Assembly (NCBI GenBank): GCA_963829055.1
Contig: CAWHHI010000016.1
Span: 960,001-1,024,000, forward strand
DNA from: an uncultured Gemmatimonadaceae bacterium
Lineage (GTDB): Bacteria; Gemmatimonadota; Gemmatimonadetes; Gemmatimonadales; Gemmatimonadaceae
Length of the DNA: 64,000 nt
Direction of reading: 5' to 3'
Positions 1 to 64,000 of this stretch are shown here, piece after piece. A program made the position numbers and the translations under genes. The notes beneath the pieces are model-generated. The model made no database searches, was not told where the DNA came from, and worked only from the letters and a program-made list of their open reading frames with translations. Position 1 is the first letter of the stretch. Each line of letters opens with the position of its first letter.

Positions 1-275
1 AACGGCGAAAACACTGGAAGGCCTAACGCGCCGGCGACCAGGTACAGCACCATGCTCGCTGCGCCGGCGACCGGCCCGAGCCACATGCCAGCAAGGACGA
101 CGACGAGCGGCTGCAGTGTGATGGGCACCGGCGTTCCCGGAATCGGCAACGCGACCTGCGACGCGAGCGCAAGCGCGATGGCGAAGCCGGCGATGCCGAT
201 TGCGGTGACGCTCGCGGGGCGCGTGACAGCGAGCGTACCGGCGCTCGTGCTGGTCCTGCCGGTGTTGCTCGTCAT
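1..275 (-). CDS. bioY: Biotin transporter BioY (partial, runs off window start)
   Basis: Manual translation from ATG at 275: MTSNTG...[33 protein letters not shown]...[12 protein letters not shown], the typical BioY PVPITLQ...GLPVF pattern. Start overlaps the thiolase stop (TGATG). Confidence 0.85.
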
Positions 276-1486
276 CAGTTCACGCGCTCCACGCTGAGGG
301 CCACCGCGTCTCCGCCGCCGAGGCAGAGCGTCGCCAGGCCACGTTCCTTGTCGCGATCCTCGAGAGCGTACAGCAACGTCGTGAGCACGCGCGCGCCGCT
401 CGCGCCGATCGGGTGGCCGAGCGCGATCGCGCCGCCGTTCACGTTCACGCGATCCCAATCCCATTCCAGCTGATCACCATCCGCCAGCGCCTGCGATGCG
501 AACGCCTCGTTCGCTTCGATCAGGTCGAAATCATTGATCGACAACCCGGACTTTGCCATCAGCTTGCGCACCGCGAGCACCGGCGCGAAGAACAGTTCCT
601 GCGGAGCGACGGCGCCGGTTCCGTAGCCCGTGACGCGCGCCATGATCGTTAGGCCGTGTGCGCGCGCATACTCCTCGCTCGTGACCACGAGCGCAGCGGC
701 GCCATCGTTGAGCCCCGGTGCATTTCCGGCGGTCACCGTGAGACCGTCCGTCGAGCCGGACTTCGGCGGGAACGCGGGTCGGAGCTTCGCGAGCGCCTCG
801 AGCGACGTGTCCTTTCGTGGTCCCTCGTCGGTGTCGACGGTCGTCGGTCCCTTTCGCCCCGGGATCTGCACGGGGACGATCTCGGCTTTGAACTTCCCTG
901 CCTCGATCGCGGCGACAGCCCGCTGGTGCGACGTGAGCGCGAACTGGTCCTGACGCTCACGCGTGATCTCGGCCTTCCGCGCCGTGTACTCGGCGTGCGA
1001 GCCCATGTGTACGTCGCAGAACGAACACCAGAGTCCGTCCTTGATCATACCATCGACGAGCGTCTGATCGCCCGCCTTCACGCCATTGCGCATGCCGTAC
1101 ATGTAGTACGGTGCGTTGGACATTGATTCCTGTCCGCCGGCGATGATGACGTCGAGGTCGCCGGCCTTGATCGCCTGCGAGGCAAGCATCACCGCCTGCA
1201 GTCCGGAACCGCAGACCTTGTTGATCGTTGTGGCCGAGACGGACGACGGAACGCCGGACTTGAGCGCGGCCTGGCGAGCGGGAGCCTGACCTACCCCGCC
1301 CTGAATGACGTTGCCCATGATGACTTCTTCAATGTCATCGATGTTCACGCCCGAGCGACGCACAGCCTCGCGGATGGCGATGGCGCCGAGCTCTGGCGCG
1401 GTGAGCGGCGAAAGACCGCCGAGAAATCGCCCAATGGGCGTGCGAGTCGCCGCGACGATGACCGGCGTGCGAGATGTATCAGCCAT
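275..1486 (-). CDS. Acetyl-CoA C-acetyltransferase (thiolase)
   Basis: NKVCGSG active-site Cys, [12 protein letters not shown] and CLGGG thiolase motifs. Confidence 0.95.
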
Positions 1487-1502
1487 GAAAGCGAGTCTCT
1501 AG

Positions 1503-1534
1503 AAAAAGGGGCTGACGCACGTGGCGTCAGCCCC
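1503..1534 (-). terminator. Intrinsic terminator-like hairpin downstream of the TonB-dependent receptor
   Basis: Minus strand reads GGGGCTGACGC-CACGT-GCGTCAGCCCC followed by CTTTTT. Confidence 0.7.
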
Positions 1535-1573
1535 AGAAAGCTATTGAGAAGGTCAAGCGTCTGGAATCGCTGT

Positions 1574-1602
1574 CGTCATTCCGAGCGAAGTCGAGGAACG
1601 AC
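1574..1602. repeat. CGTC-type REP-like element (half copy)
   Basis: CGTCATTCCGAGCGAAGTCGAGGAA; same family as 4421-4553 and 19737-19845. Confidence 0.6.
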
Positions 1603-1607
1603 AACCG

Positions 1608-4321
1608 TCAAAAGCCGTAGCTCACCTTCGCCCACAGGAAGCGCCCGTTGAACCCGAACGGCGAGATGCCGCTGTACGGGATTCATGCCGAAGTTCGCGT
1701 TGCCGGCGTAGTTCCGCGTGATATCGCCGTTGTCGCTCTGCACGTCGGGATAGATATCGAACACGTTATCCGCGCCCACGCTGAACGTCACGCGGTTGAG
1801 AACCTTGTACGACCCGCTCACGTCCGTCACCCACTTGGCCGAGAACGTCTGATCGGGCGGCTGGTTCGTGGCGGCGGCGATCTGACGGTTCGTCACCTCT
1901 CCGAATCGTTGCGTGCGGACGACGCCGCCAAAGACGCCCTTCGTGTAGTTCGCCGAGAGCAGCAGATTGTCGCGCGGTTGCGCTTCCTCGATGCGTCCAC
2001 GCTCCGCTCGGCCGAACAGCGCTTCGCCGAAACCGGAGAGCTCGGGCGGCGTCGGAATGACATCCGTGACGTTGGTCTTCGTGTGGTTGTAGCCGCCCGT
2101 GAGCCGCAGCACGCCGTTCCGACGGAAATCGATGCCATAGTTCGTGACGACATCGACGCCCTTCGTGCGCGTGTCGATCGCGTTCGTGAAGTAGCGCGCG
2201 CCCGCCACGTTGTTCAGCCCAATGGCCGCGAGTCGTGCCTGGATCGCCGCGCCGATGAAGTTCTCGGAGAAGACGATGCGGTCATTGATCCCGATGTCGT
2301 AGTAGTCGACGCTGACGGAGAATCGCGACGACGGATCGTAGGTCACTCCAGCGCTGTAGTTGGTCGACTTCTCCGGCTTGAGCGGCTTCGCGCCGAGTGC
2401 CTTCGCGCCATCGGTGCTGACCGGCAACGTGAGGATCTCGAGGAATTGCCCATTCACGAGGTTCGTCGCCGTGGACGAGAAGAACGATTGTCCAAGCGAA
2501 GGCGCTCGGAAGCCGCTGTTGAAGGCGCCGCGCACCGCGAGCTCCGGAGTGATGGCGAAACGTGCGGTCACCTTGGCTGTCGTCGTCGAGCCGAAGTCGT
2601 TGTAGTCCTCGAACCGGCCGGCGAGGCCGACCAACAGCCGCGACGTGACGTCACTCTCCAGGTCGACGTAGAGCGCGTAGTTGTTGCGCGTCGCATCCTG
2701 CTCGTCTGTCGGACGGAAACCCGGGAAGCCCTGCGCGCCCGGCGCGGGTAGTACCGTCGCACTGCCCGCGTTAGGTCCGTCGAGAATGCGCTGCCCGCCG
2801 TTGATCCACGACGCGTCGTCGCCCGCCTTGATCTGGTAATTGTCCCAACGGAACTCGGCGCCCGCCGCGGTGCGAATCGGCCGACCTTCGCCCAGGCTGA
2901 GCTGCTTGAAGAAATCGAGATTGGTCGTGGACTGCGCGAACACGAGGCCGCCGGCATCGAAATCCCGCGGGCTCGACGCGCCCATTGACGCGTTGTTGCT
3001 GTTCGCGACGTCGTAGTGCAGCGAGTTCCGCCCGAAGACCGAGCTCGCGTCCCATTGCCAGCCGCCGACCGTTCCCTTGGCGCCGATAGTGCCGGAGGCG
3101 TCCCAGATGTTCGTCTCGATCAGTGGCAGAAATCCATTCGGCCACAGCGCGCGCACCGTGTTGTTGCCGTTAGGCAGCCGCCAGTTCGCCGCCGACTCGC
3201 CATCGCGTCTGGCTCGCGCCGCCGAACGAGTACAGCTCGATGCCGCGCGCCGTCGTGTAGGAGCCGTTGAACATTCCCATCACGTCCTTCGTCGCCGCAT
3301 CGCCCAGACGAAGCGTCACGCGCTTCGGGTCATTGTTGCGCGGATCGCCGGCGAAGTACTGCTGACGCGGGTCGATGCCCGCGCGATTCGTGAAGCCGCG
3401 GTCCCGGTACTCGACGCCCGCGTGGAAGTAGTTCTGCTGGCCGAACACACTGCCGGCATTCGCCTGCAGGTGGGCAACCTCACCATCGTTCTCTGACGTA
3501 TGCCCCAGAGTCGCCGCCGCTTCGCCTGGCGTGCTTCCCTTCAACACGATGTTGATCACGCCAGCGATGGCATCCGAGCCGTACTGCGCCGCGGCGCCAT
3601 CGCGCAGGACCTCGATGCGCTCGATCATCGACGCCGGGATGGCGTTGAGGTCGACGCCGGTCGAGCCGCGACCGACCGTGCCGTTCACGTTGACGAGCGC
3701 GCTGTTGTGCCGACGCTTGCCGTTGACGAGCACCAGTACCTGGTCGGGCCCGAGGCCGCGCAGCGTCGCTGGCCTGACGTGATCCGAGCCGTCCGCGATG
3801 GACGGGCGCGGGAAGTTGAACGACGGCGCGAGCATCTGCAGGATCTGGTTCGTCTCGGTGCGGCCGGACGAGACAATGTCCGCCGACGTCAGCACGTCGA
3901 TGGGCACCGGCGACTCCGTGACCGTGCGCGCCTCGCCGCGCGTGCCGACGACCGCCAGCGCCTCGAGCGTGGTTGGCGAGCGCTCGAGCGCGAAGTCCTT
4001 CGTGACGGTCTGGCCGGCGGTGACGGTTACGCTGTCGTGCGTGCCGGTCCAGCCGATGAACCGCACGCGGAGCTCGTACCTGCCGGGCCGCAGCACGACG
4101 CGATACGTGCCGTCCGTCCGGCTCAGCGCGCCCGACTGCGTGCCGGTGACGAAGATCGTCGCGCCCGCAAGCGGTTGGACGCCATCAATGGCGGTGATCT
4201 TTCCCGCGACGACTCCCGACGCCTCCTGGGCGAGCGCCGGAGCGGGAGCTCCGAAAGCGAGCGCGCCTAACGAGCCGGCGAGCCCGAGAACGCGTGCGTG
4301 CAGACATTGGACGACATGCAT
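1608..4321 (-). CDS. TonB-dependent receptor with N-terminal carboxypeptidase-regulatory-like domain (frameshifted near 3208 and 1680)
   Basis: Plug motifs LRGLGPDQVLVLVNGKR and IERIEVLRDGAAAQYGSDAIAGVINIVL; barrel in the second ORF; corrected C-terminus GISPFGFNGRFLWAKVSYGF* ends in Phe. Confidence 0.9.
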
Positions 4322-4420
4322 GTGGACCTCTACGAATCGGGTGAAGCGTGCGACACCTCCGACCAGCAGCGGCGGAGGTCACTCATGGACCTAATGCTCG
4401 GTCGCCGCCGTGGCTAGAGC

Positions 4421-4553
4421 CGTCATTCCGAGCGAGGGTGTCATTCCGAGCGAGCGGAGCGAGTCGAGGAATCGTGCGTCGATAGAGGGCGCTCTACGCG
4501 ACGATCGCTCGGCCGACCGCTCGGATGCAGCCGCTGGCGCTCGTCGGAATGAC
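4421..4553. repeat. CGTC-type REP/palindromic element
   Basis: Tandem GTCATTCCGAGCGAG starts at 4422 and 4440, internal GAGGAATC, terminal inverted repeat TCGGAATGAC at 4544-4553. Confidence 0.7.
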
Positions 4554-5441
4554 TCACCCGCCCGCGAGCCAGTTTGTGGCGATCGGCCAGCCGTGTTCCG
4601 CAGCCGCCTCTCGAAAGAATCCGAAGTGTTCGACCTTGGCGAGGCCGAGCGAACGCGCGGTGATGTGGCGATGCTCCACACGAGCATTCGAGTAGAACGG
4701 GAGCAGCGCATCCACCGCTCGACGCGGCGCGAACGTGTGGTCGTCGTCGAAGCTCAACGCCAGGATCGGCCCGCGGTACTGCGCGAACCGTTGCGCGGCG
4801 TCGCCGCCGATGGCCGCGACGAGCGCGCCAGGCGATCTGCACCACGCGGCCCAGTCCAGCGCCACTCCCTTCGGCAGGTCCTCGCCGAGGCCGACCTTGC
4901 GGCTCGGGAAGTACCCGAGTGCGTGCGAAGTCGCAGGCATGATGAGCGTCCAGAGCGCGCACAACACCCAGCGTTCGCGGTGTCCCCACAACCCCCAGTA
5001 GTTGTGCTGCGCCGCGACCATCAGCACGCGGCTCACGGGACTCGGGTCTCGAAGCAATCCGAAGATCTGCCCACCGACGCTGTGGCCGACGAGCAGCAGT
5101 GGGACGTCCGGTTGCCAGGCGGCCGCATACGCTACCACCGCGGGCTGATCGACCTCGCCCCACTCGCGCATGGACGCGACGAACCCGCGCAGCGTGCGCG
5201 GACGCGATCCTCCGATCCCTCGATAGTCGTACGTGACGACGGCGAATCCGGAGGAGGCAAGGTGCAGCGCGAAGCTGTCGTAGTACCGCCGCCTGACGCC
5301 GGTCGCGGCGTTGATGATCACGACGCCGCTGGGCGCGCGCTCGGGAGCGTACGTCGTCGCGGCGATGGAGAACCCGTCGGCCGCGGTGATGCGAACGTCC
5401 CTGGACCGCGCCCACCGGTGCGGCACGCCTAACGTGTCCAT
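4554..5441 (-). CDS. Alpha/beta-fold hydrolase
   Basis: DYRGIGGS and GHSVGG nucleophile elbow; C-terminal HFGFF. Confidence 0.85.
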   Translation of the reverse strand: MDTLGVPHRWARSRDVRITAADGFSIAATTYAPERAPSGVVIINAATGVRRRYYDSFALHLASSGFAVVTYDYRGIGGSRPRTLRGFVASMREWGEVDQPAVVAYAAAWQPDVPLLLVGHSVGGQIFGLLRDPSPVSRVLMVAAQHNYWGLWGHRERWVLCALWTLIMPATSHALGYFPSRKVGLGEDLPKGVALDWAAWCRSPGALVAAIGGDAAQRFAQYRGPILALSFDDDHTFAPRRAVDALLPFYSNARVEHRHITARSLGLAKVEHFGFFREAAAEHGWPIATNWLAGG

Positions 5442-5463
5442 ACCTCCCCGCGGCCGACCCTGT

Positions 5464-5491
5464 CTGTTCCCTGTTCCCTGGTCCCGGTTCC
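5464..5491. repeat. Heptamer tandem repeat (CTGTTCC-like x4) just past the thrS stop
   Basis: ctgttcc ctgttcc ctggtcc cggttcc. Confidence 0.7.
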
Positions 5492-5495
5492 CCGT

Positions 5496-7436
5496 CTACG
5501 CCGTCCCCGCTTCGAGCTTGAGCGATCTGGATTTCACCTCCGCCAGCACCTTCGCGATGAATGCATCGACGGCCAGCGGAGCCGGCTTCTGCTCCTTCCC
5601 CGCCCCGCGCACGTTGATGGCGACCATGTCGCTCTCGGCCTCACGCTTTCCGATCACCGCGAGATACGGGACCTTCATGCGCACGCCTTCAGCGATCTTG
5701 TACTTGAGCGTCTCCGATCGCGTATCCGAATGCGCGCGGATGCCGGCGTCGCGCATGCGACGGGTCACCGCTTCGGCGACCGCCGCCTGGTCATCCGTGA
5801 TCGGCACCACGCGCACCTGCTCCGGCGACAGCCACGTCGGGAACGCACCAGCGAAGTGCTCGATGAGAATCGCCATGAAGCGCTCGAACGAGCCGCTCAC
5901 CGCGCGGTGGATGATCACCGGGCGATGCGCGGCATTGTCCTCGCCGACGTACGACAGATCGAACCGCTCGGGGTTCGCGTAGTCGAGCTGGATCGTCCCC
6001 AGCTGCCACGCCCGGCCTAACGAGTCGGTGACGTCGAAGTCGATCTTCGGTCCGTAGAACGCGCCATCACCGGCCTTGAGCTCGTACGGACGCCCCGTGG
6101 CATCGAGCGCCGCCTTGAGCGCGCCTTCGGCCTGATCCCACATCTCGTCGGTACCTACGCGGACCTCGGGACGCGTCGCGAACTTGAGCGTCGCCTCGAG
6201 GCCGAACGTGCGGTAGTAGCCGAGGATGAAGGACATGAGCTGGTGCACTTCCTCGGTGATCTGCCGTTCCATGAGGAAGATGTGGCAATCGTCCTGCTGG
6301 AACTGCCTGACGCGGGTGAGACCCGACAGCGCGCCGGACAGCTCGTTGCGATGCAGCACGTCGTACGTGTTGTACCGCAGCGGCAGCGTGCGGTACGAGT
6401 GCTTCTTCGACTGATACAACAGGTAATGCGACGGGCAATTCATCGGCTTGAGCGAGAAGTCGTGCTCCTTCGTCTCGTTGTCGAGCACGAGGAACATGTT
6501 CTCGCGGTACTTGCCCCAGTGCCCGGAGATCTCCCACAACGCCTTGTTGTACAGCAGCGGCGTCTTGACTTCGTGATAGCCGTCGCGCTGGAGCTCGCGC
6601 AGATAATCATTGATCGCATTGACCATGATCGTGCCGCGCTCCGTCCAGAACGCCGCGCCCGGCGCGTACTGATGGAACATGAACAGGTCGAGCTGCTTGC
6701 CGAGCACACGATGGTCGCGCCGCTTCGCCTCCTCGATGCGGAAGAGGTAGGCGTCGAGGTCCTCCTTCTTCCACCACGCGGTCGCGTAGATACGCTGGAG
6801 CTGCTGCCGCTTCACGTCGCCGCGCCAGTAGGCCGGCGAGGCGTGAAGAATCTTGAAATGCTTGAGGTACGACGTGTCCTGCACGTGCGGGCCACGGCAC
6901 AGATCGATGAACGGTCCATCGGTGTAGGTCGAGATCACCTCGTCCGGACCAAGGTCCTCGATGCGCTCGAGCTTGAGCGGATCATCGGCGAATCGCTTGA
7001 GCGACTCCTCGCGTGAGACCTCCTCGCGCACGAACGGATACTTCTCCGCCACGACCTTCCGCATCTCGGCCTCGAACGTTGCGAGGTCATCGGGCGTGAA
7101 TGGTTCGGGGACTTCGAAGTCGTAGTAGAAGCCGTCCTCGATCGCGGGGCCGAATCCGATCTTCGCATCGGGGCGCAGGCGACGGACGGCCGTCGCGAGA
7201 ATGTGCGCGGCCGAGTGGCGGAGCACGGCGAGCGATCGCGGATCCTTCTCCGTGATGACCGTGAACGCGCCGCCGCTCCGGATGGGCGTCATGAGGTCCT
7301 GCACGTTACCGTCGATGGAAACGGCGATCGCGTCGCGGAGGAGTCGCGACCCGATGGATGCGACGACGTCGCGGGCGAGGGTACCCGCTTCGACTTCGCG
7401 GGTGGCGCCATCGGGCAGTGTCAAAAGGATGGACAT
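5496..7436 (-). CDS. thrS: Threonine--tRNA ligase
   Basis: TGS domain, RHSAAH, DLCRGPH, KPMNCP, LTRVRQFQQD, GAFYGPKID, HRAVSGSFERF. Confidence 0.98.
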   Translation of the reverse strand: MSILLTLPDGATREVEAGTLARDVVASIGSRLLRDAIAVSIDGNVQDLMTPIRSGGAFTVITEKDPRSLAVLRHSAAHILATAVRRLRPDAKIGFGPAIEDGFYYDFEVPEPFTPDDLATFEAEMRKVVAEKYPFVREEVSREESLKRFADDPLKLERIEDLGPDEVISTYTDGPFIDLCRGPHVQDTSYLKHFKILHASPAYWRGDVKRQQLQRIYATAWWKKEDLDAYLFRIEEAKRRDHRVLGKQLDLFMFHQYAPGAAFWTERGTIMVNAINDYLRELQRDGYHEVKTPLLYNKALWEISGHWGKYRENMFLVLDNETKEHDFSLKPMNCPSHYLLYQSKKHSYRTLPLRYNTYDVLHRNELSGALSGLTRVRQFQQDDCHIFLMERQITEEVHQLMSFILGYYRTFGLEATLKFATRPEVRVGTDEMWDQAEGALKAALDATGRPYELKAGDGAFYGPKIDFDVTDSLGRAWQLGTIQLDYANPERFDLSYVGEDNAAHRPVIIHRAVSGSFERFMAILIEHFAGAFPTWLSPEQVRVVPITDDQAAVAEAVTRRMRDAGIRAHSDTRSETLKYKIAEGVRMKVPYLAVIGKREAESDMVAINVRGAGKEQKPAPLAVDAFIAKVLAEVKSRSLKLEAGTA

Positions 7437-7457
7437 CGGCGGTCGATAGATACGAGT

Positions 7458-7485
7458 GGGAACCGGGAACTGGAAACCGGGAACC
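7458..7485. repeat. Heptamer tandem repeat (GGGAACC-like x4) just upstream of thrS
   Basis: gggaacc gggaact ggaaacc gggaacc; reverse-complement type of the repeat at 5464-5491. Confidence 0.7.
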
Positions 7486-7607
7486 GATGGCGGCCGAAGG
7501 CCGTGACGGCGTCCGATTGATTCAGCATAGAAAGTGGTGTTTGCGAGCCTGGCGCGCGCGGAGAGCGCGGCGCGGTCAACGCGGACGGCGTGGCTTCGGC
7601 CGTCCGC

Positions 7608-7742
7608 TCAGCGCGTTCCGTCGAGCAGCGACGTGACCTGCGGCCCGTAACGGAAGTAGAGTACGAGCCCGGCAAAGAGCAGTACCACGAGCACTACCCA
7701 GGGGATCACGCGACCGATCGGAATGCGTTCTTGCGGCGGCAT
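7608..7742 (-). CDS. Putative 44-aa single-pass membrane protein (below the ORF-track cutoff)
   Basis: MPPQERIPIGRVIPWVVLVVLLFAGLVLYFRYGPQVTSLLDGTR*; followed by hairpin gcggacggc...gccgtccgc at 7581-7607. Confidence 0.55.
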   Translation of the reverse strand: MPPQERIPIGRVIPWVVLVVLLFAGLVLYFRYGPQVTSLLDGTR

Positions 7743-7849
7743 CGTGTGATACAGGGTAAGTACTAGGTGGCCTTCTTCTTGCGGCGGGGTCGCGCTACAC
7801 TCTCGCTCAAGTTATCGTAGGCTAACAACCTCCGCCACAGGTGCGTGTA

Positions 7850-8629
7850 ATGTCTCCGCTTCGCTATCGCGACGACGACTCTCAAACGAGCGGGCTGCTC
7901 TACCTCGCAGCAGGCGCCGTACTGGGCCTCGCCGCAGGACTCGTCGTCTCCGATCGCTTCGGAGGATTCTCTGCGCTCACATCCAAGCTCCGCGACCGCG
8001 TCAGCCGTGTTCGCGACGAGGATGTGGACGACGAAGAGTCGGATGCCGAGGTCGACGAGGACGAGGACGATGAGGCGCTCGAGGAACGTGTCCTCGAGGC
8101 TTTCCGCAACGATCCGTTGCTGAGCGAACGCGCCATCGACATTGGCGCCATCGGCGACGGCATCATCGAATTGACTGGCTGGGTGCACGAGCCCGACGAG
8201 GCGACGCACGCAGTCACCATTACCCGCGGCGTGCCCGGCGTCGAGACGGTCGTCAATCGACTCGACGTGCGGATCGCCGGCAGCGAGGATCTCATGGACG
8301 AGATCGATGACGACCCGAGCGCACCGCTTCCCGGCGGTCGCTGGGAAGGACAGCAGGTCGGCACCGGCCGGCGGCGCCAGGGCAACTCCTCGGAGGCCGA
8401 CCGCCACGCCGATCCGAAGCCTGAGCTGGAAGATCGCTGGCTAGGCAAGGAAGAAGCGCTTCGCGAAGCCGCCGGGGAGACCGAAGGCATCGCCGAGCGT
8501 CGTCGCAGCGCAAAGAAGACGCCGAAGGGCGACCGCACCGGCGGCTCGCCAATTTCGCCCACGGGCGTACCCAAAGCCGATCACGTAGCCGATCCCGATA
8601 CGGGCCCGGACTCCATGCGCGCAGACTGA
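7850..8629 (+). CDS. BON domain-containing membrane-anchored protein
   Basis: N-terminal TM, acidic linker, BON-like segment (LEERVLEAF...IELTGWV...GVETVVNRL). Confidence 0.8.
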   Translation: MSPLRYRDDDSQTSGLLYLAAGAVLGLAAGLVVSDRFGGFSALTSKLRDRVSRVRDEDVDDEESDAEVDEDEDDEALEERVLEAFRNDPLLSERAIDIGAIGDGIIELTGWVHEPDEATHAVTITRGVPGVETVVNRLDVRIAGSEDLMDEIDDDPSAPLPGGRWEGQQVGTGRRRQGNSSEADRHADPKPELEDRWLGKEEALREAAGETEGIAERRRSAKKTPKGDRTGGSPISPTGVPKADHVADPDTGPDSMRAD

Positions 8630-8655
8630 CGCGGACCGTTCCGCGACATGAGCCG

Positions 8656-8692
8656 ACGAGCCGCGAGCCCAGCCTCGCGGCTCGTTTTGTTT
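8656..8692 (+). terminator. Intrinsic terminator
   Basis: ACGAGCCGCGAG-loop-CTCGCGGCTCGT followed by TTTGTTT. Confidence 0.75.
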
Positions 8693-8772
8693 GCGTGCCA
8701 CTCAATGTCGGTCAACCTCAGTCAACGGCAGTCAACTTCCGACGCACTACTCCTCGACTAACTTCCGGTCCC

Positions 8773-11583
8773 ATGAGTTCGAACGTGCAGGCCAACACAC
8801 CGACGACTCCGCAGCCCGACTTTCCGCCACAGTTCGATTTCGCCTCGGTCGAGCGCGAGATCTATGACCGATGGCAGCGGGCCGGAGCGTTTTCCGCCAA
8901 CGTGTCGCACTCGGTGCGCATGGATGGCGATCGACAGCCGTTCACGATCGTGATGCCCCCGCCGAACGTCACGGCTGTGCTGCACATGGGGCACGGGCTC
9001 GATAACACGCTGCAGGATGTGCTCATCCGCTGGCGGCGCATGTCCGGCGATGAGGCGCTCTGGGTGCCGGGCACCGACCACGCCGGCATCGCGACGCAGA
9101 ACGTCGTCGAGAAGATGATCGCGAAGGAAGGGCTCACGCGGTACGACGTGGGTCGCGACGCGTTCGTGCGCCGTACCGTGCGCTTCGTGGACGAGACCGG
9201 CGGCGCGATCCTCGGCCAGCTCCGCGCGCTTGGCGCGTCATGCGATTGGTCGCGGGCGGCGTACACGCTGTCGCCAGAACTGTCGCGCGCGGTGCGCGAG
9301 GCGTTCGTGCGGCTGTACGAGAAGGGGCTCGTGTACCGTGGGCACCGCGTGATTCACTGGTGTCCGCGCTGCCTGACGTCGCTCAGCGATGAGGAAGCGG
9401 AGTTCCAGGACACGCCGGGGAAGCTGTATCACATCAGCTACCCGCTCGCGGGTGAGCCGGATCGATTCATCACCGTGGCCACGACGCGTCCCGAGACAAT
9501 GCTCGGGGACGTGGCCGTGGCCGTGAATCCCGACGACGATCGGTATCGCGATCTCATCGGTCGCACGGTGGTGCTGCCCATCGCGAACATCGAGATCCCG
9601 ATCATCCCGGACAGCTACACCGATCCGACGTTCGGGAGCGGCGCGGTGAAGATCACACCGGCACACGACGCGAATGATTTCGAAGTCGGTCAGCGTCACG
9701 AGCTCGCGATGCCGATCGTGATCACCGCGACCGGAACGATGGGCGAAGAACCGGGACGCGAAGGCGAGCACGGCGATCCGACGGAGCGTGTGCCCGCGGA
9801 GCTCCGCGGCCTCGACCGGTTCGAAGCGCGCGAAAAGATCGCGTCGATGCTCAAGGCCGCCGGTCGGCTCGTGAAGGTCGAGCCGCATCAGCATGCGGTG
9901 CGGCACTGTTACCGGTGCGACACCGTGGTCGAGCCGCGCCTGTCGGATCAGTGGTTCGTGAAGATGAAGCCGCTCGCGGAGCCAGCGCTCGCCGCCGTGC
10001 GCGACGGCCGCATCCGCGTGGTGCCCGAGCGCTGGGAAGGCGTCTACATCAACTGGCTCGAGACGATTCGCGACTGGAACATCTCGCGCCAGCTCTGGTG
10101 GGGCCATCGCATTCCCGTGTGGTACTGCGATGCCTGCGGCCGCGTGACGGTGAGCCGCCACGACGTCTCGAACTGCCCGTCGTGCGCCGGGCCAGTGCGC
10201 CAGGACGAGGACGTGCTCGACACCTGGTTCTCGTCCTGGCTGTGGCCGTTCTCGACGTTAGGCTGGCCGAAGGACACGCCGGATCTGCGCGCGTTCTATC
10301 CGACGGACGTGCTCGTGAGCGGCCCCGACATCATCTTCTTCTGGGTGTCGCGGATGATCATGGCCGGCTTCGAGTTCATGGGCGAGGCGCCGTACCATAC
10401 CGTGTACCTGCACGGCATTGCCCGCGACATGAAGCATCGCAAGATGTCCAAGTCGTTAGGTAACGGCATCGACCCGCTCGACGTGATCGCGCGGTTCGGC
10501 GCCGATCCGCTGCGTTACACGGTGGTGGCCGGCATGGGCCTCGGCGTCGATATCATCTTCGACCCCGACGACCTCGAGAAGTCGTTCGCGCCCGGCCGGA
10601 ACTTCGTGACGAAGCTGTGGAACATCGGCCGCTTCCTGCTGACCAACGTGGGTACAGCGCCGGTGCGAACGCTGGCCGAGATCGATCCGGAGCGGCTGAC
10701 GCGATCCGATGAATGGATTCTCGCGCGCCTCGACGCGGCCATTGCCGAGTGCGATGCCGCCCTCGGACCCGCGCGCCCGAACGGCGGCCACTGGACCGTT
10801 CCGGAGCGCACGGCCGGCCTGCGACTCAACGACTTCGCCGAGACGGCTCGGCGCTTCGTGTGGAACGAGCTCGCCGACTGGTATCTGGAAGCAGTGAAGG
10901 CGCGTCTCGCGGAGGGCGCGGAAAACCGAGACGATCGCGAGGTCGCGCGAGCCGTGCTCGTGCACGCGTTCGACGGCGCGTTGCGCCTGCTGCATCCGAT
11001 CGTGCCGTTCGTGACCGAGGCGCTCTGGCAGCGGCTGCCCGGCCGACACGATCACGAGCTGCTCATCACGGCGAGCTGGCCGAAGGCAACCGGCATCCAC
11101 GACGCCGCCGGAGCCGAATTCGAGTTTATCCGCGAGGCCGTCAGCGCGCTGCGGCAGCTGCGCGGCGAGTACAACATCACGCCCGGCAAGTTGCTGCCGG
11201 CGCTCATCGTGCCCTCGCCTAACGCGCGTGCCGCCATGCTCGCCGAGTCGACGCTCATCGGTCGCCTCGCGAGGTGCACGGTCTCGCTCGCGGACGCTGC
11301 CCCCGCCGGCGAGGCGGCGGCACATCAGGTCCTGGCCGACGGATCGGAGGTCATCCTGCCGCTTGCCGGCACCATCGACGTCGCGAAGGAGTGCGCGCGG
11401 CTCCAGCAGGAGTTGGCGTCGCTCGAGAAGCAGCTCGGCGCGCTCCGGCAGCGACTCGCGAACGACGCCTTCGTGTCGCGGGCCAAGCCCGAGATCGTCG
11501 AAGCCGAGCGGCAGAAGGAACGCGAGTGGTCGTCCCGAAGCGAACAACTATCGGCCAAGGTAAAAACATTGTGCGGAGGCTGA
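8773..11583 (+). CDS. valS: Valine--tRNA ligase
   Basis: PPPNVT..LHMGH, GTDHAGIATQ, DWNISRQLWWGH, KMSKS, C-terminal coiled-coil arm. Start chosen at ATG 8773. Confidence 0.97.
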   Translation: MSSNVQANTPTTPQPDFPPQFDFASVEREIYDRWQRAGAFSANVSHSVRMDGDRQPFTIVMPPPNVTAVLHMGHGLDNTLQDVLIRWRRMSGDEALWVPGTDHAGIATQNVVEKMIAKEGLTRYDVGRDAFVRRTVRFVDETGGAILGQLRALGASCDWSRAAYTLSPELSRAVREAFVRLYEKGLVYRGHRVIHWCPRCLTSLSDEEAEFQDTPGKLYHISYPLAGEPDRFITVATTRPETMLGDVAVAVNPDDDRYRDLIGRTVVLPIANIEIPIIPDSYTDPTFGSGAVKITPAHDANDFEVGQRHELAMPIVITATGTMGEEPGREGEHGDPTERVPAELRGLDRFEAREKIASMLKAAGRLVKVEPHQHAVRHCYRCDTVVEPRLSDQWFVKMKPLAEPALAAVRDGRIRVVPERWEGVYINWLETIRDWNISRQLWWGHRIPVWYCDACGRVTVSRHDVSNCPSCAGPVRQDEDVLDTWFSSWLWPFSTLGWPKDTPDLRAFYPTDVLVSGPDIIFFWVSRMIMAGFEFMGEAPYHTVYLHGIARDMKHRKMSKSLGNGIDPLDVIARFGADPLRYTVVAGMGLGVDIIFDPDDLEKSFAPGRNFVTKLWNIGRFLLTNVGTAPVRTLAEIDPERLTRSDEWILARLDAAIAECDAALGPARPNGGHWTVPERTAGLRLNDFAETARRFVWNELADWYLEAVKARLAEGAENRDDREVARAVLVHAFDGALRLLHPIVPFVTEALWQRLPGRHDHELLITASWPKATGIHDAAGAEFEFIREAVSALRQLRGEYNITPGKLLPALIVPSPNARAAMLAESTLIGRLARCTVSLADAAPAGEAAAHQVLADGSEVILPLAGTIDVAKECARLQQELASLEKQLGALRQRLANDAFVSRAKPEIVEAERQKEREWSSRSEQLSAKVKTLCGG

Positions 11584-12968
11584 TCCTTCTCGTGGCCGTC
11601 GCGGGGTGTGCGCAACTTGGCTCACCCCCCGGTGGCCCCGAGGATCGTAATCCGCCACATCTGCTGCGGATATCGCCCGATACGAATGCACTGAACGCGC
11701 GGCCGAAGAGCGTCGAGCTGCGGTTCGACGAGATCGTCAACGAGCGGCCCGCGCGCGGCGGCCAGGATCTCTCGGCACTGTTTCTGGTGTCGCCGCGGAC
11801 GGGGCGCGTCGACGTCCGGTGGCATCGGAGCCGCATCGAGATCCGACCACGACGCGGGTGGCAGACGAATACGACGTACACGATCACGCAGCTCCCCGGC
11901 GTCAGCGACCTGCGCGGAAACGCCGACACCGCGCAGCATCGCTACGTCTTCTCGACCGGAGCGACCCGTCCCGCGACGGTCATCCGTGGCCGGGTGTTCG
12001 ACTGGGTCGCGGGCCGCGTGGCGCCGCGCGCGTACGTCGAAGCCGTCCACCTGCCGGACAGCCTAACGTATGGTGAGTACGCGGATTCTGTCGGGCAGTT
12101 CGAGATCCGCTACGCACCAGCGGGGCGCTATCTTCTGCGCGCGCTGATCGACGCCAACACGAACCGCGTACTCGATCGCCGTGAGCTGTTCGACTCGGCG
12201 ACCGTCACGCTCGGCGATTCCCTCACACGCGAGATGCTCGCGTTCGTCCACGACAGCGCCGGACCGGGAATCGCGGAAGTACAGGTGCAGGACTCGGTGA
12301 CGCTGCGCACCACGTTCGATCGCCCGCTTCAGCCTCGCGTTCCAGTTGTCGCAGGGCAGTTCTCGCTGAAGACTGGCGATTCGACCGTCGTCCCGATCGC
12401 GTCGGTCGCGCTTGGAACCGTGTACGAGAAACAGCAGGCGGACAGCGCGCGCGCGAAAGCGGTGGCGGATTCCGTCCGCCGAGTTCAGGAGGCGGACTCG
12501 ATCCGGCGCGCGAACCCACAGGCGGCTCCTCCGCGCCCAGCGGTACCCCTGCCAGCGGCGCCGCCGACGCAGAGACCCGGTGCGGCCAGGCGAGACACCA
12601 CACCGCCGCCGAAACCGAGCGCGCCGATCCCGGAGACGTACGCGATCATCAAGCTTGCGCGCCCGCTCGCCCCAACGACGTCGTACCGGCTCCACGTCGA
12701 CTCGCTCCGCAGCCTGCTCGGGATCGCGCGATCGTCAGACCGGGTGTTCACGACGACGCGCGCGCGGCCGCCGGCAGACACGACCAGGCCGAGGCCCGAT
12801 TCCGGTCGTCCGGCACCTCCGCGCCGTCCGCCCGGCGACGATGACCGTGCGGCGCTCCGACTGATCCGTAGCCTGTTCTCTTCCGTGCAACCCGCGCCAA
12901 CCGCCGGGTCGTACGCGTTAGGCACCGAACGCGGTTCGGTCGCGTCACGAGGATCGAGTCGACCGTGA
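11571..12968 (+). CDS. Ig-like (Big_5-type) domain lipoprotein
   Basis: GTG start overlapping the valS end; lipobox VAGC followed by PPGGPED and an Ig-like beta-rich region; Pro-rich tail. Confidence 0.7.
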   Translation: MRRLILLVAVAGCAQLGSPPGGPEDRNPPHLLRISPDTNALNARPKSVELRFDEIVNERPARGGQDLSALFLVSPRTGRVDVRWHRSRIEIRPRRGWQTNTTYTITQLPGVSDLRGNADTAQHRYVFSTGATRPATVIRGRVFDWVAGRVAPRAYVEAVHLPDSLTYGEYADSVGQFEIRYAPAGRYLLRALIDANTNRVLDRRELFDSATVTLGDSLTREMLAFVHDSAGPGIAEVQVQDSVTLRTTFDRPLQPRVPVVAGQFSLKTGDSTVVPIASVALGTVYEKQQADSARAKAVADSVRRVQEADSIRRANPQAAPPRPAVPLPAAPPTQRPGAARRDTTPPPKPSAPIPETYAIIKLARPLAPTTSYRLHVDSLRSLLGIARSSDRVFTTTRARPPADTTRPRPDSGRPAPPRRPPGDDDRAALRLIRSLFSSVQPAPTAGSYALGTERGSVASRGSSRP

Positions 12969-14323
12969 GCGACCACCGGCGCGCGCTGCCATCCGTCGGC
13001 GCGCTGTTGGAGAGCCCCGAGTTCGCGCCCCTGCTGGCGCGCGCGCCGCGTCCGCTCGTCGTGGACGCGGTTCGTGCGAGCATCGACGCCGTCCGCGCGA
13101 ATCCAGCCACCGCGCCGCAGGACGCGCTCGAGTGGGCGCGCGCCGCCAATGAGCACCTCACAGCACGCGAGCGGCCATCGCTCCGCCCGCTGATCAACGC
13201 CACGGGGGTCGTACTGCACACGAACCTCGGCCGCGCGCCGCTTGCCGCGCCTGCCGTGCAGGCGATCGTCGAGACGGCGGCTGGCGCGTGTAACCTCGAG
13301 TATGACCTCGACAAGGGGGAACGCGGATCACGCTACGTGCACGCCGTGGCGTTGCTGCGCGAGCTCACGGGTGCCGAGGATGCCATCGTCGTCAACAACT
13401 GTGCGTCGGCGCTCGTGCTCGCGCTCAACTCACTCGCGGCGGGACGCGACGCCATTGTGTCGCGCGGCGAGCTGATCGAGATCGGCGGCAGCTTCCGCGT
13501 GCCCGACATCATGGCGAAGAGCGGGGCGACACTCGTCGAAGTCGGCACGACGAATCGCACGCACCTCGCCGACTATCGCGATGCGATCAGCGACTCGACG
13601 GGCGCCATCGTGAAGGTGCACCGCAGCAACTTCGAGGTCCGAGGCTTCGTCGCTGAAGCGGAGTTGGCGGAGCTGTCGCCGGTCGCGCGCGAGCACGCGT
13701 TGCCGCTGTTGTTCGATTTCGGCAGCGGCCTGATGCTCTCCCTCGACGAGTTCGGACTCCGCGGTGAGCCGACCGCCCGCGATGCGGTGCGCGATGGCGC
13801 GACACTCGTCCTCATGAGCGGCGACAAGCTGCTCGGCGGCCCACAGGCGGGCATCATCGTCGGCGACGCGAAGGCCATCGACGCGTGCCGCAAGAATCCA
13901 CTCGCGCGTGCGGTCCGCGTGGACAAGCTGACGCTTGCCGCACTGGAAGCGACGCTCGCCCTCTACCGCGATCCTGCGCGCGCGCTGCGGGAGATCCCGA
14001 CACTGGCGATGCTCACCGCGACAGCGGCGAGCCTCCAATCGCGGGCCGCGCGAGCCGCGTCGCGGCTCCGCGACGCAGGACTCTCGTGCGACGTCATCGA
14101 GACCGAGGCCAGCGTGGGCGGCGGCGCGTTTCCGACGGCCCGGATTGCTTCACGCGCCATCGCTTTCGCTGGCAACGCCGACGAGCTCGAGCGACGCGCG
14201 CGCCTCGGTGCGACACCCGTGATCGGTCGCATCGCGAACGGACGATTCCTCGTGGATATCCGCAGCGTGCCGGAAGCGCTCGACGATCAGCTCGTGCGGG
14301 CATTCGCGGGCTCGCCGACGTGA
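12965..14323 (+). CDS. selA: L-seryl-tRNA(Sec) selenium transferase
   Basis: INATGVVLHTNLGRA, VNNCA, EIGGSFR, EVGTTN, SGDKLLGGPQAG (PLP Lys). Confidence 0.95.
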   Translation: MSDHRRALPSVGALLESPEFAPLLARAPRPLVVDAVRASIDAVRANPATAPQDALEWARAANEHLTARERPSLRPLINATGVVLHTNLGRAPLAAPAVQAIVETAAGACNLEYDLDKGERGSRYVHAVALLRELTGAEDAIVVNNCASALVLALNSLAAGRDAIVSRGELIEIGGSFRVPDIMAKSGATLVEVGTTNRTHLADYRDAISDSTGAIVKVHRSNFEVRGFVAEAELAELSPVAREHALPLLFDFGSGLMLSLDEFGLRGEPTARDAVRDGATLVLMSGDKLLGGPQAGIIVGDAKAIDACRKNPLARAVRVDKLTLAALEATLALYRDPARALREIPTLAMLTATAASLQSRAARAASRLRDAGLSCDVIETEASVGGGAFPTARIASRAIAFAGNADELERRARLGATPVIGRIANGRFLVDIRSVPEALDDQLVRAFAGSPT

Positions 14324-14330
14324 AACGCTC

Positions 14331-14882
14331 GTGAGCCGGCGCGCCGCGTTCCTCGATCGCGACGGGACCATCATCGAGGACGTTCACTACATCGCGAATC
14401 CCGACGACGCACGCCTGCGGCCTGGTGCCGCGGAAGCGATCGCGGCGCTGAACGCACGCGGCGTTGCAGTCGTGGTGATCACGAACCAGAGCGGAATCGC
14501 GCGCGGCATGTTCACCGTCGCCGATTACGAGCGTGTTCGCGACAGAGTCGCGGAACTGCTCGAAGCCGAGGGCGCACGCATCGATGCGACGTACTACTGC
14601 CCACACTTCCCGGACGGAACGCGTGAGTGCCCGTGTCGCAAACCGGGCACCCTCCTGTTCGACGAGGCGATCGCCGATCTCGACATCGATGGCGCAGCGT
14701 CGGTGTTCGCCGGCGATCGCTTGCGTGATGTCATCCCGGCGCAGAAGTACGGCGGAACGGCATTCCTCATCCGTGCGCCGTCGACGCCGGACGCTGAGAT
14801 CGAGCGCGCGCCTTCAGTCGGAGCCATGGTCGTGGACTCGTTGCACGAGGCGGTGCAGCGTTTCCTCGATGGCGTAGCGTGA
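14331..14882 (+). CDS. gmhB: D-glycero-D-manno-heptose 1,7-bisphosphate phosphatase-like HAD IIIA hydrolase
   Basis: FLDRDGT, TNQSGIARG, CPH...C.CRKP, GD motifs. Confidence 0.85.
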   Translation: MSRRAAFLDRDGTIIEDVHYIANPDDARLRPGAAEAIAALNARGVAVVVITNQSGIARGMFTVADYERVRDRVAELLEAEGARIDATYYCPHFPDGTRECPCRKPGTLLFDEAIADLDIDGAASVFAGDRLRDVIPAQKYGGTAFLIRAPSTPDAEIERAPSVGAMVVDSLHEAVQRFLDGVA

Positions 14883-14930
14883 TGCACGTCCCCTTCCCTC
14901 GCCCGATCCGCGTCCGGTAACATCCGCCAC

Positions 14931-15632
14931 ATGACAACGCGCGTGGCCGTTCTCGCGTCTGGAAGTGGGTCGAACCTCCAGGCGATCCTCGATCATTTCG
15001 ACACGCTCGGCAGCGCCAGCGCTGCCGCAGTCGTGCTGGTCGCGTCGGATCGCGTCGGTGCCGGCGCCCTCGATCGCGCGCGTCGGCATGGAGTCGAGGC
15101 GATCACGCTCGATCCGCTGACGCGCCGCGATGGATTGGCGCCGCTGCTCGAGTCACACGGCATCGACTTGATCGCGCTCGCGGGCTATCTGCGTTTCGTC
15201 CCAACGGACGTGACACGACGTTGGCGCGGTCGCATGGTGAACGTGCACCCATCGCTGCTGCCAGCATTCGGTGGCTCGGGCATGTACGGGTTGCACGTCC
15301 ATCAGGCGGTGATCTCGGCAGGGGTCCGCGTGACTGGTGCGACGGTGCACTTCGTCGACGAGGAGTACGACCACGGCGCGATCATCGCGCAATGGCCCGT
15401 CCCCGTGCTGGCCACCGACACAGGCGAGGAACTGGCGCGGCGCGTGCTCGATGTGGAGCACGCGCTCTACCCGGCGGCCGTGCACGCAGTAGCCGAGGGT
15501 CGTATCACGTTAGGCGACGATGGTGTCGTGCGTGGACTCATGGGTCCGTCGCGCTCGTGCGCGGCATACGCATTGTCGTCCGCCCCGTCACCGTCGATGG
15601 CTGACACGCTGTTCGCCCGTCCGGATCGTTGA
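14931..15632 (+). CDS. purN: Phosphoribosylglycinamide formyltransferase
   Basis: SGSGSNLQA, NVHPSLLP, GATVHFVDEEYDHG. Confidence 0.95.
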   Translation: MTTRVAVLASGSGSNLQAILDHFDTLGSASAAAVVLVASDRVGAGALDRARRHGVEAITLDPLTRRDGLAPLLESHGIDLIALAGYLRFVPTDVTRRWRGRMVNVHPSLLPAFGGSGMYGLHVHQAVISAGVRVTGATVHFVDEEYDHGAIIAQWPVPVLATDTGEELARRVLDVEHALYPAAVHAVAEGRITLGDDGVVRGLMGPSRSCAAYALSSAPSPSMADTLFARPDR

Positions 15633-15687
15633 GCAACACGCACCAGCTCGCACGCAGCTACCCACCCAGCAACCAGCGCCGTTACCA

Positions 15688-17222
15688 ATGCCAAGGGCTC
15701 TTCTTTCCGTTTCCGATAAATCCGGCCTGATCGACTTCGCCCGCGGCCTGCGCGCGCTCGAGTGGGAGATCATCTCTACCGGGGGCACCGCGAAAGCGTT
15801 GCGCGATGCCGCCATTCCTGTGCGAGACGTGGCCGAGGTCACGCGGTTTCCAGAGATGCTCGATGGGCGAGTGAAGACGTTGCACCCCGTCGTGCACGGC
15901 GGATTGCTCGCGCGCCGCGACCTCGAGGAGCACATGACCGCGCTCGCGGATCAGGGCATCGACACGATCGACCTCGTCGCCGTCAACCTCTACCCGTTCC
16001 GCGAGACCGCGTCTCGGCCTAACGTGCATCCGGACGCTGTGGTCGAGCAGATCGACATCGGCGGCCCGTCGATGCTGCGGTCGGCGGCGAAGAATTTCTC
16101 GTCCGTGTTCGCCGTCGTGGATCCGGAGGACTACCCGCGTGTGCTGGCGGCGCTGCAGGCGCAGGATGATGATGTCGATCTCCGACGCACCCTCGCGGCG
16201 AAGGTGTTCGCCCACACTGGTGCGTACGATGCCGCCATCGCGATGTGGTTCGCGGAGCAGCGCGGCGAGCTGTTCCCGTCGCAGATCACCGTCTCGTTCG
16301 ACCGCGCGCAGTCGCTGCGCTACGGTGAAAATCCCGGGCAGCGCGCCGCCTTCTACGTCGAGCGTGGCCTTGGCGGCCTCGCCGCGCTCCAGCAGCGCGG
16401 CGGGAAGGAGCTGTCGTTCAATAACCTGTTGGATCTCGAAGGGGCGCTGATCGCCACCGACCCGTTCGCGGGCGAGATCGCCTGCGCGATCGTGAAGCAC
16501 ACGACGCCGTGCGGCCTCGCGGTTGGCGCGTCGCCGGTCGAAGCGTATCGCAAGGCGCTCGCGTGTGACCCGGTGTCCGCGTTCGGCTCGGTGATCTCGT
16601 TCACCACGGCCGTGGACGTCGACGCCGCCGAAGCGGTGTCGAGCCTGTTCGTCGAGTGCGTCGTCGCACCGGAGTTCTCACCGGAAGCCCTCGACGTGCT
16701 CGGCCGCAAGAAGAACCTGCGCGTGCTCGTGGGCACCGCGCGCTGGTCGCCGCGCGCGCTCGACTTCAAGCGCGTGCGCGGCGGCGTGCTCGCACAGGAA
16801 CGCGCGCCTAACGCTGCGCGATGACGCGTCATGGCAAGTCGTGACGCGGCGCCAGCCGACGGCCGAGGAGCGCCGGGACATGCTGTTCGCCTGGCGGGCG
16901 GTAGGGTCCGTCAAGTCGAACGCGATCGTGCTCGTACGCGACGGCGCGACGATCGGCATCGGGGCCGGCCAGATGTCGCGGGTAGACGCGGCGTTCGTGT
17001 CGGTGCACAAGGCCAGGACGGCCGGTCATGAGACGGCCGGGCGCCGTTCTCGGCTCCGACGCCTACTTCCCGTTCCGTGACGGCGTCGACCAGGCGGTCG
17101 AGGCGGGTGTGAAGGCGATTGTCCAGCCTGGTGGCTCGATCCGGGACGCCGAGGTGATTGCGGCCGCGGACGAGCATGGGGTGGCGATGGTGTTCACGGG
17201 ACAGAGGCAGTTCCGTCATTGA
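15688..17222 (+). CDS. purH: Bifunctional AICAR transformylase/IMP cyclohydrolase (frameshifted near 16815 and 17038)
   Basis: [34 protein letters not shown], then [15 protein letters not shown] and SDAYFPF...QPGGS...RQFRH in successive frames. Confidence 0.95.
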
Positions 17223-17337
17223 GCTATCAGCCATCAGCCATCAGCCATCAGCTAACGGCCAGAGGCGTCAGCAGGGTAGTTTTGAGCCTTCGCCGTCAGT
17301 GCTTTGCTGATGGCTGATGGCTGATGGCTGATGGCTG
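17223..17337. repeat. Inverted heptamer repeat arrays (ATCAGCC)n ... (GGCTGAT)n forming a long hairpin
   Basis: gctatcagccatcagccatcagccatcagc (17223-17252) and gctgatggctgatggctgatggctgatggctg (17306-17337). Confidence 0.85.
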
Positions 17338-17434
17338 CTGCTCCGGTGACCTTTCTTCCGCCACCCTGGTTGTATCTCGGGACCCACCGCACCCGCGTCT
17401 GGGCCCGTGTTTCTTTCAATTACCTGGACCGCTG

Positions 17435-19731
17435 ATGGCTTCCACTGTTTCAGCCGATCTCGACTATCGGCCGTCGTATCTCGCGGCCGGCATCGCTTCG
17501 GTACTCGTGCTGACGCTCTACATCATCACACTGGCGCCTTCGACCGCCATGTGGGACACGAGCGAGTACATCGCCGCCGCGTACATCCTCGGACTGCCGC
17601 ACCCACCGGGCAATCCGTTCTTCGTGCTCATCGGGAAATTCTTCTCGCTGCTGCCGATCGCGAGCTCGATCGCCGCGCGCGTCAACATCCTTGCGGCGGT
17701 TTCGAGCGCCGTATCGGCCGGCATGTGGTTCCTGATCACCGAGCGCGTGCTCGTGAGCTGGTTCCCGCGTCGCTGGCAGCGTATCGCCGGCGGATCGGTC
17801 GCGGCGCTCATCGGCGCCACGGCCTTCACGGTCTGGAGCCAGTCGGTCGTCAACGAGAAGGTGTACACGGTCAGCCTCGTCGGTCTCGCGCTCTGCTCCT
17901 GGATCACGGTCCGCTGGTGCGACGAGCCCGATGGCTACAAGGCCGATCGTCTCCTCGTGCTCGTCGCGTACCTCCTGGGACTCGGCTACGCGAACCACAT
18001 GGCCGGCATGCTCGCCGCGCCGGCCGTCGCGATCGCCGTACTGATTCGCCGCCCGCGCACGCTGCTCCGCTGGAAGCTGCTGCTCGCGCTGGTAGGCGCC
18101 GCCTTCCTCGGCATCACGCCGTTCGCCACACAGCCCATCCGCGCCGCGTTCTTCCCGGCGATCAACGAGGGAGAGCCGACCGCCTGCCGCACGGAGCTCA
18201 AGGCCGACTGCACGTTCTCCGCGGGGACGTGGCAGGCGTTCAAGTACAACTTCAACCGCGAGCAGTACGGGAAGCCGCCGGTCATCGAGCGACAGGCGCC
18301 CATTCGGGGCGCAGATCGGGATGTGGTGGCTCTACTTCAAGTGGCAGTGGCTGCGCGACGCGCACGGCGAGATGCCCGCGCTTCAGGTGACGCTCGCGAC
18401 CGTCTTCCTCATACTCGGCCTGCTCGGCGGGTGGGTGCACTGGCAGCGAGACCGACGATCGTTCTGGTTCTTCGGTCCGCTGATGTTCACCATGACGCTG
18501 CTGCTCATCTACTACCTGAACTTCAAGTACGGGTATTCGCAGGATCCGGAGCTCGGCGACAACGTCGCGCGCGAAGTCCGCGACCGAGACTACTTCTACC
18601 TGTGGAGCTTCTCCGCCTGGAGCGTGTGGGCCGCGCTCGGGCTGGCGTACGTCTGGGAGACGATCGCCGCGCTCGTCGGGTCGGAAACCGTTAGGCTCGG
18701 CCGCGAGAGCCTGCAGATGCCGCGCAAGCAGAGCTGGCTCGTCGCCTCACCGATCCTCGCGCTCGCGTTCGTGCCGCTGTTCGGCAACTGGAACGCGGCG
18801 TCGCGGCGTGACGACACGACGACGCGCGACTTCGCCGCGGATCTGCTGAATTCGGTCGAGCCGTACGGCATTCTCGTCACCGTCGGCGACAACGACACGT
18901 TCCCGCTCTGGTACGCGCAGGAAGTGGAGGGCATTCGCCCCGACGTCATCGTCGCGAACACGTCGCTGCTCAACACCGACTGGTATACGCGGCAGCTCAT
19001 CCGCGCCCCAGTACGCGAGTACGATCGCCGCGAAGGGGCCGGCGATCTACCGCGGCGGAACTGGAAGAAGCCGTCCGGCCCGCCGGTCAACATGACGATG
19101 GATGAGGCGGACGCGATCCCGCTCGCGTACGACATGCGTGAGCCGCAACAGTTCACCGCCGGAAACATCCAGGCGACGATCTCGCCGCGCACGCTCACGC
19201 GCGCCGACATCTTCGTGCTGCGCATGATCAAGGACAACGTCGGACGCCCGATCTACTTCAGCCGCACCTCGGGTGGCTACGGCAGCCAGGAGTTCGGCCT
19301 CGGACCGTACCTCGTGACGCAGGGTCTCGCGCGAAAGCTCGTGCCGGACATTCCACGCGCCGCGAGCCGCGACACGATGCTCATCCCGGGCGAGGGCTTC
19401 GTCGACGTGAAACGCAGCACGGTTCTGTGGGACAGCGTGTTCCAGGCGCCGAAGTCCATCATCAAGAAGGGAGACTGGCCGGACCGCGCGTCGGTCGGCA
19501 TTCCCGCGCTCTTCGTGTCCACGGGGTTCATGATCGCGGAGGCGCAGCGAACACTCGGGAACGCGACCGAGGCACAACGCATCCTCGCCACGCGCTGAAG
19601 GCGTGGCGCGTGCGACGCGGCTGTCCGACCTGTTCAACGCGGTGCAACAAATGCCGCCGTTAGGCGCGGAAGGCGACAGTCGCGCGCTGCCGATTCCGTT
19701 GCCCGTCAAACCGGAGAGCGGAAAGAAGTAG
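17435..19731 (+). CDS. DUF2723-type multi-pass membrane protein (GT-C/TMEM260-like), frameshifted
   Basis: WDTSEY...LGLPHPPGNP, REVRDRDYF, GDNDTFPLWYAQEVEG, NTSLLNTDWY motifs across two ORFs; C-terminus continues to TAG at 19729-19731. Confidence 0.85.
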
Positions 19732-19736
19732 CGACC

Positions 19737-19845
19737 TGTCATCCCGAGCGCCAGCGTAGGGACCGTCTCGAACGTCATTGTGGCCGGACTTGCTACGATG
19801 ACGGTCAGAGAAGGTCCCTCGCCGTTTCACTCCTCGGGATGCACA
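19737..19845. repeat. REP-like palindromic element between convergent genes
   Basis: TGTCATCCCGAG...AGGGACC...GGTCCCT...CTCGGGATGCACA nested inverted repeats. Confidence 0.65.
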
Positions 19846-19879
19846 ACTCCGATGCTGGGCCGGGTTGCGCCTCGTCCGC

Positions 19880-20710
19880 CTAACGCGGCGTGAACGCGAT
19901 GCGGATCGACGTGATGTACACCGACGTCGATCCCTCGAACCCCGAATCGACGCCGACGACGAGCCAGAGCCGCCCGCTCGCGTCGGTGGAGATCGTGACT
20001 GGCGTCGCACCGCTATCGAACTCCTTGAGCTCGTACCTCGGCACCGCGCAGTTCGCGTTCGACGTCGCGATGTTGCCGAGCGGCGTAGCGTCGCGCCCGC
20101 CGGCGAGTTGGGAGCCGTGGTCGAAGTTCGCGCGATAGTACTGCGCGGCATCGACCACACGCCCGGGCTCCACGGACGTCGCACCGGCCTTCAGCACGAC
20201 CGATTCGCCCGGCGCGCCGCCGATGCCCACGCAGTTGCGCGGCGCGTTGGTCGCGAGCGTCACCCGGAAGCGCGCGTCGTACTGCGCGTTAGGCATGAGG
20301 CCCGTCACGCCGTGCGTGACGTACATGAACAGATCGTCGCTCCGGTTCTCGCCGCTGAGGCGAATGCCCTTGCGTGACACGTCGAGCGGCGCGGGCAGCG
20401 CCGCGAGCGACGCGCCGATCGCCCACTCGGCTTCCTTCCCCACCGGATAGTCGGTGAAACCCGCGACCCAGCCCTGGTAGTCGCTCGAGAAGTCGAACGC
20501 GATGTCGTAGCTGTCGTCGCTGATGCCTGTGGAATCGCCGCAGGCGCCGATCGTGGTCGCGAACACCGCGGAAAGCATCGCGATCGCGATGCGAGGCCAC
20601 ACGCGTCGCGGGTCGGGCGTCGCGTGGCGTTGGCCATCTCGTACTGCGTGGTGACTCATGATATGACGGCAACTCGGTCGGTGTGATTCCGGATGAGGCA
20701 TGGTGGACAC
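19880..20710 (-). CDS. Hypothetical lipoprotein (beta-rich); true start probably downstream of 20710
   Basis: Hydrophobic signal ending IGAC, then a globular region (NRSDDLFMY, GVDSGFEG). Confidence 0.7.
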   Translation of the reverse strand: MSTMPHPESHRPSCRHIMSHHAVRDGQRHATPDPRRVWPRIAIAMLSAVFATTIGACGDSTGISDDSYDIAFDFSSDYQGWVAGFTDYPVGKEAEWAIGASLAALPAPLDVSRKGIRLSGENRSDDLFMYVTHGVTGLMPNAQYDARFRVTLATNAPRNCVGIGGAPGESVVLKAGATSVEPGRVVDAAQYYRANFDHGSQLAGGRDATPLGNIATSNANCAVPRYELKEFDSGATPVTISTDASGRLWLVVGVDSGFEGSTSVYITSIRIAFTPR

Positions 20711-20741
20711 AGCGGCATTTCTCGCGCGTCCAGCATGCCTA

Positions 20742-20783
20742 ACCTCGAACGCTCACCAGGCGTCACGGGTGAGCGTTCGAGGT
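20742..20783 (-). terminator. 16-bp perfect stem hairpin downstream of the M28 peptidase gene
   Basis: ACCTCGAACGCTCACC-N10-GGTGAGCGTTCGAGGT. Confidence 0.55.
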
Positions 20784-20815
20784 ACCACACCGAGCGGTCA
20801 GTCTACTTCGCGCGC

Positions 20816-22550
20816 CTACTGCGTGCACGCGCCGTTGGGATCCGGCTTCGGCTTGTCGACAACCGGCCTGTGATCCAGGTCCGCGACGCGTACGGCGACG
20901 TCGCGAATGAACCGGGTGACACGCAGATACTGATCGAAGTCGAGATACTGCGGCTCGTCGGTCACCTGGTGGTAGTCGCGATGACCACCCGTGGTGAAGA
21001 ACACGATCGGAATGCCGTAGCGCGCATACATGTAGTGATCGCTGCGGCAGTCAGATGTTCTGCGGGTGTCCGTCGGCATCGAGGCCATAGTCGAGCGTGA
21101 GTGCGGCCTTCGTCTTCGTGTTGACGTCCTCGACGAGGTCACCGAGCTCCGTCGATAGCCGGCGCGATCCGATGAGCTGTACGTACCCTTCGTCGCGCCC
21201 GTGGAGCAGCCCGCCGTCCTTGCTCTGGCCAGTGATGTCGCTCGTGGCGCCGCGCCCGATCATGTCCACGTTGAGCTGCGCGACGATCGAATCGCGCGGC
21301 ACGGTCGGGTGATCGGTGTAGTAGCGCGAGCCGAGCATGCCTTCCTCTTCGCCCATGTGCCACACGAAGAGCAGCGAGCGCTTCGGCTTCTCCTTCGCGG
21401 ACGCGAACGCTTCGGCGATCTCGAGCACGCCCATCGAGCCCGAGCCATCGTCGTCGGCGCCGTTGTTGATCGAGTCGAGCCGGGCGGGGTGCAGCGCACG
21501 CAGGCTGTCGGTCATCGCGCGGATGCGCGCGATCTCGTCAGGCGTCGCCGGCCGAGGCGGACTGTCGGCACCCTGCGGCCTAACGACAGTGTTGAACACG
21601 CGGATCGAGTCGTGGTCGACGGCGCCGTTCGCGCGCACGCCGACGTGATCGCTGTGCGCGCCAATCGCGACGTACTCGCCCTTGAGCTTCGCGTCGCTGC
21701 CGGGAAGAATCGCGACCACGTTGCGGCCCGGACGTCGGGCGAGCACGAACTTCACGTTCAGCTGCACGCTCTTGCCCGGCGCGCCTTTCGCGGCCGATGC
21801 GACCGGCGCGCCGAGCAACGCCTCGCCCGCGGTGCTCGTGAGCTGAAGGAACGCCGGCGTCGTCGGTGCGGAATCGGGCACGAGCTGCACGAACGTCGAC
21901 GGCGTGAACGCGTTGAGGAGCGCCGGTCGCGAGAACTGCGGCGCCGCCGACCGTGGCGATCATCGCCGCCGCGCTGACGGTCTCCATGTAGCGCTTGTAG
22001 CCCTCGGACGCGATGAACGCCTGGACATCGACTCGGCTGCCCGGCCGCGGGACGCAACACCAACAGCTTGCCGCGCACCTGATCGGGCGTGAGCACGTTC
22101 GTGGTGTCGATCGCCTGCCGCCGTAGATGACGTCGAGCGTGCGCGTGATCGGTGGCATCCCGAGTGGCGCATTCGCCAGGAAATCCGCGCCCGGCTTGAG
22201 CATCTGTCTCGCCGATCTGAATCGTCGACGACTGAGTCCATCGTCTGCACGCCGAACGGCACATCCTGGAAGTAGGTGCCCTTGTCGCCGGCGGGCTGCA
22301 GGCCGAGTCGCTTGAGCTCACCCGCGATGTACTCGGTGCCCTTCATCGCTTCGTCGCTGCCGGCCATCCGCCCGCGCATGGAGTCGTCGGCGAACCGGTA
22401 GATGCGCGTCATGAGATCAGCGGCCGTGATCTCCGGCGTGGTCTTCTTCGGATCGAGCTTGAGCGGCAACGACTGCGTCGGATGCTGGGCCAGGGCGGCC
22501 GAGCCGGCGATGAACAGCGCCGTCGGAAGAAGCGTACGAATGGTCTGCAT
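20816..22550 (-). CDS. Secreted M28 family metallopeptidase (multiple frameshifts)
   Basis: Signal peptide; GAHSDH, NGADDDGSG, GEEEG, NVDMIG, RSDH, DYH motifs over several frames. Confidence 0.88.
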
Positions 22551-22715
22551 GTGACGGGTGAGTCAGGTTGGAGAGAACCCCGGGGCGACGGGGACGGCGG
22601 TACTCGTCGAAAGGTGTGCGGCGGTAGCGCGCTGTGTGACACCCGGTATGACGAGCCGCGCCCTACCAGCACGCCCGGCAGCTACGATGAGAAGGCCGCG
22701 GCCAAGCTCCGAGGG

Positions 22716-22743
22716 TTGACCCACGAGGAACGCCGAATAGACT
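22716..22743 (+). promoter_or_regulatory. Putative sigma70 promoter for tRNA-Ser
   Basis: TTGACC-N16-TAGACT, 10 nt before the tRNA. Confidence 0.55.
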
Positions 22744-22753
22744 GCGTATCCCG

Positions 22754-22836
22754 GGAGGGCTGGCAGAATGGCTAATGCAGCGGTCTTGAAAACCGCCGTC
22801 CGAAAGGACTTGGGGGTTCGAATCCCTCGCCCTCCG
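22754..22836 (+). tRNA. tRNA-Ser(UGA)
   Basis: Acceptor GGAGGGC/GCCCTCC, anticodon arm GCGGT-CTTGAAA-ACCGC, long variable arm, GGTTCGAATCC; CCA not encoded. Confidence 0.95.
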
Positions 22837-23096
22837 CTTTATGTGACAACGAGTTGCGCGGCGAGTGACCCGGGAAAACATGTAGGGCCTCGCAGACGGT
22901 TGGACACGTGCGTGGACAGAAGGGACCGCAGCACGGTACTGGCGGCCCGTTCTGAACGTATTGCGGTGGGACCGCCACGAGTCATTGTGGAGGCGAAGCT
23001 ATTTCGCCACGTGGAGGCGCGGCGGGCCGAGCTCGAGGACGGGCGGCCAAGCCTCTAGCGTTTCGGCCCTGGGAATGGGCACCTAACGACCGAGCG

Positions 23097-23465
23097 TCAC
23101 TGCCGAAGCACCATCTTCAAGTTGACGACGTAGGGCGACCCCTTTGCCGTACACGGCAACACGCCCGACGCGGGGTAATAGCCGCCGCCCGAGGCATAGG
23201 CCGCGACGGTGAGTCCGGCGCTCTCTCGGCACTGGCTGTCGGAGAACGTGAGCTCGTAGCGCCCGGCAGCGTTCGTCCGCGTCGTGGCCACGGTTTCCCC
23301 TAACGGCTGCTGCACTTCGATCTCGGCCTCGAACGGCGCGCCGGTCGCGGCGTAGGTGACGGTCCCCGAGAGATAGAAGGTGCCGGCCGGTTGGACCGGG
23401 TTCGTGTCCCCGCACGCGCTAGCCGCGACCAGCAGTCCGAGCCCTCGTAGCGTCGTCGTGCGCAT
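23097..23465 (-). CDS. Small lipoprotein with carboxypeptidase-regulatory-like beta-sandwich
   Basis: MRTTTLRGLGLLVAASAC lipobox; LSGTVT...TRTNAAGRYEL pattern. Confidence 0.65.
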   Translation of the reverse strand: MRTTTLRGLGLLVAASACGDTNPVQPAGTFYLSGTVTYAATGAPFEAEIEVQQPLGETVATTRTNAAGRYELTFSDSQCRESAGLTVAAYASGGGYYPASGVLPCTAKGSPYVVNLKMVLRQ

Positions 23466-23628
23466 GCCGTGCACCGGTGGGCGAGTGTCGAGCGAACATG
23501 CGCCGGGCGGCATCAGCGCGCTAGACCGCCGGCGCTGCGCAGGTCCGCTCCGCCGGGTCGCGATCGAGGCGCAGCGGCCCACGGTTGCCTAACGCGATAT
23601 TGTCGTCGAAGCACGCGCGCGCTCCCGC

Positions 23629-24009
23629 TCACCGAGGACTGGAGTTCGCCTCACCCTGCCACTCCGCGGCGAAGCGCCTGAGGTCGATGATGTCGAACGG
23701 CTTCCGGATGATGGGGCGGTCGATCGCCGCCAGCGGTGCCGAGCTCTGCGCGTCAGCGCTGCCGGTCACGAACGCGACGCGCTCAGCGAGGTCGGGACGG
23801 TGGACGACGAGCCAGTGGTAGAGGTCGATGCCACTCCCATCGCGGAGTTGGATGTCGAGTAACGCGCCGGCGATGTCGGCCCGCTCCGCCAGTGCCACCT
23901 TCGCGGCGCCCACCCCATCGACGGACACGACCGCGAACCCGAACGCCGTGAGCGCTCAATGGACCACGTCGCGAACCGAATCGCTGTCTTCAACGTGCAG
24001 AATCGCCAT
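23629..24009 (-). pseudogene. Single-domain response regulator with an in-frame TGA at codon 18
   Basis: MAILHVEDSDSVRDVVH*ALTAFGF...LLDIQLRDGSG...FVTG...KPF; continuous frame of 127 codons with TGA at 23956-23958. Confidence 0.75.
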
Positions 24010-24446
24010 TGGACCGCCCTGAAAGAATACGGGACACGACTGCGTCGCTGACGAAGCGGCGCCGGCCTTGGCCCCTGCGGAGTACGCGAAGGTCGTCGGT
24101 CACACCTGGTGTACCGGGTGCCCGGTGGCGAAGACAGGCGAGCCTACTAACCGACAACGTGCTGCTGCTTCGCATCCAAAGCAATCTGTGGGCCGAACGC
24201 GTCGCAATAGCAGACAATGACGTACCCACCAATGCGCCCGCCCGCTCCCGCGTCATCGGAGAGGGAGACGGGAAGGCGGTAACCACACCTAACGTTGTCC
24301 GGCCCACGGCTGTGCACGATGGGCTCCATCGCGGCCCGCGACACATCGCGAGTGATCGCCTGGCGAGCGTCGAGCATGCGCCAGCTCGCATTCATTGCCG
24401 AGTACTGGCCGCGTGACACGCGGGGCCGTGCGGGCTGGCGAGTCGG

Positions 24447-26165
24447 CTACGGGCGGTACGGATACCCTGTTGCCAACTCACGCTCCAGGCGAGCGTCATG
24501 CCCGTAAATGTCCGCGTAGAAGGCCGGCGCGCCATCCGGACGCACCACAGCCGTCGTGTAGTAGATCACCACCGGAAGCGAGCGGGCAAGATCCACGCGC
24601 TGCGAGCCAGCACCCTCCTCCATCGCGTGCCGGACACGTTCAGGCGACCAGGCGGCGGAATCGCGGAGCACCCATACGCCGAAGCGTGTCGGATCCTCGA
24701 GGCGAATGCACCCGTGGCTGAAGTCCCGCCGGGCTCGCGAGAACAGCTCTTTGGCGGGCGTGTCGTGCATGTACACGTTGTGGTCGTTCGGGAAAATGAA
24801 CTTCACCAGCCCGAGCGAGTTCCGCGGACCCGGTCGCTGCCGAATCCCGATCTCCCCTCGGCCAACGCGCGCAATGTTCGCTGTCGTTGCCGGCACCGCC
24901 GGGCCGGTGTCGCCGGAGCCGCGATAGAGCTCCATGTCGTTGCGCGCCAGGTACCCGGAGCTCCGACGCATCGCGGGGAGTGTTTCGCGCGCGAGGATGC
25001 CGGGTGGGATCACCCAATACGGGCGGAACACGGCGTACAGCATGTCGCGCTCGAAGATCGGCGTTCGCCGTCCGACGTTCGCAGCTCCCACGACCACGTT
25101 CATCGTGAACGTCGGCACGCCGCTCGCGCCTAACGTGTCGTACGCGTACAGCTCGAACGCCGGCACGTTCACGATCACGAACGGCCCGGCATCGGGCGCT
25201 GGGATCCAGCGGATCCGCTCCAGTGCGAGCTCGAGCTGCCTCGCGCGTCTCGCCGGCGACACGTTCAGCGCCGCGACCGTCGCCGGCCCCAGTGCGCTGT
25301 CGATCGGGAGGCCATGCCGCTCCTGGAACCGCGCGACGGCTGCGACCACGGCGCCCGTATAGTGCCGCGTGTCCCCATCGATGGCGGTGGTCGCATCAGT
25401 CGGCAGGTCGCCGAATACTGAGAGCCGCCGCCGCAGGACCGGCATCGCTTCGAGTGAATCGCCCGGACGAACGACGTGTTTCAGCGCCAACGTCGGGATC
25501 GTCGAGTCGGCCGCGAGCGCGCGGTACCGCGCGTAGATCGTCTTGAGGTTCCGGTACTGCACGAACTTGGGCTCCGCATCGCGAACCAGTGCGGATACGC
25601 GACCTCGCTCGAGCGCGTCACGTATGAATTCCGCCAGGTCCAACTTCTTGCGCTCGACGTTTATGCCGACCGCGAGGTGCCTCGGGTTCACGCGCCCGAT
25701 GCGCACATCGGACAAATGCCGGAGAATCCCGACGGAGAGCGCGAGGTCGAACCACGCCACATCGTGCGCCGCGGGACGTGGGTCCGCCGACAGCGCGTCG
25801 AATCGACGGCCAAGCTCCGGCGCGTCGTAGTCCTCGGACCGAAGCCCGCGTTCCTCCGCGCCGCGAAGCAGATCAATGACCGCGCGTGCATCCGCCGTAG
25901 GACGCGAACTCGCGGTCCAGATCGGCCGCCAGCCAGTGGCGGCGTAGAGCGACGTCAGCTCGTCGCGATAGTACGGAAAGCGAGGCCAACGCAGTCCCGA
26001 GAGCGTCCCGGCGCGTGACCACGTTTCGAGCAGCGACGCAGCGCTGTCATTGGCTGCCGTCGATGGTGGGCGACCCGACGGCGTCTGCGAGTACACTGGG
26101 CGCGAGGCCGTCGAGGCGGCGAGCGCGATTCCCAGTACGAACCATCTGTAGCCGAGTCGCATCAT
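24447..26165 (-). CDS. Murein L,D-transpeptidase (YcbB/LdtD-like) with peptidoglycan-binding domain
   Basis: VARFQERHGL PG-binding motif, VNVPAF, NSLGLVKFIFPN, HDTP...FSHGCIR catalytic motif. Confidence 0.9.
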   Translation of the reverse strand: MMRLGYRWFVLGIALAASTASRPVYSQTPSGRPPSTAANDSAASLLETWSRAGTLSGLRWPRFPYYRDELTSLYAATGWRPIWTASSRPTADARAVIDLLRGAEERGLRSEDYDAPELGRRFDALSADPRPAAHDVAWFDLALSVGILRHLSDVRIGRVNPRHLAVGINVERKKLDLAEFIRDALERGRVSALVRDAEPKFVQYRNLKTIYARYRALAADSTIPTLALKHVVRPGDSLEAMPVLRRRLSVFGDLPTDATTAIDGDTRHYTGAVVAAVARFQERHGLPIDSALGPATVAALNVSPARRARQLELALERIRWIPAPDAGPFVIVNVPAFELYAYDTLGASGVPTFTMNVVVGAANVGRRTPIFERDMLYAVFRPYWVIPPGILARETLPAMRRSSGYLARNDMELYRGSGDTGPAVPATTANIARVGRGEIGIRQRPGPRNSLGLVKFIFPNDHNVYMHDTPAKELFSRARRDFSHGCIRLEDPTRFGVWVLRDSAAWSPERVRHAMEEGAGSQRVDLARSLPVVIYYTTAVVRPDGAPAFYADIYGHDARLERELATGYPYRP

Positions 26166-26428
26166 GGCTGGCAGTCGGATGCACACACGTTAGGCGGTGC
26201 CGTGACCGGGAACGCCTGTGGACGCCGAACCAACGTCAACGCTCGCACGTCGATGCCGATTGCGGCATTGCACCTTGGGGCATCGCCGTGGGTGAGCGGC
26301 TCATGCGTGCGCACCCGCTCAACCGCTGGGGGCGACACGCCGTCTTCCCTGGGCGCTGATTTTTTGGTAGAGTTTCTGTCCCCCGTCGGCCGGCGCTCGC
26401 CCTCAGACCTCCTGTCTTCACCGTGAAG

Positions 26429-26695
26429 ATGCCCCGCAAGACCAGTCGCTACGAATGCGTCGGCGGTCCTCGAGACGGCGACATGGTCCTCATCCAGCGC
26501 TCCAAGCAGAACGTCACCCTCGACGGCGCGTTCTACGAAGTGCGCCTCTGGGCGAAGATGGACGAGCACGGCCAGCGGCTCCTCTGGAAGCGCGAAGCCC
26601 TGGTGTGGGAAGGGCTGCTCATCGCGGACACCGGCAGCGACGTCATCGAACCCGCTCCGCCGCAACCGATTGACTGGCCCGGACGCGACGGCTAG
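26429..26695 (+). CDS. Small hypothetical protein
   Basis: MPRKTSRYECVGGPRDG...; GC-rich third positions consistent with a real gene. Confidence 0.6.
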   Translation: MPRKTSRYECVGGPRDGDMVLIQRSKQNVTLDGAFYEVRLWAKMDEHGQRLLWKREALVWEGLLIADTGSDVIEPAPPQPIDWPGRDG

Positions 26696-26758
26696 GTTGC
26701 GTTTCCGCCGCGATGGCAACGCGGTTCGGCGTCGTACGTCCGACGCCGGTGTAACCCT

Positions 26759-26848
26759 GGAGAGATGGCCGAGAGGCTGAAGGCACCGGTTTGCTAAACC
26801 GGCATAGGGGGTCAACCCCTATCGAGGGTTCGAATCCCTCTCTCTCCG
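26759..26848 (+). tRNA. tRNA-Ser(GCU)
   Basis: Acceptor GGAGAGA/TCTCTCC, anticodon arm CCGGT-TTGCTAA-ACCGG, long variable arm, GGTTCGAATCC. Confidence 0.95.
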
Positions 26849-26877
26849 TCGAGAGTCCGTGCAATCATGATGTACCG

Positions 26878-26933
26878 AGGTGTCAGGATCGAGATGCCGA
26901 CTCCGTTCGGATCCCGTCCTTGGCACCTTTTTT
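26878..26933 (+). terminator. Terminator-like hairpin after tRNA-Ser(GCU)
   Basis: AGGTGTCAGGA...TCCTTGGCACCT imperfect stem followed by a T run. Confidence 0.55.
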
Positions 26934-26994
26934 CTTCTGCGCTCGACAGCGCTCCCCAAGAGCCACACAGAGCACCAACGCGGTCAGACCGCCA

Positions 26995-28458
26995 ATGACC
27001 ACCGCACTCCCCACTCCGCTCCGCCTCCGCTTCGCGCCGTCGCCCACCGGATATCTCCACGTCGGCGGCGCACGCACCGCGCTCCACAACTGGCTGCTCG
27101 CGCGAAAGTACGGCGGCGTGTTCCTGCTTCGCATCGAGGACACCGACCGCGCTCGCAGCACCGACGAGAGCACACGCGCCATCTTCGAAGGCCTGGAGTG
27201 GCTCGGCCTAACGTGGGATGAGGAAGTCACCTACCAGGGAGCGAATCTCGCGCGCCACCAGGCGGACGCGCGCCGCCTGCTCGACAGCGGCGCGGTCTAC
27301 CGCTGCTTCTGCACTCCCGCGGAGCTCGACCAGCGACGCGCGGAGGCCGAGGCGCGCGGCGATGCGTTCAAGTACGATCGACGCTGCGACCGCCTGGCGC
27401 CCGACGAGATCGATCGGCGCGTCGTGAACGGCGATCCGTTCGTGCTGCGGTTCCGCGTGCCCGACGGGTCCACCGAGTGGAATGACCTCGTCCACGAGCG
27501 GATCACGTTCCCGAACAAGGACATCGAGGACTTCGTCATCCTCCGGTCGGACGGCACGCCGATCTACAACATGGCCGTCGTCTCGGACGACATCGCCGCC
27601 GCCATCACGGTCGTGATGCGCGGGGACGATCACATCTCCAACACGCCGAAACAGATCCTGCTCTACGAGGCGTTAGGCGCCCGGATCCCGGTGTTCGCGC
27701 ACCTGCCGATGATCCATGGGACCGACGGCAAGAAGTTGAGCAAGCGCCACGGCGCTACCGCCGTCGGCGACTATCGCCACCTCGGCATCCTGCCCTCGGC
27801 CATGGACAACTTCCTGGCGCTGCTCGGGTGGTCGCCGGGCGGGGATCGCGAGGTCATGCTGCCGGCGGAATTGATCGACCACTTCTCGGTGGACGGCCTC
27901 CTCAAGAAGGCGGCTGTCTTCGACCTCAAGAAGCTGGAGTGGATGAACGGGCAACATCTCAACATGCTGCCGCTCGCGGACGTCGAGCCAATCATCACGA
28001 AATCCGTCGTCGCTGCCGGCCTCGCGACAGCCGATTGGTTGGCATCACACGGCGAGTGGTACAATCGGTTGTTGGAGCTGCTTCGCATTCGCGCTCGCAC
28101 CGTGGACGACGTGGTCCGCCAGGCGGGGCCATACTTCGGCGATGATGTCTCGCTCGACCCGGACGCGGTGGCCAAGCAGTGGAAGGACCCCGCCACGGCC
28201 GACATGCTGGCCGAGGCGCGGGAGGCGTTGGCGGCTGTCAGCGATTGGTCGGCGGCCGCACTCGAGGAGGCGCTCCGCCCAGTGGCTGAAGCACGCGGCA
28301 TTGGCGCGGGAAAGCTGTTCCAGCCGCTCCGCGTGGCTCTGACGGGGTCCGCAATCAGCCCGGGCATCTTCGACGTACTCGTGCTGCTCGGGCGCGATCG
28401 GTCGCTGCGGCGACTGGACGCGGCCCTGCGGAACCTCCGCGGCGATGTCGCGGTCTAA
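26995..28458 (+). CDS. gltX: Glutamate--tRNA ligase
   Basis: RFAPSPTGYLHVGG, LRIEDTD, RGDDHISNT, KLSKR. Confidence 0.97.
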   Translation: MTTALPTPLRLRFAPSPTGYLHVGGARTALHNWLLARKYGGVFLLRIEDTDRARSTDESTRAIFEGLEWLGLTWDEEVTYQGANLARHQADARRLLDSGAVYRCFCTPAELDQRRAEAEARGDAFKYDRRCDRLAPDEIDRRVVNGDPFVLRFRVPDGSTEWNDLVHERITFPNKDIEDFVILRSDGTPIYNMAVVSDDIAAAITVVMRGDDHISNTPKQILLYEALGARIPVFAHLPMIHGTDGKKLSKRHGATAVGDYRHLGILPSAMDNFLALLGWSPGGDREVMLPAELIDHFSVDGLLKKAAVFDLKKLEWMNGQHLNMLPLADVEPIITKSVVAAGLATADWLASHGEWYNRLLELLRIRARTVDDVVRQAGPYFGDDVSLDPDAVAKQWKDPATADMLAEAREALAAVSDWSAAALEEALRPVAEARGIGAGKLFQPLRVALTGSAISPGIFDVLVLLGRDRSLRRLDAALRNLRGDVAV

Positions 28459-28522
28459 CGTCGAATGACGCGCGCGGACGGCCGATCGGTGTAACAGCCG
28501 CATCGGTCGAGGCCGTAAGCGG

Positions 28523-28620
28523 TTGACCGGCAAACAGCCGGTTCGATACATTTGGCGGAGAACGAGGGTCGCCGGGAAGTCTCGAAGAGGCTCCCGGCGA
28601 CCCGTTTTCCCGGGGGTCGC
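28523..28620 (+). promoter_or_regulatory. Putative lexA promoter and structured leader
   Basis: TTGACC-N18-TACATT with the palindrome ACCGGC-AAACA-GCCGGT overlapping the spacer; leader hairpin at 28566-28603. Confidence 0.5.
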
Positions 28621-29298
28621 ATGCCGGAACAGCTGAGTACCATGGAGCGGCGGGTGTACTACTACCTGCTCGACTTCCTCGGTGAACACACGTACCAGCC
28701 GAGTATCCGTGAGATTGGGAAGCGTTTTCGTATCAAGTCCACGAAGACGGTCTCCGACGTCCTCCAGTCGCTGGCCGAGAAGGGCTACATCCAGCGCGAT
28801 CCCTCGCGCTCGCGCGGGGTTCGGCTGCTCGGGTATTCGACTGTTGGCCGCATGCAGCCGGTGCCCTTCTACGGGAAGATCGCCGCGGGAGAGCCGATGC
28901 TCATTCCCGAAAACCGCGATCGGTTCATCACGCTGGACCGCGCGTTCGTGCCGAGCGAGGACTGCTTCTTCCTGCGCGTTTCCGGCGACAGCATGATCGG
29001 CCGCGGCATCTTCGACAAGGACTTCGTGCTCGTGAATCCGTCGGCGCGCGCGAGCGATGGCGACATCATCGCGGCTCGCGTCGGCGTCGAGGCGACAGTG
29101 AAAACGCTGCAGCATCGCGGCGCGACGATCGTGCTCGAGCCCGCGAATCCGGATGAGCGCGAGCTCGTGATTTCGCCGACGGATGATTTCGCGGTGATCG
29201 GAACGATCGCGGCGGTGTTCCGTCCGTTCCACGATGCGGCACAGGAATCGGACGACGCGGGCGCCCCGCCAGAAGACAACGGCGGTCGCAACGCCTGA
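28621..29298 (+). CDS. lexA: SOS repressor LexA
   Basis: wHTH (PSIREIG...LAEKGYIQR..SR), Ala-Gly cleavage site IAAGEP, catalytic GDSM and TVK. Confidence 0.93.
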   Translation: MPEQLSTMERRVYYYLLDFLGEHTYQPSIREIGKRFRIKSTKTVSDVLQSLAEKGYIQRDPSRSRGVRLLGYSTVGRMQPVPFYGKIAAGEPMLIPENRDRFITLDRAFVPSEDCFFLRVSGDSMIGRGIFDKDFVLVNPSARASDGDIIAARVGVEATVKTLQHRGATIVLEPANPDERELVISPTDDFAVIGTIAAVFRPFHDAAQESDDAGAPPEDNGGRNA

Positions 29299-29304
29299 AA
29301 CGCG

Positions 29305-29338
29305 ACGACCCGCGAGACAGCGCTGTCTCGCGGGTCGT
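29305..29338. terminator. 34-bp perfect palindrome between convergent genes (bidirectional terminator candidate)
   Basis: ACGACCCGCGAGACAGC|GCTGTCTCGCGGGTCGT. Confidence 0.65.
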
Positions 29339-29362
29339 TAGGCGACGGAAGGCAACGCGGCG

Positions 29363-30316
29363 TTAGGGAGTCGGCGTCCGGCTCGAGCCGCCGTCAGGCT
29401 GCGCGATCGTCTTGGGCGCGCGATCCTTTTCCTGTTGCTGCCGCTCGCGCTCCTTCCGCTCGCGGAGCGACTTCACCGCGCGCCGGAACTCTTCCTCGTT
29501 CAACGCACGCGCCGCCTGAACCTGGATCTCGGCTCGCATCGACGCCATCTGGCGGTCGCGTTCCGCGGCGATTGGATTGCCCTGGGCACGTTGAGCGGCA
29601 GCAGCCCGAGCAATGCCGTCGGGATCGAGATCTTCCCGAGGCGAATGTATTGCTGGTCCATCCCGAACTTCTTGCCGTTTCGCTCGACCGTCCAGTCACC
29701 GCGCTCGAACTTGTTCGGCGTGTACCCGTTCGCCGCCATGGAGTCGCGTACGTGCTCGATGCCCGCGGCGACGACGCTGTCCATCCGAGCATCCGCGGAC
29801 TTGGGCGCGCTGACCACAGGCGCCGACGGGACCCAGATGCGCGGATCCGAATAGGAGGGCCGGATTCCCTTCGTGGGGCCGCCGCGACCGATGAGCGGTC
29901 CCGTTCCTTCGTCGACGGCGGTAGGTGTCGGCGTTGTGGAGGGCGTGACCGGGGGCACTCGTCGTCGGAACTCCGTTTGGCGCGACGAGCGGTGGAGCCG
30001 GCGTCTTGCTCGTGTTGATCGGGCGCCCATTCCCGCCACTCTTCCCGGGCGAAGTGGTTGGGCTCGCCTGCGGCAGAGCGAGGAAGCTGATGCGCTCGGG
30101 GACGACCGTCTGCTCCTTCTTACCAAACAGCGACGTGAACGGGTACGGAATCAGCAGCACGCGGAGGAGCGCCGCCCCGGCGACCACGTGCACGACGATC
30201 GAGGCGAGAACCGGCCCTGAGAGCCGCCTCCTGCCGCGATCATCAGCGCGCTTGGGATATGGACGCCGCTTGGCGCCTGTTTCCCGTTTCGCGTCGGTCG
30301 TCTGCTGGCTCAGCAT
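29363..30316 (-). CDS. Hypothetical membrane-anchored Pro-rich protein (frameshifted, three ORF pieces)
   Basis: N-terminal TM with SIVVH (TonB-like anchor), Pro/Thr linker, globular part, charged coiled C-terminus. Confidence 0.6.
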
Positions 30317-30446
30317 TCCCCCCGGATTTCGGTCGGCTTGGCGACTGCGTGCCGCCAGCGCTTATAGCCCTGGTTCACAGCCGGTGTTCCACGATACGTC
30401 CAGCGCATTGCTCGCGCCACCGCAAAGGTCATCTCGTAACACAGAG

Positions 30447-31079
30447 TTATACAGAGGGCGCGGCAACCGGGTTGGTTACCATGCTCAATCCCACGATTTC
30501 GACCTCGACAATGTCGCCGGGTGCCAGCTTTCCGACCCCGGCCGGCGTACCCGTCGCGATGAGATCACCGGGCTCGAGCGTCATGATGTGCGAGATGTAC
30601 GAGAGCAGGAACGGGATCGAGAACGCCATGTCCGAGCTCTTGCCCCGCTGCCGCTCCGTGCCGTTTACCCGGGTGACGACCTCCAGGGCTGCAAGATCGG
30701 CGACAGAGACGGATCCCACCCGCGGTTTTCCGACGGGGCAGAACGTGTCGAAGCCCTTGGCACGGCTCCACTGGCTGTCACTACGCTGGAGATCGCGCGC
30801 CGTGACATCGTTCACGGCGACCAGGGCGGCGATACCGCTGACGGCGTCCGCTTCCGACGCGTGTCGCAGCCGCTGTCCCATGACAACGCCGATCTCGCCC
30901 TCGAACTCCACCTGATTCGACTGCGGTGGCAGCACGATCGACTCGCCCCCGTCGATCAGGCTCGAGGGCGGCTTGAGAAAGATGAGCGGCTCCTTGGGCA
31001 TGTCGTTGCCCATCTCACGCGCGTGCTCGAGGTAGTTGCGGCCGACGCAGACGATCTTCGACGGGCGTTGTCCAGTCAT
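30447..31079 (-). CDS. Fumarylacetoacetate hydrolase family protein
   Basis: KIVCVGRNY, FLKP, FEGE, NDVTARD, KGFDTF, GDLIATGTP. Confidence 0.93.
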   Translation of the reverse strand: MTGQRPSKIVCVGRNYLEHAREMGNDMPKEPLIFLKPPSSLIDGGESIVLPPQSNQVEFEGEIGVVMGQRLRHASEADAVSGIAALVAVNDVTARDLQRSDSQWSRAKGFDTFCPVGKPRVGSVSVADLAALEVVTRVNGTERQRGKSSDMAFSIPFLLSYISHIMTLEPGDLIATGTPAGVGKLAPGDIVEVEIVGLSMVTNPVAAPSV

Positions 31080-31130
31080 TGCGGAGGAATGGCGTGAGGT
31101 GACGGCCGTGCTTGCGACCCGGGAGAGACG

Positions 31131-33638
31131 CTACTGACTCGAGTAGAATGCCTGAATCTTCTCCAGCACCGCGGGCCACTGGCCCACGAGACGACGAGCG
31201 GGCGGTAACGCGTCCAGCATCGTGCGACCGTATGACTTGGAGATGACGCGCGGGTCGACGAGAACGATGACGCCGCGGTCGGTTGCCGTGCGGATCAGGC
31301 GCCCGAACCCCTGCTTGAGACGCAGCGACGCATGCGGCAGCATGTACTGCCGGAACGCGTCGCCACCCTTCCGTTCGATCGACTCGCAATGCGCCGCCGT
31401 CACGGGCTCGCTCGGCACCTTGAACGGAAGTTTCGTGATGACCAGCGCGCGCAGTGCTCGGCCCGGAACGTCCACGCCTTCCCAGAAGCTCGCCGTTCCG
31501 ATGAGCACGGCGCGCTCGCTCTCGCGGAACCGCTGCAGGATCGCATCGCGCCCGTCCTCGCCGTGCACGAGCAGCGGCCAACGTCGCTCCGTTCCACGCG
31601 CGCGCAGCTCGGCCGCCACCAGTCGGACGTCGCGGTGACTCGTCGCGAGCACGAACATGCCGCCGTCCGATGCAGTGGCGACGTCGAGCACCACGCGGAC
31701 GACGAACTGGATGTGCGCCGGCGCATCAACGTTAGGCGCTGGCGCATTCGTCGGCACGGCGAGGCGGGAGTTCCCCGGGAAATCGAACGGCGATGGGTAG
31801 AGTGCCGTGCGTGGCGTGAGCTCCGGATCGTCCAGACCCAATCGTCGCCCGAGGAAGTCGAAGCGCTGCTCGGCCGCGAGTGTCGCGCTCGTCACGACGG
31901 CGGTGCGAACTCGACGAAAGAGATCCTCACGCAGAACGGGCGCGAGATCGAGCGGGACGGACGTCACCGCGATGTTGCGCTCCTTGCCGCGCACCTCGAT
32001 CCATCGCACCGATGCGTCGGCGTCGTCCCCCGGCCGCAGCGTCCGTCGTAGCGCGTCACCTGCGCTCTGCATGCGCCGCGCGATGCCGCGCAGCTCGTTC
32101 AGCAGCGGCGCGACCGCTTCGGCGCGCGCCGCGTCGGTCTCGATCCGCTCGCGCACGACGCGGAGACCATCATGCAACAGCTCGACTTCGCCGAGGAGTT
32201 CGGTGAGTGCGAGGTCGAGCCCACTGCGCCAGATGCGATGCTTCGCGAAATCCTCGGTGAGCCGCATGACGGGCAAGCCCGTCTCGTCCAACAGCGTTGT
32301 GAGAAGATCGAACACGAGCCCGCTGCGGTCGCGCGCCGCGAGCACGGCCGGAGCGAGCTTCGTCCGCGCGAGATCGAGGCTCGCGATGCTGAGCAGGTCC
32401 TTCCCCTCCGCGAGCCGCGCCATGAGGGCTGGGAGAATTCCCTTCCCCGTCCGATCGAGCCGAGCGAAGAGTCGCTGCAGCGAACGACGCGTGACCGTGG
32501 CGCCGAGGTGCGCGGCAGCAGCGTCCTCGATGTGATGCCCTTCGTCGACGACGAGCCTCGCGTAGGCCGGCAGCACCGCCGCATCGTCCCAGTTCTGCGA
32601 GACTCGGCGCACGGCCACGTCCGACATCAGCAGGTGGTGATTCACCACGATGACATCCGCCTGAGCGGCCTTCCGCCGCGCCGCGAACAGGAAGCAGCGC
32701 TCGTAATGCGGGCAGCGCATCCGCGTGCACAGGTCGGGCTCGGCCGAGACCTCGTCCCACACCTCACCTCGCGGCGGCGCCGGCAGATCGCTCAGCGACC
32801 CGTCGGTGGTACGCTCCGCCCACGCCGACAGCGTCGCGATCTCGTTGCCTAACGATTCCTCGAACAGCGCCGCGCCCGTCGACCGGGCCTGCTCGAGTCG
32901 CATGAGGCAGAGGTAGTTGCGCCACCCTTTGAGCAGCGCAAACCGCACCGGCTGATCCGACAGCGCACGCGCGAGAAACGGCAGGTCCTTCCCGACGAGC
33001 TGCTCCTGGAGGTTGATCGTGTTCGTCGAGACGACCGTGCGCTCGCCGTTCGCCGCCGCCCACCGCAGCGCCGGGATCAGATAGCCGAGCGACTTTCCGA
33101 TGCCCGTGCCCGCCTCGAGCAGCCCGACGCCGCCGTCGTTGTACAGCTTCGCGATGGTTGCCGCGAGCTCGCGCTGCGCCGGTCGATCCTCGTACTTGGG
33201 CAGCAGTCGCGCGATGGGGCCGTGAGGACCGAGGTCAGCGTCGATGGCCGTGATGTCGAGCGGCGTATCGGGATCTTCCCGCGGCACCTCGACGACGACG
33301 TAGAGCTCGCGGGCGTCGTTGTCGATGATGCCGAACCCGATGCCGTCATCGTGCATGCGCGCGGCGACTTCGTAGTCGGCGCCGGAGGGTTCGAGCAGCC
33401 CTGACGGATGGTTGTGCACGAGCATCTCGCCGCGCTGCGCGAAGCCGGGCAGCGCGAGCACGCTCTGCACGTCGCCACGAGCGACGACACGCGCGGTGCG
33501 CACGATGGCGTCGTCATCGAGGGTGCAGACGAAGCACACTTCGCGTCCGCCGGCGAGCCGGATGGCGGCGCGCATGGCGGCAGCGGCGGACGACGCCAGG
33601 CGGGACTGACGCGGCTCGGAAACGGCGGTCGGGGGCAC
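31131..33638 (-). CDS. DinG-family Fe-S helicase with N-terminal JAB/MPN (RadC-like) domain
   Basis: E...HNHPSG..EPSGAD JAMM motif; EAGTGIGKS; Fe-S Cys cluster (NYLC, C...CPHYERC); DEGH; SATL; FWEGVDVPG; QGFGRLIR. Confidence 0.9.
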   Translation of the reverse strand: MPPTAVSEPRQSRLASSAAAAMRAAIRLAGGREVCFVCTLDDDAIVRTARVVARGDVQSVLALPGFAQRGEMLVHNHPSGLLEPSGADYEVAARMHDDGIGFGIIDNDARELYVVVEVPREDPDTPLDITAIDADLGPHGPIARLLPKYEDRPAQRELAATIAKLYNDGGVGLLEAGTGIGKSLGYLIPALRWAAANGERTVVSTNTINLQEQLVGKDLPFLARALSDQPVRFALLKGWRNYLCLMRLEQARSTGAALFEESLGNEIATLSAWAERTTDGSLSDLPAPPRGEVWDEVSAEPDLCTRMRCPHYERCFLFAARRKAAQADVIVVNHHLLMSDVAVRRVSQNWDDAAVLPAYARLVVDEGHHIEDAAAAHLGATVTRRSLQRLFARLDRTGKGILPALMARLAEGKDLLSIASLDLARTKLAPAVLAARDRSGLVFDLLTTLLDETGLPVMRLTEDFAKHRIWRSGLDLALTELLGEVELLHDGLRVVRERIETDAARAEAVAPLLNELRGIARRMQSAGDALRRTLRPGDDADASVRWIEVRGKERNIAVTSVPLDLAPVLREDLFRRVRTAVVTSATLAAEQRFDFLGRRLGLDDPELTPRTALYPSPFDFPGNSRLAVPTNAPAPNVDAPAHIQFVVRVVLDVATASDGGMFVLATSHRDVRLVAAELRARGTERRWPLLVHGEDGRDAILQRFRESERAVLIGTASFWEGVDVPGRALRALVITKLPFKVPSEPVTAAHCESIERKGGDAFRQYMLPHASLRLKQGFGRLIRTATDRGVIVLVDPRVISKSYGRTMLDALPPARRLVGQWPAVLEKIQAFYSSQ

Positions 33639-33674
33639 CCGGAAAACTTACAGCGCCGACGACGACCGCGACGA

Positions 33675-34997
33675 TCAGGTCTTCAGAGGCTTCTTCTTCG
33701 CCGCCGGGAATAGCACGTTGTTCAGGATGAGCCGGTACCCAGGCGACGTCGGATGCAATGAAAGGTCCGTCGGTGCGTTCCCGATGTTGTGCTGCGGGTC
33801 TTCCGGATCGTGCCCACCGAGATACGTGAACGATCCCTTCCCGTAATCGCCGTGGATGTACTTCACCCACGGCGCGCCTTCCTCGTACGCGAGCACCGTG
33901 ATCCCCGGCTTGATCACCGCTTTGTTGAAGCTCGTGGTCACGCCGTAGTAGTCAGGGATCACCGTTCGATGATCCTGCACGAGCATCGTAGCGACCGGAT
34001 CGAATTTGGCCGAGAACGCGAACAGCGTGAACTGGCCGAGCGGCTGTCGGCGTGCCGGGACGTTGACCTGATGGCCGTCGATGTCGCTCATCGAGTTCGT
34101 GAACGGCGACTGCTCCACGTGGACGTCGCGGAATGCCATCGCGCGCTTCCAGTCCATCCGCGAATCGACATCCTCGTCGATCGGCGTGCCGTCCGCGTAC
34201 GCCGCAGCGATGTCCGCGTTATGCGCCGCGATCGCGAGCTCGAGCGTCTCTGTCGCCCCGCACATCGCGAACAGGAACCCACCGCCCTCCACGTACTGCC
34301 GCATCCGCTCCGCCACCGCCTTCTTGAGCGCGGGAATCGTGGCGAAGCCGAGTCGCTTCGCCGCGTCCAGGTTACGCTCACGCTGCTCGACGAACCACGG
34401 CGCATCGCGGAATCCGAGGTACAGCTTGTTCAGCTGACCCGTGAAGTCCTCATGGAACAGGTGAATCCAGTCGTACTTCCGCAGGTCGCCGTTCATGACT
34501 TCGTCGTCCCACACCGTCGTGTACTCGATGCCAGCATACTTGAGCGCGAGCGTCACGGCGTCGTCCCAGGGTGGTGACTTGGGCGGCGTGTAGATCGCGA
34601 TCTTCGGCGCCTTCTCGAGCGTCACCGCGTCCATGTTGCCGCTCGAGATCTCCGCGCGCACCTGTGCCAGCCTGCCGTCGTCGATCGGCTCAATGCTGAT
34701 GCCGTCGAGCGTCGCGCGTTTGCGCATTTCCGGCGTATCCGGGAGGAGGAACGACCCGCCGCGGTAGTTGATGAACCACTCGGCGCGGTCACCTGCCTTG
34801 AGCGCATTGAACGTCAGCCCGTACGCCTTGAGATGGTTCTGCTGCGCGTCGTCCATCGGCACGAGCAGATGCTGCGCACCAGCGAGCGACGAGACACCTG
34901 CGAGTGCCAGCAGAACGGACAGGCCGGTCGTTACGCGCGTCAGGCGTCCGACAGCGCGTCGCGAGTGGGACAGCCTAACGAGTTTGTGTCGAGTCAT
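33675..34997 (-). CDS. Secreted conserved protein, class I glutamine amidotransferase-like (family often mislabelled asparagine synthetase B)
   Basis: Signal peptide; QQNHLKAYG, PWDDAVTLAL, HEDFTGQ, GGFLFAMC, GHDPED, GYRLILNNVLFP. Confidence 0.65.
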   Translation of the reverse strand: MTRHKLVRLSHSRRAVGRLTRVTTGLSVLLALAGVSSLAGAQHLLVPMDDAQQNHLKAYGLTFNALKAGDRAEWFINYRGGSFLLPDTPEMRKRATLDGISIEPIDDGRLAQVRAEISSGNMDAVTLEKAPKIAIYTPPKSPPWDDAVTLALKYAGIEYTTVWDDEVMNGDLRKYDWIHLFHEDFTGQLNKLYLGFRDAPWFVEQRERNLDAAKRLGFATIPALKKAVAERMRQYVEGGGFLFAMCGATETLELAIAAHNADIAAAYADGTPIDEDVDSRMDWKRAMAFRDVHVEQSPFTNSMSDIDGHQVNVPARRQPLGQFTLFAFSAKFDPVATMLVQDHRTVIPDYYGVTTSFNKAVIKPGITVLAYEEGAPWVKYIHGDYGKGSFTYLGGHDPEDPQHNIGNAPTDLSLHPTSPGYRLILNNVLFPAAKKKPLKT

Positions 34998-36694
34998 ATC
35001 GATGGAACGCTTTGCTTGGCCAAGTCGAGCTCGTGCCGGGCTTGCGGCACGAGCGCGCTTCGCGGATAGGTGAGAATCATGTGTTCGAGACGCTGAACCG
35101 CGGCCGCGGTGTCCCCGCGACGCCGCAGCACCCGCGCCCATTCCAGTTCCGCCTCCGCCGCTTCCGGGGCCGACGAATACTGCTCGCTGACCTGCTGCCA
35201 GATGCTGACCGCCGTACTGTCATCATGCCGCGCTGCAGCAATGCGGGCCGCCGCGTTGAGCATCAGCGCCGCAGCATCCGGAACCTTCGGGGCAGCGGCT
35301 TGGAGCTTGGTCGTCGCGCCAGCGCTGTCTCCACGCACGAGTGCCAGGAACGCACTCCCGACGTCCGGCGCGCTGTCGACCTTCGTGCGCGCCAGGAGCG
35401 CGAGCGCCAGGACGAGATCCGGCTCCGTCTCGCCGGCCCGCTTGAGGATTCGTCGAGCCGAACGCAGATCGCCCTCGTACAACGAGATCCACCCCATCGT
35501 GCGATCTTCTTCCTCGCCCATGGGCGTCGTGCCCATCGCGGCCCGCGCCTTCGCGAGATCACCCGCGCGTACCCATCCCCACGCCGCCATCCGCACGAGC
35601 CTAACGCGATCCAGCGAATCCAGGCGACTCGAGTTTGCGCTGATCAGCGCCTCCGCTTCGGCGGCGCGGCCGAGTGCGCTCAACGCGCGCACTCGGATGG
35701 GGAGGACCGATCGCACACTCGCGGAGTCGCTGGCGTCGGCATACGGTGCGAGTAACGCGACCGCCGACGCCGGATCGCCGCCACTCAACGCATCGTTCGC
35801 GGCACGCACCGCGAGCTCGCGCGTGGGCTTCCGCGCCAGCGCCGCCGCGAACGCATCGCGTGCGACCAGCCACGCGCCCGATCCCTCGGCTTCGTCGCCG
35901 AACTCCGTCCACGCCTTCAGGGCGTCTTCGCTCGGCGGCAGATCCTTGAGCGCAAGCCAGCCCTCGCGCGCCGAGCGCCAGCGCAGCTCGAGCAGCGCCA
36001 GCGCGCGCCGTGACGGAACCTCCACGGGAGCGGCACGGAATACCTGACGCACGGTAGCCCGCAGCGAGTCCGGCGTCGGGAATAGCGAGAACACCGCCGC
36101 CTGATCGAGATACGGCGATGTCGCCATTGCCTCACGCCAACTACGCGCGGATAACTCCCAGAGGCCGGTCGCGGCCCTGAGCTGCGCCATCTCGACCGTG
36201 ATGTCGCGTGTTCCGCCTAACGCCCGCTGAGCGCGCTGCAGCACCGTATCGGCGCTCGCCGACCGGCCATCGTCGAGCAGAAGCCGCGCGTACTCGCGGT
36301 ACGGTGCGGCGTCCCGAGGCGCGAGTTGCACCCATCGCTCGAACGCCGCCGCGGCAGCCGCGTCGCGATGCAGGTATGACAGCGTGCGGAGTTGTATCGT
36401 GCGCAGCATCGGTTCCTGCGGGTACTTCGCCAGCAGGGTGTCGAGCAGCGGCACGATGGAGTCTCGCTTGCCCAGCTGGTCGTACACGCGCTCGATGCCG
36501 AGAATCGATCCCGTGAGCGACCCATCGAGCGCGGCGCGGTACGCGGCGAGCGCTTCGCGCCACTTCCCCGCTTGCTCGAGCTCGAGCGCGCGCATCGGCA
36601 AGCCTGGTTGTGCCTGCGCCCGCGCCATTGCCGGCGCGAGCGCCATCACCCATGCGACCCTGAACGCGAACGCGGCGCTACGGCTTCTCCGCAT
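34994..36694 (-). CDS. Secreted tetratricopeptide-repeat protein
   Basis: Signal peptide, Ala/Leu-rich helical repeats, C-terminal YPRS TPR-like motif. Confidence 0.75.
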   Translation of the reverse strand: MRRSRSAAFAFRVAWVMALAPAMARAQAQPGLPMRALELEQAGKWREALAAYRAALDGSLTGSILGIERVYDQLGKRDSIVPLLDTLLAKYPQEPMLRTIQLRTLSYLHRDAAAAAAFERWVQLAPRDAAPYREYARLLLDDGRSASADTVLQRAQRALGGTRDITVEMAQLRAATGLWELSARSWREAMATSPYLDQAAVFSLFPTPDSLRATVRQVFRAAPVEVPSRRALALLELRWRSAREGWLALKDLPPSEDALKAWTEFGDEAEGSGAWLVARDAFAAALARKPTRELAVRAANDALSGGDPASAVALLAPYADASDSASVRSVLPIRVRALSALGRAAEAEALISANSSRLDSLDRVRLVRMAAWGWVRAGDLAKARAAMGTTPMGEEEDRTMGWISLYEGDLRSARRILKRAGETEPDLVLALALLARTKVDSAPDVGSAFLALVRGDSAGATTKLQAAAPKVPDAAALMLNAAARIAAARHDDSTAVSIWQQVSEQYSSAPEAAEAELEWARVLRRRGDTAAAVQRLEHMILTYPRSALVPQARHELDLAKQSVPSI

Positions 36695-39600
36695 TGATGC
36701 GCTTGAAGTAATCGAGCACGAGGCGCCGCTCCTCCGGCGTCAGCCCGCGGAGGTCGTTCCAGTTCGGCGGCGCGAACCGCGACGCGGCCTTGCCACTGGC
36801 TGACGCGTTAGGTGGCAGGAACAGCTCGTTCCCGGTCGCCGCCTTCGCCTCGCGTTTGCCGTTATCCTCGCGCTCGTCGCGTTCCAGCGTGCGACCGGCG
36901 TCGAGCATGCGGCGGAACAACCGCTGCTGCCGTTCGATCACGGTAGGATCGAGGCCGCCGCTCTCCAGTGCCTGCGCGAGCTGCCGCGCTTCCTTGGCCA
37001 ACTCCTCCGCGCGCCCGGTCCGGTCATTGTCGCTCATGTCATCGAGCGACGACGCGACGTCGCGCTGTTGCCGCCCGAGCTGACGCGCCTGCTCGCGGCC
37101 CTGTTGGTCCATCTGCGACCCTGGCCGCGGAATGAGCTGCGCCGTCTGCGAGTTCAGCGACCCTTGCTGCTGCGCCATGTCCTTGAGCTGCTCGAGCATT
37201 TCCGAGAATCCGGATGCGGAGTTCGCGTTCTTCGCGCGTTCCCGGTCGCGTACCAGGGTTGCCGCCGCCTGGTTCAGCGCTTCGGACGCGTCACGCATGG
37301 ACCCCGCCGCCTGCTCGCTCTGGCGCGCGTTCGCGAGATCACGCGTCGCCTGTTCGACCTTCTGCTGCGCGTCCCCCACCGACCGCTGTGCGCGCGGCGA
37401 GAACAGCGACGACTTCTGTCCCGCTTCACCGAGACGCTTGCCGGCCTGTTGCACGCCCTGCTGCAGCGCGCTCTGCTCCGCCTGCAGCGATGCCTTGTCA
37501 GCTCCCTGGCGCGCCTTCTGTTCGAGCTGCTCCTGCTGCCGCGAGAGCTGCAGCATTTCCTGGATCGACTGATCGAGCTCGCCGGTCAGCTCCTGCTTCC
37601 AGGCATCGATCTGCTTTTCTCGCGCGTCGGAGAGCTGGTCAGCCGCCCGCTGCATGGCATCCGCCGCGTCGTTCGCCGCCTTCTGCCCAGCGCTCTGTTG
37701 TTGTCCCTGCTGCTGCCCCTGCGCGCCCGGCTGCTGCCCTTGCTGCTGACCCTGACCGGGCTGCTGGCCCTGCTGTTGTCCCTGCTGACCAGGCTGTCCC
37801 TGTTGGCTCTGCTGACCCTGTTGGCCTTGCTGTCCTTCCTGTTTCTGCGCACCGGGCTGACTCTGCTCCTGCCCCTTCTGGCCCTGGGCACTCTTCTCCT
37901 GCGCGCTCTTTTCCTGCCCTTTCTCACCCTGCTGTCCGTTTTGCTGCTGGGCGTTCTGCTGCTGTTGTTGTTGCTGGCCAGCCTGCTGCTGACCAGCCTG
38001 CGGCTGGCCGTTCTGCGGCCTCTGCTCACCAGGTTGCTGCTGCTGGCGTTGCTGGTTCTGCTGCGACTCCGCGGACCGCTGCTCCTGTTGCTGCTGATCA
38101 CGCGCCGCGCGCTGCATGGCCTCGGCCGATTCCTTCACCTGCTGATTCGCGTCGTTGACGCCCTTCGCTCCCGGCTCCGCGTTCTCGCGCTGCAGCCGCT
38201 TCTGGAGCTCCTCGATCTGCTTCGCGAGATCGCGTGACCTGTCGGCGAGCTCGCGCGCGTCCTTCTGCGCTTCCTGCTTCTGCGCCGCCTCGCGCGCCTT
38301 CGCCATCGAATCCGCGTTCGCGCGCTCGTCCTTCGAGATGTCCTTCGCCTCTTCCTTCAGCGTTTGCATTGACCCTTCGAGCGCGGCGCGCTTCAACATC
38401 TCCACGCTCTTCTCGAGCTGCTCGCGGAGCTTCTGCTGCTGCTGCGCGAGGTCGCCCATGGCCTTCTGGGCATCCTCGGCCGACAGCTTCTGCGCCGATG
38501 CTTCCAGTTGGCGCAGCTTCTCCGCAAGCTCCGGCGTCAGTGCGTCGCGCAGGAGCTTCTGCGTTTCCTGCAGTCGCTGAGCTAGCGCGCTATCGAGCGC
38601 GCCCGTCTGCTTGAGCTGCTTCTCGAGCTGCTCCGCCGTCTTCTGCAGCTGCTGCATGCGCTCGGCGAGCTCGCGTTGCTCTTTCGCGAGCGCCTGCGCC
38701 TGCTGCGCCGACTCGTAGGACATCGAGTTCGTGCCCTTGGCCGAGCTGTTCTTGTCACCGGTCTTCGGCGTCGCGGGGCGCTGCCGTGCGCGCGCGGCTT
38801 CGGCGGTCCGCTGCTGCAGCGATTTCTGCGCGGCGGCGGCGGCCTGTGCACGTTGCACTGCGGAATCCGCGGCGGCACGCACGTTGGCGCGCGCCTCCGT
38901 CATGCCGGGAACGCGGAGCACCAGCTCGCGGCTCGACCCGCTCTGTCGCCACGGCGAGGCATCCACCGCGACCGCAACGATGTGCACAGCCTCGCCGGCC
39001 TCCACACCTAACGACGGCAGGGAGAGCGCCGCATCACCCGTCCACTGCGTAGTCGCCCGGGACACGAGCGTGCGACTCGTCTCCGGCAGCGCCGCTGCAC
39101 CCTCCGGCACGCGCCAGACGCGAAGCGCGACGCTGCCGATCCCGTGATCGTCGGTCGCGAGAAAGGACAGCGGAATCGTGTCGAGCGCCGAGACCGTGGT
39201 GTCCGTAGCCGGCGCGAGAATCTCGATCTTCGGCGCCGAGTCGGGGATGACTTCGAACTCGAGCGCGGCCGGCACGTCGGCGATAGGACCGCCGACACCG
39301 GCCGCATTCCACTCGTAGCGTCCGGTCTGGCTCACCGGCAGACGCCCAGTGAACGCGCGGCCGGTCGTCGTTAGGTGGAGTGTGTCCTTGCCGCGAGCGA
39401 GCGCGACACGCGTGAGCTCTGTCGACGAGTGTCCGGAGATGGCGAGGACGGTGCCACGCGGGAGTTGCGCCGCTTCGCCGACCGGCAGTGTCTCGTCACG
39501 TCGATCCAGGTACTTCGGGAATGTCGCCGTGATCGCAACGTCACCGATGAATGGGCGTTCGACCATCTCCAGCGCCGCGGTATCGCTCACCGTGCGACCA

Positions 39601-40364
39601 TCGGTCGCGAAGAGCGCGAGATCCGCATCCATCGGCGCGAGCCGCACCTTCGCCACGCCATCGCGGACCTCGTGTTGCGACGCTCGCCACGCGGATCCCT
39701 TCGCGCGTTGATACACCGTGATCCGGCGGCGATCGGGCGCAGAGATCGCGAGTGCGACGCGTTCGCCGCGAAGCACGGTCTTCGGCGCGCGCTGCACGGA
39801 GATCGGGGCGAGCAACGTCCCTGTCCACGCCCGCACCGGATGCGCGATGGCCTGCCACCCGTCGGGCGTCGCGGACGAGCGCGTCGCGAGCAGCAGAATG
39901 CCGACGCCGCACGCCGCGGCGGCGCCCCCGACGCGAACCAGCGCGCGACGCGTGAGCGTAGGCGTCAACGACTTCCCACCCGACTTCTCGTTCAACCGGC
40001 GTGCTACCTGCTCGGCGTTGTAGCGTCCGAGTGTTCCGGTGCTCGCGACTTCCAGCGCGCCGCGCAGCGCGCCGGCCCGAAGCGACTGCTCCCGTTCGAC
40101 CTCGAACGCGAGCCCATTCACCGACGCATCGCGCGCGAGACGCCGACGCGTCCACCAGATCCCTGCCACGGCCACGATCACGACCGCGAGCCACACGATG
40201 AACGGGACGACTCTCGGAAGATCGATCCAGCGCGCACGACCGAGCGCGACGACGCCGGCTGCGAGCAGCAGCGCCGCGCAGCCGATGGCCGCCGCGCCGC
40301 CCGTCGCCGCGATGAGACGAGAAAGCCGGCCGCGCTCGCGGTTGACGAGGTCGATGACCGTCAT
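36678..40364 (-). CDS. Large membrane-anchored coiled-coil protein (DUF4175-like) with Gln-rich linker
   Basis: N-terminal TMs, beta-rich region with ATDDHG, long heptad region, poly-Q/G tract, terminal DYFKRI. Confidence 0.75.
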   Translation of the reverse strand: MTVIDLVNRERGRLSRLIAATGGAAAIGCAALLLAAGVVALGRARWIDLPRVVPFIVWLAVVIVAVAGIWWTRRRLARDASVNGLAFEVEREQSLRAGALRGALEVASTGTLGRYNAEQVARRLNEKSGGKSLTPTLTRRALVRVGGAAAACGVGILLLATRSSATPDGWQAIAHPVRAWTGTLLAPISVQRAPKTVLRGERVALAISAPDRRRITVYQRAKGSAWRASQHEVRDGVAKVRLAPMDADLALFATDGRTVSDTAALEMVERPFIGDVAITATFPKYLDRRDETLPVGEAAQLPRGTVLAISGHSSTELTRVALARGKDTLHLTTTGRAFTGRLPVSQTGRYEWNAAGVGGPIADVPAALEFEVIPDSAPKIEILAPATDTTVSALDTIPLSFLATDDHGIGSVALRVWRVPEGAAALPETSRTLVSRATTQWTGDAALSLPSLGVEAGEAVHIVAVAVDASPWRQSGSSRELVLRVPGMTEARANVRAAADSAVQRAQAAAAAQKSLQQRTAEAARARQRPATPKTGDKNSSAKGTNSMSYESAQQAQALAKEQRELAERMQQLQKTAEQLEKQLKQTGALDSALAQRLQETQKLLRDALTPELAEKLRQLEASAQKLSAEDAQKAMGDLAQQQQKLREQLEKSVEMLKRAALEGSMQTLKEEAKDISKDERANADSMAKAREAAQKQEAQKDARELADRSRDLAKQIEELQKRLQRENAEPGAKGVNDANQQVKESAEAMQRAARDQQQQEQRSAESQQNQQRQQQQPGEQRPQNGQPQAGQQQAGQQQQQQQNAQQQNGQQGEKGQEKSAQEKSAQGQKGQEQSQPGAQKQEGQQGQQGQQSQQGQPGQQGQQQGQQPGQGQQQGQQPGAQGQQQGQQQSAGQKAANDAADAMQRAADQLSDAREKQIDAWKQELTGELDQSIQEMLQLSRQQEQLEQKARQGADKASLQAEQSALQQGVQQAGKRLGEAGQKSSLFSPRAQRSVGDAQQKVEQATRDLANARQSEQAAGSMRDASEALNQAAATLVRDRERAKNANSASGFSEMLEQLKDMAQQQGSLNSQTAQLIPRPGSQMDQQGREQARQLGRQQRDVASSLDDMSDNDRTGRAEELAKEARQLAQALESGGLDPTVIERQQRLFRRMLDAGRTLERDEREDNGKREAKAATGNELFLPPNASASGKAASRFAPPNWNDLRGLTPEERRLVLDYFKRINAEKP

Positions 40365-41060
40365 GCCGTGGGGCGGCTCGTAACCGCGTAGACGAACAGA
40401 TTCACGCCCATGCGCAATGCCGCCTCGTGTAACTCGGGTGGATCGGAGTACGTGCCGGGATCTTCCCATCCGTTTCCGAGATCGGACGAGAAGTCGTAGT
40501 AGACCGCGAGTCGGTCGCCGATGAACACGCCGAGTCCACGCGCGGGCTTGCCGTCGTGCTCGTGGATCTTCGGGACGCCCTGCGGAAAGTCGTACACCAA
40601 ATGATAGATCGGGTGCGTGAGCGGCACATCGACGAGCGGCCGATCCGGGAACACCCGCGCGATCTCGCGCCGGAAGTTCGCGTCGAGACCGTAGTTGTCG
40701 CTGACGTGGAGGAAACCGCCGCGCAATAGATACTGGCGCAGTCGATCGACCTCGGCGTCACTCAGTCTGATGTCCCCGTGACCCGTGACGTGGAGGAACG
40801 CGTAATCCCACAACCGCTCATCCATGAGCGTAACGCGCCCCTCCGTCTTGTCGACCTTGAGCGACGTTCGGTCGTTCACGGCCTCGATGAGATTCGGGAT
40901 ACTCGACGGATTGCCGTACCAGTCGCCGCCTTCGTACTGCAGTCGGGCGATGGCGAGACGCGGCCCTTTGTGAGCCGCGCCGACGACCGCGAGCGCCAAC
41001 AGCGCCGCGAAGAGTGCTCGTGCAGTTCGTGCGGTTCGTGCGTGCTGGTGCTTTTCTCAT
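40361..41060 (-). CDS. DUF4159 domain protein (frameshift in signal region)
   Basis: ARLQYEGGDWY, TGHG, LRQYLLRGGFL..DNYG, PKIHEHD, DLGNGWED, MGVN. Confidence 0.8.
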
Positions 41061-41947
41061 GCTTCGTGAGCGAGTCGGTAGGCCAGATTGCGGGACGCAC
41101 CATCGTCTCGAACGAGCGCGGCGGCGACGTCTCTCGCGCTGAGCCCGGAGTCACGGAGCGACCGTGCACGCGAGCGCAGCTCGTCTTCGTCGAGCGGTTG
41201 CGAAGTCATGCCCTCGAGCACGAGCACGACCTCCCCGCGCGGCGACGATCCATCGTAATACGCCGCAAGCTCCGCGACCGTTCCGCGCCGGACTTCCTCG
41301 AACTGTTTCGTCAACTCCCGGGCCACGACAGCCCGTCGTCCTCCGCCACCACGGCGCTGCAATTCGTCGAGCGTCGCGAACACGCGATTCGGCGACTCGT
41401 ACAGTACGGCCGTGTGCCGCAGAGCGCTCAGCTCTCCGAGCGCCTCCTCGCGTTCACGGCCCTTTCGGGCGAGAAACCCATAGAACGTGAATCGATCGCT
41501 CGCGATGCCGGAACTTACGAGCGCGGCGAGGAGCGCGGACGGGCCAGGAACAGGAACGACGGGAATACCAGCCTCCGCAGCATCGCGGACGAGCCGCGCG
41601 CCCGGATCGGAGAGCAGCGGCGTTCCGGCATCGGAGATCAACGCGACGTCCGTCCCATCGCGAAGACGAGCCAACGCACTCTCGGTTGCACGCGCCTCGT
41701 TATGCTCGTGATACGACATCATTCTCGTCGAGATGCCGTGGTGTACGAGCAGGTTTCGGGAATGGCGCGTGTCTTCGGCCAGAATGAGATGGACGCTCCG
41801 CAGGACGTGGATCGCGCGCAGGGTGATGTCCTGCATGTTGCCGATCGGCGTGCTGACGACGTAAAGCGAACCCGTTCGGACCGTCGTGCCGCCGACCTCA
41901 CTCGCTGTTTCGACCGCGTCGAGCTCGGCATCACCTGGCTCTACCAC
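41057..41947 (-). CDS. rsmI: 16S rRNA (C1402-2'-O)-methyltransferase; start may be downstream of 41947
   Basis: LYVVSTPIGN, AEDTR, SDAGTPLLSDPG, YESP, RELTKQFEE. Confidence 0.95.
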   Translation of the reverse strand: MVEPGDAELDAVETASEVGGTTVRTGSLYVVSTPIGNMQDITLRAIHVLRSVHLILAEDTRHSRNLLVHHGISTRMMSYHEHNEARATESALARLRDGTDVALISDAGTPLLSDPGARLVRDAAEAGIPVVPVPGPSALLAALVSSGIASDRFTFYGFLARKGREREEALGELSALRHTAVLYESPNRVFATLDELQRRGGGGRRAVVARELTKQFEEVRRGTVAELAAYYDGSSPRGEVVLVLEGMTSQPLDEDELRSRARSLRDSGLSARDVAAALVRDDGASRNLAYRLAHEA

Positions 41948-42918
41948 TCGAGCGCCCAGGGCAATGCGGAAAGGAATCCCGCCGCATGGAGCATGTGGCG
42001 TCGGTCGCGCGCAGCGACCTGCACCACGTTGCGTGCAGCCTCGTCGTCCCCGTCGAGTGATTCGCGGACGGTTTCAGTAACCCACGCGGCGACCGCGGCG
42101 GTGATTTCTTCCTGATCGTCCGGAGGATCCTCGGGCTTCGCGCCACCCACGAAACGTTTGAGCGCCGGGTGGCGACCCACCAACCCGTCCCGCACGCGCT
42201 CGCCCACGGCGGACGGAACCGGAACACCATACGAACCGAGCTCGAGATACAGTTTATCCACCAGCTCGCGATACGCCGTCACCAACGCTGCTGGCGCCTG
42301 CACCGGCATTGTCAGCGGCCCGGTCCAACCGCGAACCCGGGCCCGCGGGCGTGGTGACAGCGGTCCGAAGATGCGGCCGATTTGTTCGGTTCGGCCCGCG
42401 CCGCTGTCATCCACGAGATAACTGTGCTCGATCAGGCCCTCGTGCATGACGAGATAGTTGACCGTGTCTCGATTCACGACCTCGGTCACGCCCGTGAACT
42501 TCGTGTCGCGGAGATGCGGAAAGAGCACCTTGGGGTCACCCGCCAGGAAATCGGCCGGCCACGGTTCTGCGGGCACGACCAGCGTGTGGTACATGCACAC
42601 GAGTTGCTCCGGCGGCGCCTCGTAGAATGCGATTTCGCCGAATTCGGGCTCGGGTGGAATGCGGCCGAGTGATGCCGAGATGGCTGTCGGTTCAGTACCG
42701 CGCGGCGTGGAGCTGACCGCGTTTACGACCTCGCCATCCTGAAGAAACAAAAGGATGAACTCCTCAGGGAGCCAGATCGCGACGTAGCCCGCCACACGCG
42801 CGGTCCGATCGCGCTTGGCGTCGCTGATGAGATTGCGGAGGTGAACGTACGCGAGCTTGGTTCTCGCGAGGAGAACGCGGCTGTGGGGATAACGGAGTTG
42901 CGCGGCGTGTGCGGCCAT
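41941..42918 (-). CDS. Hypothetical protein, possibly tandem DUF4388/PATAN-like domains
   Basis: Long ORF with coding-like codon usage; two similar helix-G-strand-strand-G units. Confidence 0.6.
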   Translation of the reverse strand: MAAHAAQLRYPHSRVLLARTKLAYVHLRNLISDAKRDRTARVAGYVAIWLPEEFILLFLQDGEVVNAVSSTPRGTEPTAISASLGRIPPEPEFGEIAFYEAPPEQLVCMYHTLVVPAEPWPADFLAGDPKVLFPHLRDTKFTGVTEVVNRDTVNYLVMHEGLIEHSYLVDDSGAGRTEQIGRIFGPLSPRPRARVRGWTGPLTMPVQAPAALVTAYRELVDKLYLELGSYGVPVPSAVGERVRDGLVGRHPALKRFVGGAKPEDPPDDQEEITAAVAAWVTETVRESLDGDDEAARNVVQVAARDRRHMLHAAGFLSALPWALEW

Positions 42919-43014
42919 CGCGGGGGATGAAAGGGGAAACGCCCGAGAGACGACTCTCTCGGGCGTAACTTGCCGATCGCCGCTCGACGCCGCAATCGTT
43001 TCCCGCTCTGGCGT

Positions 43015-43344
43015 TTAGGCCGCAGCGTGCTGCTTGAACTTCGACTCGAGCGCCGGCTTCGGTACAGCGCCGATCACTTGATCCACGAGCTTGCCGTTCT
43101 TGAAGAACAGCACCGCCGGGATCGACCGGACGTTGAAGCGCGTCGCCGTGCGAATGTTCGAGTCCACATCGAGCTTGGCCACCTTCGCCTTGCCCTGATA
43201 TTCCACCGCGAGCTGATCGAGAATGGGCGCGATCATGCGGCACGGGCCACACCAGGTCGCCCAGAAATCAACCACCGCGAGACCATCGTGCTTCTCGATC
43301 TCCTGCTCGAAGTCCGCGTCGGTCACTGCCACTGCGTTCGACAT
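43015..43344 (-). CDS. trxA: Thioredoxin
   Basis: DFWATWCGPC, SIP. Confidence 0.97.
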   Translation of the reverse strand: MSNAVAVTDADFEQEIEKHDGLAVVDFWATWCGPCRMIAPILDQLAVEYQGKAKVAKLDVDSNIRTATRFNVRSIPAVLFFKNGKLVDQVIGAVPKPALESKFKQHAAA

Positions 43345-43435
43345 TTCTGTAAGCCTCCAGCGGCCGGGCTTCGCCCGACCGGGAATCGGATTAACTTCTC
43401 GCGCTTCTCACACGTTCTCACGTAGCGGAAGCGCC

Positions 43436-43849
43436 ATGAGCATTCCACCAGCCCGCCGCGGAACCCGCCTCGCGCACATCGGCATTGCGGTGCGGTCCCT
43501 CGATGAGATCCTGCCATTCTATCGCGACATCCTCGGCCTTCCCGAGGAGCCGCTCGACGACGCCGACGGAGCGACCATTGCCGGCCTCAGGGCCGGCGAA
43601 CCGCTCGTCGAATTGTTGGAAGCCGAATCCCCGGACTCACCCATAGGCAGGTTCGTGGCCAAACGTGGCCCGGGCATTCATCACCTTTGCTTCGCCGTCG
43701 ACGACCTCGACGTCGCGCTGGAGCGCTGTCGAGCCGCCGGCATTCGTCTCATCGATGAGTCACCCCGCATCGGTGCGGAGAAGAAGCGCATCGCGTTTCT
43801 CCATCCGGCATCGACCGCGGGAGTTCTTATCGAGCTGTCGGAATATTAA
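43436..43849 (+). CDS. mce: Methylmalonyl-CoA epimerase (VOC family)
   Basis: [31 protein letters not shown]. Confidence 0.85.
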
Positions 43850-43904
43850 TCCAGGCTGCTGTGCTTCCGTTCCGCATTCGGAATCCGCACCCAGGCTGAC
43901 GAGG

Positions 43905-44354
43905 TCAGCGCTTGCAGAGTGCCGTAACGGCCGCGAAGTCAGCGTCTTCGACGTACCAGCGGTCGGACGGACCTTTCACCGTCGTGAAACGCGGTGTCTT
44001 CGTGACGGCTCCCCTGGTTATCTCTACACGAAGGACTCGCTTGCCGTTGTCACCCGGCTGCTCGTCTACGATCTGGTGCTTGTCGCTGTCGTAGCAGCCC
44101 TGCATTACGATGAGGCGTTTCTCGAGTTCGGCTCGCTCGAACTGATCGCGCGCTGGCCCCTTGGACGTTCCCCACGCAATCGACATCTCCTGGAGGTCCT
44201 GGCTCTTTGCAGCCGCCAGAAACCGCTCGACCGCCTGCTTCGGAGCAGCGGCACCCGGAAGGTTCGCCGGGACGCTCGCGTTGGAACTGGGCGGCGGGGT
44301 CGAAGCCGACCGACAAGCGGCGAAGGTCAGCAACAACAGGATCGTTCGCTTCAC
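43905..44354 (-). CDS. Hypothetical lipoprotein
   Basis: GTG start, [14 protein letters not shown] lipobox; NTF2-like pattern (AVERFLAA...WYV). Confidence 0.7.
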
Positions 44355-44402
44355 TGGACTCTCTCCACGCGCTCTGGCGTGCAAATGGTGGTTCGGCCCG
44401 CA

Positions 44403-45129
44403 ATGTACCAGCGCCTTTACATTAACATCGACCACGTCGCGACGCTGCGCCAAGCGCGTCGCACCATCGAACCCGACCCGGTACTCGCTGCGGTCGAATG
44501 CGAGACCGCCGGGGCCGATGGCATCACCGCGCACCTGCGCGAGGATCGCCGTCACATCCAGGATGACGACGTGGAGCGCCTGACGACAACAGTTCGGACG
44601 GTGCTGAACCTCGAGATGGCCTGCACGCGCGAGATGGTCGCGATCGCCGACCCGACTCCGGCCGTACCAGGTGACGTTCGTTCCGGAACGACGCGAGGAG
44701 GTCACGACCGAAGGGGGTCTCGATGTCTCGCGCGATCCAAAGGGACTGCGCTCCGCGATCGAAGCGCTCGGGGCGTCGGGCGTTCGGACGAGCCTCTTCA
44801 TCGACCCGGACCTCGACACAGTCACTCGCTCGCGGGACCTGGGCGCCGTCGCAATCGAGCTTCACACCGGGCGCTATGCGCACCATCCGAACGACCCAGC
44901 CGTTCTCCGGGCGCTGGAGGACGCATCTCGCCATGGAAAAGCGCTCGGACTGGCCGTCCACGCGGGGCACGGCCTGACGACGCGCAACGTCGCGCCGGTC
45001 GCGGCGATTCCCGAAATCGAGGAGCTGAACATCGGCCACTCGATCGTCAGTCGCGCGGTCTTCGTGGGGATCGCGGACGCCGTTCGCGAAATGCGTGCGG
45101 TCATGGATGTTGCGCGCACCCGAGGGTAG
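44403..45129 (+). CDS. pdxJ: Pyridoxine 5'-phosphate synthase (frameshift near 44650)
   Basis: [52 protein letters not shown]. Confidence 0.95.
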
Positions 45130-45182
45130 ACCGTCCTTGGGCGTGCGGCTTAACTTCGGGCGGTTCCCCTGACGGAGCGGGC

Positions 45183-46825
45183 ATGAGCGTGGCGGTCGGG
45201 CTGCTGGACTTCTACATCCTCGAGGCGAGTGAATACGTCGACCAGCTCGACGCACTGGTCGGCGCTGCCGTGCACGCGCCCCCCGAGTCGACGCCGTTCA
45301 TCACCGCCGCGCGCGCGCTGCGTGGCAGCTCCACCATGGCCAAGCTCCTGCGCCTGGCGGAGCTGGCCGGCTCAGTCGAGCGAGTCGGCCGAGGGTTGCG
45401 CGACGGGTCCGTGCGCTGGACGGTCGAGCTTCGATCTGCCGTCGTCGCCGCGATCGATGACATCCGCGTCCTGCTCCGGACGGTCCGTACGTGGAGCGCG
45501 TCCGAGGAACAGCGCGCCGCGGCCCGCATCGCCGAGTTGCGGCGCTTCGTGCCGGAAGGTGCCGCGCCGACGAACACGCCGATCAGCAGCGCGGTCAGCC
45601 CGACGTTCTTCGCGTCGGAAGTCGAAGGCGTCGCCGCCGCGCTCGATGCATTCGTTGCCTCGCCAGCGGATCGTCGCTCGCTCGACGAAGCGCTCGGACG
45701 CGTTCGCGCGCTGCGTGGCATCGCGACACTGAAGGACCTGCCGCCGCTCTCGGACGTCGCCGATGCCATCGAGCACGCAGCGAGAACGAGCACCGGCGAC
45801 GGACGATCGCTGACCACGCAGCATGCCGAGTTGTACGATGCGTCCGCGCACGTGCTTCGACGTGCGGCGCGGGAGCTTCGGACGTCGGGGCGTCCGGACG
45901 CATCCGCTCCGGAAGTCCGCCGGTTCGCGGCACGCGACGACCGCACTGCAGGAACAGACGCGCGACGAAGAGCAGGTCGTGCCAGTCGCGAATCTGTTCT
46001 ACGGGGATGAGGGTCCGCACGTCGTGTCCCGCGCCGATCGCCCGGCCGCGACGGTCGAAGCGCGTTTCCGCACGGAGATCACGTCGCTCGCCGAACACCT
46101 GCGACGCCTCGTGGATGAAGCGCGAAACGCCAATACCGCGGTGAGTCGCGACCGCGCGATGCACGAGTTGCGGCGCGCGTTGCGCACCGCTCGTGGGACG
46201 CTCGAGAGCTTTGGTCGCGCCGACGCCGGCCGCTTCTTCGCGAATGCGGCCGCGGAGCCGAACGTCGGCGATCCGATGCTGCTTTCGTCCATCGACGCCG
46301 CCGCGACCCTGCTCGGCTCCCCATCCATCGCGATGACGGATCTCGTCGTTAGGCTGGCGGAGCTGGGGCGCGGAAGTACGGTCGATCGCGCGATCGGCAT
46401 GGCGTTCAGCCCACTCGGCCAGCCTCGTCGAGCTCCTTCTGGTACGACGGCGCCAACGCCCGCTGCGGATGCTCCGCGGTCCGATCGCAGAACGCCCGCG
46501 CCCACCCGCGTGTCACGTCCCACCCCCGGCCGGGGCGACGCTCCGGTCGCGCGACGCGCGCCGCTTACGCCGACCGGTGCAGAGCTTCACCAGTTCCTGC
46601 AGTCCGGCATCGCCGGGTTCACTGAGCTCGATCAGACTCCACTCGCGGCGCCTGCCCTGCTCGACGATGCGACGCTCATTCCCGATTGAGGATCTGTTGT
46701 ATCGCGGTCGGGGCGCGCTCGAGCGCGCGATCGAGGTGCGCGACCTGATGCGCCTGTCGGGCGGGAACAACGACGAGGCGCTCGCGGAGCTGTTCGATCT
46801 GCTGGATCTCGCCGCCGCCGACTAG
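45183..46825 (+). CDS. Multi-Hpt-like domain protein lacking phosphoacceptor His (frameshifts near 45935 and 46680)
   Basis: [17 protein letters not shown]...[17 protein letters not shown]; second unit VRALRGIA; third LRTARG; C-terminal IEDLLYRG...ELFDLLDLA. Confidence 0.65.
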
Positions 46826-46831
46826 CCCGAC

Positions 46832-47846
46832 ATGCGATTGAACTGGAAGAGCGCGCTCGGCATTGCGCTGAGCGCCGGGCTCCTCGTGTGGACGCTTCGT
46901 GGGGAATCGCCGGCGGAGATCTGGTCGGTGCTCTCGCAGTCGAACCTGCCGCTGCTCGCGCTCGCAGCGCTGGTCGCGACGTCGATCTTCCCGCTGCGCG
47001 CGATCCGATGGCGGATCATCCTCGACCCTCTGGCGCCCAAGCTGCCGATCGGTGCCCTGTGGCGATCCATCGCGATCGGGATGATGGTCAATAACATCTA
47101 TCCCGCTCGGCTGGGCGAGGTTGCCCGCGCCTTCGCCCTGACGCGTGAGACGAGGCGCGTGAGCCTGGCGGGGTCGGTCGCGTCGCTCGCGGTGGACCGG
47201 GTGTTCGACGCGCTCACGCTTGATGCTGCTCCTCGTGAGCGCGATGCTCGTTCCGGAATTTCCGAAGGGCATGACGGTGGGCGGACAGCCTGTCCAGCGC
47301 GGCGCGTTCGTGTTTGGTGCGGGCGCTGTCGGCCTGTTCGTGATCCTGTACGTCATCGTCGCGATTCCCGAACGGCTCGTGTGGATGTACGCCGCCGTCG
47401 TCGGCAGGTTCGCGCCGCGATTCGTGACCCGCGGGAGCGAGATCATTCACTCGTTCTCCCAGGGGCTAGGCGTTCTTCGCAGCCCGACGCGGTTCATTGC
47501 AGTGTTTTTCTGGGCGATCGTCCATTGGCTCGTGAACGCACTGGCGTTCTGGCTCGGGTTCAAGGCGGTCGGGATCAATGTGCCGTTCAGCGCCGCGAAC
47601 TTCCTTCAGGGGATCATCGCTATCGGCGTCGCGCTGCCATCGTCACCGGGTTTCTTCGGCGTATTCGAGGCGGCGTCGAGGGTTGGGCTCGAGGTGTACA
47701 GCGTGCCCGGTCGTCAGGCAGTGAGCTGGGCCATCGGGTTTCACGTGCTGTCGTTCATTCCGATCACCGTCATGGGCCTGTACTACTTCGCTCGGCTCGG
47801 TCTGCACTTCAGCGATTTCAAGACGCCGCCGTCCGATAAGCAATGA
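46832..47846 (+). CDS. Lysylphosphatidylglycerol synthase TM/UPF0104 flippase-like protein (frameshift near 47220)
   Basis: RAIRW, NNIYPARLGE..R, DRVFD, PSSPGFFGVFE. Confidence 0.85.
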
Positions 47847-48784
47847 GCAGCGCGGTCGACCTGCCGCGCATCGCGAACGGGACGGCCGCTCGTACCGTCG
47901 CGCAGGCGAAGCTCAACCTGTTCCTGCGCGTGCTCGCGCGCGAAGCCAGCGGCTACCATCAGATCGAGACGCTGTTCTGCCGGCTCGAGCTGGGCGATGA
48001 CGTGGTCGTGCGCACGAACGTGCGCGGCCGGTCGCTGGACTGCGTGGGCGACGCGATCCCGCCGGAGGGGCTCGGGCCGACAGAACGCAACCTTGGCTGG
48101 CGCGCCGCCGCTGCCTACTCCGCCGCTACCGGATGGCCTAACGATTGGGCGGTCGAGATCTCGAAGCGCGTGCCCGTCGGCGGCGGCATGGGTGGTGGGA
48201 GCGCCGACGCGGGTGCCGTGCTGCGCTGCCTGAACGCGCTGTCCCCCCGGCCGCTTTCCGAACACGAGTTGCTGTCGCTCGCCGCGCCGCTCGGCGCCGA
48301 CGTGCCATTCTTGTCCATTGATGCGCCACTCGCACTGGCGTGGGGGCGCGGAGAGCGGCTGTTGAAATTGCCGGCGCTTCCGAGCCGCGACGTCGCGCTC
48401 ATCACGTTCCCATTCGGGGTGGTGACGCGGGACGCCTACGGCTGGTTGGACGACGCCCGCGGTGGCGACGGTTCCGACGCAAACGCGCTGACGCTGCACG
48501 ATCTCTCGACGTGGAGCGGCGTCTGTCGGCTCGCGCATAACGATTTCGAGCCCGTCGTGTCCAAGCGCATCGCGGACGTTGCCGCGTCGTTGTCGGTGCT
48601 GCGGACTGCACTCGCGACGGGGCGCGATCGCGACGCGATCGCGCTGCTCGCCGGCTCGGGGGCGACAGTGTTCCTGGTCTCCGACGATCTGCCGCTCCGT
48701 GAGGTGCGCGCGGAAGGCATAGCGTCGCGCACGCTTCGCACGCGCACGGCCACCCGTGTTGTTGACGTGGAGGTGTCGGGGTAG
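47843..48784 (+). CDS. ispE: 4-diphosphocytidyl-2-C-methyl-D-erythritol kinase
   Basis: AKLNLFL, GYHQIET, KRVPVGGGMGGGSAD, LGADVPF, NDFE, GSG. Confidence 0.93.
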   Translation: MSSAVDLPRIANGTAARTVAQAKLNLFLRVLAREASGYHQIETLFCRLELGDDVVVRTNVRGRSLDCVGDAIPPEGLGPTERNLGWRAAAAYSAATGWPNDWAVEISKRVPVGGGMGGGSADAGAVLRCLNALSPRPLSEHELLSLAAPLGADVPFLSIDAPLALAWGRGERLLKLPALPSRDVALITFPFGVVTRDAYGWLDDARGGDGSDANALTLHDLSTWSGVCRLAHNDFEPVVSKRIADVAASLSVLRTALATGRDRDAIALLAGSGATVFLVSDDLPLREVRAEGIASRTLRTRTATRVVDVEVSG

Positions 48785-48799
48785 GTTTCCGGCGGTAGG

Positions 48800-48870
48800 T
48801 GCCCCTTCGTCTAACGGTAAGACAACGGCCTTTGGAGCCGTGAATCGTGGTTCGATTCCACGAGGGGCAA
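48800..48870 (+). tRNA. tRNA-Gln(UUG)
   Basis: Acceptor TGCCCCT/AGGGGCA, anticodon arm ACGGC-CTTTGGA-GCCGT, GGTTCGATTCC; usual position after ispE. Confidence 0.93.
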
Positions 48871-48905
48871 TCGGCCCGCTCTTCCCTCGCCGACACTCAC
48901 CTCAC

Positions 48906-49878
48906 ATGGCTGTCCCAGAACGCCTCCCGATCCGCGGCGGTGATGACGACGCGCGGATCGACGCCGCCATCGGCAACACGCCCATGGTCCGCCTAACGCG
49001 CGTCGTCGAGCCGGCGATGGCCGAGGTGTGGGTCAAGATCGAGGGGATGAATCCCGGGGGATCGATCAAGGACCGCACCGCGCTCGGCATGATCATCGAC
49101 GCGGAGCGCAGCGGGGCGCTCCAACCCGGCCAGATGATCGTCGAGCCGACGTCCGGCAACACCGGCATCGGTCTCGCCCAGGTGGCGGCGGCGCGCGGCT
49201 ATCCGCTCACGCTCTGCCTTCCGGCGCAGATGAGCGAGGAGCGCAAGCGTACGCTGCTCGCCTATGGCGCCCGTCTCGTGCTCACCGACCCCGAACGACG
49301 CATGCTCGCGGCGATCGAGGAAGCGGAGCGCATCCGCGATGCGACTGGCGCGTGGATGGCGAACCAGTTCGCGAATCCGGCGAACCCACGGGTTCACTAC
49401 GAGACGACGGCGCCCGAACTGTGGCGCCAGATGGACGGCCGCATCGACGCATTCGTCTACGGCTCCGGTACCGGCGGGACCATCTCGGGAGTCGGTCGGT
49501 TTCTTCGCGAACGCAATCCGCGCGTCACGGTGGTTGCCGTGGAACCGGGACGGAGCCCTGTGCTCTCCGGCGGCGAGCGCGGGCAGCATCAGTTCCAGGG
49601 CATGGGGCCGGGGTTCGTCCCACCGAATTTCGACCGGCAGCGTGGTCGACCGCGTCGTTCAGGCGTGGGAAGAGGACGCGTTCCCACTCGCACGACGGCT
49701 CGCGCGCGAGGAAGGGCTGTTCGTCGGTATGTCGAGCGGCGCGATCACCTGGGTGGCGCTGCAGATCGCCCGCGAAATCGGACCGGGCCGTCGCGTCGCG
49801 ATGATCGCGCCGGATTCCGGTGCGAGATATCTGTCGACGTCCTTGTTCGAGGCGCCGCCCCCCGACCCGTCGCCATAA
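48906..49878 (+). CDS. cysK: Cysteine synthase (O-acetylserine sulfhydrylase), frameshift near 49635
   Basis: IGNTPMV, NPGGSIKDR, EPTSGNTGIG, NQFANPAN, GSGTGGT, QGMG, EGLFVGMSSGA, PDSGARY. Confidence 0.9.
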
Positions 49879-49933
49879 ATCCGCGTAGAGCCCTGTCGGG
49901 CGAGGCGTTCCGTCGCTACCTTGGCGCCTCCCC

Positions 49934-50425
49934 ATGAAATGCTCAGCTCGCCGGATACCGCTCGCTGCTGTCCTTCTCTCCATCGCCGCGTGCAGTCATC
50001 AAGCGACGCCGGACACATCGGTCACGCCGGTGCGCATGGTTGCGCCCGACTCGGTAGTGACGTGCAGTGACTGGGTCCGCCGTGCGGTCGCCGATCCGGA
50101 AATGGGCGTCGAGCAGGTGCCTGCGCCCGTCGCATTCAAGCCAGCGCCCATCCCGCGACCGATTCCGAAAGGCGTGCTCGGGAAGGACGGCAAGGCAGAA
50201 GTGCGAATTCGCGTTCTCGTCGACACGCTGGGCGCGGCGGACATGGCCACGTTCACGGTTATCAAGAGCACCAGTCCCACGTTGACAAAACTCGTCCGCA
50301 CGGCCGTCGCGAAGTGGACGTTCTCGCCCGCCCGGGTGAGCGGTTGCAAGGTGCCGCGCAACTTCAACTGGGCGGCCGTCTATCCCCCCGCGCAAGTCGG
50401 CGATGACAACAATGACGCACGTTAG
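49934..50425 (+). CDS. Lipoprotein with TonB C-terminal-like domain
   Basis: IAAC lipobox, Pro-rich segment, VRIRVLVDTLG...AVAKWTFSPA..SGCKV. Confidence 0.6.
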   Translation: MKCSARRIPLAAVLLSIAACSHQATPDTSVTPVRMVAPDSVVTCSDWVRRAVADPEMGVEQVPAPVAFKPAPIPRPIPKGVLGKDGKAEVRIRVLVDTLGAADMATFTVIKSTSPTLTKLVRTAVAKWTFSPARVSGCKVPRNFNWAAVYPPAQVGDDNNDAR

Positions 50426-52154
50426 GCTCATCGGCGCGGCCATGGCGGCACTCGCCATGTCCGGGTGCCTCGATGACACACCCACAGCGGCCACACCCCC
50501 CAGCGTCCGGGCAACGCTCAGCGCGAACGTCGTCGGCGAGATGGCCGGCGGAACCGTCCGCATTCGCGTCGCCTACCGCACCAATACACAGACGCTCGTC
50601 ACGCTCCCTTCGAACCCCGCGCAGGTCACGCTTGCGGCCGGAGCGACGGTGGTGGTTCCGGTCACCGTCGACATCGGCCGGTGTCTCAAGGATCGCCAGC
50701 GTGCGTTGGCCACGACGCGTGGGTGTCAACTCACGATCGAGCTGACGCTGAGCGACGCAACAGGTGAGACCGTAGACGAGCAGTCCATCGATGCGCCGAA
50801 ACCGGCGACGCCGGGGGCGACAGTGGACTTCGGCTCCATAACCATTGGCGCTCGCGTATCGACGATCACGGTTGCTCCGGCATCGGTCACTGCGAACGTG
50901 TCGCAGGACCAACAGCTGACCGCCACCGTGCGTGATCTGAGCGGCGCCGTTGTCACGACGGCTCCGCTGACGTGGACGACGAGCGATGCCACCGTCGTGC
51001 AGATCGGCGCCGTGTCAGGCCAATCGGTAACCATACGCCCGCTCAAGCTTGGCGTTGCGACCGTCACGGCGACCGCCGGACGAAAGACGAGCAATGCGGT
51101 GAGCGTGAACGTCGTCCCGCCAACACCGTTAACCCTTCGGCAGCGGCCCGCCGCGGGGTGCATCATCGCCGGGCAGACGGTCACGCTGGATGTCGATACG
51201 CCGCCGGCAGCCATTGCGTGGTCCAGCGCCAATCCGGCTATCGCGACGGTCAACCCGACCACCGGCGTCGTCACCGGCGTCGTTGCAGGAGAGACGACGA
51301 TCACGGCGACGAGCGGCATTCGCACCGGGACCGCAACGGTCTGCGTCATCGGCCCCTTCGTCGTGACGCCGTCGAGCCTAACGATCGTCGCCGCTCGCAC
51401 GGCGCAGCTGACCGTGTCGAACTCCGTCGGCGCCACGCTCTCGTACGTCTCGAGTGCCGGATCGGTGGCGAGTGTCAGCTCCAGCGGTATCGTTCACGCC
51501 ATCACGGTCGGCCAGACGACGATCACGACGACGGTGGTCGCCGCGAGCGGCACGATCACGCTGACCACGCCCGTCACAGTGAACGCCGGCAGCGTGGACA
51601 TCTCGCCAACCAGCGCGACGGCGTCGGTCGATGGCACCTCGCGGTATGGCGTCGTCGTCCGCGACGGAGACGGTGGACTGCTAGCCGACGTTGCGGCGAC
51701 GTGGACGATCGACGACCCATCGATAGGAACGCTGTCCGTGACTGCCGGGCCGACGGTGGACGTGCGCGCAACGAAGATCGGGACCACCACCGTCCGGGCC
51801 GCGGTGCCCGGAGGCTCGGCGTCAGCGTCCTTCACGGTGACGGCAGCGCTGCCCGCGGTGCGTCTCGAGAAGGTCTCGGGCGATGACGCCGTCTCGGGGC
51901 CGGTCGCGAACTACGTCCAGGTGTTGACGCTGAATCGCACGGTGACTCCCGCGGCGCTCACTCTCGCGTTCGATGAGTCGCAGCTGCCATTCGGCAACTA
52001 CGTACTCGACATCACGGTCTCGACAACCACGCCGGGAATCGGTACCGACGTCGAAACGATCGTGTTCACTCCAGCCCCTTCAGGGTTCTCGACCTCGAAC
52101 GCGCCCCGACGGCAGGACTTGCGTCGAGCGTCGGTCGCTCTGCGAGCACCGTAG
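50403..52154 (+). CDS. Lipoprotein with tandem bacterial Ig-like (Big_2) repeats
   Basis: MSGC lipobox; repeated WTTSDATV, WSSANPAIATV..GVVTG, SVASVSSSGIV, WTIDDPSIG units. Confidence 0.8.
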   Translation: MTTMTHVRLIGAAMAALAMSGCLDDTPTAATPPSVRATLSANVVGEMAGGTVRIRVAYRTNTQTLVTLPSNPAQVTLAAGATVVVPVTVDIGRCLKDRQRALATTRGCQLTIELTLSDATGETVDEQSIDAPKPATPGATVDFGSITIGARVSTITVAPASVTANVSQDQQLTATVRDLSGAVVTTAPLTWTTSDATVVQIGAVSGQSVTIRPLKLGVATVTATAGRKTSNAVSVNVVPPTPLTLRQRPAAGCIIAGQTVTLDVDTPPAAIAWSSANPAIATVNPTTGVVTGVVAGETTITATSGIRTGTATVCVIGPFVVTPSSLTIVAARTAQLTVSNSVGATLSYVSSAGSVASVSSSGIVHAITVGQTTITTTVVAASGTITLTTPVTVNAGSVDISPTSATASVDGTSRYGVVVRDGDGGLLADVAATWTIDDPSIGTLSVTAGPTVDVRATKIGTTTVRAAVPGGSASASFTVTAALPAVRLEKVSGDDAVSGPVANYVQVLTLNRTVTPAALTLAFDESQLPFGNYVLDITVSTTTPGIGTDVETIVFTPAPSGFSTSNAPRRQDLRRASVALRAP

Positions 52155-52160
52155 CCTCGA

Positions 52161-53144
52161 ATGCCCATTCTCCGCCATCCAGCACCTGCTTTGAACCGAG
52201 TCATCACGACAGCGCTGTTGGCACTCGCGACTGTCGCGGGCGCAAGTTGCCGCGCGAAGCCAAGTGAGCGCGTCGTACCCGACCGGGTCAACGAAGCCGA
52301 GGAAGCAGCGCGCAGCGCGATCGCCAACGAGCGCGCCATCAACGTTGCCTCCCTGCCCGAGCGATCGGTGGGGGTCACACCGTTCGCGGTCAGCACGAGC
52401 GACACGACGATTGCGCCGTTGGCGTACGGGCTCGCCGACATTCTCATTACGGATCTGCAGCGAAGCGGCCAGCTCCAGCTCGTGGATCGGCTGCGTCTCG
52501 ATGCGCTCCTGCGTGAGGTGGAACTGGTGGGACCCGGGCGCGTGGACACGATGACGGCGCCTCGCGTCGGACAGCTCGTGGGGGCGCGCCGGTTGATTCT
52601 CGGTTCGCTCTCGGAGCGACCGGGTGGACAGATCGTGATCGACGCGCGCGTCGCCGATGTCACCAGCGCCGAGGTACGCACCGCCGTCTCAGCGACGGCA
52701 CCGCTTGCCGACATCCTCGCGGCCGAAAAGGAGATCGCTATTCGGCTACTTGGAGAGCTAGGGGTCAACCTGACCCCGGCGGCGCGTGCCGCCATTGAAG
52801 AGCGGCCGACGCGCAACATCGCGGCGCTGCTGGCCTACAGTCGTGCCGCCCGCTTCGAGGTCGGCGGTGACTATCCCAGCGCCGCGGCCGAATATCGCAC
52901 GGCGCTCAGGCTCGACCCCCGCTTCGCGCTCGCTGGCCAGCGACTGAGCGAGTTGCCAGGCGAGTCGTCCACTGACGCACGTTCGAGCCTCGCGCGTGCC
53001 ACGGGGATGGCTTTGGATCGGATCAATCCCGTGTTCTTCTCACCACTCGCGGGCGGGCCGCGCGCGGGTGCCGGCGGTATTGCGGACCCGTCGTTCCCAT
53101 CACAGACGGTCATCGTGCTCGTCACCATCACGACACCCCCATGA
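52161..53144 (+). CDS. CsgG/FlgO/TolB-N-like lipoprotein with TPR
   Basis: GASC lipobox; V.PF...GLAD.L.TDL...LVDR.RLDALLRE...VGQLVGA..LILG; TPR ALRLDPRF. Confidence 0.75.
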   Translation: MPILRHPAPALNRVITTALLALATVAGASCRAKPSERVVPDRVNEAEEAARSAIANERAINVASLPERSVGVTPFAVSTSDTTIAPLAYGLADILITDLQRSGQLQLVDRLRLDALLREVELVGPGRVDTMTAPRVGQLVGARRLILGSLSERPGGQIVIDARVADVTSAEVRTAVSATAPLADILAAEKEIAIRLLGELGVNLTPAARAAIEERPTRNIAALLAYSRAARFEVGGDYPSAAAEYRTALRLDPRFALAGQRLSELPGESSTDARSSLARATGMALDRINPVFFSPLAGGPRAGAGGIADPSFPSQTVIVLVTITTPP

Positions 53145-54397
53145 TCTCGCTCGCTCGGGTGACGATTCGCGGCCGCGCCGTATGTCTCGCCGCATTGGCG
53201 ACCATCGGACTCGCGCCGTGCCTAACGTCGATCGCGGCCCAGGAGCAACTGTTCCCGGCCCGCACGGCACTGATCGGACCGGTGTTCGAGCGTTGGTCGT
53301 TCGGGGCCGGCTTGCTTCAGCCCTCCGTCGACGGGGGCGGAACGGTCGAGCTGCATAGCGCATCGGCGCTGTCGCTGCCGATCGGCGCGTCGGTCGCGTT
53401 CGGCGAGCGATGGACGCTGGATCTCGCCACGTCCTACTCGAGTGGAACTGTCAAACTACGCGCGCCGGATCCGTCGTCCGGCGCCGAGGAGTACTCGCTG
53501 TCCGGTCTCACCGACCTGCGCGCGAGACTCACGACACACGTCGTCAGCGACAACGTGTTGGTGACGGTCGGCGCCAACCTGCCGACGGGGCAGACATCGC
53601 TCGATGCCGAGCAGTACGCGGCGTTGCGCGTGCTCACGTCGCCGGCTCTCGCCCTGCAGTCTCCCGCGTTAGGCACCGGCCTCGGTGCCACGGCCGGCGT
53701 CGTGCTGGCACGTCAGGTGGCATCGTGGGCATGGGCCTTCGGTGCGTCGTACGAGCTCCGCCGCAGTTACACCCCTGTCGCGTTTGCGACGGGCACCCCG
53801 GCGCCGGATGAAAATCCGGGCGACGCGGTGCACCTCACGATCGGGACCGACGGTGTCGTCGGCCGGAGCGGGATGACGGTAGCGCTGACGGCCGACCTCT
53901 TCACTGACGATCGGCTCGAGCCCAACATCGGGGGAGAATCCGGTGGCGCAGGCAGTTCACCCGCAGTGTCCACGCGCCTCGGCCCGATCTTCACTGCCGA
54001 CTGGCAGCTGCGAGTCGCTGCGCCGCGGATGCGTGAGCTGACCCTCTACGCAATCGACCGTTACCGCACGCCGTACGATCGCAATGGCGCGCAAGTCGAG
54101 GAAAGCAGCGGCAACTATCTCGATGCCGGCGTGCGAGCCGTCTTTCCGCTCTCACCCGCGACAGGCCTGTTGTCAATTCTCAACGCGCGACATCAGACTG
54201 GTCTCAAATCCGACAGTACGCTGGCGACCGCCGCCACCGCGGGCGTTGGTCTCACGGTCGGACTCGCACACGCGTTCGGCGGCGGGTATTCGCTGCAGCC
54301 CTTCGTTCGCGCCGAGTATGCGACCATCAAGAGTGTCGACGCTTCGGCCCGCTCTAACGCGTTGGCAGCCGGTATCTCGTTAGGCCGGCGCTTCTAG
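53141..54397 (+). CDS. Putative outer-membrane beta-barrel protein
   Basis: Signal peptide, alternating amphipathic strands, SGLTD.R and NLPTG motifs, C-terminal GISLGRRF. Confidence 0.6.
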   Translation: MISLARVTIRGRAVCLAALATIGLAPCLTSIAAQEQLFPARTALIGPVFERWSFGAGLLQPSVDGGGTVELHSASALSLPIGASVAFGERWTLDLATSYSSGTVKLRAPDPSSGAEEYSLSGLTDLRARLTTHVVSDNVLVTVGANLPTGQTSLDAEQYAALRVLTSPALALQSPALGTGLGATAGVVLARQVASWAWAFGASYELRRSYTPVAFATGTPAPDENPGDAVHLTIGTDGVVGRSGMTVALTADLFTDDRLEPNIGGESGGAGSSPAVSTRLGPIFTADWQLRVAAPRMRELTLYAIDRYRTPYDRNGAQVEESSGNYLDAGVRAVFPLSPATGLLSILNARHQTGLKSDSTLATAATAGVGLTVGLAHAFGGGYSLQPFVRAEYATIKSVDASARSNALAAGISLGRRF

Positions 54398-54422
54398 CGG
54401 CAGGTCACGACTCGCGGGAACG

Positions 54423-56265
54423 TCAGCGCCGATTCGCGCAGCCCAGCGCGGTGTCGGCGAGGAACCGCTCGACTCGGCCTTCGAACTCCGTTCCCCGCGA
54501 TCCCGACCGAACCTGCAGCAGGAGGCGGCACGCGTCAGCGGGGCGATCCAGGATGAGATTCGTCTCGATCGCGTAGTACGTGGCCTCGACGCTGTCCTGG
54601 CGAGCGACCAGCCGGGGTAGCAGGCGGCGAATGTCCTGCAGGATCGCGTCACCATTGCCAGCCGCTCCAACGGCATCCGGATCGGCGAGCGCGCTCTTCA
54701 CGCGATCGAGGTCGGCACGGGCGCGCCTGTTCTCTTCGAGGGCCGCGCTCGGGCGTTCGACGACGACACTTGGCTCACTCGACGTCGGTGCCGCCCGTTG
54801 GCCAGTCGTATCGGGCCTGCTGTTCGGCGTGGTGCCGCTGCTCGGTTTGATCGAGCTGTCCACAGCGGGCGCGCGCGCGACGCCCTTCCCGGTTGGCCGC
54901 GGTCGCGACGACGGGGTCGCGGCGGGTGAGGCGGAATCGTTAGGCGCCGTCGTCGATGGAGCGACCGTCATGACAGCACCATCGGGCGGGTTTCGGCGCT
55001 GCCACGCGAGGACGCCAGCGGCCGCGAGCACCACCGCACCGGCGGCAATGCCCCCTCCGACCCAGGATTTGCGCCGCGGCGGCGCAAGGTCGGCGCTCGC
55101 GACGCCGGCTGGCGGGGTGACCGGACTGCGTGAATCGGCCGCGGGCGGGACACGTGCTGGGATCGCGCCCGCAGGCACGGGCGGCACCTCGACGGGTCGC
55201 GTGGACGCCATCGAACTGGCTGCCGTGGCCACCGCCTGTGACAGTGGTCCCGGCGCGTCACCCACGACGGCGAACGACCACGACGGCGTGGGGAGACCGA
55301 ACGCACGAAGGAGCGCTGCCGCAAACTCCATCGCTGAGGGTGTGCGATCGTCCGCGTCCATGGCCAGCGCATGATCGAGCGCCGCCTGAGCAGCGGCCGG
55401 CCATGCGATGTCGGGGCTCACCTGCTCCAGCGTCAGCGGTCTGTTGGTCAGGCGCTGCAGCGCCCACTGAATGCTGGACTCATCGTTAGGCGACGCGCTC
55501 GCGAATGGCATCCGCCCCGTGAGCATCTGGAATGCGATCATCCCCAAGGCGTAGATGTCGCTCCTGACGTCGACGACGCCGCCGGTCAGCTGCTCCGGAC
55601 TCATGTAGCGTGGCGTGCCTACGACGAGCCCCGGCGTCGTCAGCAGTTGGGTCTCTCGCTTGATCGGCCTTCGCGATCCCGAAGTCGACGACCTTCACCC
55701 AATCACTGCCGTCGCGCGTCGCCTTCAGCAGGATGTTGTCCGGCTTGAGGTCGCGGTGGACCACCGGCTCCGCGAGCTCGTGCGCCGCGGTGAGCCCGGC
55801 GGCGATCTGGCGAACGATCTCGACGGCGCGAACCGGTGGCACGAGCCTGTCCCGCTCGAGGCGGCGGCCGAGCGTTTCGCCCTCGATGAACTCCATTGCG
55901 AGGAACACCAGACCGTCGGACGTCTCGCCGAAATCGTAGACGGCGGCGACGTTCGGGTGATCGCCTACGCTGGCGGCGTTCCGCGCTTCGCGATTGAACG
56001 CGGCGACGGCGTAGGGATCCGCGATGAGCGCGCGCCGAAGGACCTTGATCGCCGCCTCACGCGGTACTCGGACGTGGCGCGCCCGGTAGACGCGCCCCAT
56101 CCCGCCTTCCCCGATGATCGCTTCGACGCGATAGCGGTCCGCTATGACGGTCCCGACGAGGTTGTCCGCCTCCGCGCCGGTCGACCGCAGCGGAGCGCCG
56201 TCGGCCGCGCAGAAATAATCGTCGTCACCGTAGGTGAGCTCGCAGCTCGGACAGACCTTGGCCAT
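54423..56265 (-). CDS. Hanks-type Ser/Thr protein kinase with N-terminal Zn-ribbon, TM and extracytoplasmic tail (frameshift near 55665)
   Basis: [50 protein letters not shown]. Confidence 0.92.
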
Positions 56266-56277
56266 CCGGATCGCCGA

Positions 56278-57070
56278 CTACGAACCGCTCGACAGCTCGC
56301 GCACCTTCTGCTCGGCACGGCGACGCTGCGAGGCGAGGATCGTACTCGGAGACTTGTCCAGAAAATCCTTGTACAGCGCGACCGCCTCGGCCGGCTGTTT
56401 CTTGTCGTTCGCGTCCTCGGCTCGCGCATAGCGGATCAGGTCACGCCACCGCCCCGGCTTGGTCGCTTCCGGGTTGCACCGCCGGCCGCGCCACACCACC
56501 CGGCATGGGAGGCAGCTTGAGGCCTTTATTCAGCTTGTCTGCCAGGCTCGTGAGGATCGCCAGCAGATTGTCGGCCTTGTCGGTGACGGTCTCGACGTGC
56601 TCGATCTCCGACGTCTCGACGTTCACCGATCGCGCATCGAGACGCATCTGGCCCTTGGAGTCGATAATGAAGCCGCCGAAAATCATGTGATGCGCGCCCA
56701 CGAGCTTGCCGAGCTTCACCGCGGTCTCCTTGTCGACCCGGCCCGAGGCGCCAAGGTTCTGTTCGTCGAGCAGCTGCTGCACCCGATCGCGCTCGACGAC
56801 GCGTAGCGCCGGATTGGCGGCGAGCTCCGTGATGAGCACGTCGGCGATGCCCTTTCCGAGCGCGTCGTACTCGGCGTGATTCGTCACCGCGCCGTTGGTG
56901 AAATAGGGCATGATGGCGACTGTCGCGCGCTGGTCAGCCGGAGCCGCTTGTCCCGCGAGCCGGCGACCGGGAAGAGAGATAGACAGGCACAACAGCGAAC
57001 CCGTCGCGGTCAGGAGGGCGACGCGCCTGACGGTGGATCCTCGGAGAGCAACTGGTCTGGTGGAGAACAT
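56278..57070 (-). CDS. CsgG/HfaB/FlgO-like secreted protein with helical C-terminus (frameshift near 56480)
   Basis: Signal; VAIMPYF..GIADVLITEL...VVERDRVQQLLDEQ...AVKLGKLVGA..MIFG..DARSVNVETSEI. Confidence 0.8.
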
Positions 57071-57308
57071 GGCTCGCATACGCTTCCTGGAGTTGGGTCC
57101 GTCGCCTGGTGGGTCTTGATGAGTCTGCGCGAGCCACGATAGTAGACGTAGTACACCACCCCAGCAATACGATCGATCGCTGGAAACGCCCGCTTGCCGC
57201 CGAATGTGTCGCCGTGTTGCTCGCGGCGCGTAGCGTCCTGAAACCGGCTCGGTTAGGTTATGGGGCTCCCGACCCCACCCGCGACCACCGGTCCGCGCGC
57301 GGTCGGAA

Positions 57309-57337
57309 TTGACTATCTCGTTAGCTCCTCTTACGAT
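57309..57337 (+). promoter_or_regulatory. Putative sigma70 promoter of prs
   Basis: TTGACT-N17-TACGAT, 14 nt upstream of the ATG. Confidence 0.65.
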
Positions 57338-57351
57338 ACAAGGCTGCGGCA

Positions 57352-58308
57352 ATGGACGGCTTGTCCGTACCGAGGCACGGATTCAAGCTGCTGTCGGGCA
57401 CCGCCAACCGGGCGCTCGCGGAGGAGATCGCAGGACAGCTCGGCGTCGAACTCTGCCGGGTCACGTGCAGTCGATTCGCCGACGGCGAGATCTTCGTCCG
57501 CATCGACGAGAACGTCCGCGGCAACGACGTCTTCATCGTGCAGCCGACGAATCCACCGGCCGACAACATGATGGAGCTGTTGCTCCTGATCGACGCGGCC
57601 CGGCGTGCGTCGGCGGCGCGGATCACGTGCGTGATGCCGTACTACGGGTACTCGCGCCAGGATCGCAAGGATCAGCCGCGCGTCGCGATCGGCGCGAAGC
57701 TGCTGGCGAACATGATCGAGACCGCGGGCGCCGATCGCGTGCTCGGCGTCGATTTTCACCAGCACCAGCTGCAGGGGTTCTTCGACGTTCCGGTCGATCA
57801 CCTGTACGCGATGCCGGTGTTCACGTCGCACTATCGGAAGAAGCAGTTGAAGGACCCCGTCGTCGTCGCGCCGGACGTCGGGTCGGCGAAGATGGCGCGC
57901 GGGTTCGCGAAACGGCTCAACGCGACGCTGGCGATCATCGACAAGCGCCGACCGACGCGCGAACGTGGCCGAAGTGGTGAACGTCGTCGGTGATGTCGAA
58001 GGACGCGACTGTCTCCTCGCCGACGACATGATCGATACCGCGGGTACGGTCACCGAGGCCGCGCGCGCGCTGCAAGAAGCTGGGCGCGAAGGACATTTAC
58101 GTCTGCGCCACGCACGCGCTGCTCTCCGGCCCGGCCGTCGAGCGCTTGAGCGCGGCACCGATCAACGAGGTCGCGGTCACCGACACGATCGCGATTCCGC
58201 GAAGAACGGCGCTTCCGACGCGCTGACGTGCTGTCGGTCGGCGAGCTGCTCGCGAAGGCGATTCGGTTCACGCACAGCGAGCAGACGGTGAGCTCGCTGT
58301 TCGACTGA
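57352..58308 (+). CDS. prs: Ribose-phosphate pyrophosphokinase (several frameshifts)
   Basis: [40 protein letters not shown]; ends SSLFD*. Confidence 0.95.
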
Positions 58309-58413
58309 GCGTCGTAGGACTCGGTTCGACCTCAAGGTCGAGGACGCAGCCTCTCGAGCGCGGCGTTGCCGAACACGTTAGCACGCGACAGTTCCGCACG
58401 GTTATCCCGTACA

Positions 58414-59077
58414 ATGGCAACCGCATCAACTCTCCGCAGTCTCGCGCAGCACGAGCCGGCAAGGGCGTCGCGCGCAAGCTTCGCAGCGCCGGTCAGATTC
58501 CGGCCGTCATCTACGGCCACGCTCGCGAGCCGCAGTCGCTCGCCGTCACCGACGCGCGAGCTCGAGAAGCTGCTCGAGCGCAGTCTCCGCCGAGAGCACC
58601 GTCATCGAGCTCACGCGTCGACGGCGGACGTCGCGCGCACGCTGATCCGCGAGATCCAGCGCCACCCGTTCAAGAAGCAGATCCTGCACATCGACTTCCA
58701 GGAGCTCGTCGCCGGCGAGAAGGTCACCGTCAACATCCCGCTCGTGCTCATCGGCGTGCCGGACGGCGTCCGCGTCTCTGGCGGCATCCTCGAGCAGATG
58801 ATGCACGAGCTCACATCCGCGTCGATCCGGTCGAACATTCCGCGACCACATCGACGTCGACGTCACGCACGCTGACGATCGGACACTCGCATCCACGTCC
58901 GCGATCTGAAGGCTCCCGAGGGCGTCGAGATCCTGGACGACGCCGACGCCACGGTCTGCGTCGTGTCCGCGCCGAAGGTCGAGGCCGAGGCACGCGACGG
59001 CGGAAGCCGCGACGACCGGGGCCGAGCCGGAGCTCATTCGCAAGACGAAGGAGGAGGAAGAGGCCGAGTCGAAGTAG
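58414..59077 (+). CDS. rplY: 50S ribosomal protein L25/Ctc (several frameshifts)
   Basis: GKGVARKLR..GQIPAVIYGH, LIREIQRHP, HIDFQ, GVRVSGGILEQ, EPELI. Confidence 0.9.
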
Positions 59078-59129
59078 GTCGTGCGAGTTCCGTCGACTCG
59101 GCGCGTCGTCCTCACGCGACGACGAGCCG

Positions 59130-59727
59130 ATGAAGGTCATCCTTGGACTGGGCAATCCCGGGCAACGAATACGAGCACACGCGTCACAACGTCGGCTGGT
59201 GGGTTCGTCGACCACCTCGCCGACGTTTGGCGTTTCGACGGCTGGCGGACGGACGGCGAGACGCGCTGTCGCGAGCGGGCACGTTCGCGAATCAGGCGGT
59301 GCGGCTCGTGAAGCCGCTGACGTACATGAACCTGAGCGGGCAGGCGCTGCGTCCGTACCTGCGTCGTCCGTTCTGGTCGGCGGCGACGGATCTGATGGTC
59401 GTCGTCGACGAGGTGGCGATCCCGCTCGGTACGTATCGCTTTCGCGCCCACGGGAGCGCCGGCGGCCACAACGGCCTCAAGGAGCATCGAGCGCACGTTA
59501 GGCACGCAGGAGTACCCGCGGCTGCGCATCGGCATCGCCGCCGGACGATCCGCGCGCGTCGGCGACCTCGCGGACTTCGTGCTCGTCGCCATTCTCGAGC
59601 GACGAGAGGCCGGTCGTCCTGCGAGCTGCTGCCACGGCTCCAGGACGCGCTCGAGATCTGGCTGCGCGACGGCATCATCCAGGCGATGAACATCCACAAC
59701 GGCGACGGCAAGGCGAAGCCGGCGTAG
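59130..59727 (+). CDS. pth: Peptidyl-tRNA hydrolase (several frameshifts)
   Basis: [38 protein letters not shown]. Confidence 0.93.
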
Positions 59728-59747
59728 GCATTCATCTTTCGCACCTC

Positions 59748-60854
59748 ATGCTCAAACTCGGAATCGTCGGACTGCCGAACGTCGGCAAGTCGACGCTGTT
59801 CAACGCGCTCACGTCCGCCGAAGTGCCACGCGGCGAACTATCCGTTCGCACGATCGAGCCGAACGTCGGCCGGTCGAACGTGCCCGATCCGCGACTCGAC
59901 GAGCTCGCGCGAGATCGTGCAGCCGAAGCGCACCGTGCCGGCCGTCGTGCGAGTTCGTCGACATCGCCGGCCTCGTCAAAGGCGCGTCGCAGGGCGAAGG
60001 ACTCGGCAACCAGTTCCTCGCGAACATCCGCGAGACCGACGCGATCGTGCACGTCGTGCGCTGCTTCGACGACGACGACGTCACTGCACGTCATGGGCGC
60101 CGTCGATCCGGTGCGCGATCGCGAGGTGATCGAGTTCGAGCTCGCGCTCGCCGATCTCTCGGCCGTCGAGAAGCGTCTCGACCGCGCGAAGCGCTCGGCG
60201 AAGACCGGCGACAAGGAAGCGCTCGCCGAGCTGCCGGTGCTCGAGAAGGCGCAATGCGTTTCTCAGCGAGGGCAAGGGCCTGTGGGAGGCGAAGCTGTCG
60301 CCCGAGGAGCTCGCGACGCTCGCGCCGCTCTCGCTGCTGACCGCTCAAGCCGATCCTCTACGCGGCGAACGTCACCGATGCGGAGCTGTCCGGCGCGGAA
60401 GGCACACACGTCAAGGCGCTTCGCGCGGCGATCGCCGCGAGCGGCGAGCACGCGGAGGTCGTTCCCTTCTCCGCCAAGATCGAAGCGGAGCTGGCCGAGC
60501 TGCCGCCGGAGGATCGGGCGGAGTTTCTCGCGTCGCTCGGCCTCGAGTCGGCCGGTCTCGATCGGCTCATTCGCGCCGGCTACCACCTGCTCGGACTGCA
60601 GACGTACTTCACGGCCGGCGAGCAGGAAGTCCGCGCGTGGACGATTCATCGCGGCGACACCGCGCCGCAGGCAGCGGGCGTGATTCACACCGATTTCGAG
60701 CGCGGCTTCATTCGCGCCGAGACGGTGGGCTACGATGAGTTCGTCGCGAACGGCGGCTGGAAAGGCGCGAAGGAAAAGGGCGTCGTCCGGTCGGAAGGCA
60801 AGGAGTACGTCGTGCAGGACGGCGACGTGCATGCTGTTCCGCTTCAACGTTTAG
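59748..60854 (+). CDS. ychF: Ribosome-binding ATPase YchF (several frameshifts)
   Basis: [68 protein letters not shown]. Confidence 0.95.
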
Positions 60855-61111
60855 CGGGATGCCGAATTCGGTTACGCCGCCGGACCGCTGTGACGAACCC
60901 GGTGTCTGCGCTGCGACAACGATCTGCGTTGCCAGGATTCTTGATACCATTCGCGGCTACGTCACAAGCGCTGAAACGACGCGCTGACGAAGTCCGTCAA
61001 CGCGATCGACCAGGTCTGGGACGGCATTGAGTGTGGCCCGCTCGTGACCCGTCTCCGTCGCTGGGCGCCAACGGATGTGCGCGACGCCCACCGCTCCATG
61101 CTCAGGCAGCG

Positions 61112-61765
61112 CTACTTGTTCGGAAACTGCTTGATGATTCCCTCCGAGAACATGTCCGCCAGTTTCAGCGACTGTGCCAGGATCGTGTCGAACGTCTCGA
61201 CATCGGCGTTGTAGTCCCGCTTAAGGCGCGCGTTGGTCTCCGCTATCGTGAGGTTCATGCCCCCGACCAACACGGGCTGAATGGTTGCCATCGGCCAGTT
61301 GGTCGGATTGACCGTGCTGAGAAGCGTCGTTATCGAGTCTGCGTTCGCGCGCCACCGCTTGTCCGCTTCCGTGCGCTTTGCCGTATCCTTCGCCATCGAG
61401 GCCTCTATCATTTCCTTCATGAGGCTCGTGTGTTGCCTGAGGAGGGTAGTGACCTTCGATCCGGTTTCCGCGCCGTAGAACGGCGCAAATGCGCGGCCGA
61501 TGTCATCCTGGCTCTTTGCCAGGCGCTTCGAGGCCGCGTCGAGACTCTGGTCTACCTCGATCGTGTTGACGATGTATTCGCGCATCCAGATGGCGTTGCT
61601 CACCCAGAGTTTGCGCATCGCCACCCTCAGTTCATTGGCGTTGATGGGATCCGGACGCGCGACATCACCCTTTGACGTGGTCGGGACCTGCGCGTCTGTC
61701 CTCGAGGCGAAGGTGGCGACGGCGATCGTCAGCAGCAGCGCCGCGGCTCGTGCAGAATACGGCAT
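61112..61765 (-). CDS. Secreted helical-bundle protein of a conserved family (MRKLW...GIIKQFP)
   Basis: Strong SD (GGGAGG) before ATG 61765, signal peptide, motifs MRKLW, DIG.A..PFYG, W.ANAD.I, NP.NW, GIIKQFP. Confidence 0.75.
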   Translation of the reverse strand: MPYSARAAALLLTIAVATFASRTDAQVPTTSKGDVARPDPINANELRVAMRKLWVSNAIWMREYIVNTIEVDQSLDAASKRLAKSQDDIGRAFAPFYGAETGSKVTTLLRQHTSLMKEMIEASMAKDTAKRTEADKRWRANADSITTLLSTVNPTNWPMATIQPVLVGGMNLTIAETNARLKRDYNADVETFDTILAQSLKLADMFSEGIIKQFPNK

Positions 61766-62039
61766 ACTTCCTCCCGTTCTGGCCATTGGAGCGTGGGCAT
61801 CACGGTCCGGCGGCATCGCCACACAGGCCGGTGCAGCGTGGCCAGACCGATTCAGGGTTTCTCGTTGGTGCCCCGCAGCGGGCGAATACCGTGTACATAA
61901 TTGGCGCTTCGCTCGCGCAGCATACGTTGGACCATGGTATAACGTCACGCTGCAACCTCGGTGTTCCCGTCGCGTCGCTGTGCGTCCTGAAGGGCCGGTA
62001 CGACGTTCGCCGACTCCGCGAATACCGCAAGAGTGCGGT

Positions 62040-62256
62040 CTACCTGTGCGGCCACGGCTCGCGAAGGCGGAAACACTCGCCAGGCTGCCGAAATTGGCGC
62101 GTGGCGGCTTCCATCCCTTCCGGCGGCTCTGGGCCTCGGAGCGCCGCCATTTGCCCGCCCAAGACGTCGCCGCGGCCGGCGGCTGGCGGTCGCTCGAGGT
62201 GATGCGGCACGCATATCAGCACGCCGATGCCGCGGGTATGATGTCAGTCGTGGAAT
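62040..62256 (+). pseudogene. Tyrosine recombinase/integrase C-terminal remnant
   Basis: LAKAE..ARLPKL.RGGFHPFRR.WASERRHLP..DVAAAGGW...MRHAYQH: H-x-x-R box, W and catalytic Tyr; no recognisable N-terminal part. Confidence 0.7.
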
Positions 62257-62396
62257 CGCCGCGAACGGCGCCCGATCCCGAATCGTCGGTCGTCGAGCCG
62301 GACAAGGTAGCTCAGCGAGGGCTGGCATTGAAGTGCACTGTATGCGAGACGGCACCGAGCCAGAGACCTAACGCCGGGGAAACACGCAGCATCGGC

Positions 62397-62492
62397 ATGG
62401 AAATCGGGTCGACAGGAGTCTGCATCGCGCTGGGCATCGCGTTCATGCTTGTGGGCGTCTACTTCCTCGCAGTGGCGCCGCTGGATTACTAA
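62397..62492 (+). CDS. Putative 31-aa membrane peptide
   Basis: MEIGSTGVCIALGIAFMLVGVYFLAVAPLDY*. Confidence 0.35.
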   Translation: MEIGSTGVCIALGIAFMLVGVYFLAVAPLDY

Positions 62493-62583
62493 CGCGTTAG
62501 GCAATCGCCTCACGTTCGCTTCAACGTTTGACGGTTGGCGATACTCGGGGCAGGACACGAACCGGCTCGCGCCTCCCGCCAAC

Positions 62584-62850
62584 GTCCATGCTGGCCCGCT
62601 CGCACGTCCCAGATCGAGCTCGGTCGCCAACTGGGCGCTTGCACTGATCGGCGTCGCCGGCTTCTGGAGCACGTGGTCGTTCTGGGCAGCGACCGTTCTC
62701 GCGTTCTCGACGTTCTACTGGGGCTGCGCTCTCCTGCACTGGCGCGGCTCCTGCGTTCGGCCAACACCGCCCCGGACGCGCGGGTTCATGCTCTGGTGGG
62801 ACACCCTCTTTCCGCCCGCGTTGCTGGGGCTTCTCTGGTTGTCGCGGTGA
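62584..62850 (+). CDS. Small Trp-rich membrane protein, start uncertain
   Basis: VANWALALIGVAGFWSTWSFWAATVLAFSTFYWGCALLHW...WWDTLFPPALLGLLWLSR*. Confidence 0.35.
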   Translation, partial: VHAGPLARPRSSSVANWALALIGVAGFWSTWSFWAATVLAFSTFYWGCALLHWRGSCVRPTPPRTRGFMLWWDTLFPPALLGLLWLSR

Positions 62851-63042
62851 GGTTGGCCCCAGACGCTGGGAAGTCCGGAGATCTGCCACAATCCGCACTG
62901 CGCCTAACGGATCTCGCGCGATTCCGGGTGCTCCTCGCGCGAGAGCTCCGCGGCACCACATCGCTGCTGGTACTTGCGCGGGAGGCGCGTCCGGCACATG
63001 TGGACCGCGACACGGATCCAACCGAGTCACGAATGACGGCCA

Positions 63043-63347
63043 GTGGCTGACCACAGCGAGATCGCGCGCATTGAAGCGGCGGAGCGCGACCTGATCGCCG
63101 CGCCTAACGCCGTGGCGGCAGGACTAGCCGACGCAATCCGCGATCTGCTTGCGCGGATCGAGCAGGCCACGCCGGGAGGTGCCCCCCTGCACGCCCAGCT
63201 CGACGCGACCCGCAAGTGGCTCGCCGTACTCGAGCGGCCCGCTGACCACGACCGGTTCGGTGGATCGGCGCATATCCGCGACTACTGGTCACCCAGCTTC
63301 GCCTCACGCGCGGCGCCGTCGAGGACTACGCCCGCGAAATGCCGTAA
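63043..63347 (+). CDS. Small helical hypothetical protein (frameshift near 63285)
   Basis: MADHSEIARIEAAE...HIRDY, then VTQLRLTRGAVEDYAREMP* in the shifted frame. Confidence 0.5.
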
Positions 63348-63444
63348 AAGCTGCGCTCCGGACCGGCAACCCCATTGTCCCGGACGCCCCGAAACCATTA
63401 AGTTGCAAGGCTTTTCACAACGGGCCCCGCTTCTGGCGGCCCTT

Positions 63445-63500
63445 CATTCCCCTCCCCCTGCCTAGGCAACCGACGGGGGGCGGTCACGACCAAAGGGAGG
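63445..63500 (+). promoter_or_regulatory. Putative rpsF leader (S6:S18 autoregulatory-type hairpin) sequestering the SD
   Basis: CCTCCC (63451-63456) is complementary to SD GGGAGG (63495-63500), with internal stems. Confidence 0.45.
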
Positions 63501-63511
63501 ATTGCCGACAC

Positions 63512-63874
63512 GTGTCTCGAGAATACGAGGCGGTGTACATCTTCGATTCGACGCTCGAAGATGCCGCCATCAACGACAAGCTGACCCGTTTCCACGGGCT
63601 GCTTCACGTCAACGGTGAGATCAAGGCCGACCACTGGGGTCGCCGCCAGCTCGCCTACCCGATCGGCCCGCGCGAGAACGGGTATTACGTCGTCGCGCGC
63701 TTCAACACCGATCCCAAGACGCTGCCCGAGTACGAGCGCGCGCTCAAGCTCGACGACGGGATCGTACGCTACCTCGTCACGCTCCACGAGCACGAGGTCG
63801 GTGCGCCGCCGATGTCCGAAGAAGAGATGCTCGCTGCACGTCGCCGCGACGAAGACGATGAGGACGAGGACTAG
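63512..63874 (+). CDS. rpsF: 30S ribosomal protein S6
   Basis: GTG start after SD; REYEAVYIF, WGRRQLAYPI, GYY, IVRYL; acidic tail. Confidence 0.95.
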   Translation: MSREYEAVYIFDSTLEDAAINDKLTRFHGLLHVNGEIKADHWGRRQLAYPIGPRENGYYVVARFNTDPKTLPEYERALKLDDGIVRYLVTLHEHEVGAPPMSEEEMLAARRRDEDDEDED

Positions 63875-63877
63875 ACC

Positions 63878-64000
63878 ATGCGCCGAGCCCAAAAATCCTG
63901 CCCATTCTGCGAGACGCGTGTTCGGTTCATCGACTACAAGGATGACCGCACGCTTGGCCGCTTCATCACCGACCACGGCAAGATCCTGCCGAGCCGGTTG
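63878..64000 (+). CDS. rpsR: 30S ribosomal protein S18 (partial, runs off window end)
   Basis: MRRAQKSCPFC...IDYKD..TLGRFITDHGKILPSR. Confidence 0.95.
   Translation, partial: MRRAQKSCPFCETRVRFIDYKDDRTLGRFITDHGKILPSRL

What the first reader, a model, noticed from the sequence alone, without database searches (positions are those of the whole stretch)
21..63109. Highly iterated non-palindromic octamer GCCTAACG/CGTTAGGC embedded in genes across the whole window
Seen: by manual count GCCTAACG occurs 23 times on + (21, 4265, 5427, 6015, 11217, 12061, 16017, 16806, 19878, 21578, 23587, 25128, 27206, 32847, 34973, 35599, 36215, 48136, 48991, 51376, 53220, 62902, 63102). Its reverse complement CGTTAGGC occurs 20 times (647, 3168, 10256, 12916, 15508, 18689, 19658, 20287, 26188, 27671, 29336, 31730, 46347, 50420, 53667, 54378, 54938, 55484, 59496, 62495). 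Ten more sites carry only the 7-mer core (2769, 10454, 23081, 23298, 24287, 29361, 36806, 39006, 39369, 62366). At an estimated 68% GC, about 2-3 octamers are expected in 64 kb on both strands, so enrichment is roughly 15-20x. Most copies lie inside CDSs, including thrS, valS, gltX and purH, and in different frames: TTA-GGC (Leu-Gly), CTA-ACG (Leu-Thr), CCT-AAC (Pro-Asn), GTT-AGG (Val-Arg), or as a stop codon. These use codons that are normally rare at this GC. Inference: the motif is maintained at the DNA level, not by protein sequence. Lack of strand bias argues against polar Chi/KOPS signals and fits a DNA uptake sequence, a HIP1-like iterated motif, a nucleoid-protein site or an asymmetric methylation-linked site. 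I know of no description of this motif. It also matches the integron core consensus GTTRRRY.
Basis: partly seen in the sequence, partly recalled or inferred. Interest (0 to 1): 0.88.

Follow-up and report, generated by a model that had tools for sequence, protein, structure and literature searches.

The report
Hyper-abundant uptake-like DNA word, Gemmatimonadota
A soil bacterium and about a third of its family have written the 8-letter DNA word GCCTAACG thousands of times into genes and spacers by point mutation, against normal codon choice, much as Neisseria and Haemophilus mark their own DNA for uptake, but what reads the word is untested.

Summary
GCCTAACG occurs 43 times in the window (23+/20-) against 1.15 expected, and 5004 times in the 7.78 Mb genome (1 per 1.56 kb). 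It is by far the most over-represented 8-mer.

- **Not coding pressure:** enrichment survives a within-gene synonymous shuffle (3210 observed vs 153).
- **Not an artefact:** the stretch recurs in contigs of four independent studies.
- **How copies arise and persist:** by point substitution (e.g. Leu CTC to TTA). They are kept at orthologous sites in 39-70% of cases against 18-20% for any 8-mer.
- **Layout:** both orientations, all open frames and spacers, with few close pairs and no replication polarity.
- **Spread:** about 100 of 301 family genomes carry hundreds to thousands of copies; the rest carry 4-60. None of 137 sampled genomes outside the order is enriched.
- **Beyond the family:** a phage contig carries 1.8 copies per kb. 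A Chthoniobacterales (Verrucomicrobiota) metagenome contig carries the 9-mer GCCTAACGA at 1.1 per kb.

My best reading (about 0.5) is a DNA-uptake-sequence-like word spread by molecular drive. Uptake was not tested and no reader was found. No paper describing it turned up. This scan had already noted the same word on other genomes (e1-7736792, e1-7737463) and TCGTTAGGC in Verrucomicrobia (e1-3987626).

The parts
21..28 (+). GCCTAACG copy; antisense in gene (-), read as TTA-GGC (Leu-Gly)
   Evidence: context; not kept in G001, G005
647..654 (-). copy in thiolase gene 278-1486(-), CTA-ACG (Leu-Thr)
   Evidence: kept in G001, G002, not G005
3168..3175 (-). copy in frameshifted TonB-dependent receptor; true frame reads CCT-AAC (Pro-Asn)
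   Evidence: kept in G001, G002; G005 has CGTTCGGC
4265..4272 (+). copy in TonB receptor N-terminal part (-), TTA-GGC
5427..5434 (+). copy in hydrolase gene 4557-5441(-), TTA-GGC
6015..6022 (+). copy in thrS (-), TTA-GGC
   Evidence: kept in G001, G002; one-letter variants in G003-G005
10256..10263 (-). copy in valS (+), TTA-GGC; unique to this genome: genus mates read CTC/CTG-GGC
11217..11224 (+). copy in valS (+), CCT-AAC (Pro-Asn)
   Evidence: kept in 5 of 5 genus mates
12061..12068 (+). copy in Big_5 gene 11526-12965(+), CTA-ACG
   Evidence: kept in G001, G005
12916..12923 (-). copy in gene 11526-12965(+), TTA-GGC
15508..15515 (-). copy in purN-like gene 14931-15629(+), TTA-GGC
   Evidence: kept in G001, G005
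16017..16024 (+). copy in purH (+), CCT-AAC
   Evidence: kept in G001, G005
16806..16813 (+). copy in purH (+), CCT-AAC
   Evidence: kept in G001, G002, G005
18689..18696 (-). copy in gene 18321-19595(+), GTT-AGG (Val-Arg)
   Evidence: kept in G002, G005
19658..19665 (-). intergenic copy
   Evidence: kept in G001, G002, G005
19878..19885 (+). copy supplying the TAG stop of gene 19883-20602(-)
   Evidence: kept in G003
20287..20294 (-). copy in gene 19883-20602(-), CCT-AAC
   Evidence: kept in 5 of 5
21578..21585 (+). copy in peptidase M28 gene (-), GTT-AGG
   Evidence: kept in 4 of 5
23587..23594 (+). intergenic copy
25128..25135 (+). copy in L,D-transpeptidase gene (-), TTA-GGC
   Evidence: ACCTAACG in G003, G004
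26188..26195 (-). intergenic copy just upstream of gene 24450-26186(-)
27206..27213 (+). copy in gltX (+), CTA-ACG; genus mates read GCCTCACG or GGCTCTCG
27671..27678 (-). copy in gltX (+), TTA-GGC
   Evidence: kept in 5 of 5
29336..29343 (-). intergenic copy downstream of lexA
   Evidence: kept in G005 only
31730..31737 (-). copy in DinG-like helicase gene (-), CCT-AAC
   Evidence: kept in 4 of 5
32847..32854 (+). copy in helicase gene (-), TTA-GGC
   Evidence: kept in 4 of 4 aligned
34973..34980 (+). copy in gene 33678-34997(-), GTT-AGG
   Evidence: in none of 4 aligned
35599..35606 (+). copy in TPR gene 34997-36694(-), GTT-AGG
   Evidence: in none of 3 aligned
36215..36222 (+). copy in TPR gene (-), TTA-GGC
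   Evidence: kept in 3 of 3 aligned
46347..46354 (-). intergenic copy; first after a 10.1 kb copy-free stretch (36223-46346)
48136..48143 (+). copy in gene 47843-48781(+), CCT-AAC
   Evidence: kept in 5 of 5
48991..48998 (+). copy in gene 48906-49934(+), CTA-ACG
   Evidence: kept in 5 of 5
50420..50427 (-). copy at overlap of two genes: TAG stop of 50030-50422(+), GTT-AGG in 50403-52151(+)
51376..51383 (+). copy in gene 50403-52151(+), CTA-ACG; region without orthologue-grade match in 5 genus mates
53220..53227 (+). copy in gene 53141-54394(+), CTA-ACG; genome-specific region
53667..53674 (-). copy in gene 53141-54394(+), TTA-GGC; genome-specific region
54378..54385 (-). copy in gene 53141-54394(+), TTA-GGC; genome-specific region
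54938..54945 (-). intergenic copy; genome-specific region
55484..55491 (-). copy supplying the TAA stop of gene 55489-56265(-)
59496..59503 (-). copy in weakly predicted gene 59143-59724(+), GTT-AGG
   Evidence: kept in 5 of 5
62495..62502 (-). intergenic copy
62902..62909 (+). intergenic copy
63102..63109 (+). intergenic copy

Best explanation
GCCTAACG (functional core CCTAAC, purine preferred at both ends) is a DNA-uptake-sequence-like word. I infer that some part of the DNA-uptake or transformation route of these Gemmatimonadales prefers fragments that carry it. Fragments with the word would then be taken up and recombined more often. Any mutation that creates a copy would spread through the population, and any mutation that destroys one would tend to be replaced. 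This is molecular drive, as modelled for Haemophilus USS and Neisseria DUS.

Shown here: the word's statistics, its origin by point substitution, its maintenance at orthologous sites, its all-or-little spread among species, and its presence in a phage.

Inferred, not shown: that uptake is the step that reads the word, that these bacteria are competent at all, and what the receptor is.
For: 1. Density and layout match USS/DUS. There is 1 copy per 1.56 kb here and up to 1 per 0.78 kb in relatives. Orientations are equal (2457/2547). Copies lie in spacers and in every frame that has no stop, evenly along genes. There is no conserved flank, so it is not a mobile repeat.
2. It is written by substitution into aligned, conserved genes without length change, often by 2-3 changes to rare codons. 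Examples are valS 10256, CTC to TTA, and the g59 sites.
3. It is maintained. Copies kept in genus mates at about 79% DNA identity: 16/25, 16/23, 15/23, 9/20 and 9/23, against 18-20% for any 8-mer. There is also turnover: 6-16 sites are present only in the relative. In genus g59 word-rich sisters keep 8/11 and 6/7 sites.
4. Close pairs are fewer than random: 215 spacings under 200 bp against 612 expected. This fits a model where one copy per fragment suffices.
5. The mismatch spectrum is graded. ACCTAACG is 12.5x, GCCTAACA 11.9x and GCATAACG 4.3x enriched, while changes at positions 2 and 7 are rare. Bakkali reports a comparable gradual drive for DUES by similarity to the word (PMC1939737, abstract read).
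6. The uptake hardware is encoded: pilMNOPQ with pilins, ComEC, secretin and ComEA-type HHH_3 proteins.
7. A tailed-phage contig carries 29 copies in 16.07 kb. Its prophage relative in a word-poor host has 0 in 35 kb. Temperate Pasteurellaceae phages likewise accumulate their hosts' USS (PMC6776037, passages read).
8. A genome-specific 6.8 kb region (50.4-57.2 kb) still holds 7 copies.
Against: - No uptake or transformation experiment exists. My searches found no paper joining Gemmatimonadota with uptake sequences or competence.
- ComEC, secretin, HHH_3 proteins and the minor-pilin-like gene are present in word-rich and word-poor genomes alike (40/41, 40/41, 41/41 and 37/41). Nothing found here explains the on/off pattern. 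In G000 itself the ComEA-type match is weak (35 bits in an 81-aa frame).
- No dialects. The same 8 letters are used across dozens of genera and three families, and word-poor genomes show no substitute word. Neisseriaceae DUS differ between genera (PMC3630211; search listing only).
- The same word, extended by one letter, is hyper-abundant in a Chthoniobacterales contig. For an arbitrary receptor specificity this is unexpected. It suggests a conserved or transferred reader that need not be an uptake protein.
- Close inverted pairs are rare: 13 within 60 bp among 4984 neighbour pairs. By my recollection Neisseria DUS often form such terminator-like pairs.
- Conservation at orthologous sites is equally what the HIP1 authors took as evidence for selection for a cellular function (PMC5861425 abstract).
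Confidence: 0.5

Rival explanations
1. The word is read inside the cell. It would be a binding or recognition site of a conserved DNA-processing or nucleoid protein, either HIP1-like chromosome organisation or a Chi-like 'self' mark that tames a nuclease. Each copy would be kept by weak selection.
For: - Orthologous conservation is 2-3.5 times background. This is the same argument used for HIP1 (PMC5861425 abstract).
- The identical word occurs in three families of the order and, as a 9-mer, in a Verrucomicrobiota contig. That fits a conserved reader.
- A phage carries it at 1.8 per kb, including in portal and terminase genes. I recall that phages are known to mimic host Chi; the paper PMC3784561 was seen only in a search listing.
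Against: - There is no replication polarity. On contig C16, which has a GC-skew switch near 550 kb, forward/reverse counts are 126/167 on the left and 194/178 on the right. Neighbouring copies share orientation 2589 times and differ 2395 times. Known Chi and KOPS words are skewed (recalled).
- RecC was not found in 40 of 41 genomes. AddAB was not searched.
- Selection on about 5000 separate sites, with sister species doing without any (g59: 4-66 copies), is hard to sustain.
- The word is not palindromic, unlike HIP1.
- The 10-90 kb periodicity reported for HIP1 was not tested here.
Confidence: 0.25
2. A biased repair or modification-linked process inside the cell (VSP-like, or tied to an asymmetric methyltransferase) converts near-matches into the word. 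It would also act on any phage that resides in the cell.
For: - It would explain substitution towards the word, the on/off pattern (gain or loss of one gene) and the word-rich phage.
- Some one-letter variants are rarer than the shuffle null (positions 2 and 7, and GCTTAACG, at 0.05-0.27), as substrates of such a repair might be. That null is inflated by the word's own rare codons.
Against: - Vsr occurs in only 4 of 41 genomes, all word-poor.
- PF01555, PF02384 and PF00145 give no match in G000, which is 86% complete. The only D12-type gene is frameshifted. The Eco57I-like gene is universal in the order (39/41).
- Many sites were 2-3 changes away from the word. A single-mismatch repair bias does not bridge that easily.
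- By my recollection, known VSP effects are far weaker than 20-100x.
Confidence: 0.1
3. The word is a recombination site related to integrons. Seven of its letters equal the attI1/attC core GTTAGGC, and it would be read by integron integrases or a kindred tyrosine recombinase.
For: - The attI1 wild-type primer in PMC2811028 contains GCCTAAC (passage read).
- Integron integrases are common in the order: 24 of 41 genomes score over the TIGR02249 cut-off, including G000 at 265.7 bits against a cut-off of 265.
Against: - Integrase presence does not follow the word. Word-poor G007, G008, G009, G011, G016 and others have strong integrases. Word-rich G014, G010, G002, G004 and G020 have none over the cut-off.
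- Copies arise by substitution in place, not by cassette insertion.
- attC-like close inverted pairs are rare.
Confidence: 0.04
4. Artefact, or a by-product of codon or amino-acid usage.
For: G000 has assembly indel errors.
Against: - The synonymous shuffle gives 153 against 3210 observed.
- The word occurs in spacers.
- It appears in about 100 separately assembled genomes.
- Contigs of four runs from four studies match the stretch at about 99%. None of the 40 listed differences lies in the 16 copies of window 1-20000; 421 further differences were not shown.
Confidence: 0.01

Closest known systems
Uptake signal sequences of Pasteurellaceae (USS) and DNA uptake sequences of Neisseriaceae (DUS)
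   Same: A short non-palindromic word at about one per kb, in both orientations. It lies in genes and spacers and is made by point mutation. One-letter variants are graded. The word is lineage-restricted. Temperate phages of the hosts also accumulate it (PMC6776037; PMC1939737).
   Different: No uptake bias or competence has been shown. The word is 8 letters with no extended flank. There are no dialects across dozens of genera, only presence or near-absence. Inverted terminator-like pairs are few. The host phylum is Gemmatimonadota, not Proteobacteria. A 9-letter form occurs in a Verrucomicrobiota contig. No ComP-like receptor was identified.
HIP1 (GCGATCGC) of cyanobacteria
   Same: A hyper-abundant octamer, 15-300x over-represented, conserved within and between genes, with patchy exceptions among lineages and no known function (PMC5861425 abstract; PMC4390886, abstract start in the search listing).
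   Different: HIP1 is a palindrome and is linked to two orphan methyltransferases. This word is asymmetric, and no matching methyltransferase pattern was found. The periodicity reported for HIP1 was not tested here.
Chi and KOPS/AIMS octamers
   Same: An asymmetric, over-represented 8-mer.
   Different: Those words are co-oriented with replication and far less dense (recalled). This word shows no such polarity, and RecC was not found in 40 of 41 genomes.
Integron core site GTTRRRY / attI1 GTTAGGC
   Same: Seven of the eight letters are identical.
   Different: The word does not lie within attC hairpins. It does not correlate with integrase genes. It arises by substitution inside conserved genes.

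Membership tests
DNA uptake sequences (USS/DUS) | Short word hugely over-represented genome-wide, about 1 per kb, both orientations | tested here: met
   5004 copies in 7.78 Mb, 2457/2547; top 8-mer; 21x over the synonymous shuffle
DNA uptake sequences (USS/DUS) | Competent cells preferentially take up DNA that carries the word | not testable with these tools
   Needs an uptake or transformation assay; no paper found
DNA uptake sequences (USS/DUS) | Type IV pilus and DNA translocation genes present | tested here: met
   pilMNOPQ and pilins, ComEC, secretin, HHH_3. All are equally present in word-poor relatives, so this is permissive only. The HHH_3 match in G000 is weak.
DNA uptake sequences (USS/DUS) | A dedicated receptor (ComP in Neisseria) | tested here: inconclusive
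   The minor-pilin-like gene C12:400497-401414 has homologues in 37/41 relatives regardless of the word; no discriminating gene found
DNA uptake sequences (USS/DUS) | Related lineages use dialects of the word | tested here: not met
   The same 8 letters are used throughout the order. Word-poor genomes sampled (G008, G009, G017, G022, G128, G283) have no substitute word. The only variant seen is the 9-mer in Chthoniobacterales.
DNA uptake sequences (USS/DUS) | Graded over-representation of mismatched forms (molecular drive) | tested here: met
   End-position purine variants are 12x, the position-3 C>A variant 4x, core variants at or below the null. The null is imperfect.
DNA uptake sequences (USS/DUS) | Temperate phages of the hosts accumulate the word | tested here: met
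   One phage contig has 29 copies in 16.07 kb; its relative in a word-poor host has 0 in 35 kb. Only one word-rich phage was found, and its host is inferred.
Chi / KOPS (polar octamers) | Strong co-orientation with replication | tested here: not met
   C16 arms 126/167 and 194/178; neighbours same/different 2589/2395. Tested on contigs, not on a closed chromosome.
Chi / KOPS (polar octamers) | Cognate RecBCD enzyme present | tested here: not met
   RecC PF04257 found in 1 of 41 genomes; AddAB/AdnAB not searched
HIP1-like iterated palindromes | Palindromic word | tested here: not met
   GCCTAACG is not its own reverse complement
HIP1-like iterated palindromes | Conservation of sites within and between genes | tested here: met
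   39-70% kept against 18-20% for any 8-mer
HIP1-like iterated palindromes | Cognate orphan methyltransferases | tested here: not met
   PF01555, PF02384 and PF00145 absent from G000 (86% complete); D12 gene frameshifted; Eco57I-like gene universal
HIP1-like iterated palindromes | 10-90 kb periodicity along the chromosome | not tested
   No closed chromosome was available to the script machine
Integron attC/attI sites | Core GTTRRRY paired with inverse core in an imperfect hairpin of about 60-140 bp | tested here: not met
   Spacings under 200 bp number 215 of 4984, fewer than random; 13 inverted pairs within 60 bp
Integron attC/attI sites | Presence follows an integron integrase | tested here: not met
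   24 of 41 genomes over the cut-off, word-rich and word-poor alike

The most novel reading that the evidence does not exclude
The word is a DNA-uptake 'password' shared across phyla. It would be the first uptake sequence outside the Proteobacteria. It would also be a gate that channels gene flow between unrelated soil bacteria, and it would switch on and off between sister species.
Probability: 0.2. Interest if true: 0.95.

Novelty: new variant of a known kind. Interest (0 to 1): 0.8.

Why it matters
Sequence-specific DNA uptake is known from only two proteobacterial families. Why it evolves, whether by drive or for benefit, is still argued. Here the same kind of genomic signature appears in a large, mostly uncultured soil phylum.

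Three features make it useful. First, there is a natural on/off contrast between sister species: 3200-4100 copies against 4-66 within one genus. Second, the same word occurs in a second phylum. Third, it occurs in a phage. Together these make the question testable by comparative genomics, looking for the gene that tracks the word, and by simple uptake assays in cultured relatives.

There is also a practical use. The word is a sharp taxonomic watermark. In this assembly it flags about 128 kb of housekeeping DNA that lacks it and probably belongs to another organism. It could also link phages to hosts.

Tried and rejected
- **Polarity scare.** In one search the first listed places of G230:C1 and G069:C2 were all on one strand. 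The fetched DNA shows mixed orientations, so the listing was simply truncated.
- **One-strand clusters in word-poor genomes** (G027:C95 and others). In the 20 kb I sampled, many other 8-mers are co-enriched. This is a repetitive stretch, not the phenomenon.
- **Dialect search.** 40-60 kb samples of six word-poor genomes gave no substitute octamer. The samples are small.
- **Candidate readers by presence or absence.** ComEC, secretin, HHH_3, the minor-pilin-like protein, the Eco57I-like protein, integron integrase, RecC and Vsr were tried. None follows the word.
- **Motif-made stop in a TonB receptor** (3168). Rejected: a 1-base indel in this assembly causes the apparent split.
- **Prophage search** with the HK97 capsid family in five word-rich genomes found nothing. 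Portal and terminase relatives of the phage in the viral collection numbered 0 and 4, all word-poor.
- **Large copy-free stretches as genomic islands.** Rejected for the three largest, which hold housekeeping genes.
- **Atlas taxonomy of the 9-mer contig** was ambiguous for one of two proteins. It was settled by named NCBI homologues.
- **Reads.** One search used contigs only, so it says nothing on modification or on rare variants.

Full report
**Observation.** One hundred dinucleotide-preserving shuffles give a mean of 1.15 (largest 4). The ten extra seven-letter sites are real: all read CCTAACG without the leading G, and eight read ACCTAACG. One more GCCTAAC-only site lies at 20737. Window GC is 66.7%. 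Pfam confirms thrS, valS, gltX, purH and other housekeeping genes.

By my own gene calls, 31 copies lie inside genes, 3 overlap gene ends and 9 are intergenic. The in-gene frames are TTA-GGC 13, CCT-AAC 6, CTA-ACG 6 and GTT-AGG 6. Two of the three gene-end copies supply a TAA or TAG stop. The third, at 3168, follows an indel error, and its true frame reads Pro-Asn.

**Genome-wide statistics.** The window is G000:C16:960001-1024000, in a 7.78 Mb, 20-contig, 66.5% GC assembly that is 86% complete. The word occurs 5004 times, 2457 forward and 2547 reverse, or one per 1.56 kb. Density is 0.48-0.80 per kb on every contig. It is the top 8-mer under an order-3 Markov model (5004 vs 257, z 296), and the next-ranked words are its own overlaps. 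Flanking positions carry almost no information. The unit is therefore exactly eight letters and not part of a mobile repeat.

No gene finder was available, so I wrote a crude codon-usage caller. It gives 6976 genes and 74% coding. The assembly also has indel errors, so the intergenic share is overestimated. With these% of copies are intergenic, 8% straddle gene ends and the rest sit in the four stop-free frames, evenly along genes.

A within-gene shuffle of synonymous codons gives 153 copies against 3210 observed (ten shuffles, largest 128+59). 46% of all TTA codons and 16% of all CTA codons lie in the word. 417 of 6963 predicted genes end in a stop codon supplied by the word.

**Layout.**
- Neighbouring copies share orientation 2589 times and differ 2395 times.
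- On contig C16, which has a GC-skew and gene-strand switch near 550 kb, forward/reverse counts are 126/167 on one side and 194/178 on the other. This is far from the skew I recall for Chi or KOPS.
- Spacings under 200 bp number 215 against 612 expected from an exponential.
- Inverted pairs within 60 bp number 13.

**Mismatch spectrum.** Measured against the codon-shuffle null, ACCTAACG is 12.5x and GCCTAACA 11.9x enriched, GCATAACG 4.3x and GCCTGACG 2.4x. All changes at positions 2 and 7, and GCTTAACG, are at 0.05-0.27 of the null. That null is inflated by the word's own rare codons, so I read 'depleted' only as 'not enriched'. The functional core looks like CCTAAC with a purine preferred at each end.

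**Not an artefact.** Fourteen DNA runs from at least ten studies of soil, rhizosphere and freshwater sediment hold half or more of the valS stretch. I laid contigs of four runs from four studies on window 1-20000. They match in pieces of up to 2.2 kb with about 1% differences. None of the 40 listed differences falls in the 16 copies there, although 421 further differences were not shown. The same laying shows 1-base deletions relative to the window at 16819 and 17042 in all four runs, and at 3211 in one. G000 therefore carries indel errors. One of them splits a TonB-dependent receptor that I first mistook for a word-made stop.

**How copies arise and persist.** I compared the whole window with five other species of the genus at 78-79% DNA identity.

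| Genus mate | Copies kept | Any-8-mer control | Copies only in the relative |
|---|---|---|---|
| G001 | 16 of 25 | 19% | 13 |
| G002 | 16 of 23 | 18% | 16 |
| G005 | 15 of 23 | 20% | 11 |
| G003 | 9 of 20 | 18% | 7 |
| G004 | 9 of 23 | 18% | 6 |

All alignments are gap-free at these sites, so copies come and go by substitution. At valS 10256 the four... five genus mates read CTC or CTG followed by GG, where G000 has TTA-GGC.

**A natural experiment in genus g59.** The query was G070:C2:1-20000. Word-rich G202 and G170, 82-84% identical to G070, keep 8 of 11 and 6 of 7 copies. The any-8-mer control is 27-31%. Word-poor G128, G283 and G305, 73-77% identical, have the word at 0 of 6 sites each. 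There they read ordinary GC-rich codons two or three changes away.

**Who has it.** Record titles of thrS relatives place the genome in Gemmatimonadota, Gemmatimonadales, near Gemmatimonadaceae.
- In the family sample of 301 genomes, by my manual count, 100 carry 200 or more copies. The maximum is 7821 in 6.1 Mb, and one genus holds 4100-6400. Most others carry 4-60.
- Whole genera are rich: g1 7/7, g9 7/7, g65 8/8, g72 8/8, g79 7/7, g83 5/5.
- Genus g59 is split, with five species at 3244-4141 copies and three at 4, 8 and 66.
- In the phylum sample of 401 genomes, enrichment is confined to the order. It appears in family f1, in some f3 genera, and in f2 in one genus (g111, 181-1061 copies) plus one genome. 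None of the 137 genomes of families f4-f12 exceeds about 70 copies.
- Word-poor relatives hold far fewer copies than the reversed-word control (for example 38 vs 430). Against sister genera the enrichment in G000 is therefore roughly 100-fold.
- In 30-80 kb samples the word is the top 8-mer in G014, G010, G021, G069, G230, G209, G070 and G061. Six word-poor genomes show no substitute word.
- These tallies include unpublished genomes: G013, G055, G056, G154, G268, G286, G313, G355, G382 and G451. G056 is one of the 100 rich genomes. No conclusion rests on them.

**Search for a reader.** Nothing I tested follows the word.

| Candidate | Result |
|---|---|
| ComEC | 40 of 41 relatives |
| Secretin | 40 of 41 |
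| ComEA-type HHH_3 | 41 of 41 (weak in G000) |
| Minor-pilin-like gene beside pilMNOPQ | 37 of 41 |
| Eco57I-family gene, about 1070 aa | 39 of 41 |
| Integron integrase over cut-off | 24 of 41, rich and poor alike |
| RecC | 1 of 41 |
| Vsr | 4 of 41, all word-poor |

G000 has no match to the three largest DNA methyltransferase families and only a frameshifted D12-type gene. This weakens the methylation, VSP-repair, RecBCD-Chi and integron readings. It also gives the uptake reading no receptor.

**Phage.** One scan of viral contigs for two copies 100-129 bp apart returned 80 loci with flanks. Most were background or tandem arrays. One contig stood out: IMGVR_UViG_3300049057_000028, 16,975 bp and 61% GC. 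It has 29 copies in 16.07 kb, and the word is its top 8-mer (z 20.8). It encodes small and large terminase, portal, scaffold and major head protein. Copies lie inside the portal and terminase genes and at several gene junctions of the form stop-TAA-CG-ATG.

Four terminase relatives in the collection have 0-2 copies. A portal relative at 44% identity sits in the family genome G052, which is word-poor (37 copies). The 35 kb fetched around it has no copy. That hit places this phage family on Gemmatimonadaceae hosts, but the host of the word-rich contig is inferred only. The pattern matches what Szafranski et al. report for Pasteurellaceae. There, temperate phages accumulate the host's USS and its dialect, while large lytic phages do not (PMC6776037, passages read).

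**A second phylum.** Many 54-61% GC contigs carry several copies, and almost all of these are in the 9-mer form GCCTAACGA. Their proteins are only 30-50% identical to G000's.

The best example is L373, from a 99.8 kb contig. It has 22 copies in 20 kb, 21 of them as the 9-mer, in both orientations. Its acetyl-CoA synthetase is 85-89% identical to NCBI proteins named Chthoniobacterales or Spartobacteria bacterium; every listed hit that carried an organism name had one of those names. One Atlas look-up agreed and one was uninformative.

**Interpretation.** The anatomy is that of an uptake sequence: about one per kb, both orientations, any frame and spacers. Copies are made by substitution and restored or kept at orthologous sites. 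Variants are graded, close pairs are under-represented, the uptake hardware is encoded, and a host-tracking phage carries the word. I commit to a USS/DUS-like word spread by molecular drive, at about 0.5.

Several things keep it from being higher:
- There is no experiment.
- No gene explains the on/off pattern.
- There are no dialects across an entire order.
- The same letters appear in a second phylum.

Each of these fits a conserved intracellular reader (HIP1-like or Chi-like, about 0.25) as well or better. A conserved uptake component combined with variable competence would also explain them. A repair or modification drive (about 0.1) and an integron-type site (about 0.04) are weakened.

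**Literature.**
- Full-text searches for either orientation of the word returned only primers and the like among the listed hits: 20 of 280 and 20 of 223 listed.
- 'DNA uptake sequence' together with 'Gemmatimonad' returned 0 papers.
- Searches joining the phylum with competence or 'octamer' gave nothing relevant.
- Subscription journals are not covered.
- Papers read: PMC5861425 and PMC1939737 (abstracts), PMC6776037 (passages), PMC2811028 and PMC12614218 (primer-table passages), PMC9238386 (two passages, not informative).
- PMC3630211, PMC3458573, PMC3784561 and PMC4390886 were seen only as search listings.
- This scan had already noted the word on two other Gemmatimonadota genomes (e1-7736792, e1-7737463).

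Noticed in passing
G000 contigs C6:5440-55037, C11:1-46789, C6:591808-623330 (outside the window): The three longest stretches without the word (49.6, 46.8 and 31.5 kb) are not islands. They hold housekeeping genes: chorismate synthase in two pieces, def, fmt, trp genes, DAHP synthase, ftsK, greA, glnA, ilvD and folD. Chorismate synthase occurs again at C12 next to the pilus locus. These are probably mis-binned or chimeric DNA of another organism; the bin's estimated contamination is 3.95%.
   Followed up: partly
window 3211, 16819, 17042 (also 19027, 19590, 19732): Independent metagenome contigs lack one base at these places, at 16819 and 17042 in all four runs. The assembly therefore has indel errors that split genes: the TonB-dependent receptor at 1579-4321, and elsewhere topA, def, aroC and the Eco57I-like gene.
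   Followed up: partly
window 4420-4477: A short dispersed repeat containing GTCATTCCGAGCGAG twice, with about 195 BLAST hits in G000 and many in all five genus mates. It accounts for the other enriched 8-mers (CTCGGAAT, GGAATGAC).
   Followed up: partly
window 17222-17340: An inverted repeat built of tandem heptamers, (CAGCCAT)n facing (ATGGCTG)n, between purH and the next gene. There are 61 partial hits in G000 and many in genus mates.
   Followed up: no
G000:C8:73751-77791 and orthologues (L141-L143): A single-copy gene of about 1000-1130 aa with an Eco57I-type methyltransferase domain. It is conserved in 39 of 41 genomes of the order, which is unusual for a restriction-modification-type gene. 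It is frameshifted in G000.
   Followed up: partly
relatives: Integron integrases scoring over the TIGR02249 cut-off occur in 24 of 41 Gemmatimonadales genomes, some with two copies. Integrons seem common in this order.
   Followed up: no
window 36223-46346: A 10.1 kb stretch without the word, although at least its first 3.7 kb aligns with genus mates. It includes a 1228-aa gene without Pfam match (36681-40364) in a region of strong AT skew (-0.235).
   Followed up: no
window 50400-57200: No orthologue-grade match in five genus mates, yet the region holds 7 copies of the word in 6.8 kb.
   Followed up: partly
L347 (IMGVR_UViG_3300049057_000028): In the word-rich phage several copies sit at gene junctions as ...GCC-TAA-CG-ATG..., joining the stop of one gene to the start of the next. 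18 of 24 copies in the region right of the terminase share the genes' direction.
   Followed up: partly
G027:C95:1-24000, also G025:C3, G029:C113, G588:C2: In word-poor family-f2 genomes the few copies cluster on one strand about every 550 bp. In the sampled 20 kb of G027:C95 many other 8-mers are co-enriched, so the copies lie in a repetitive stretch.
   Followed up: partly
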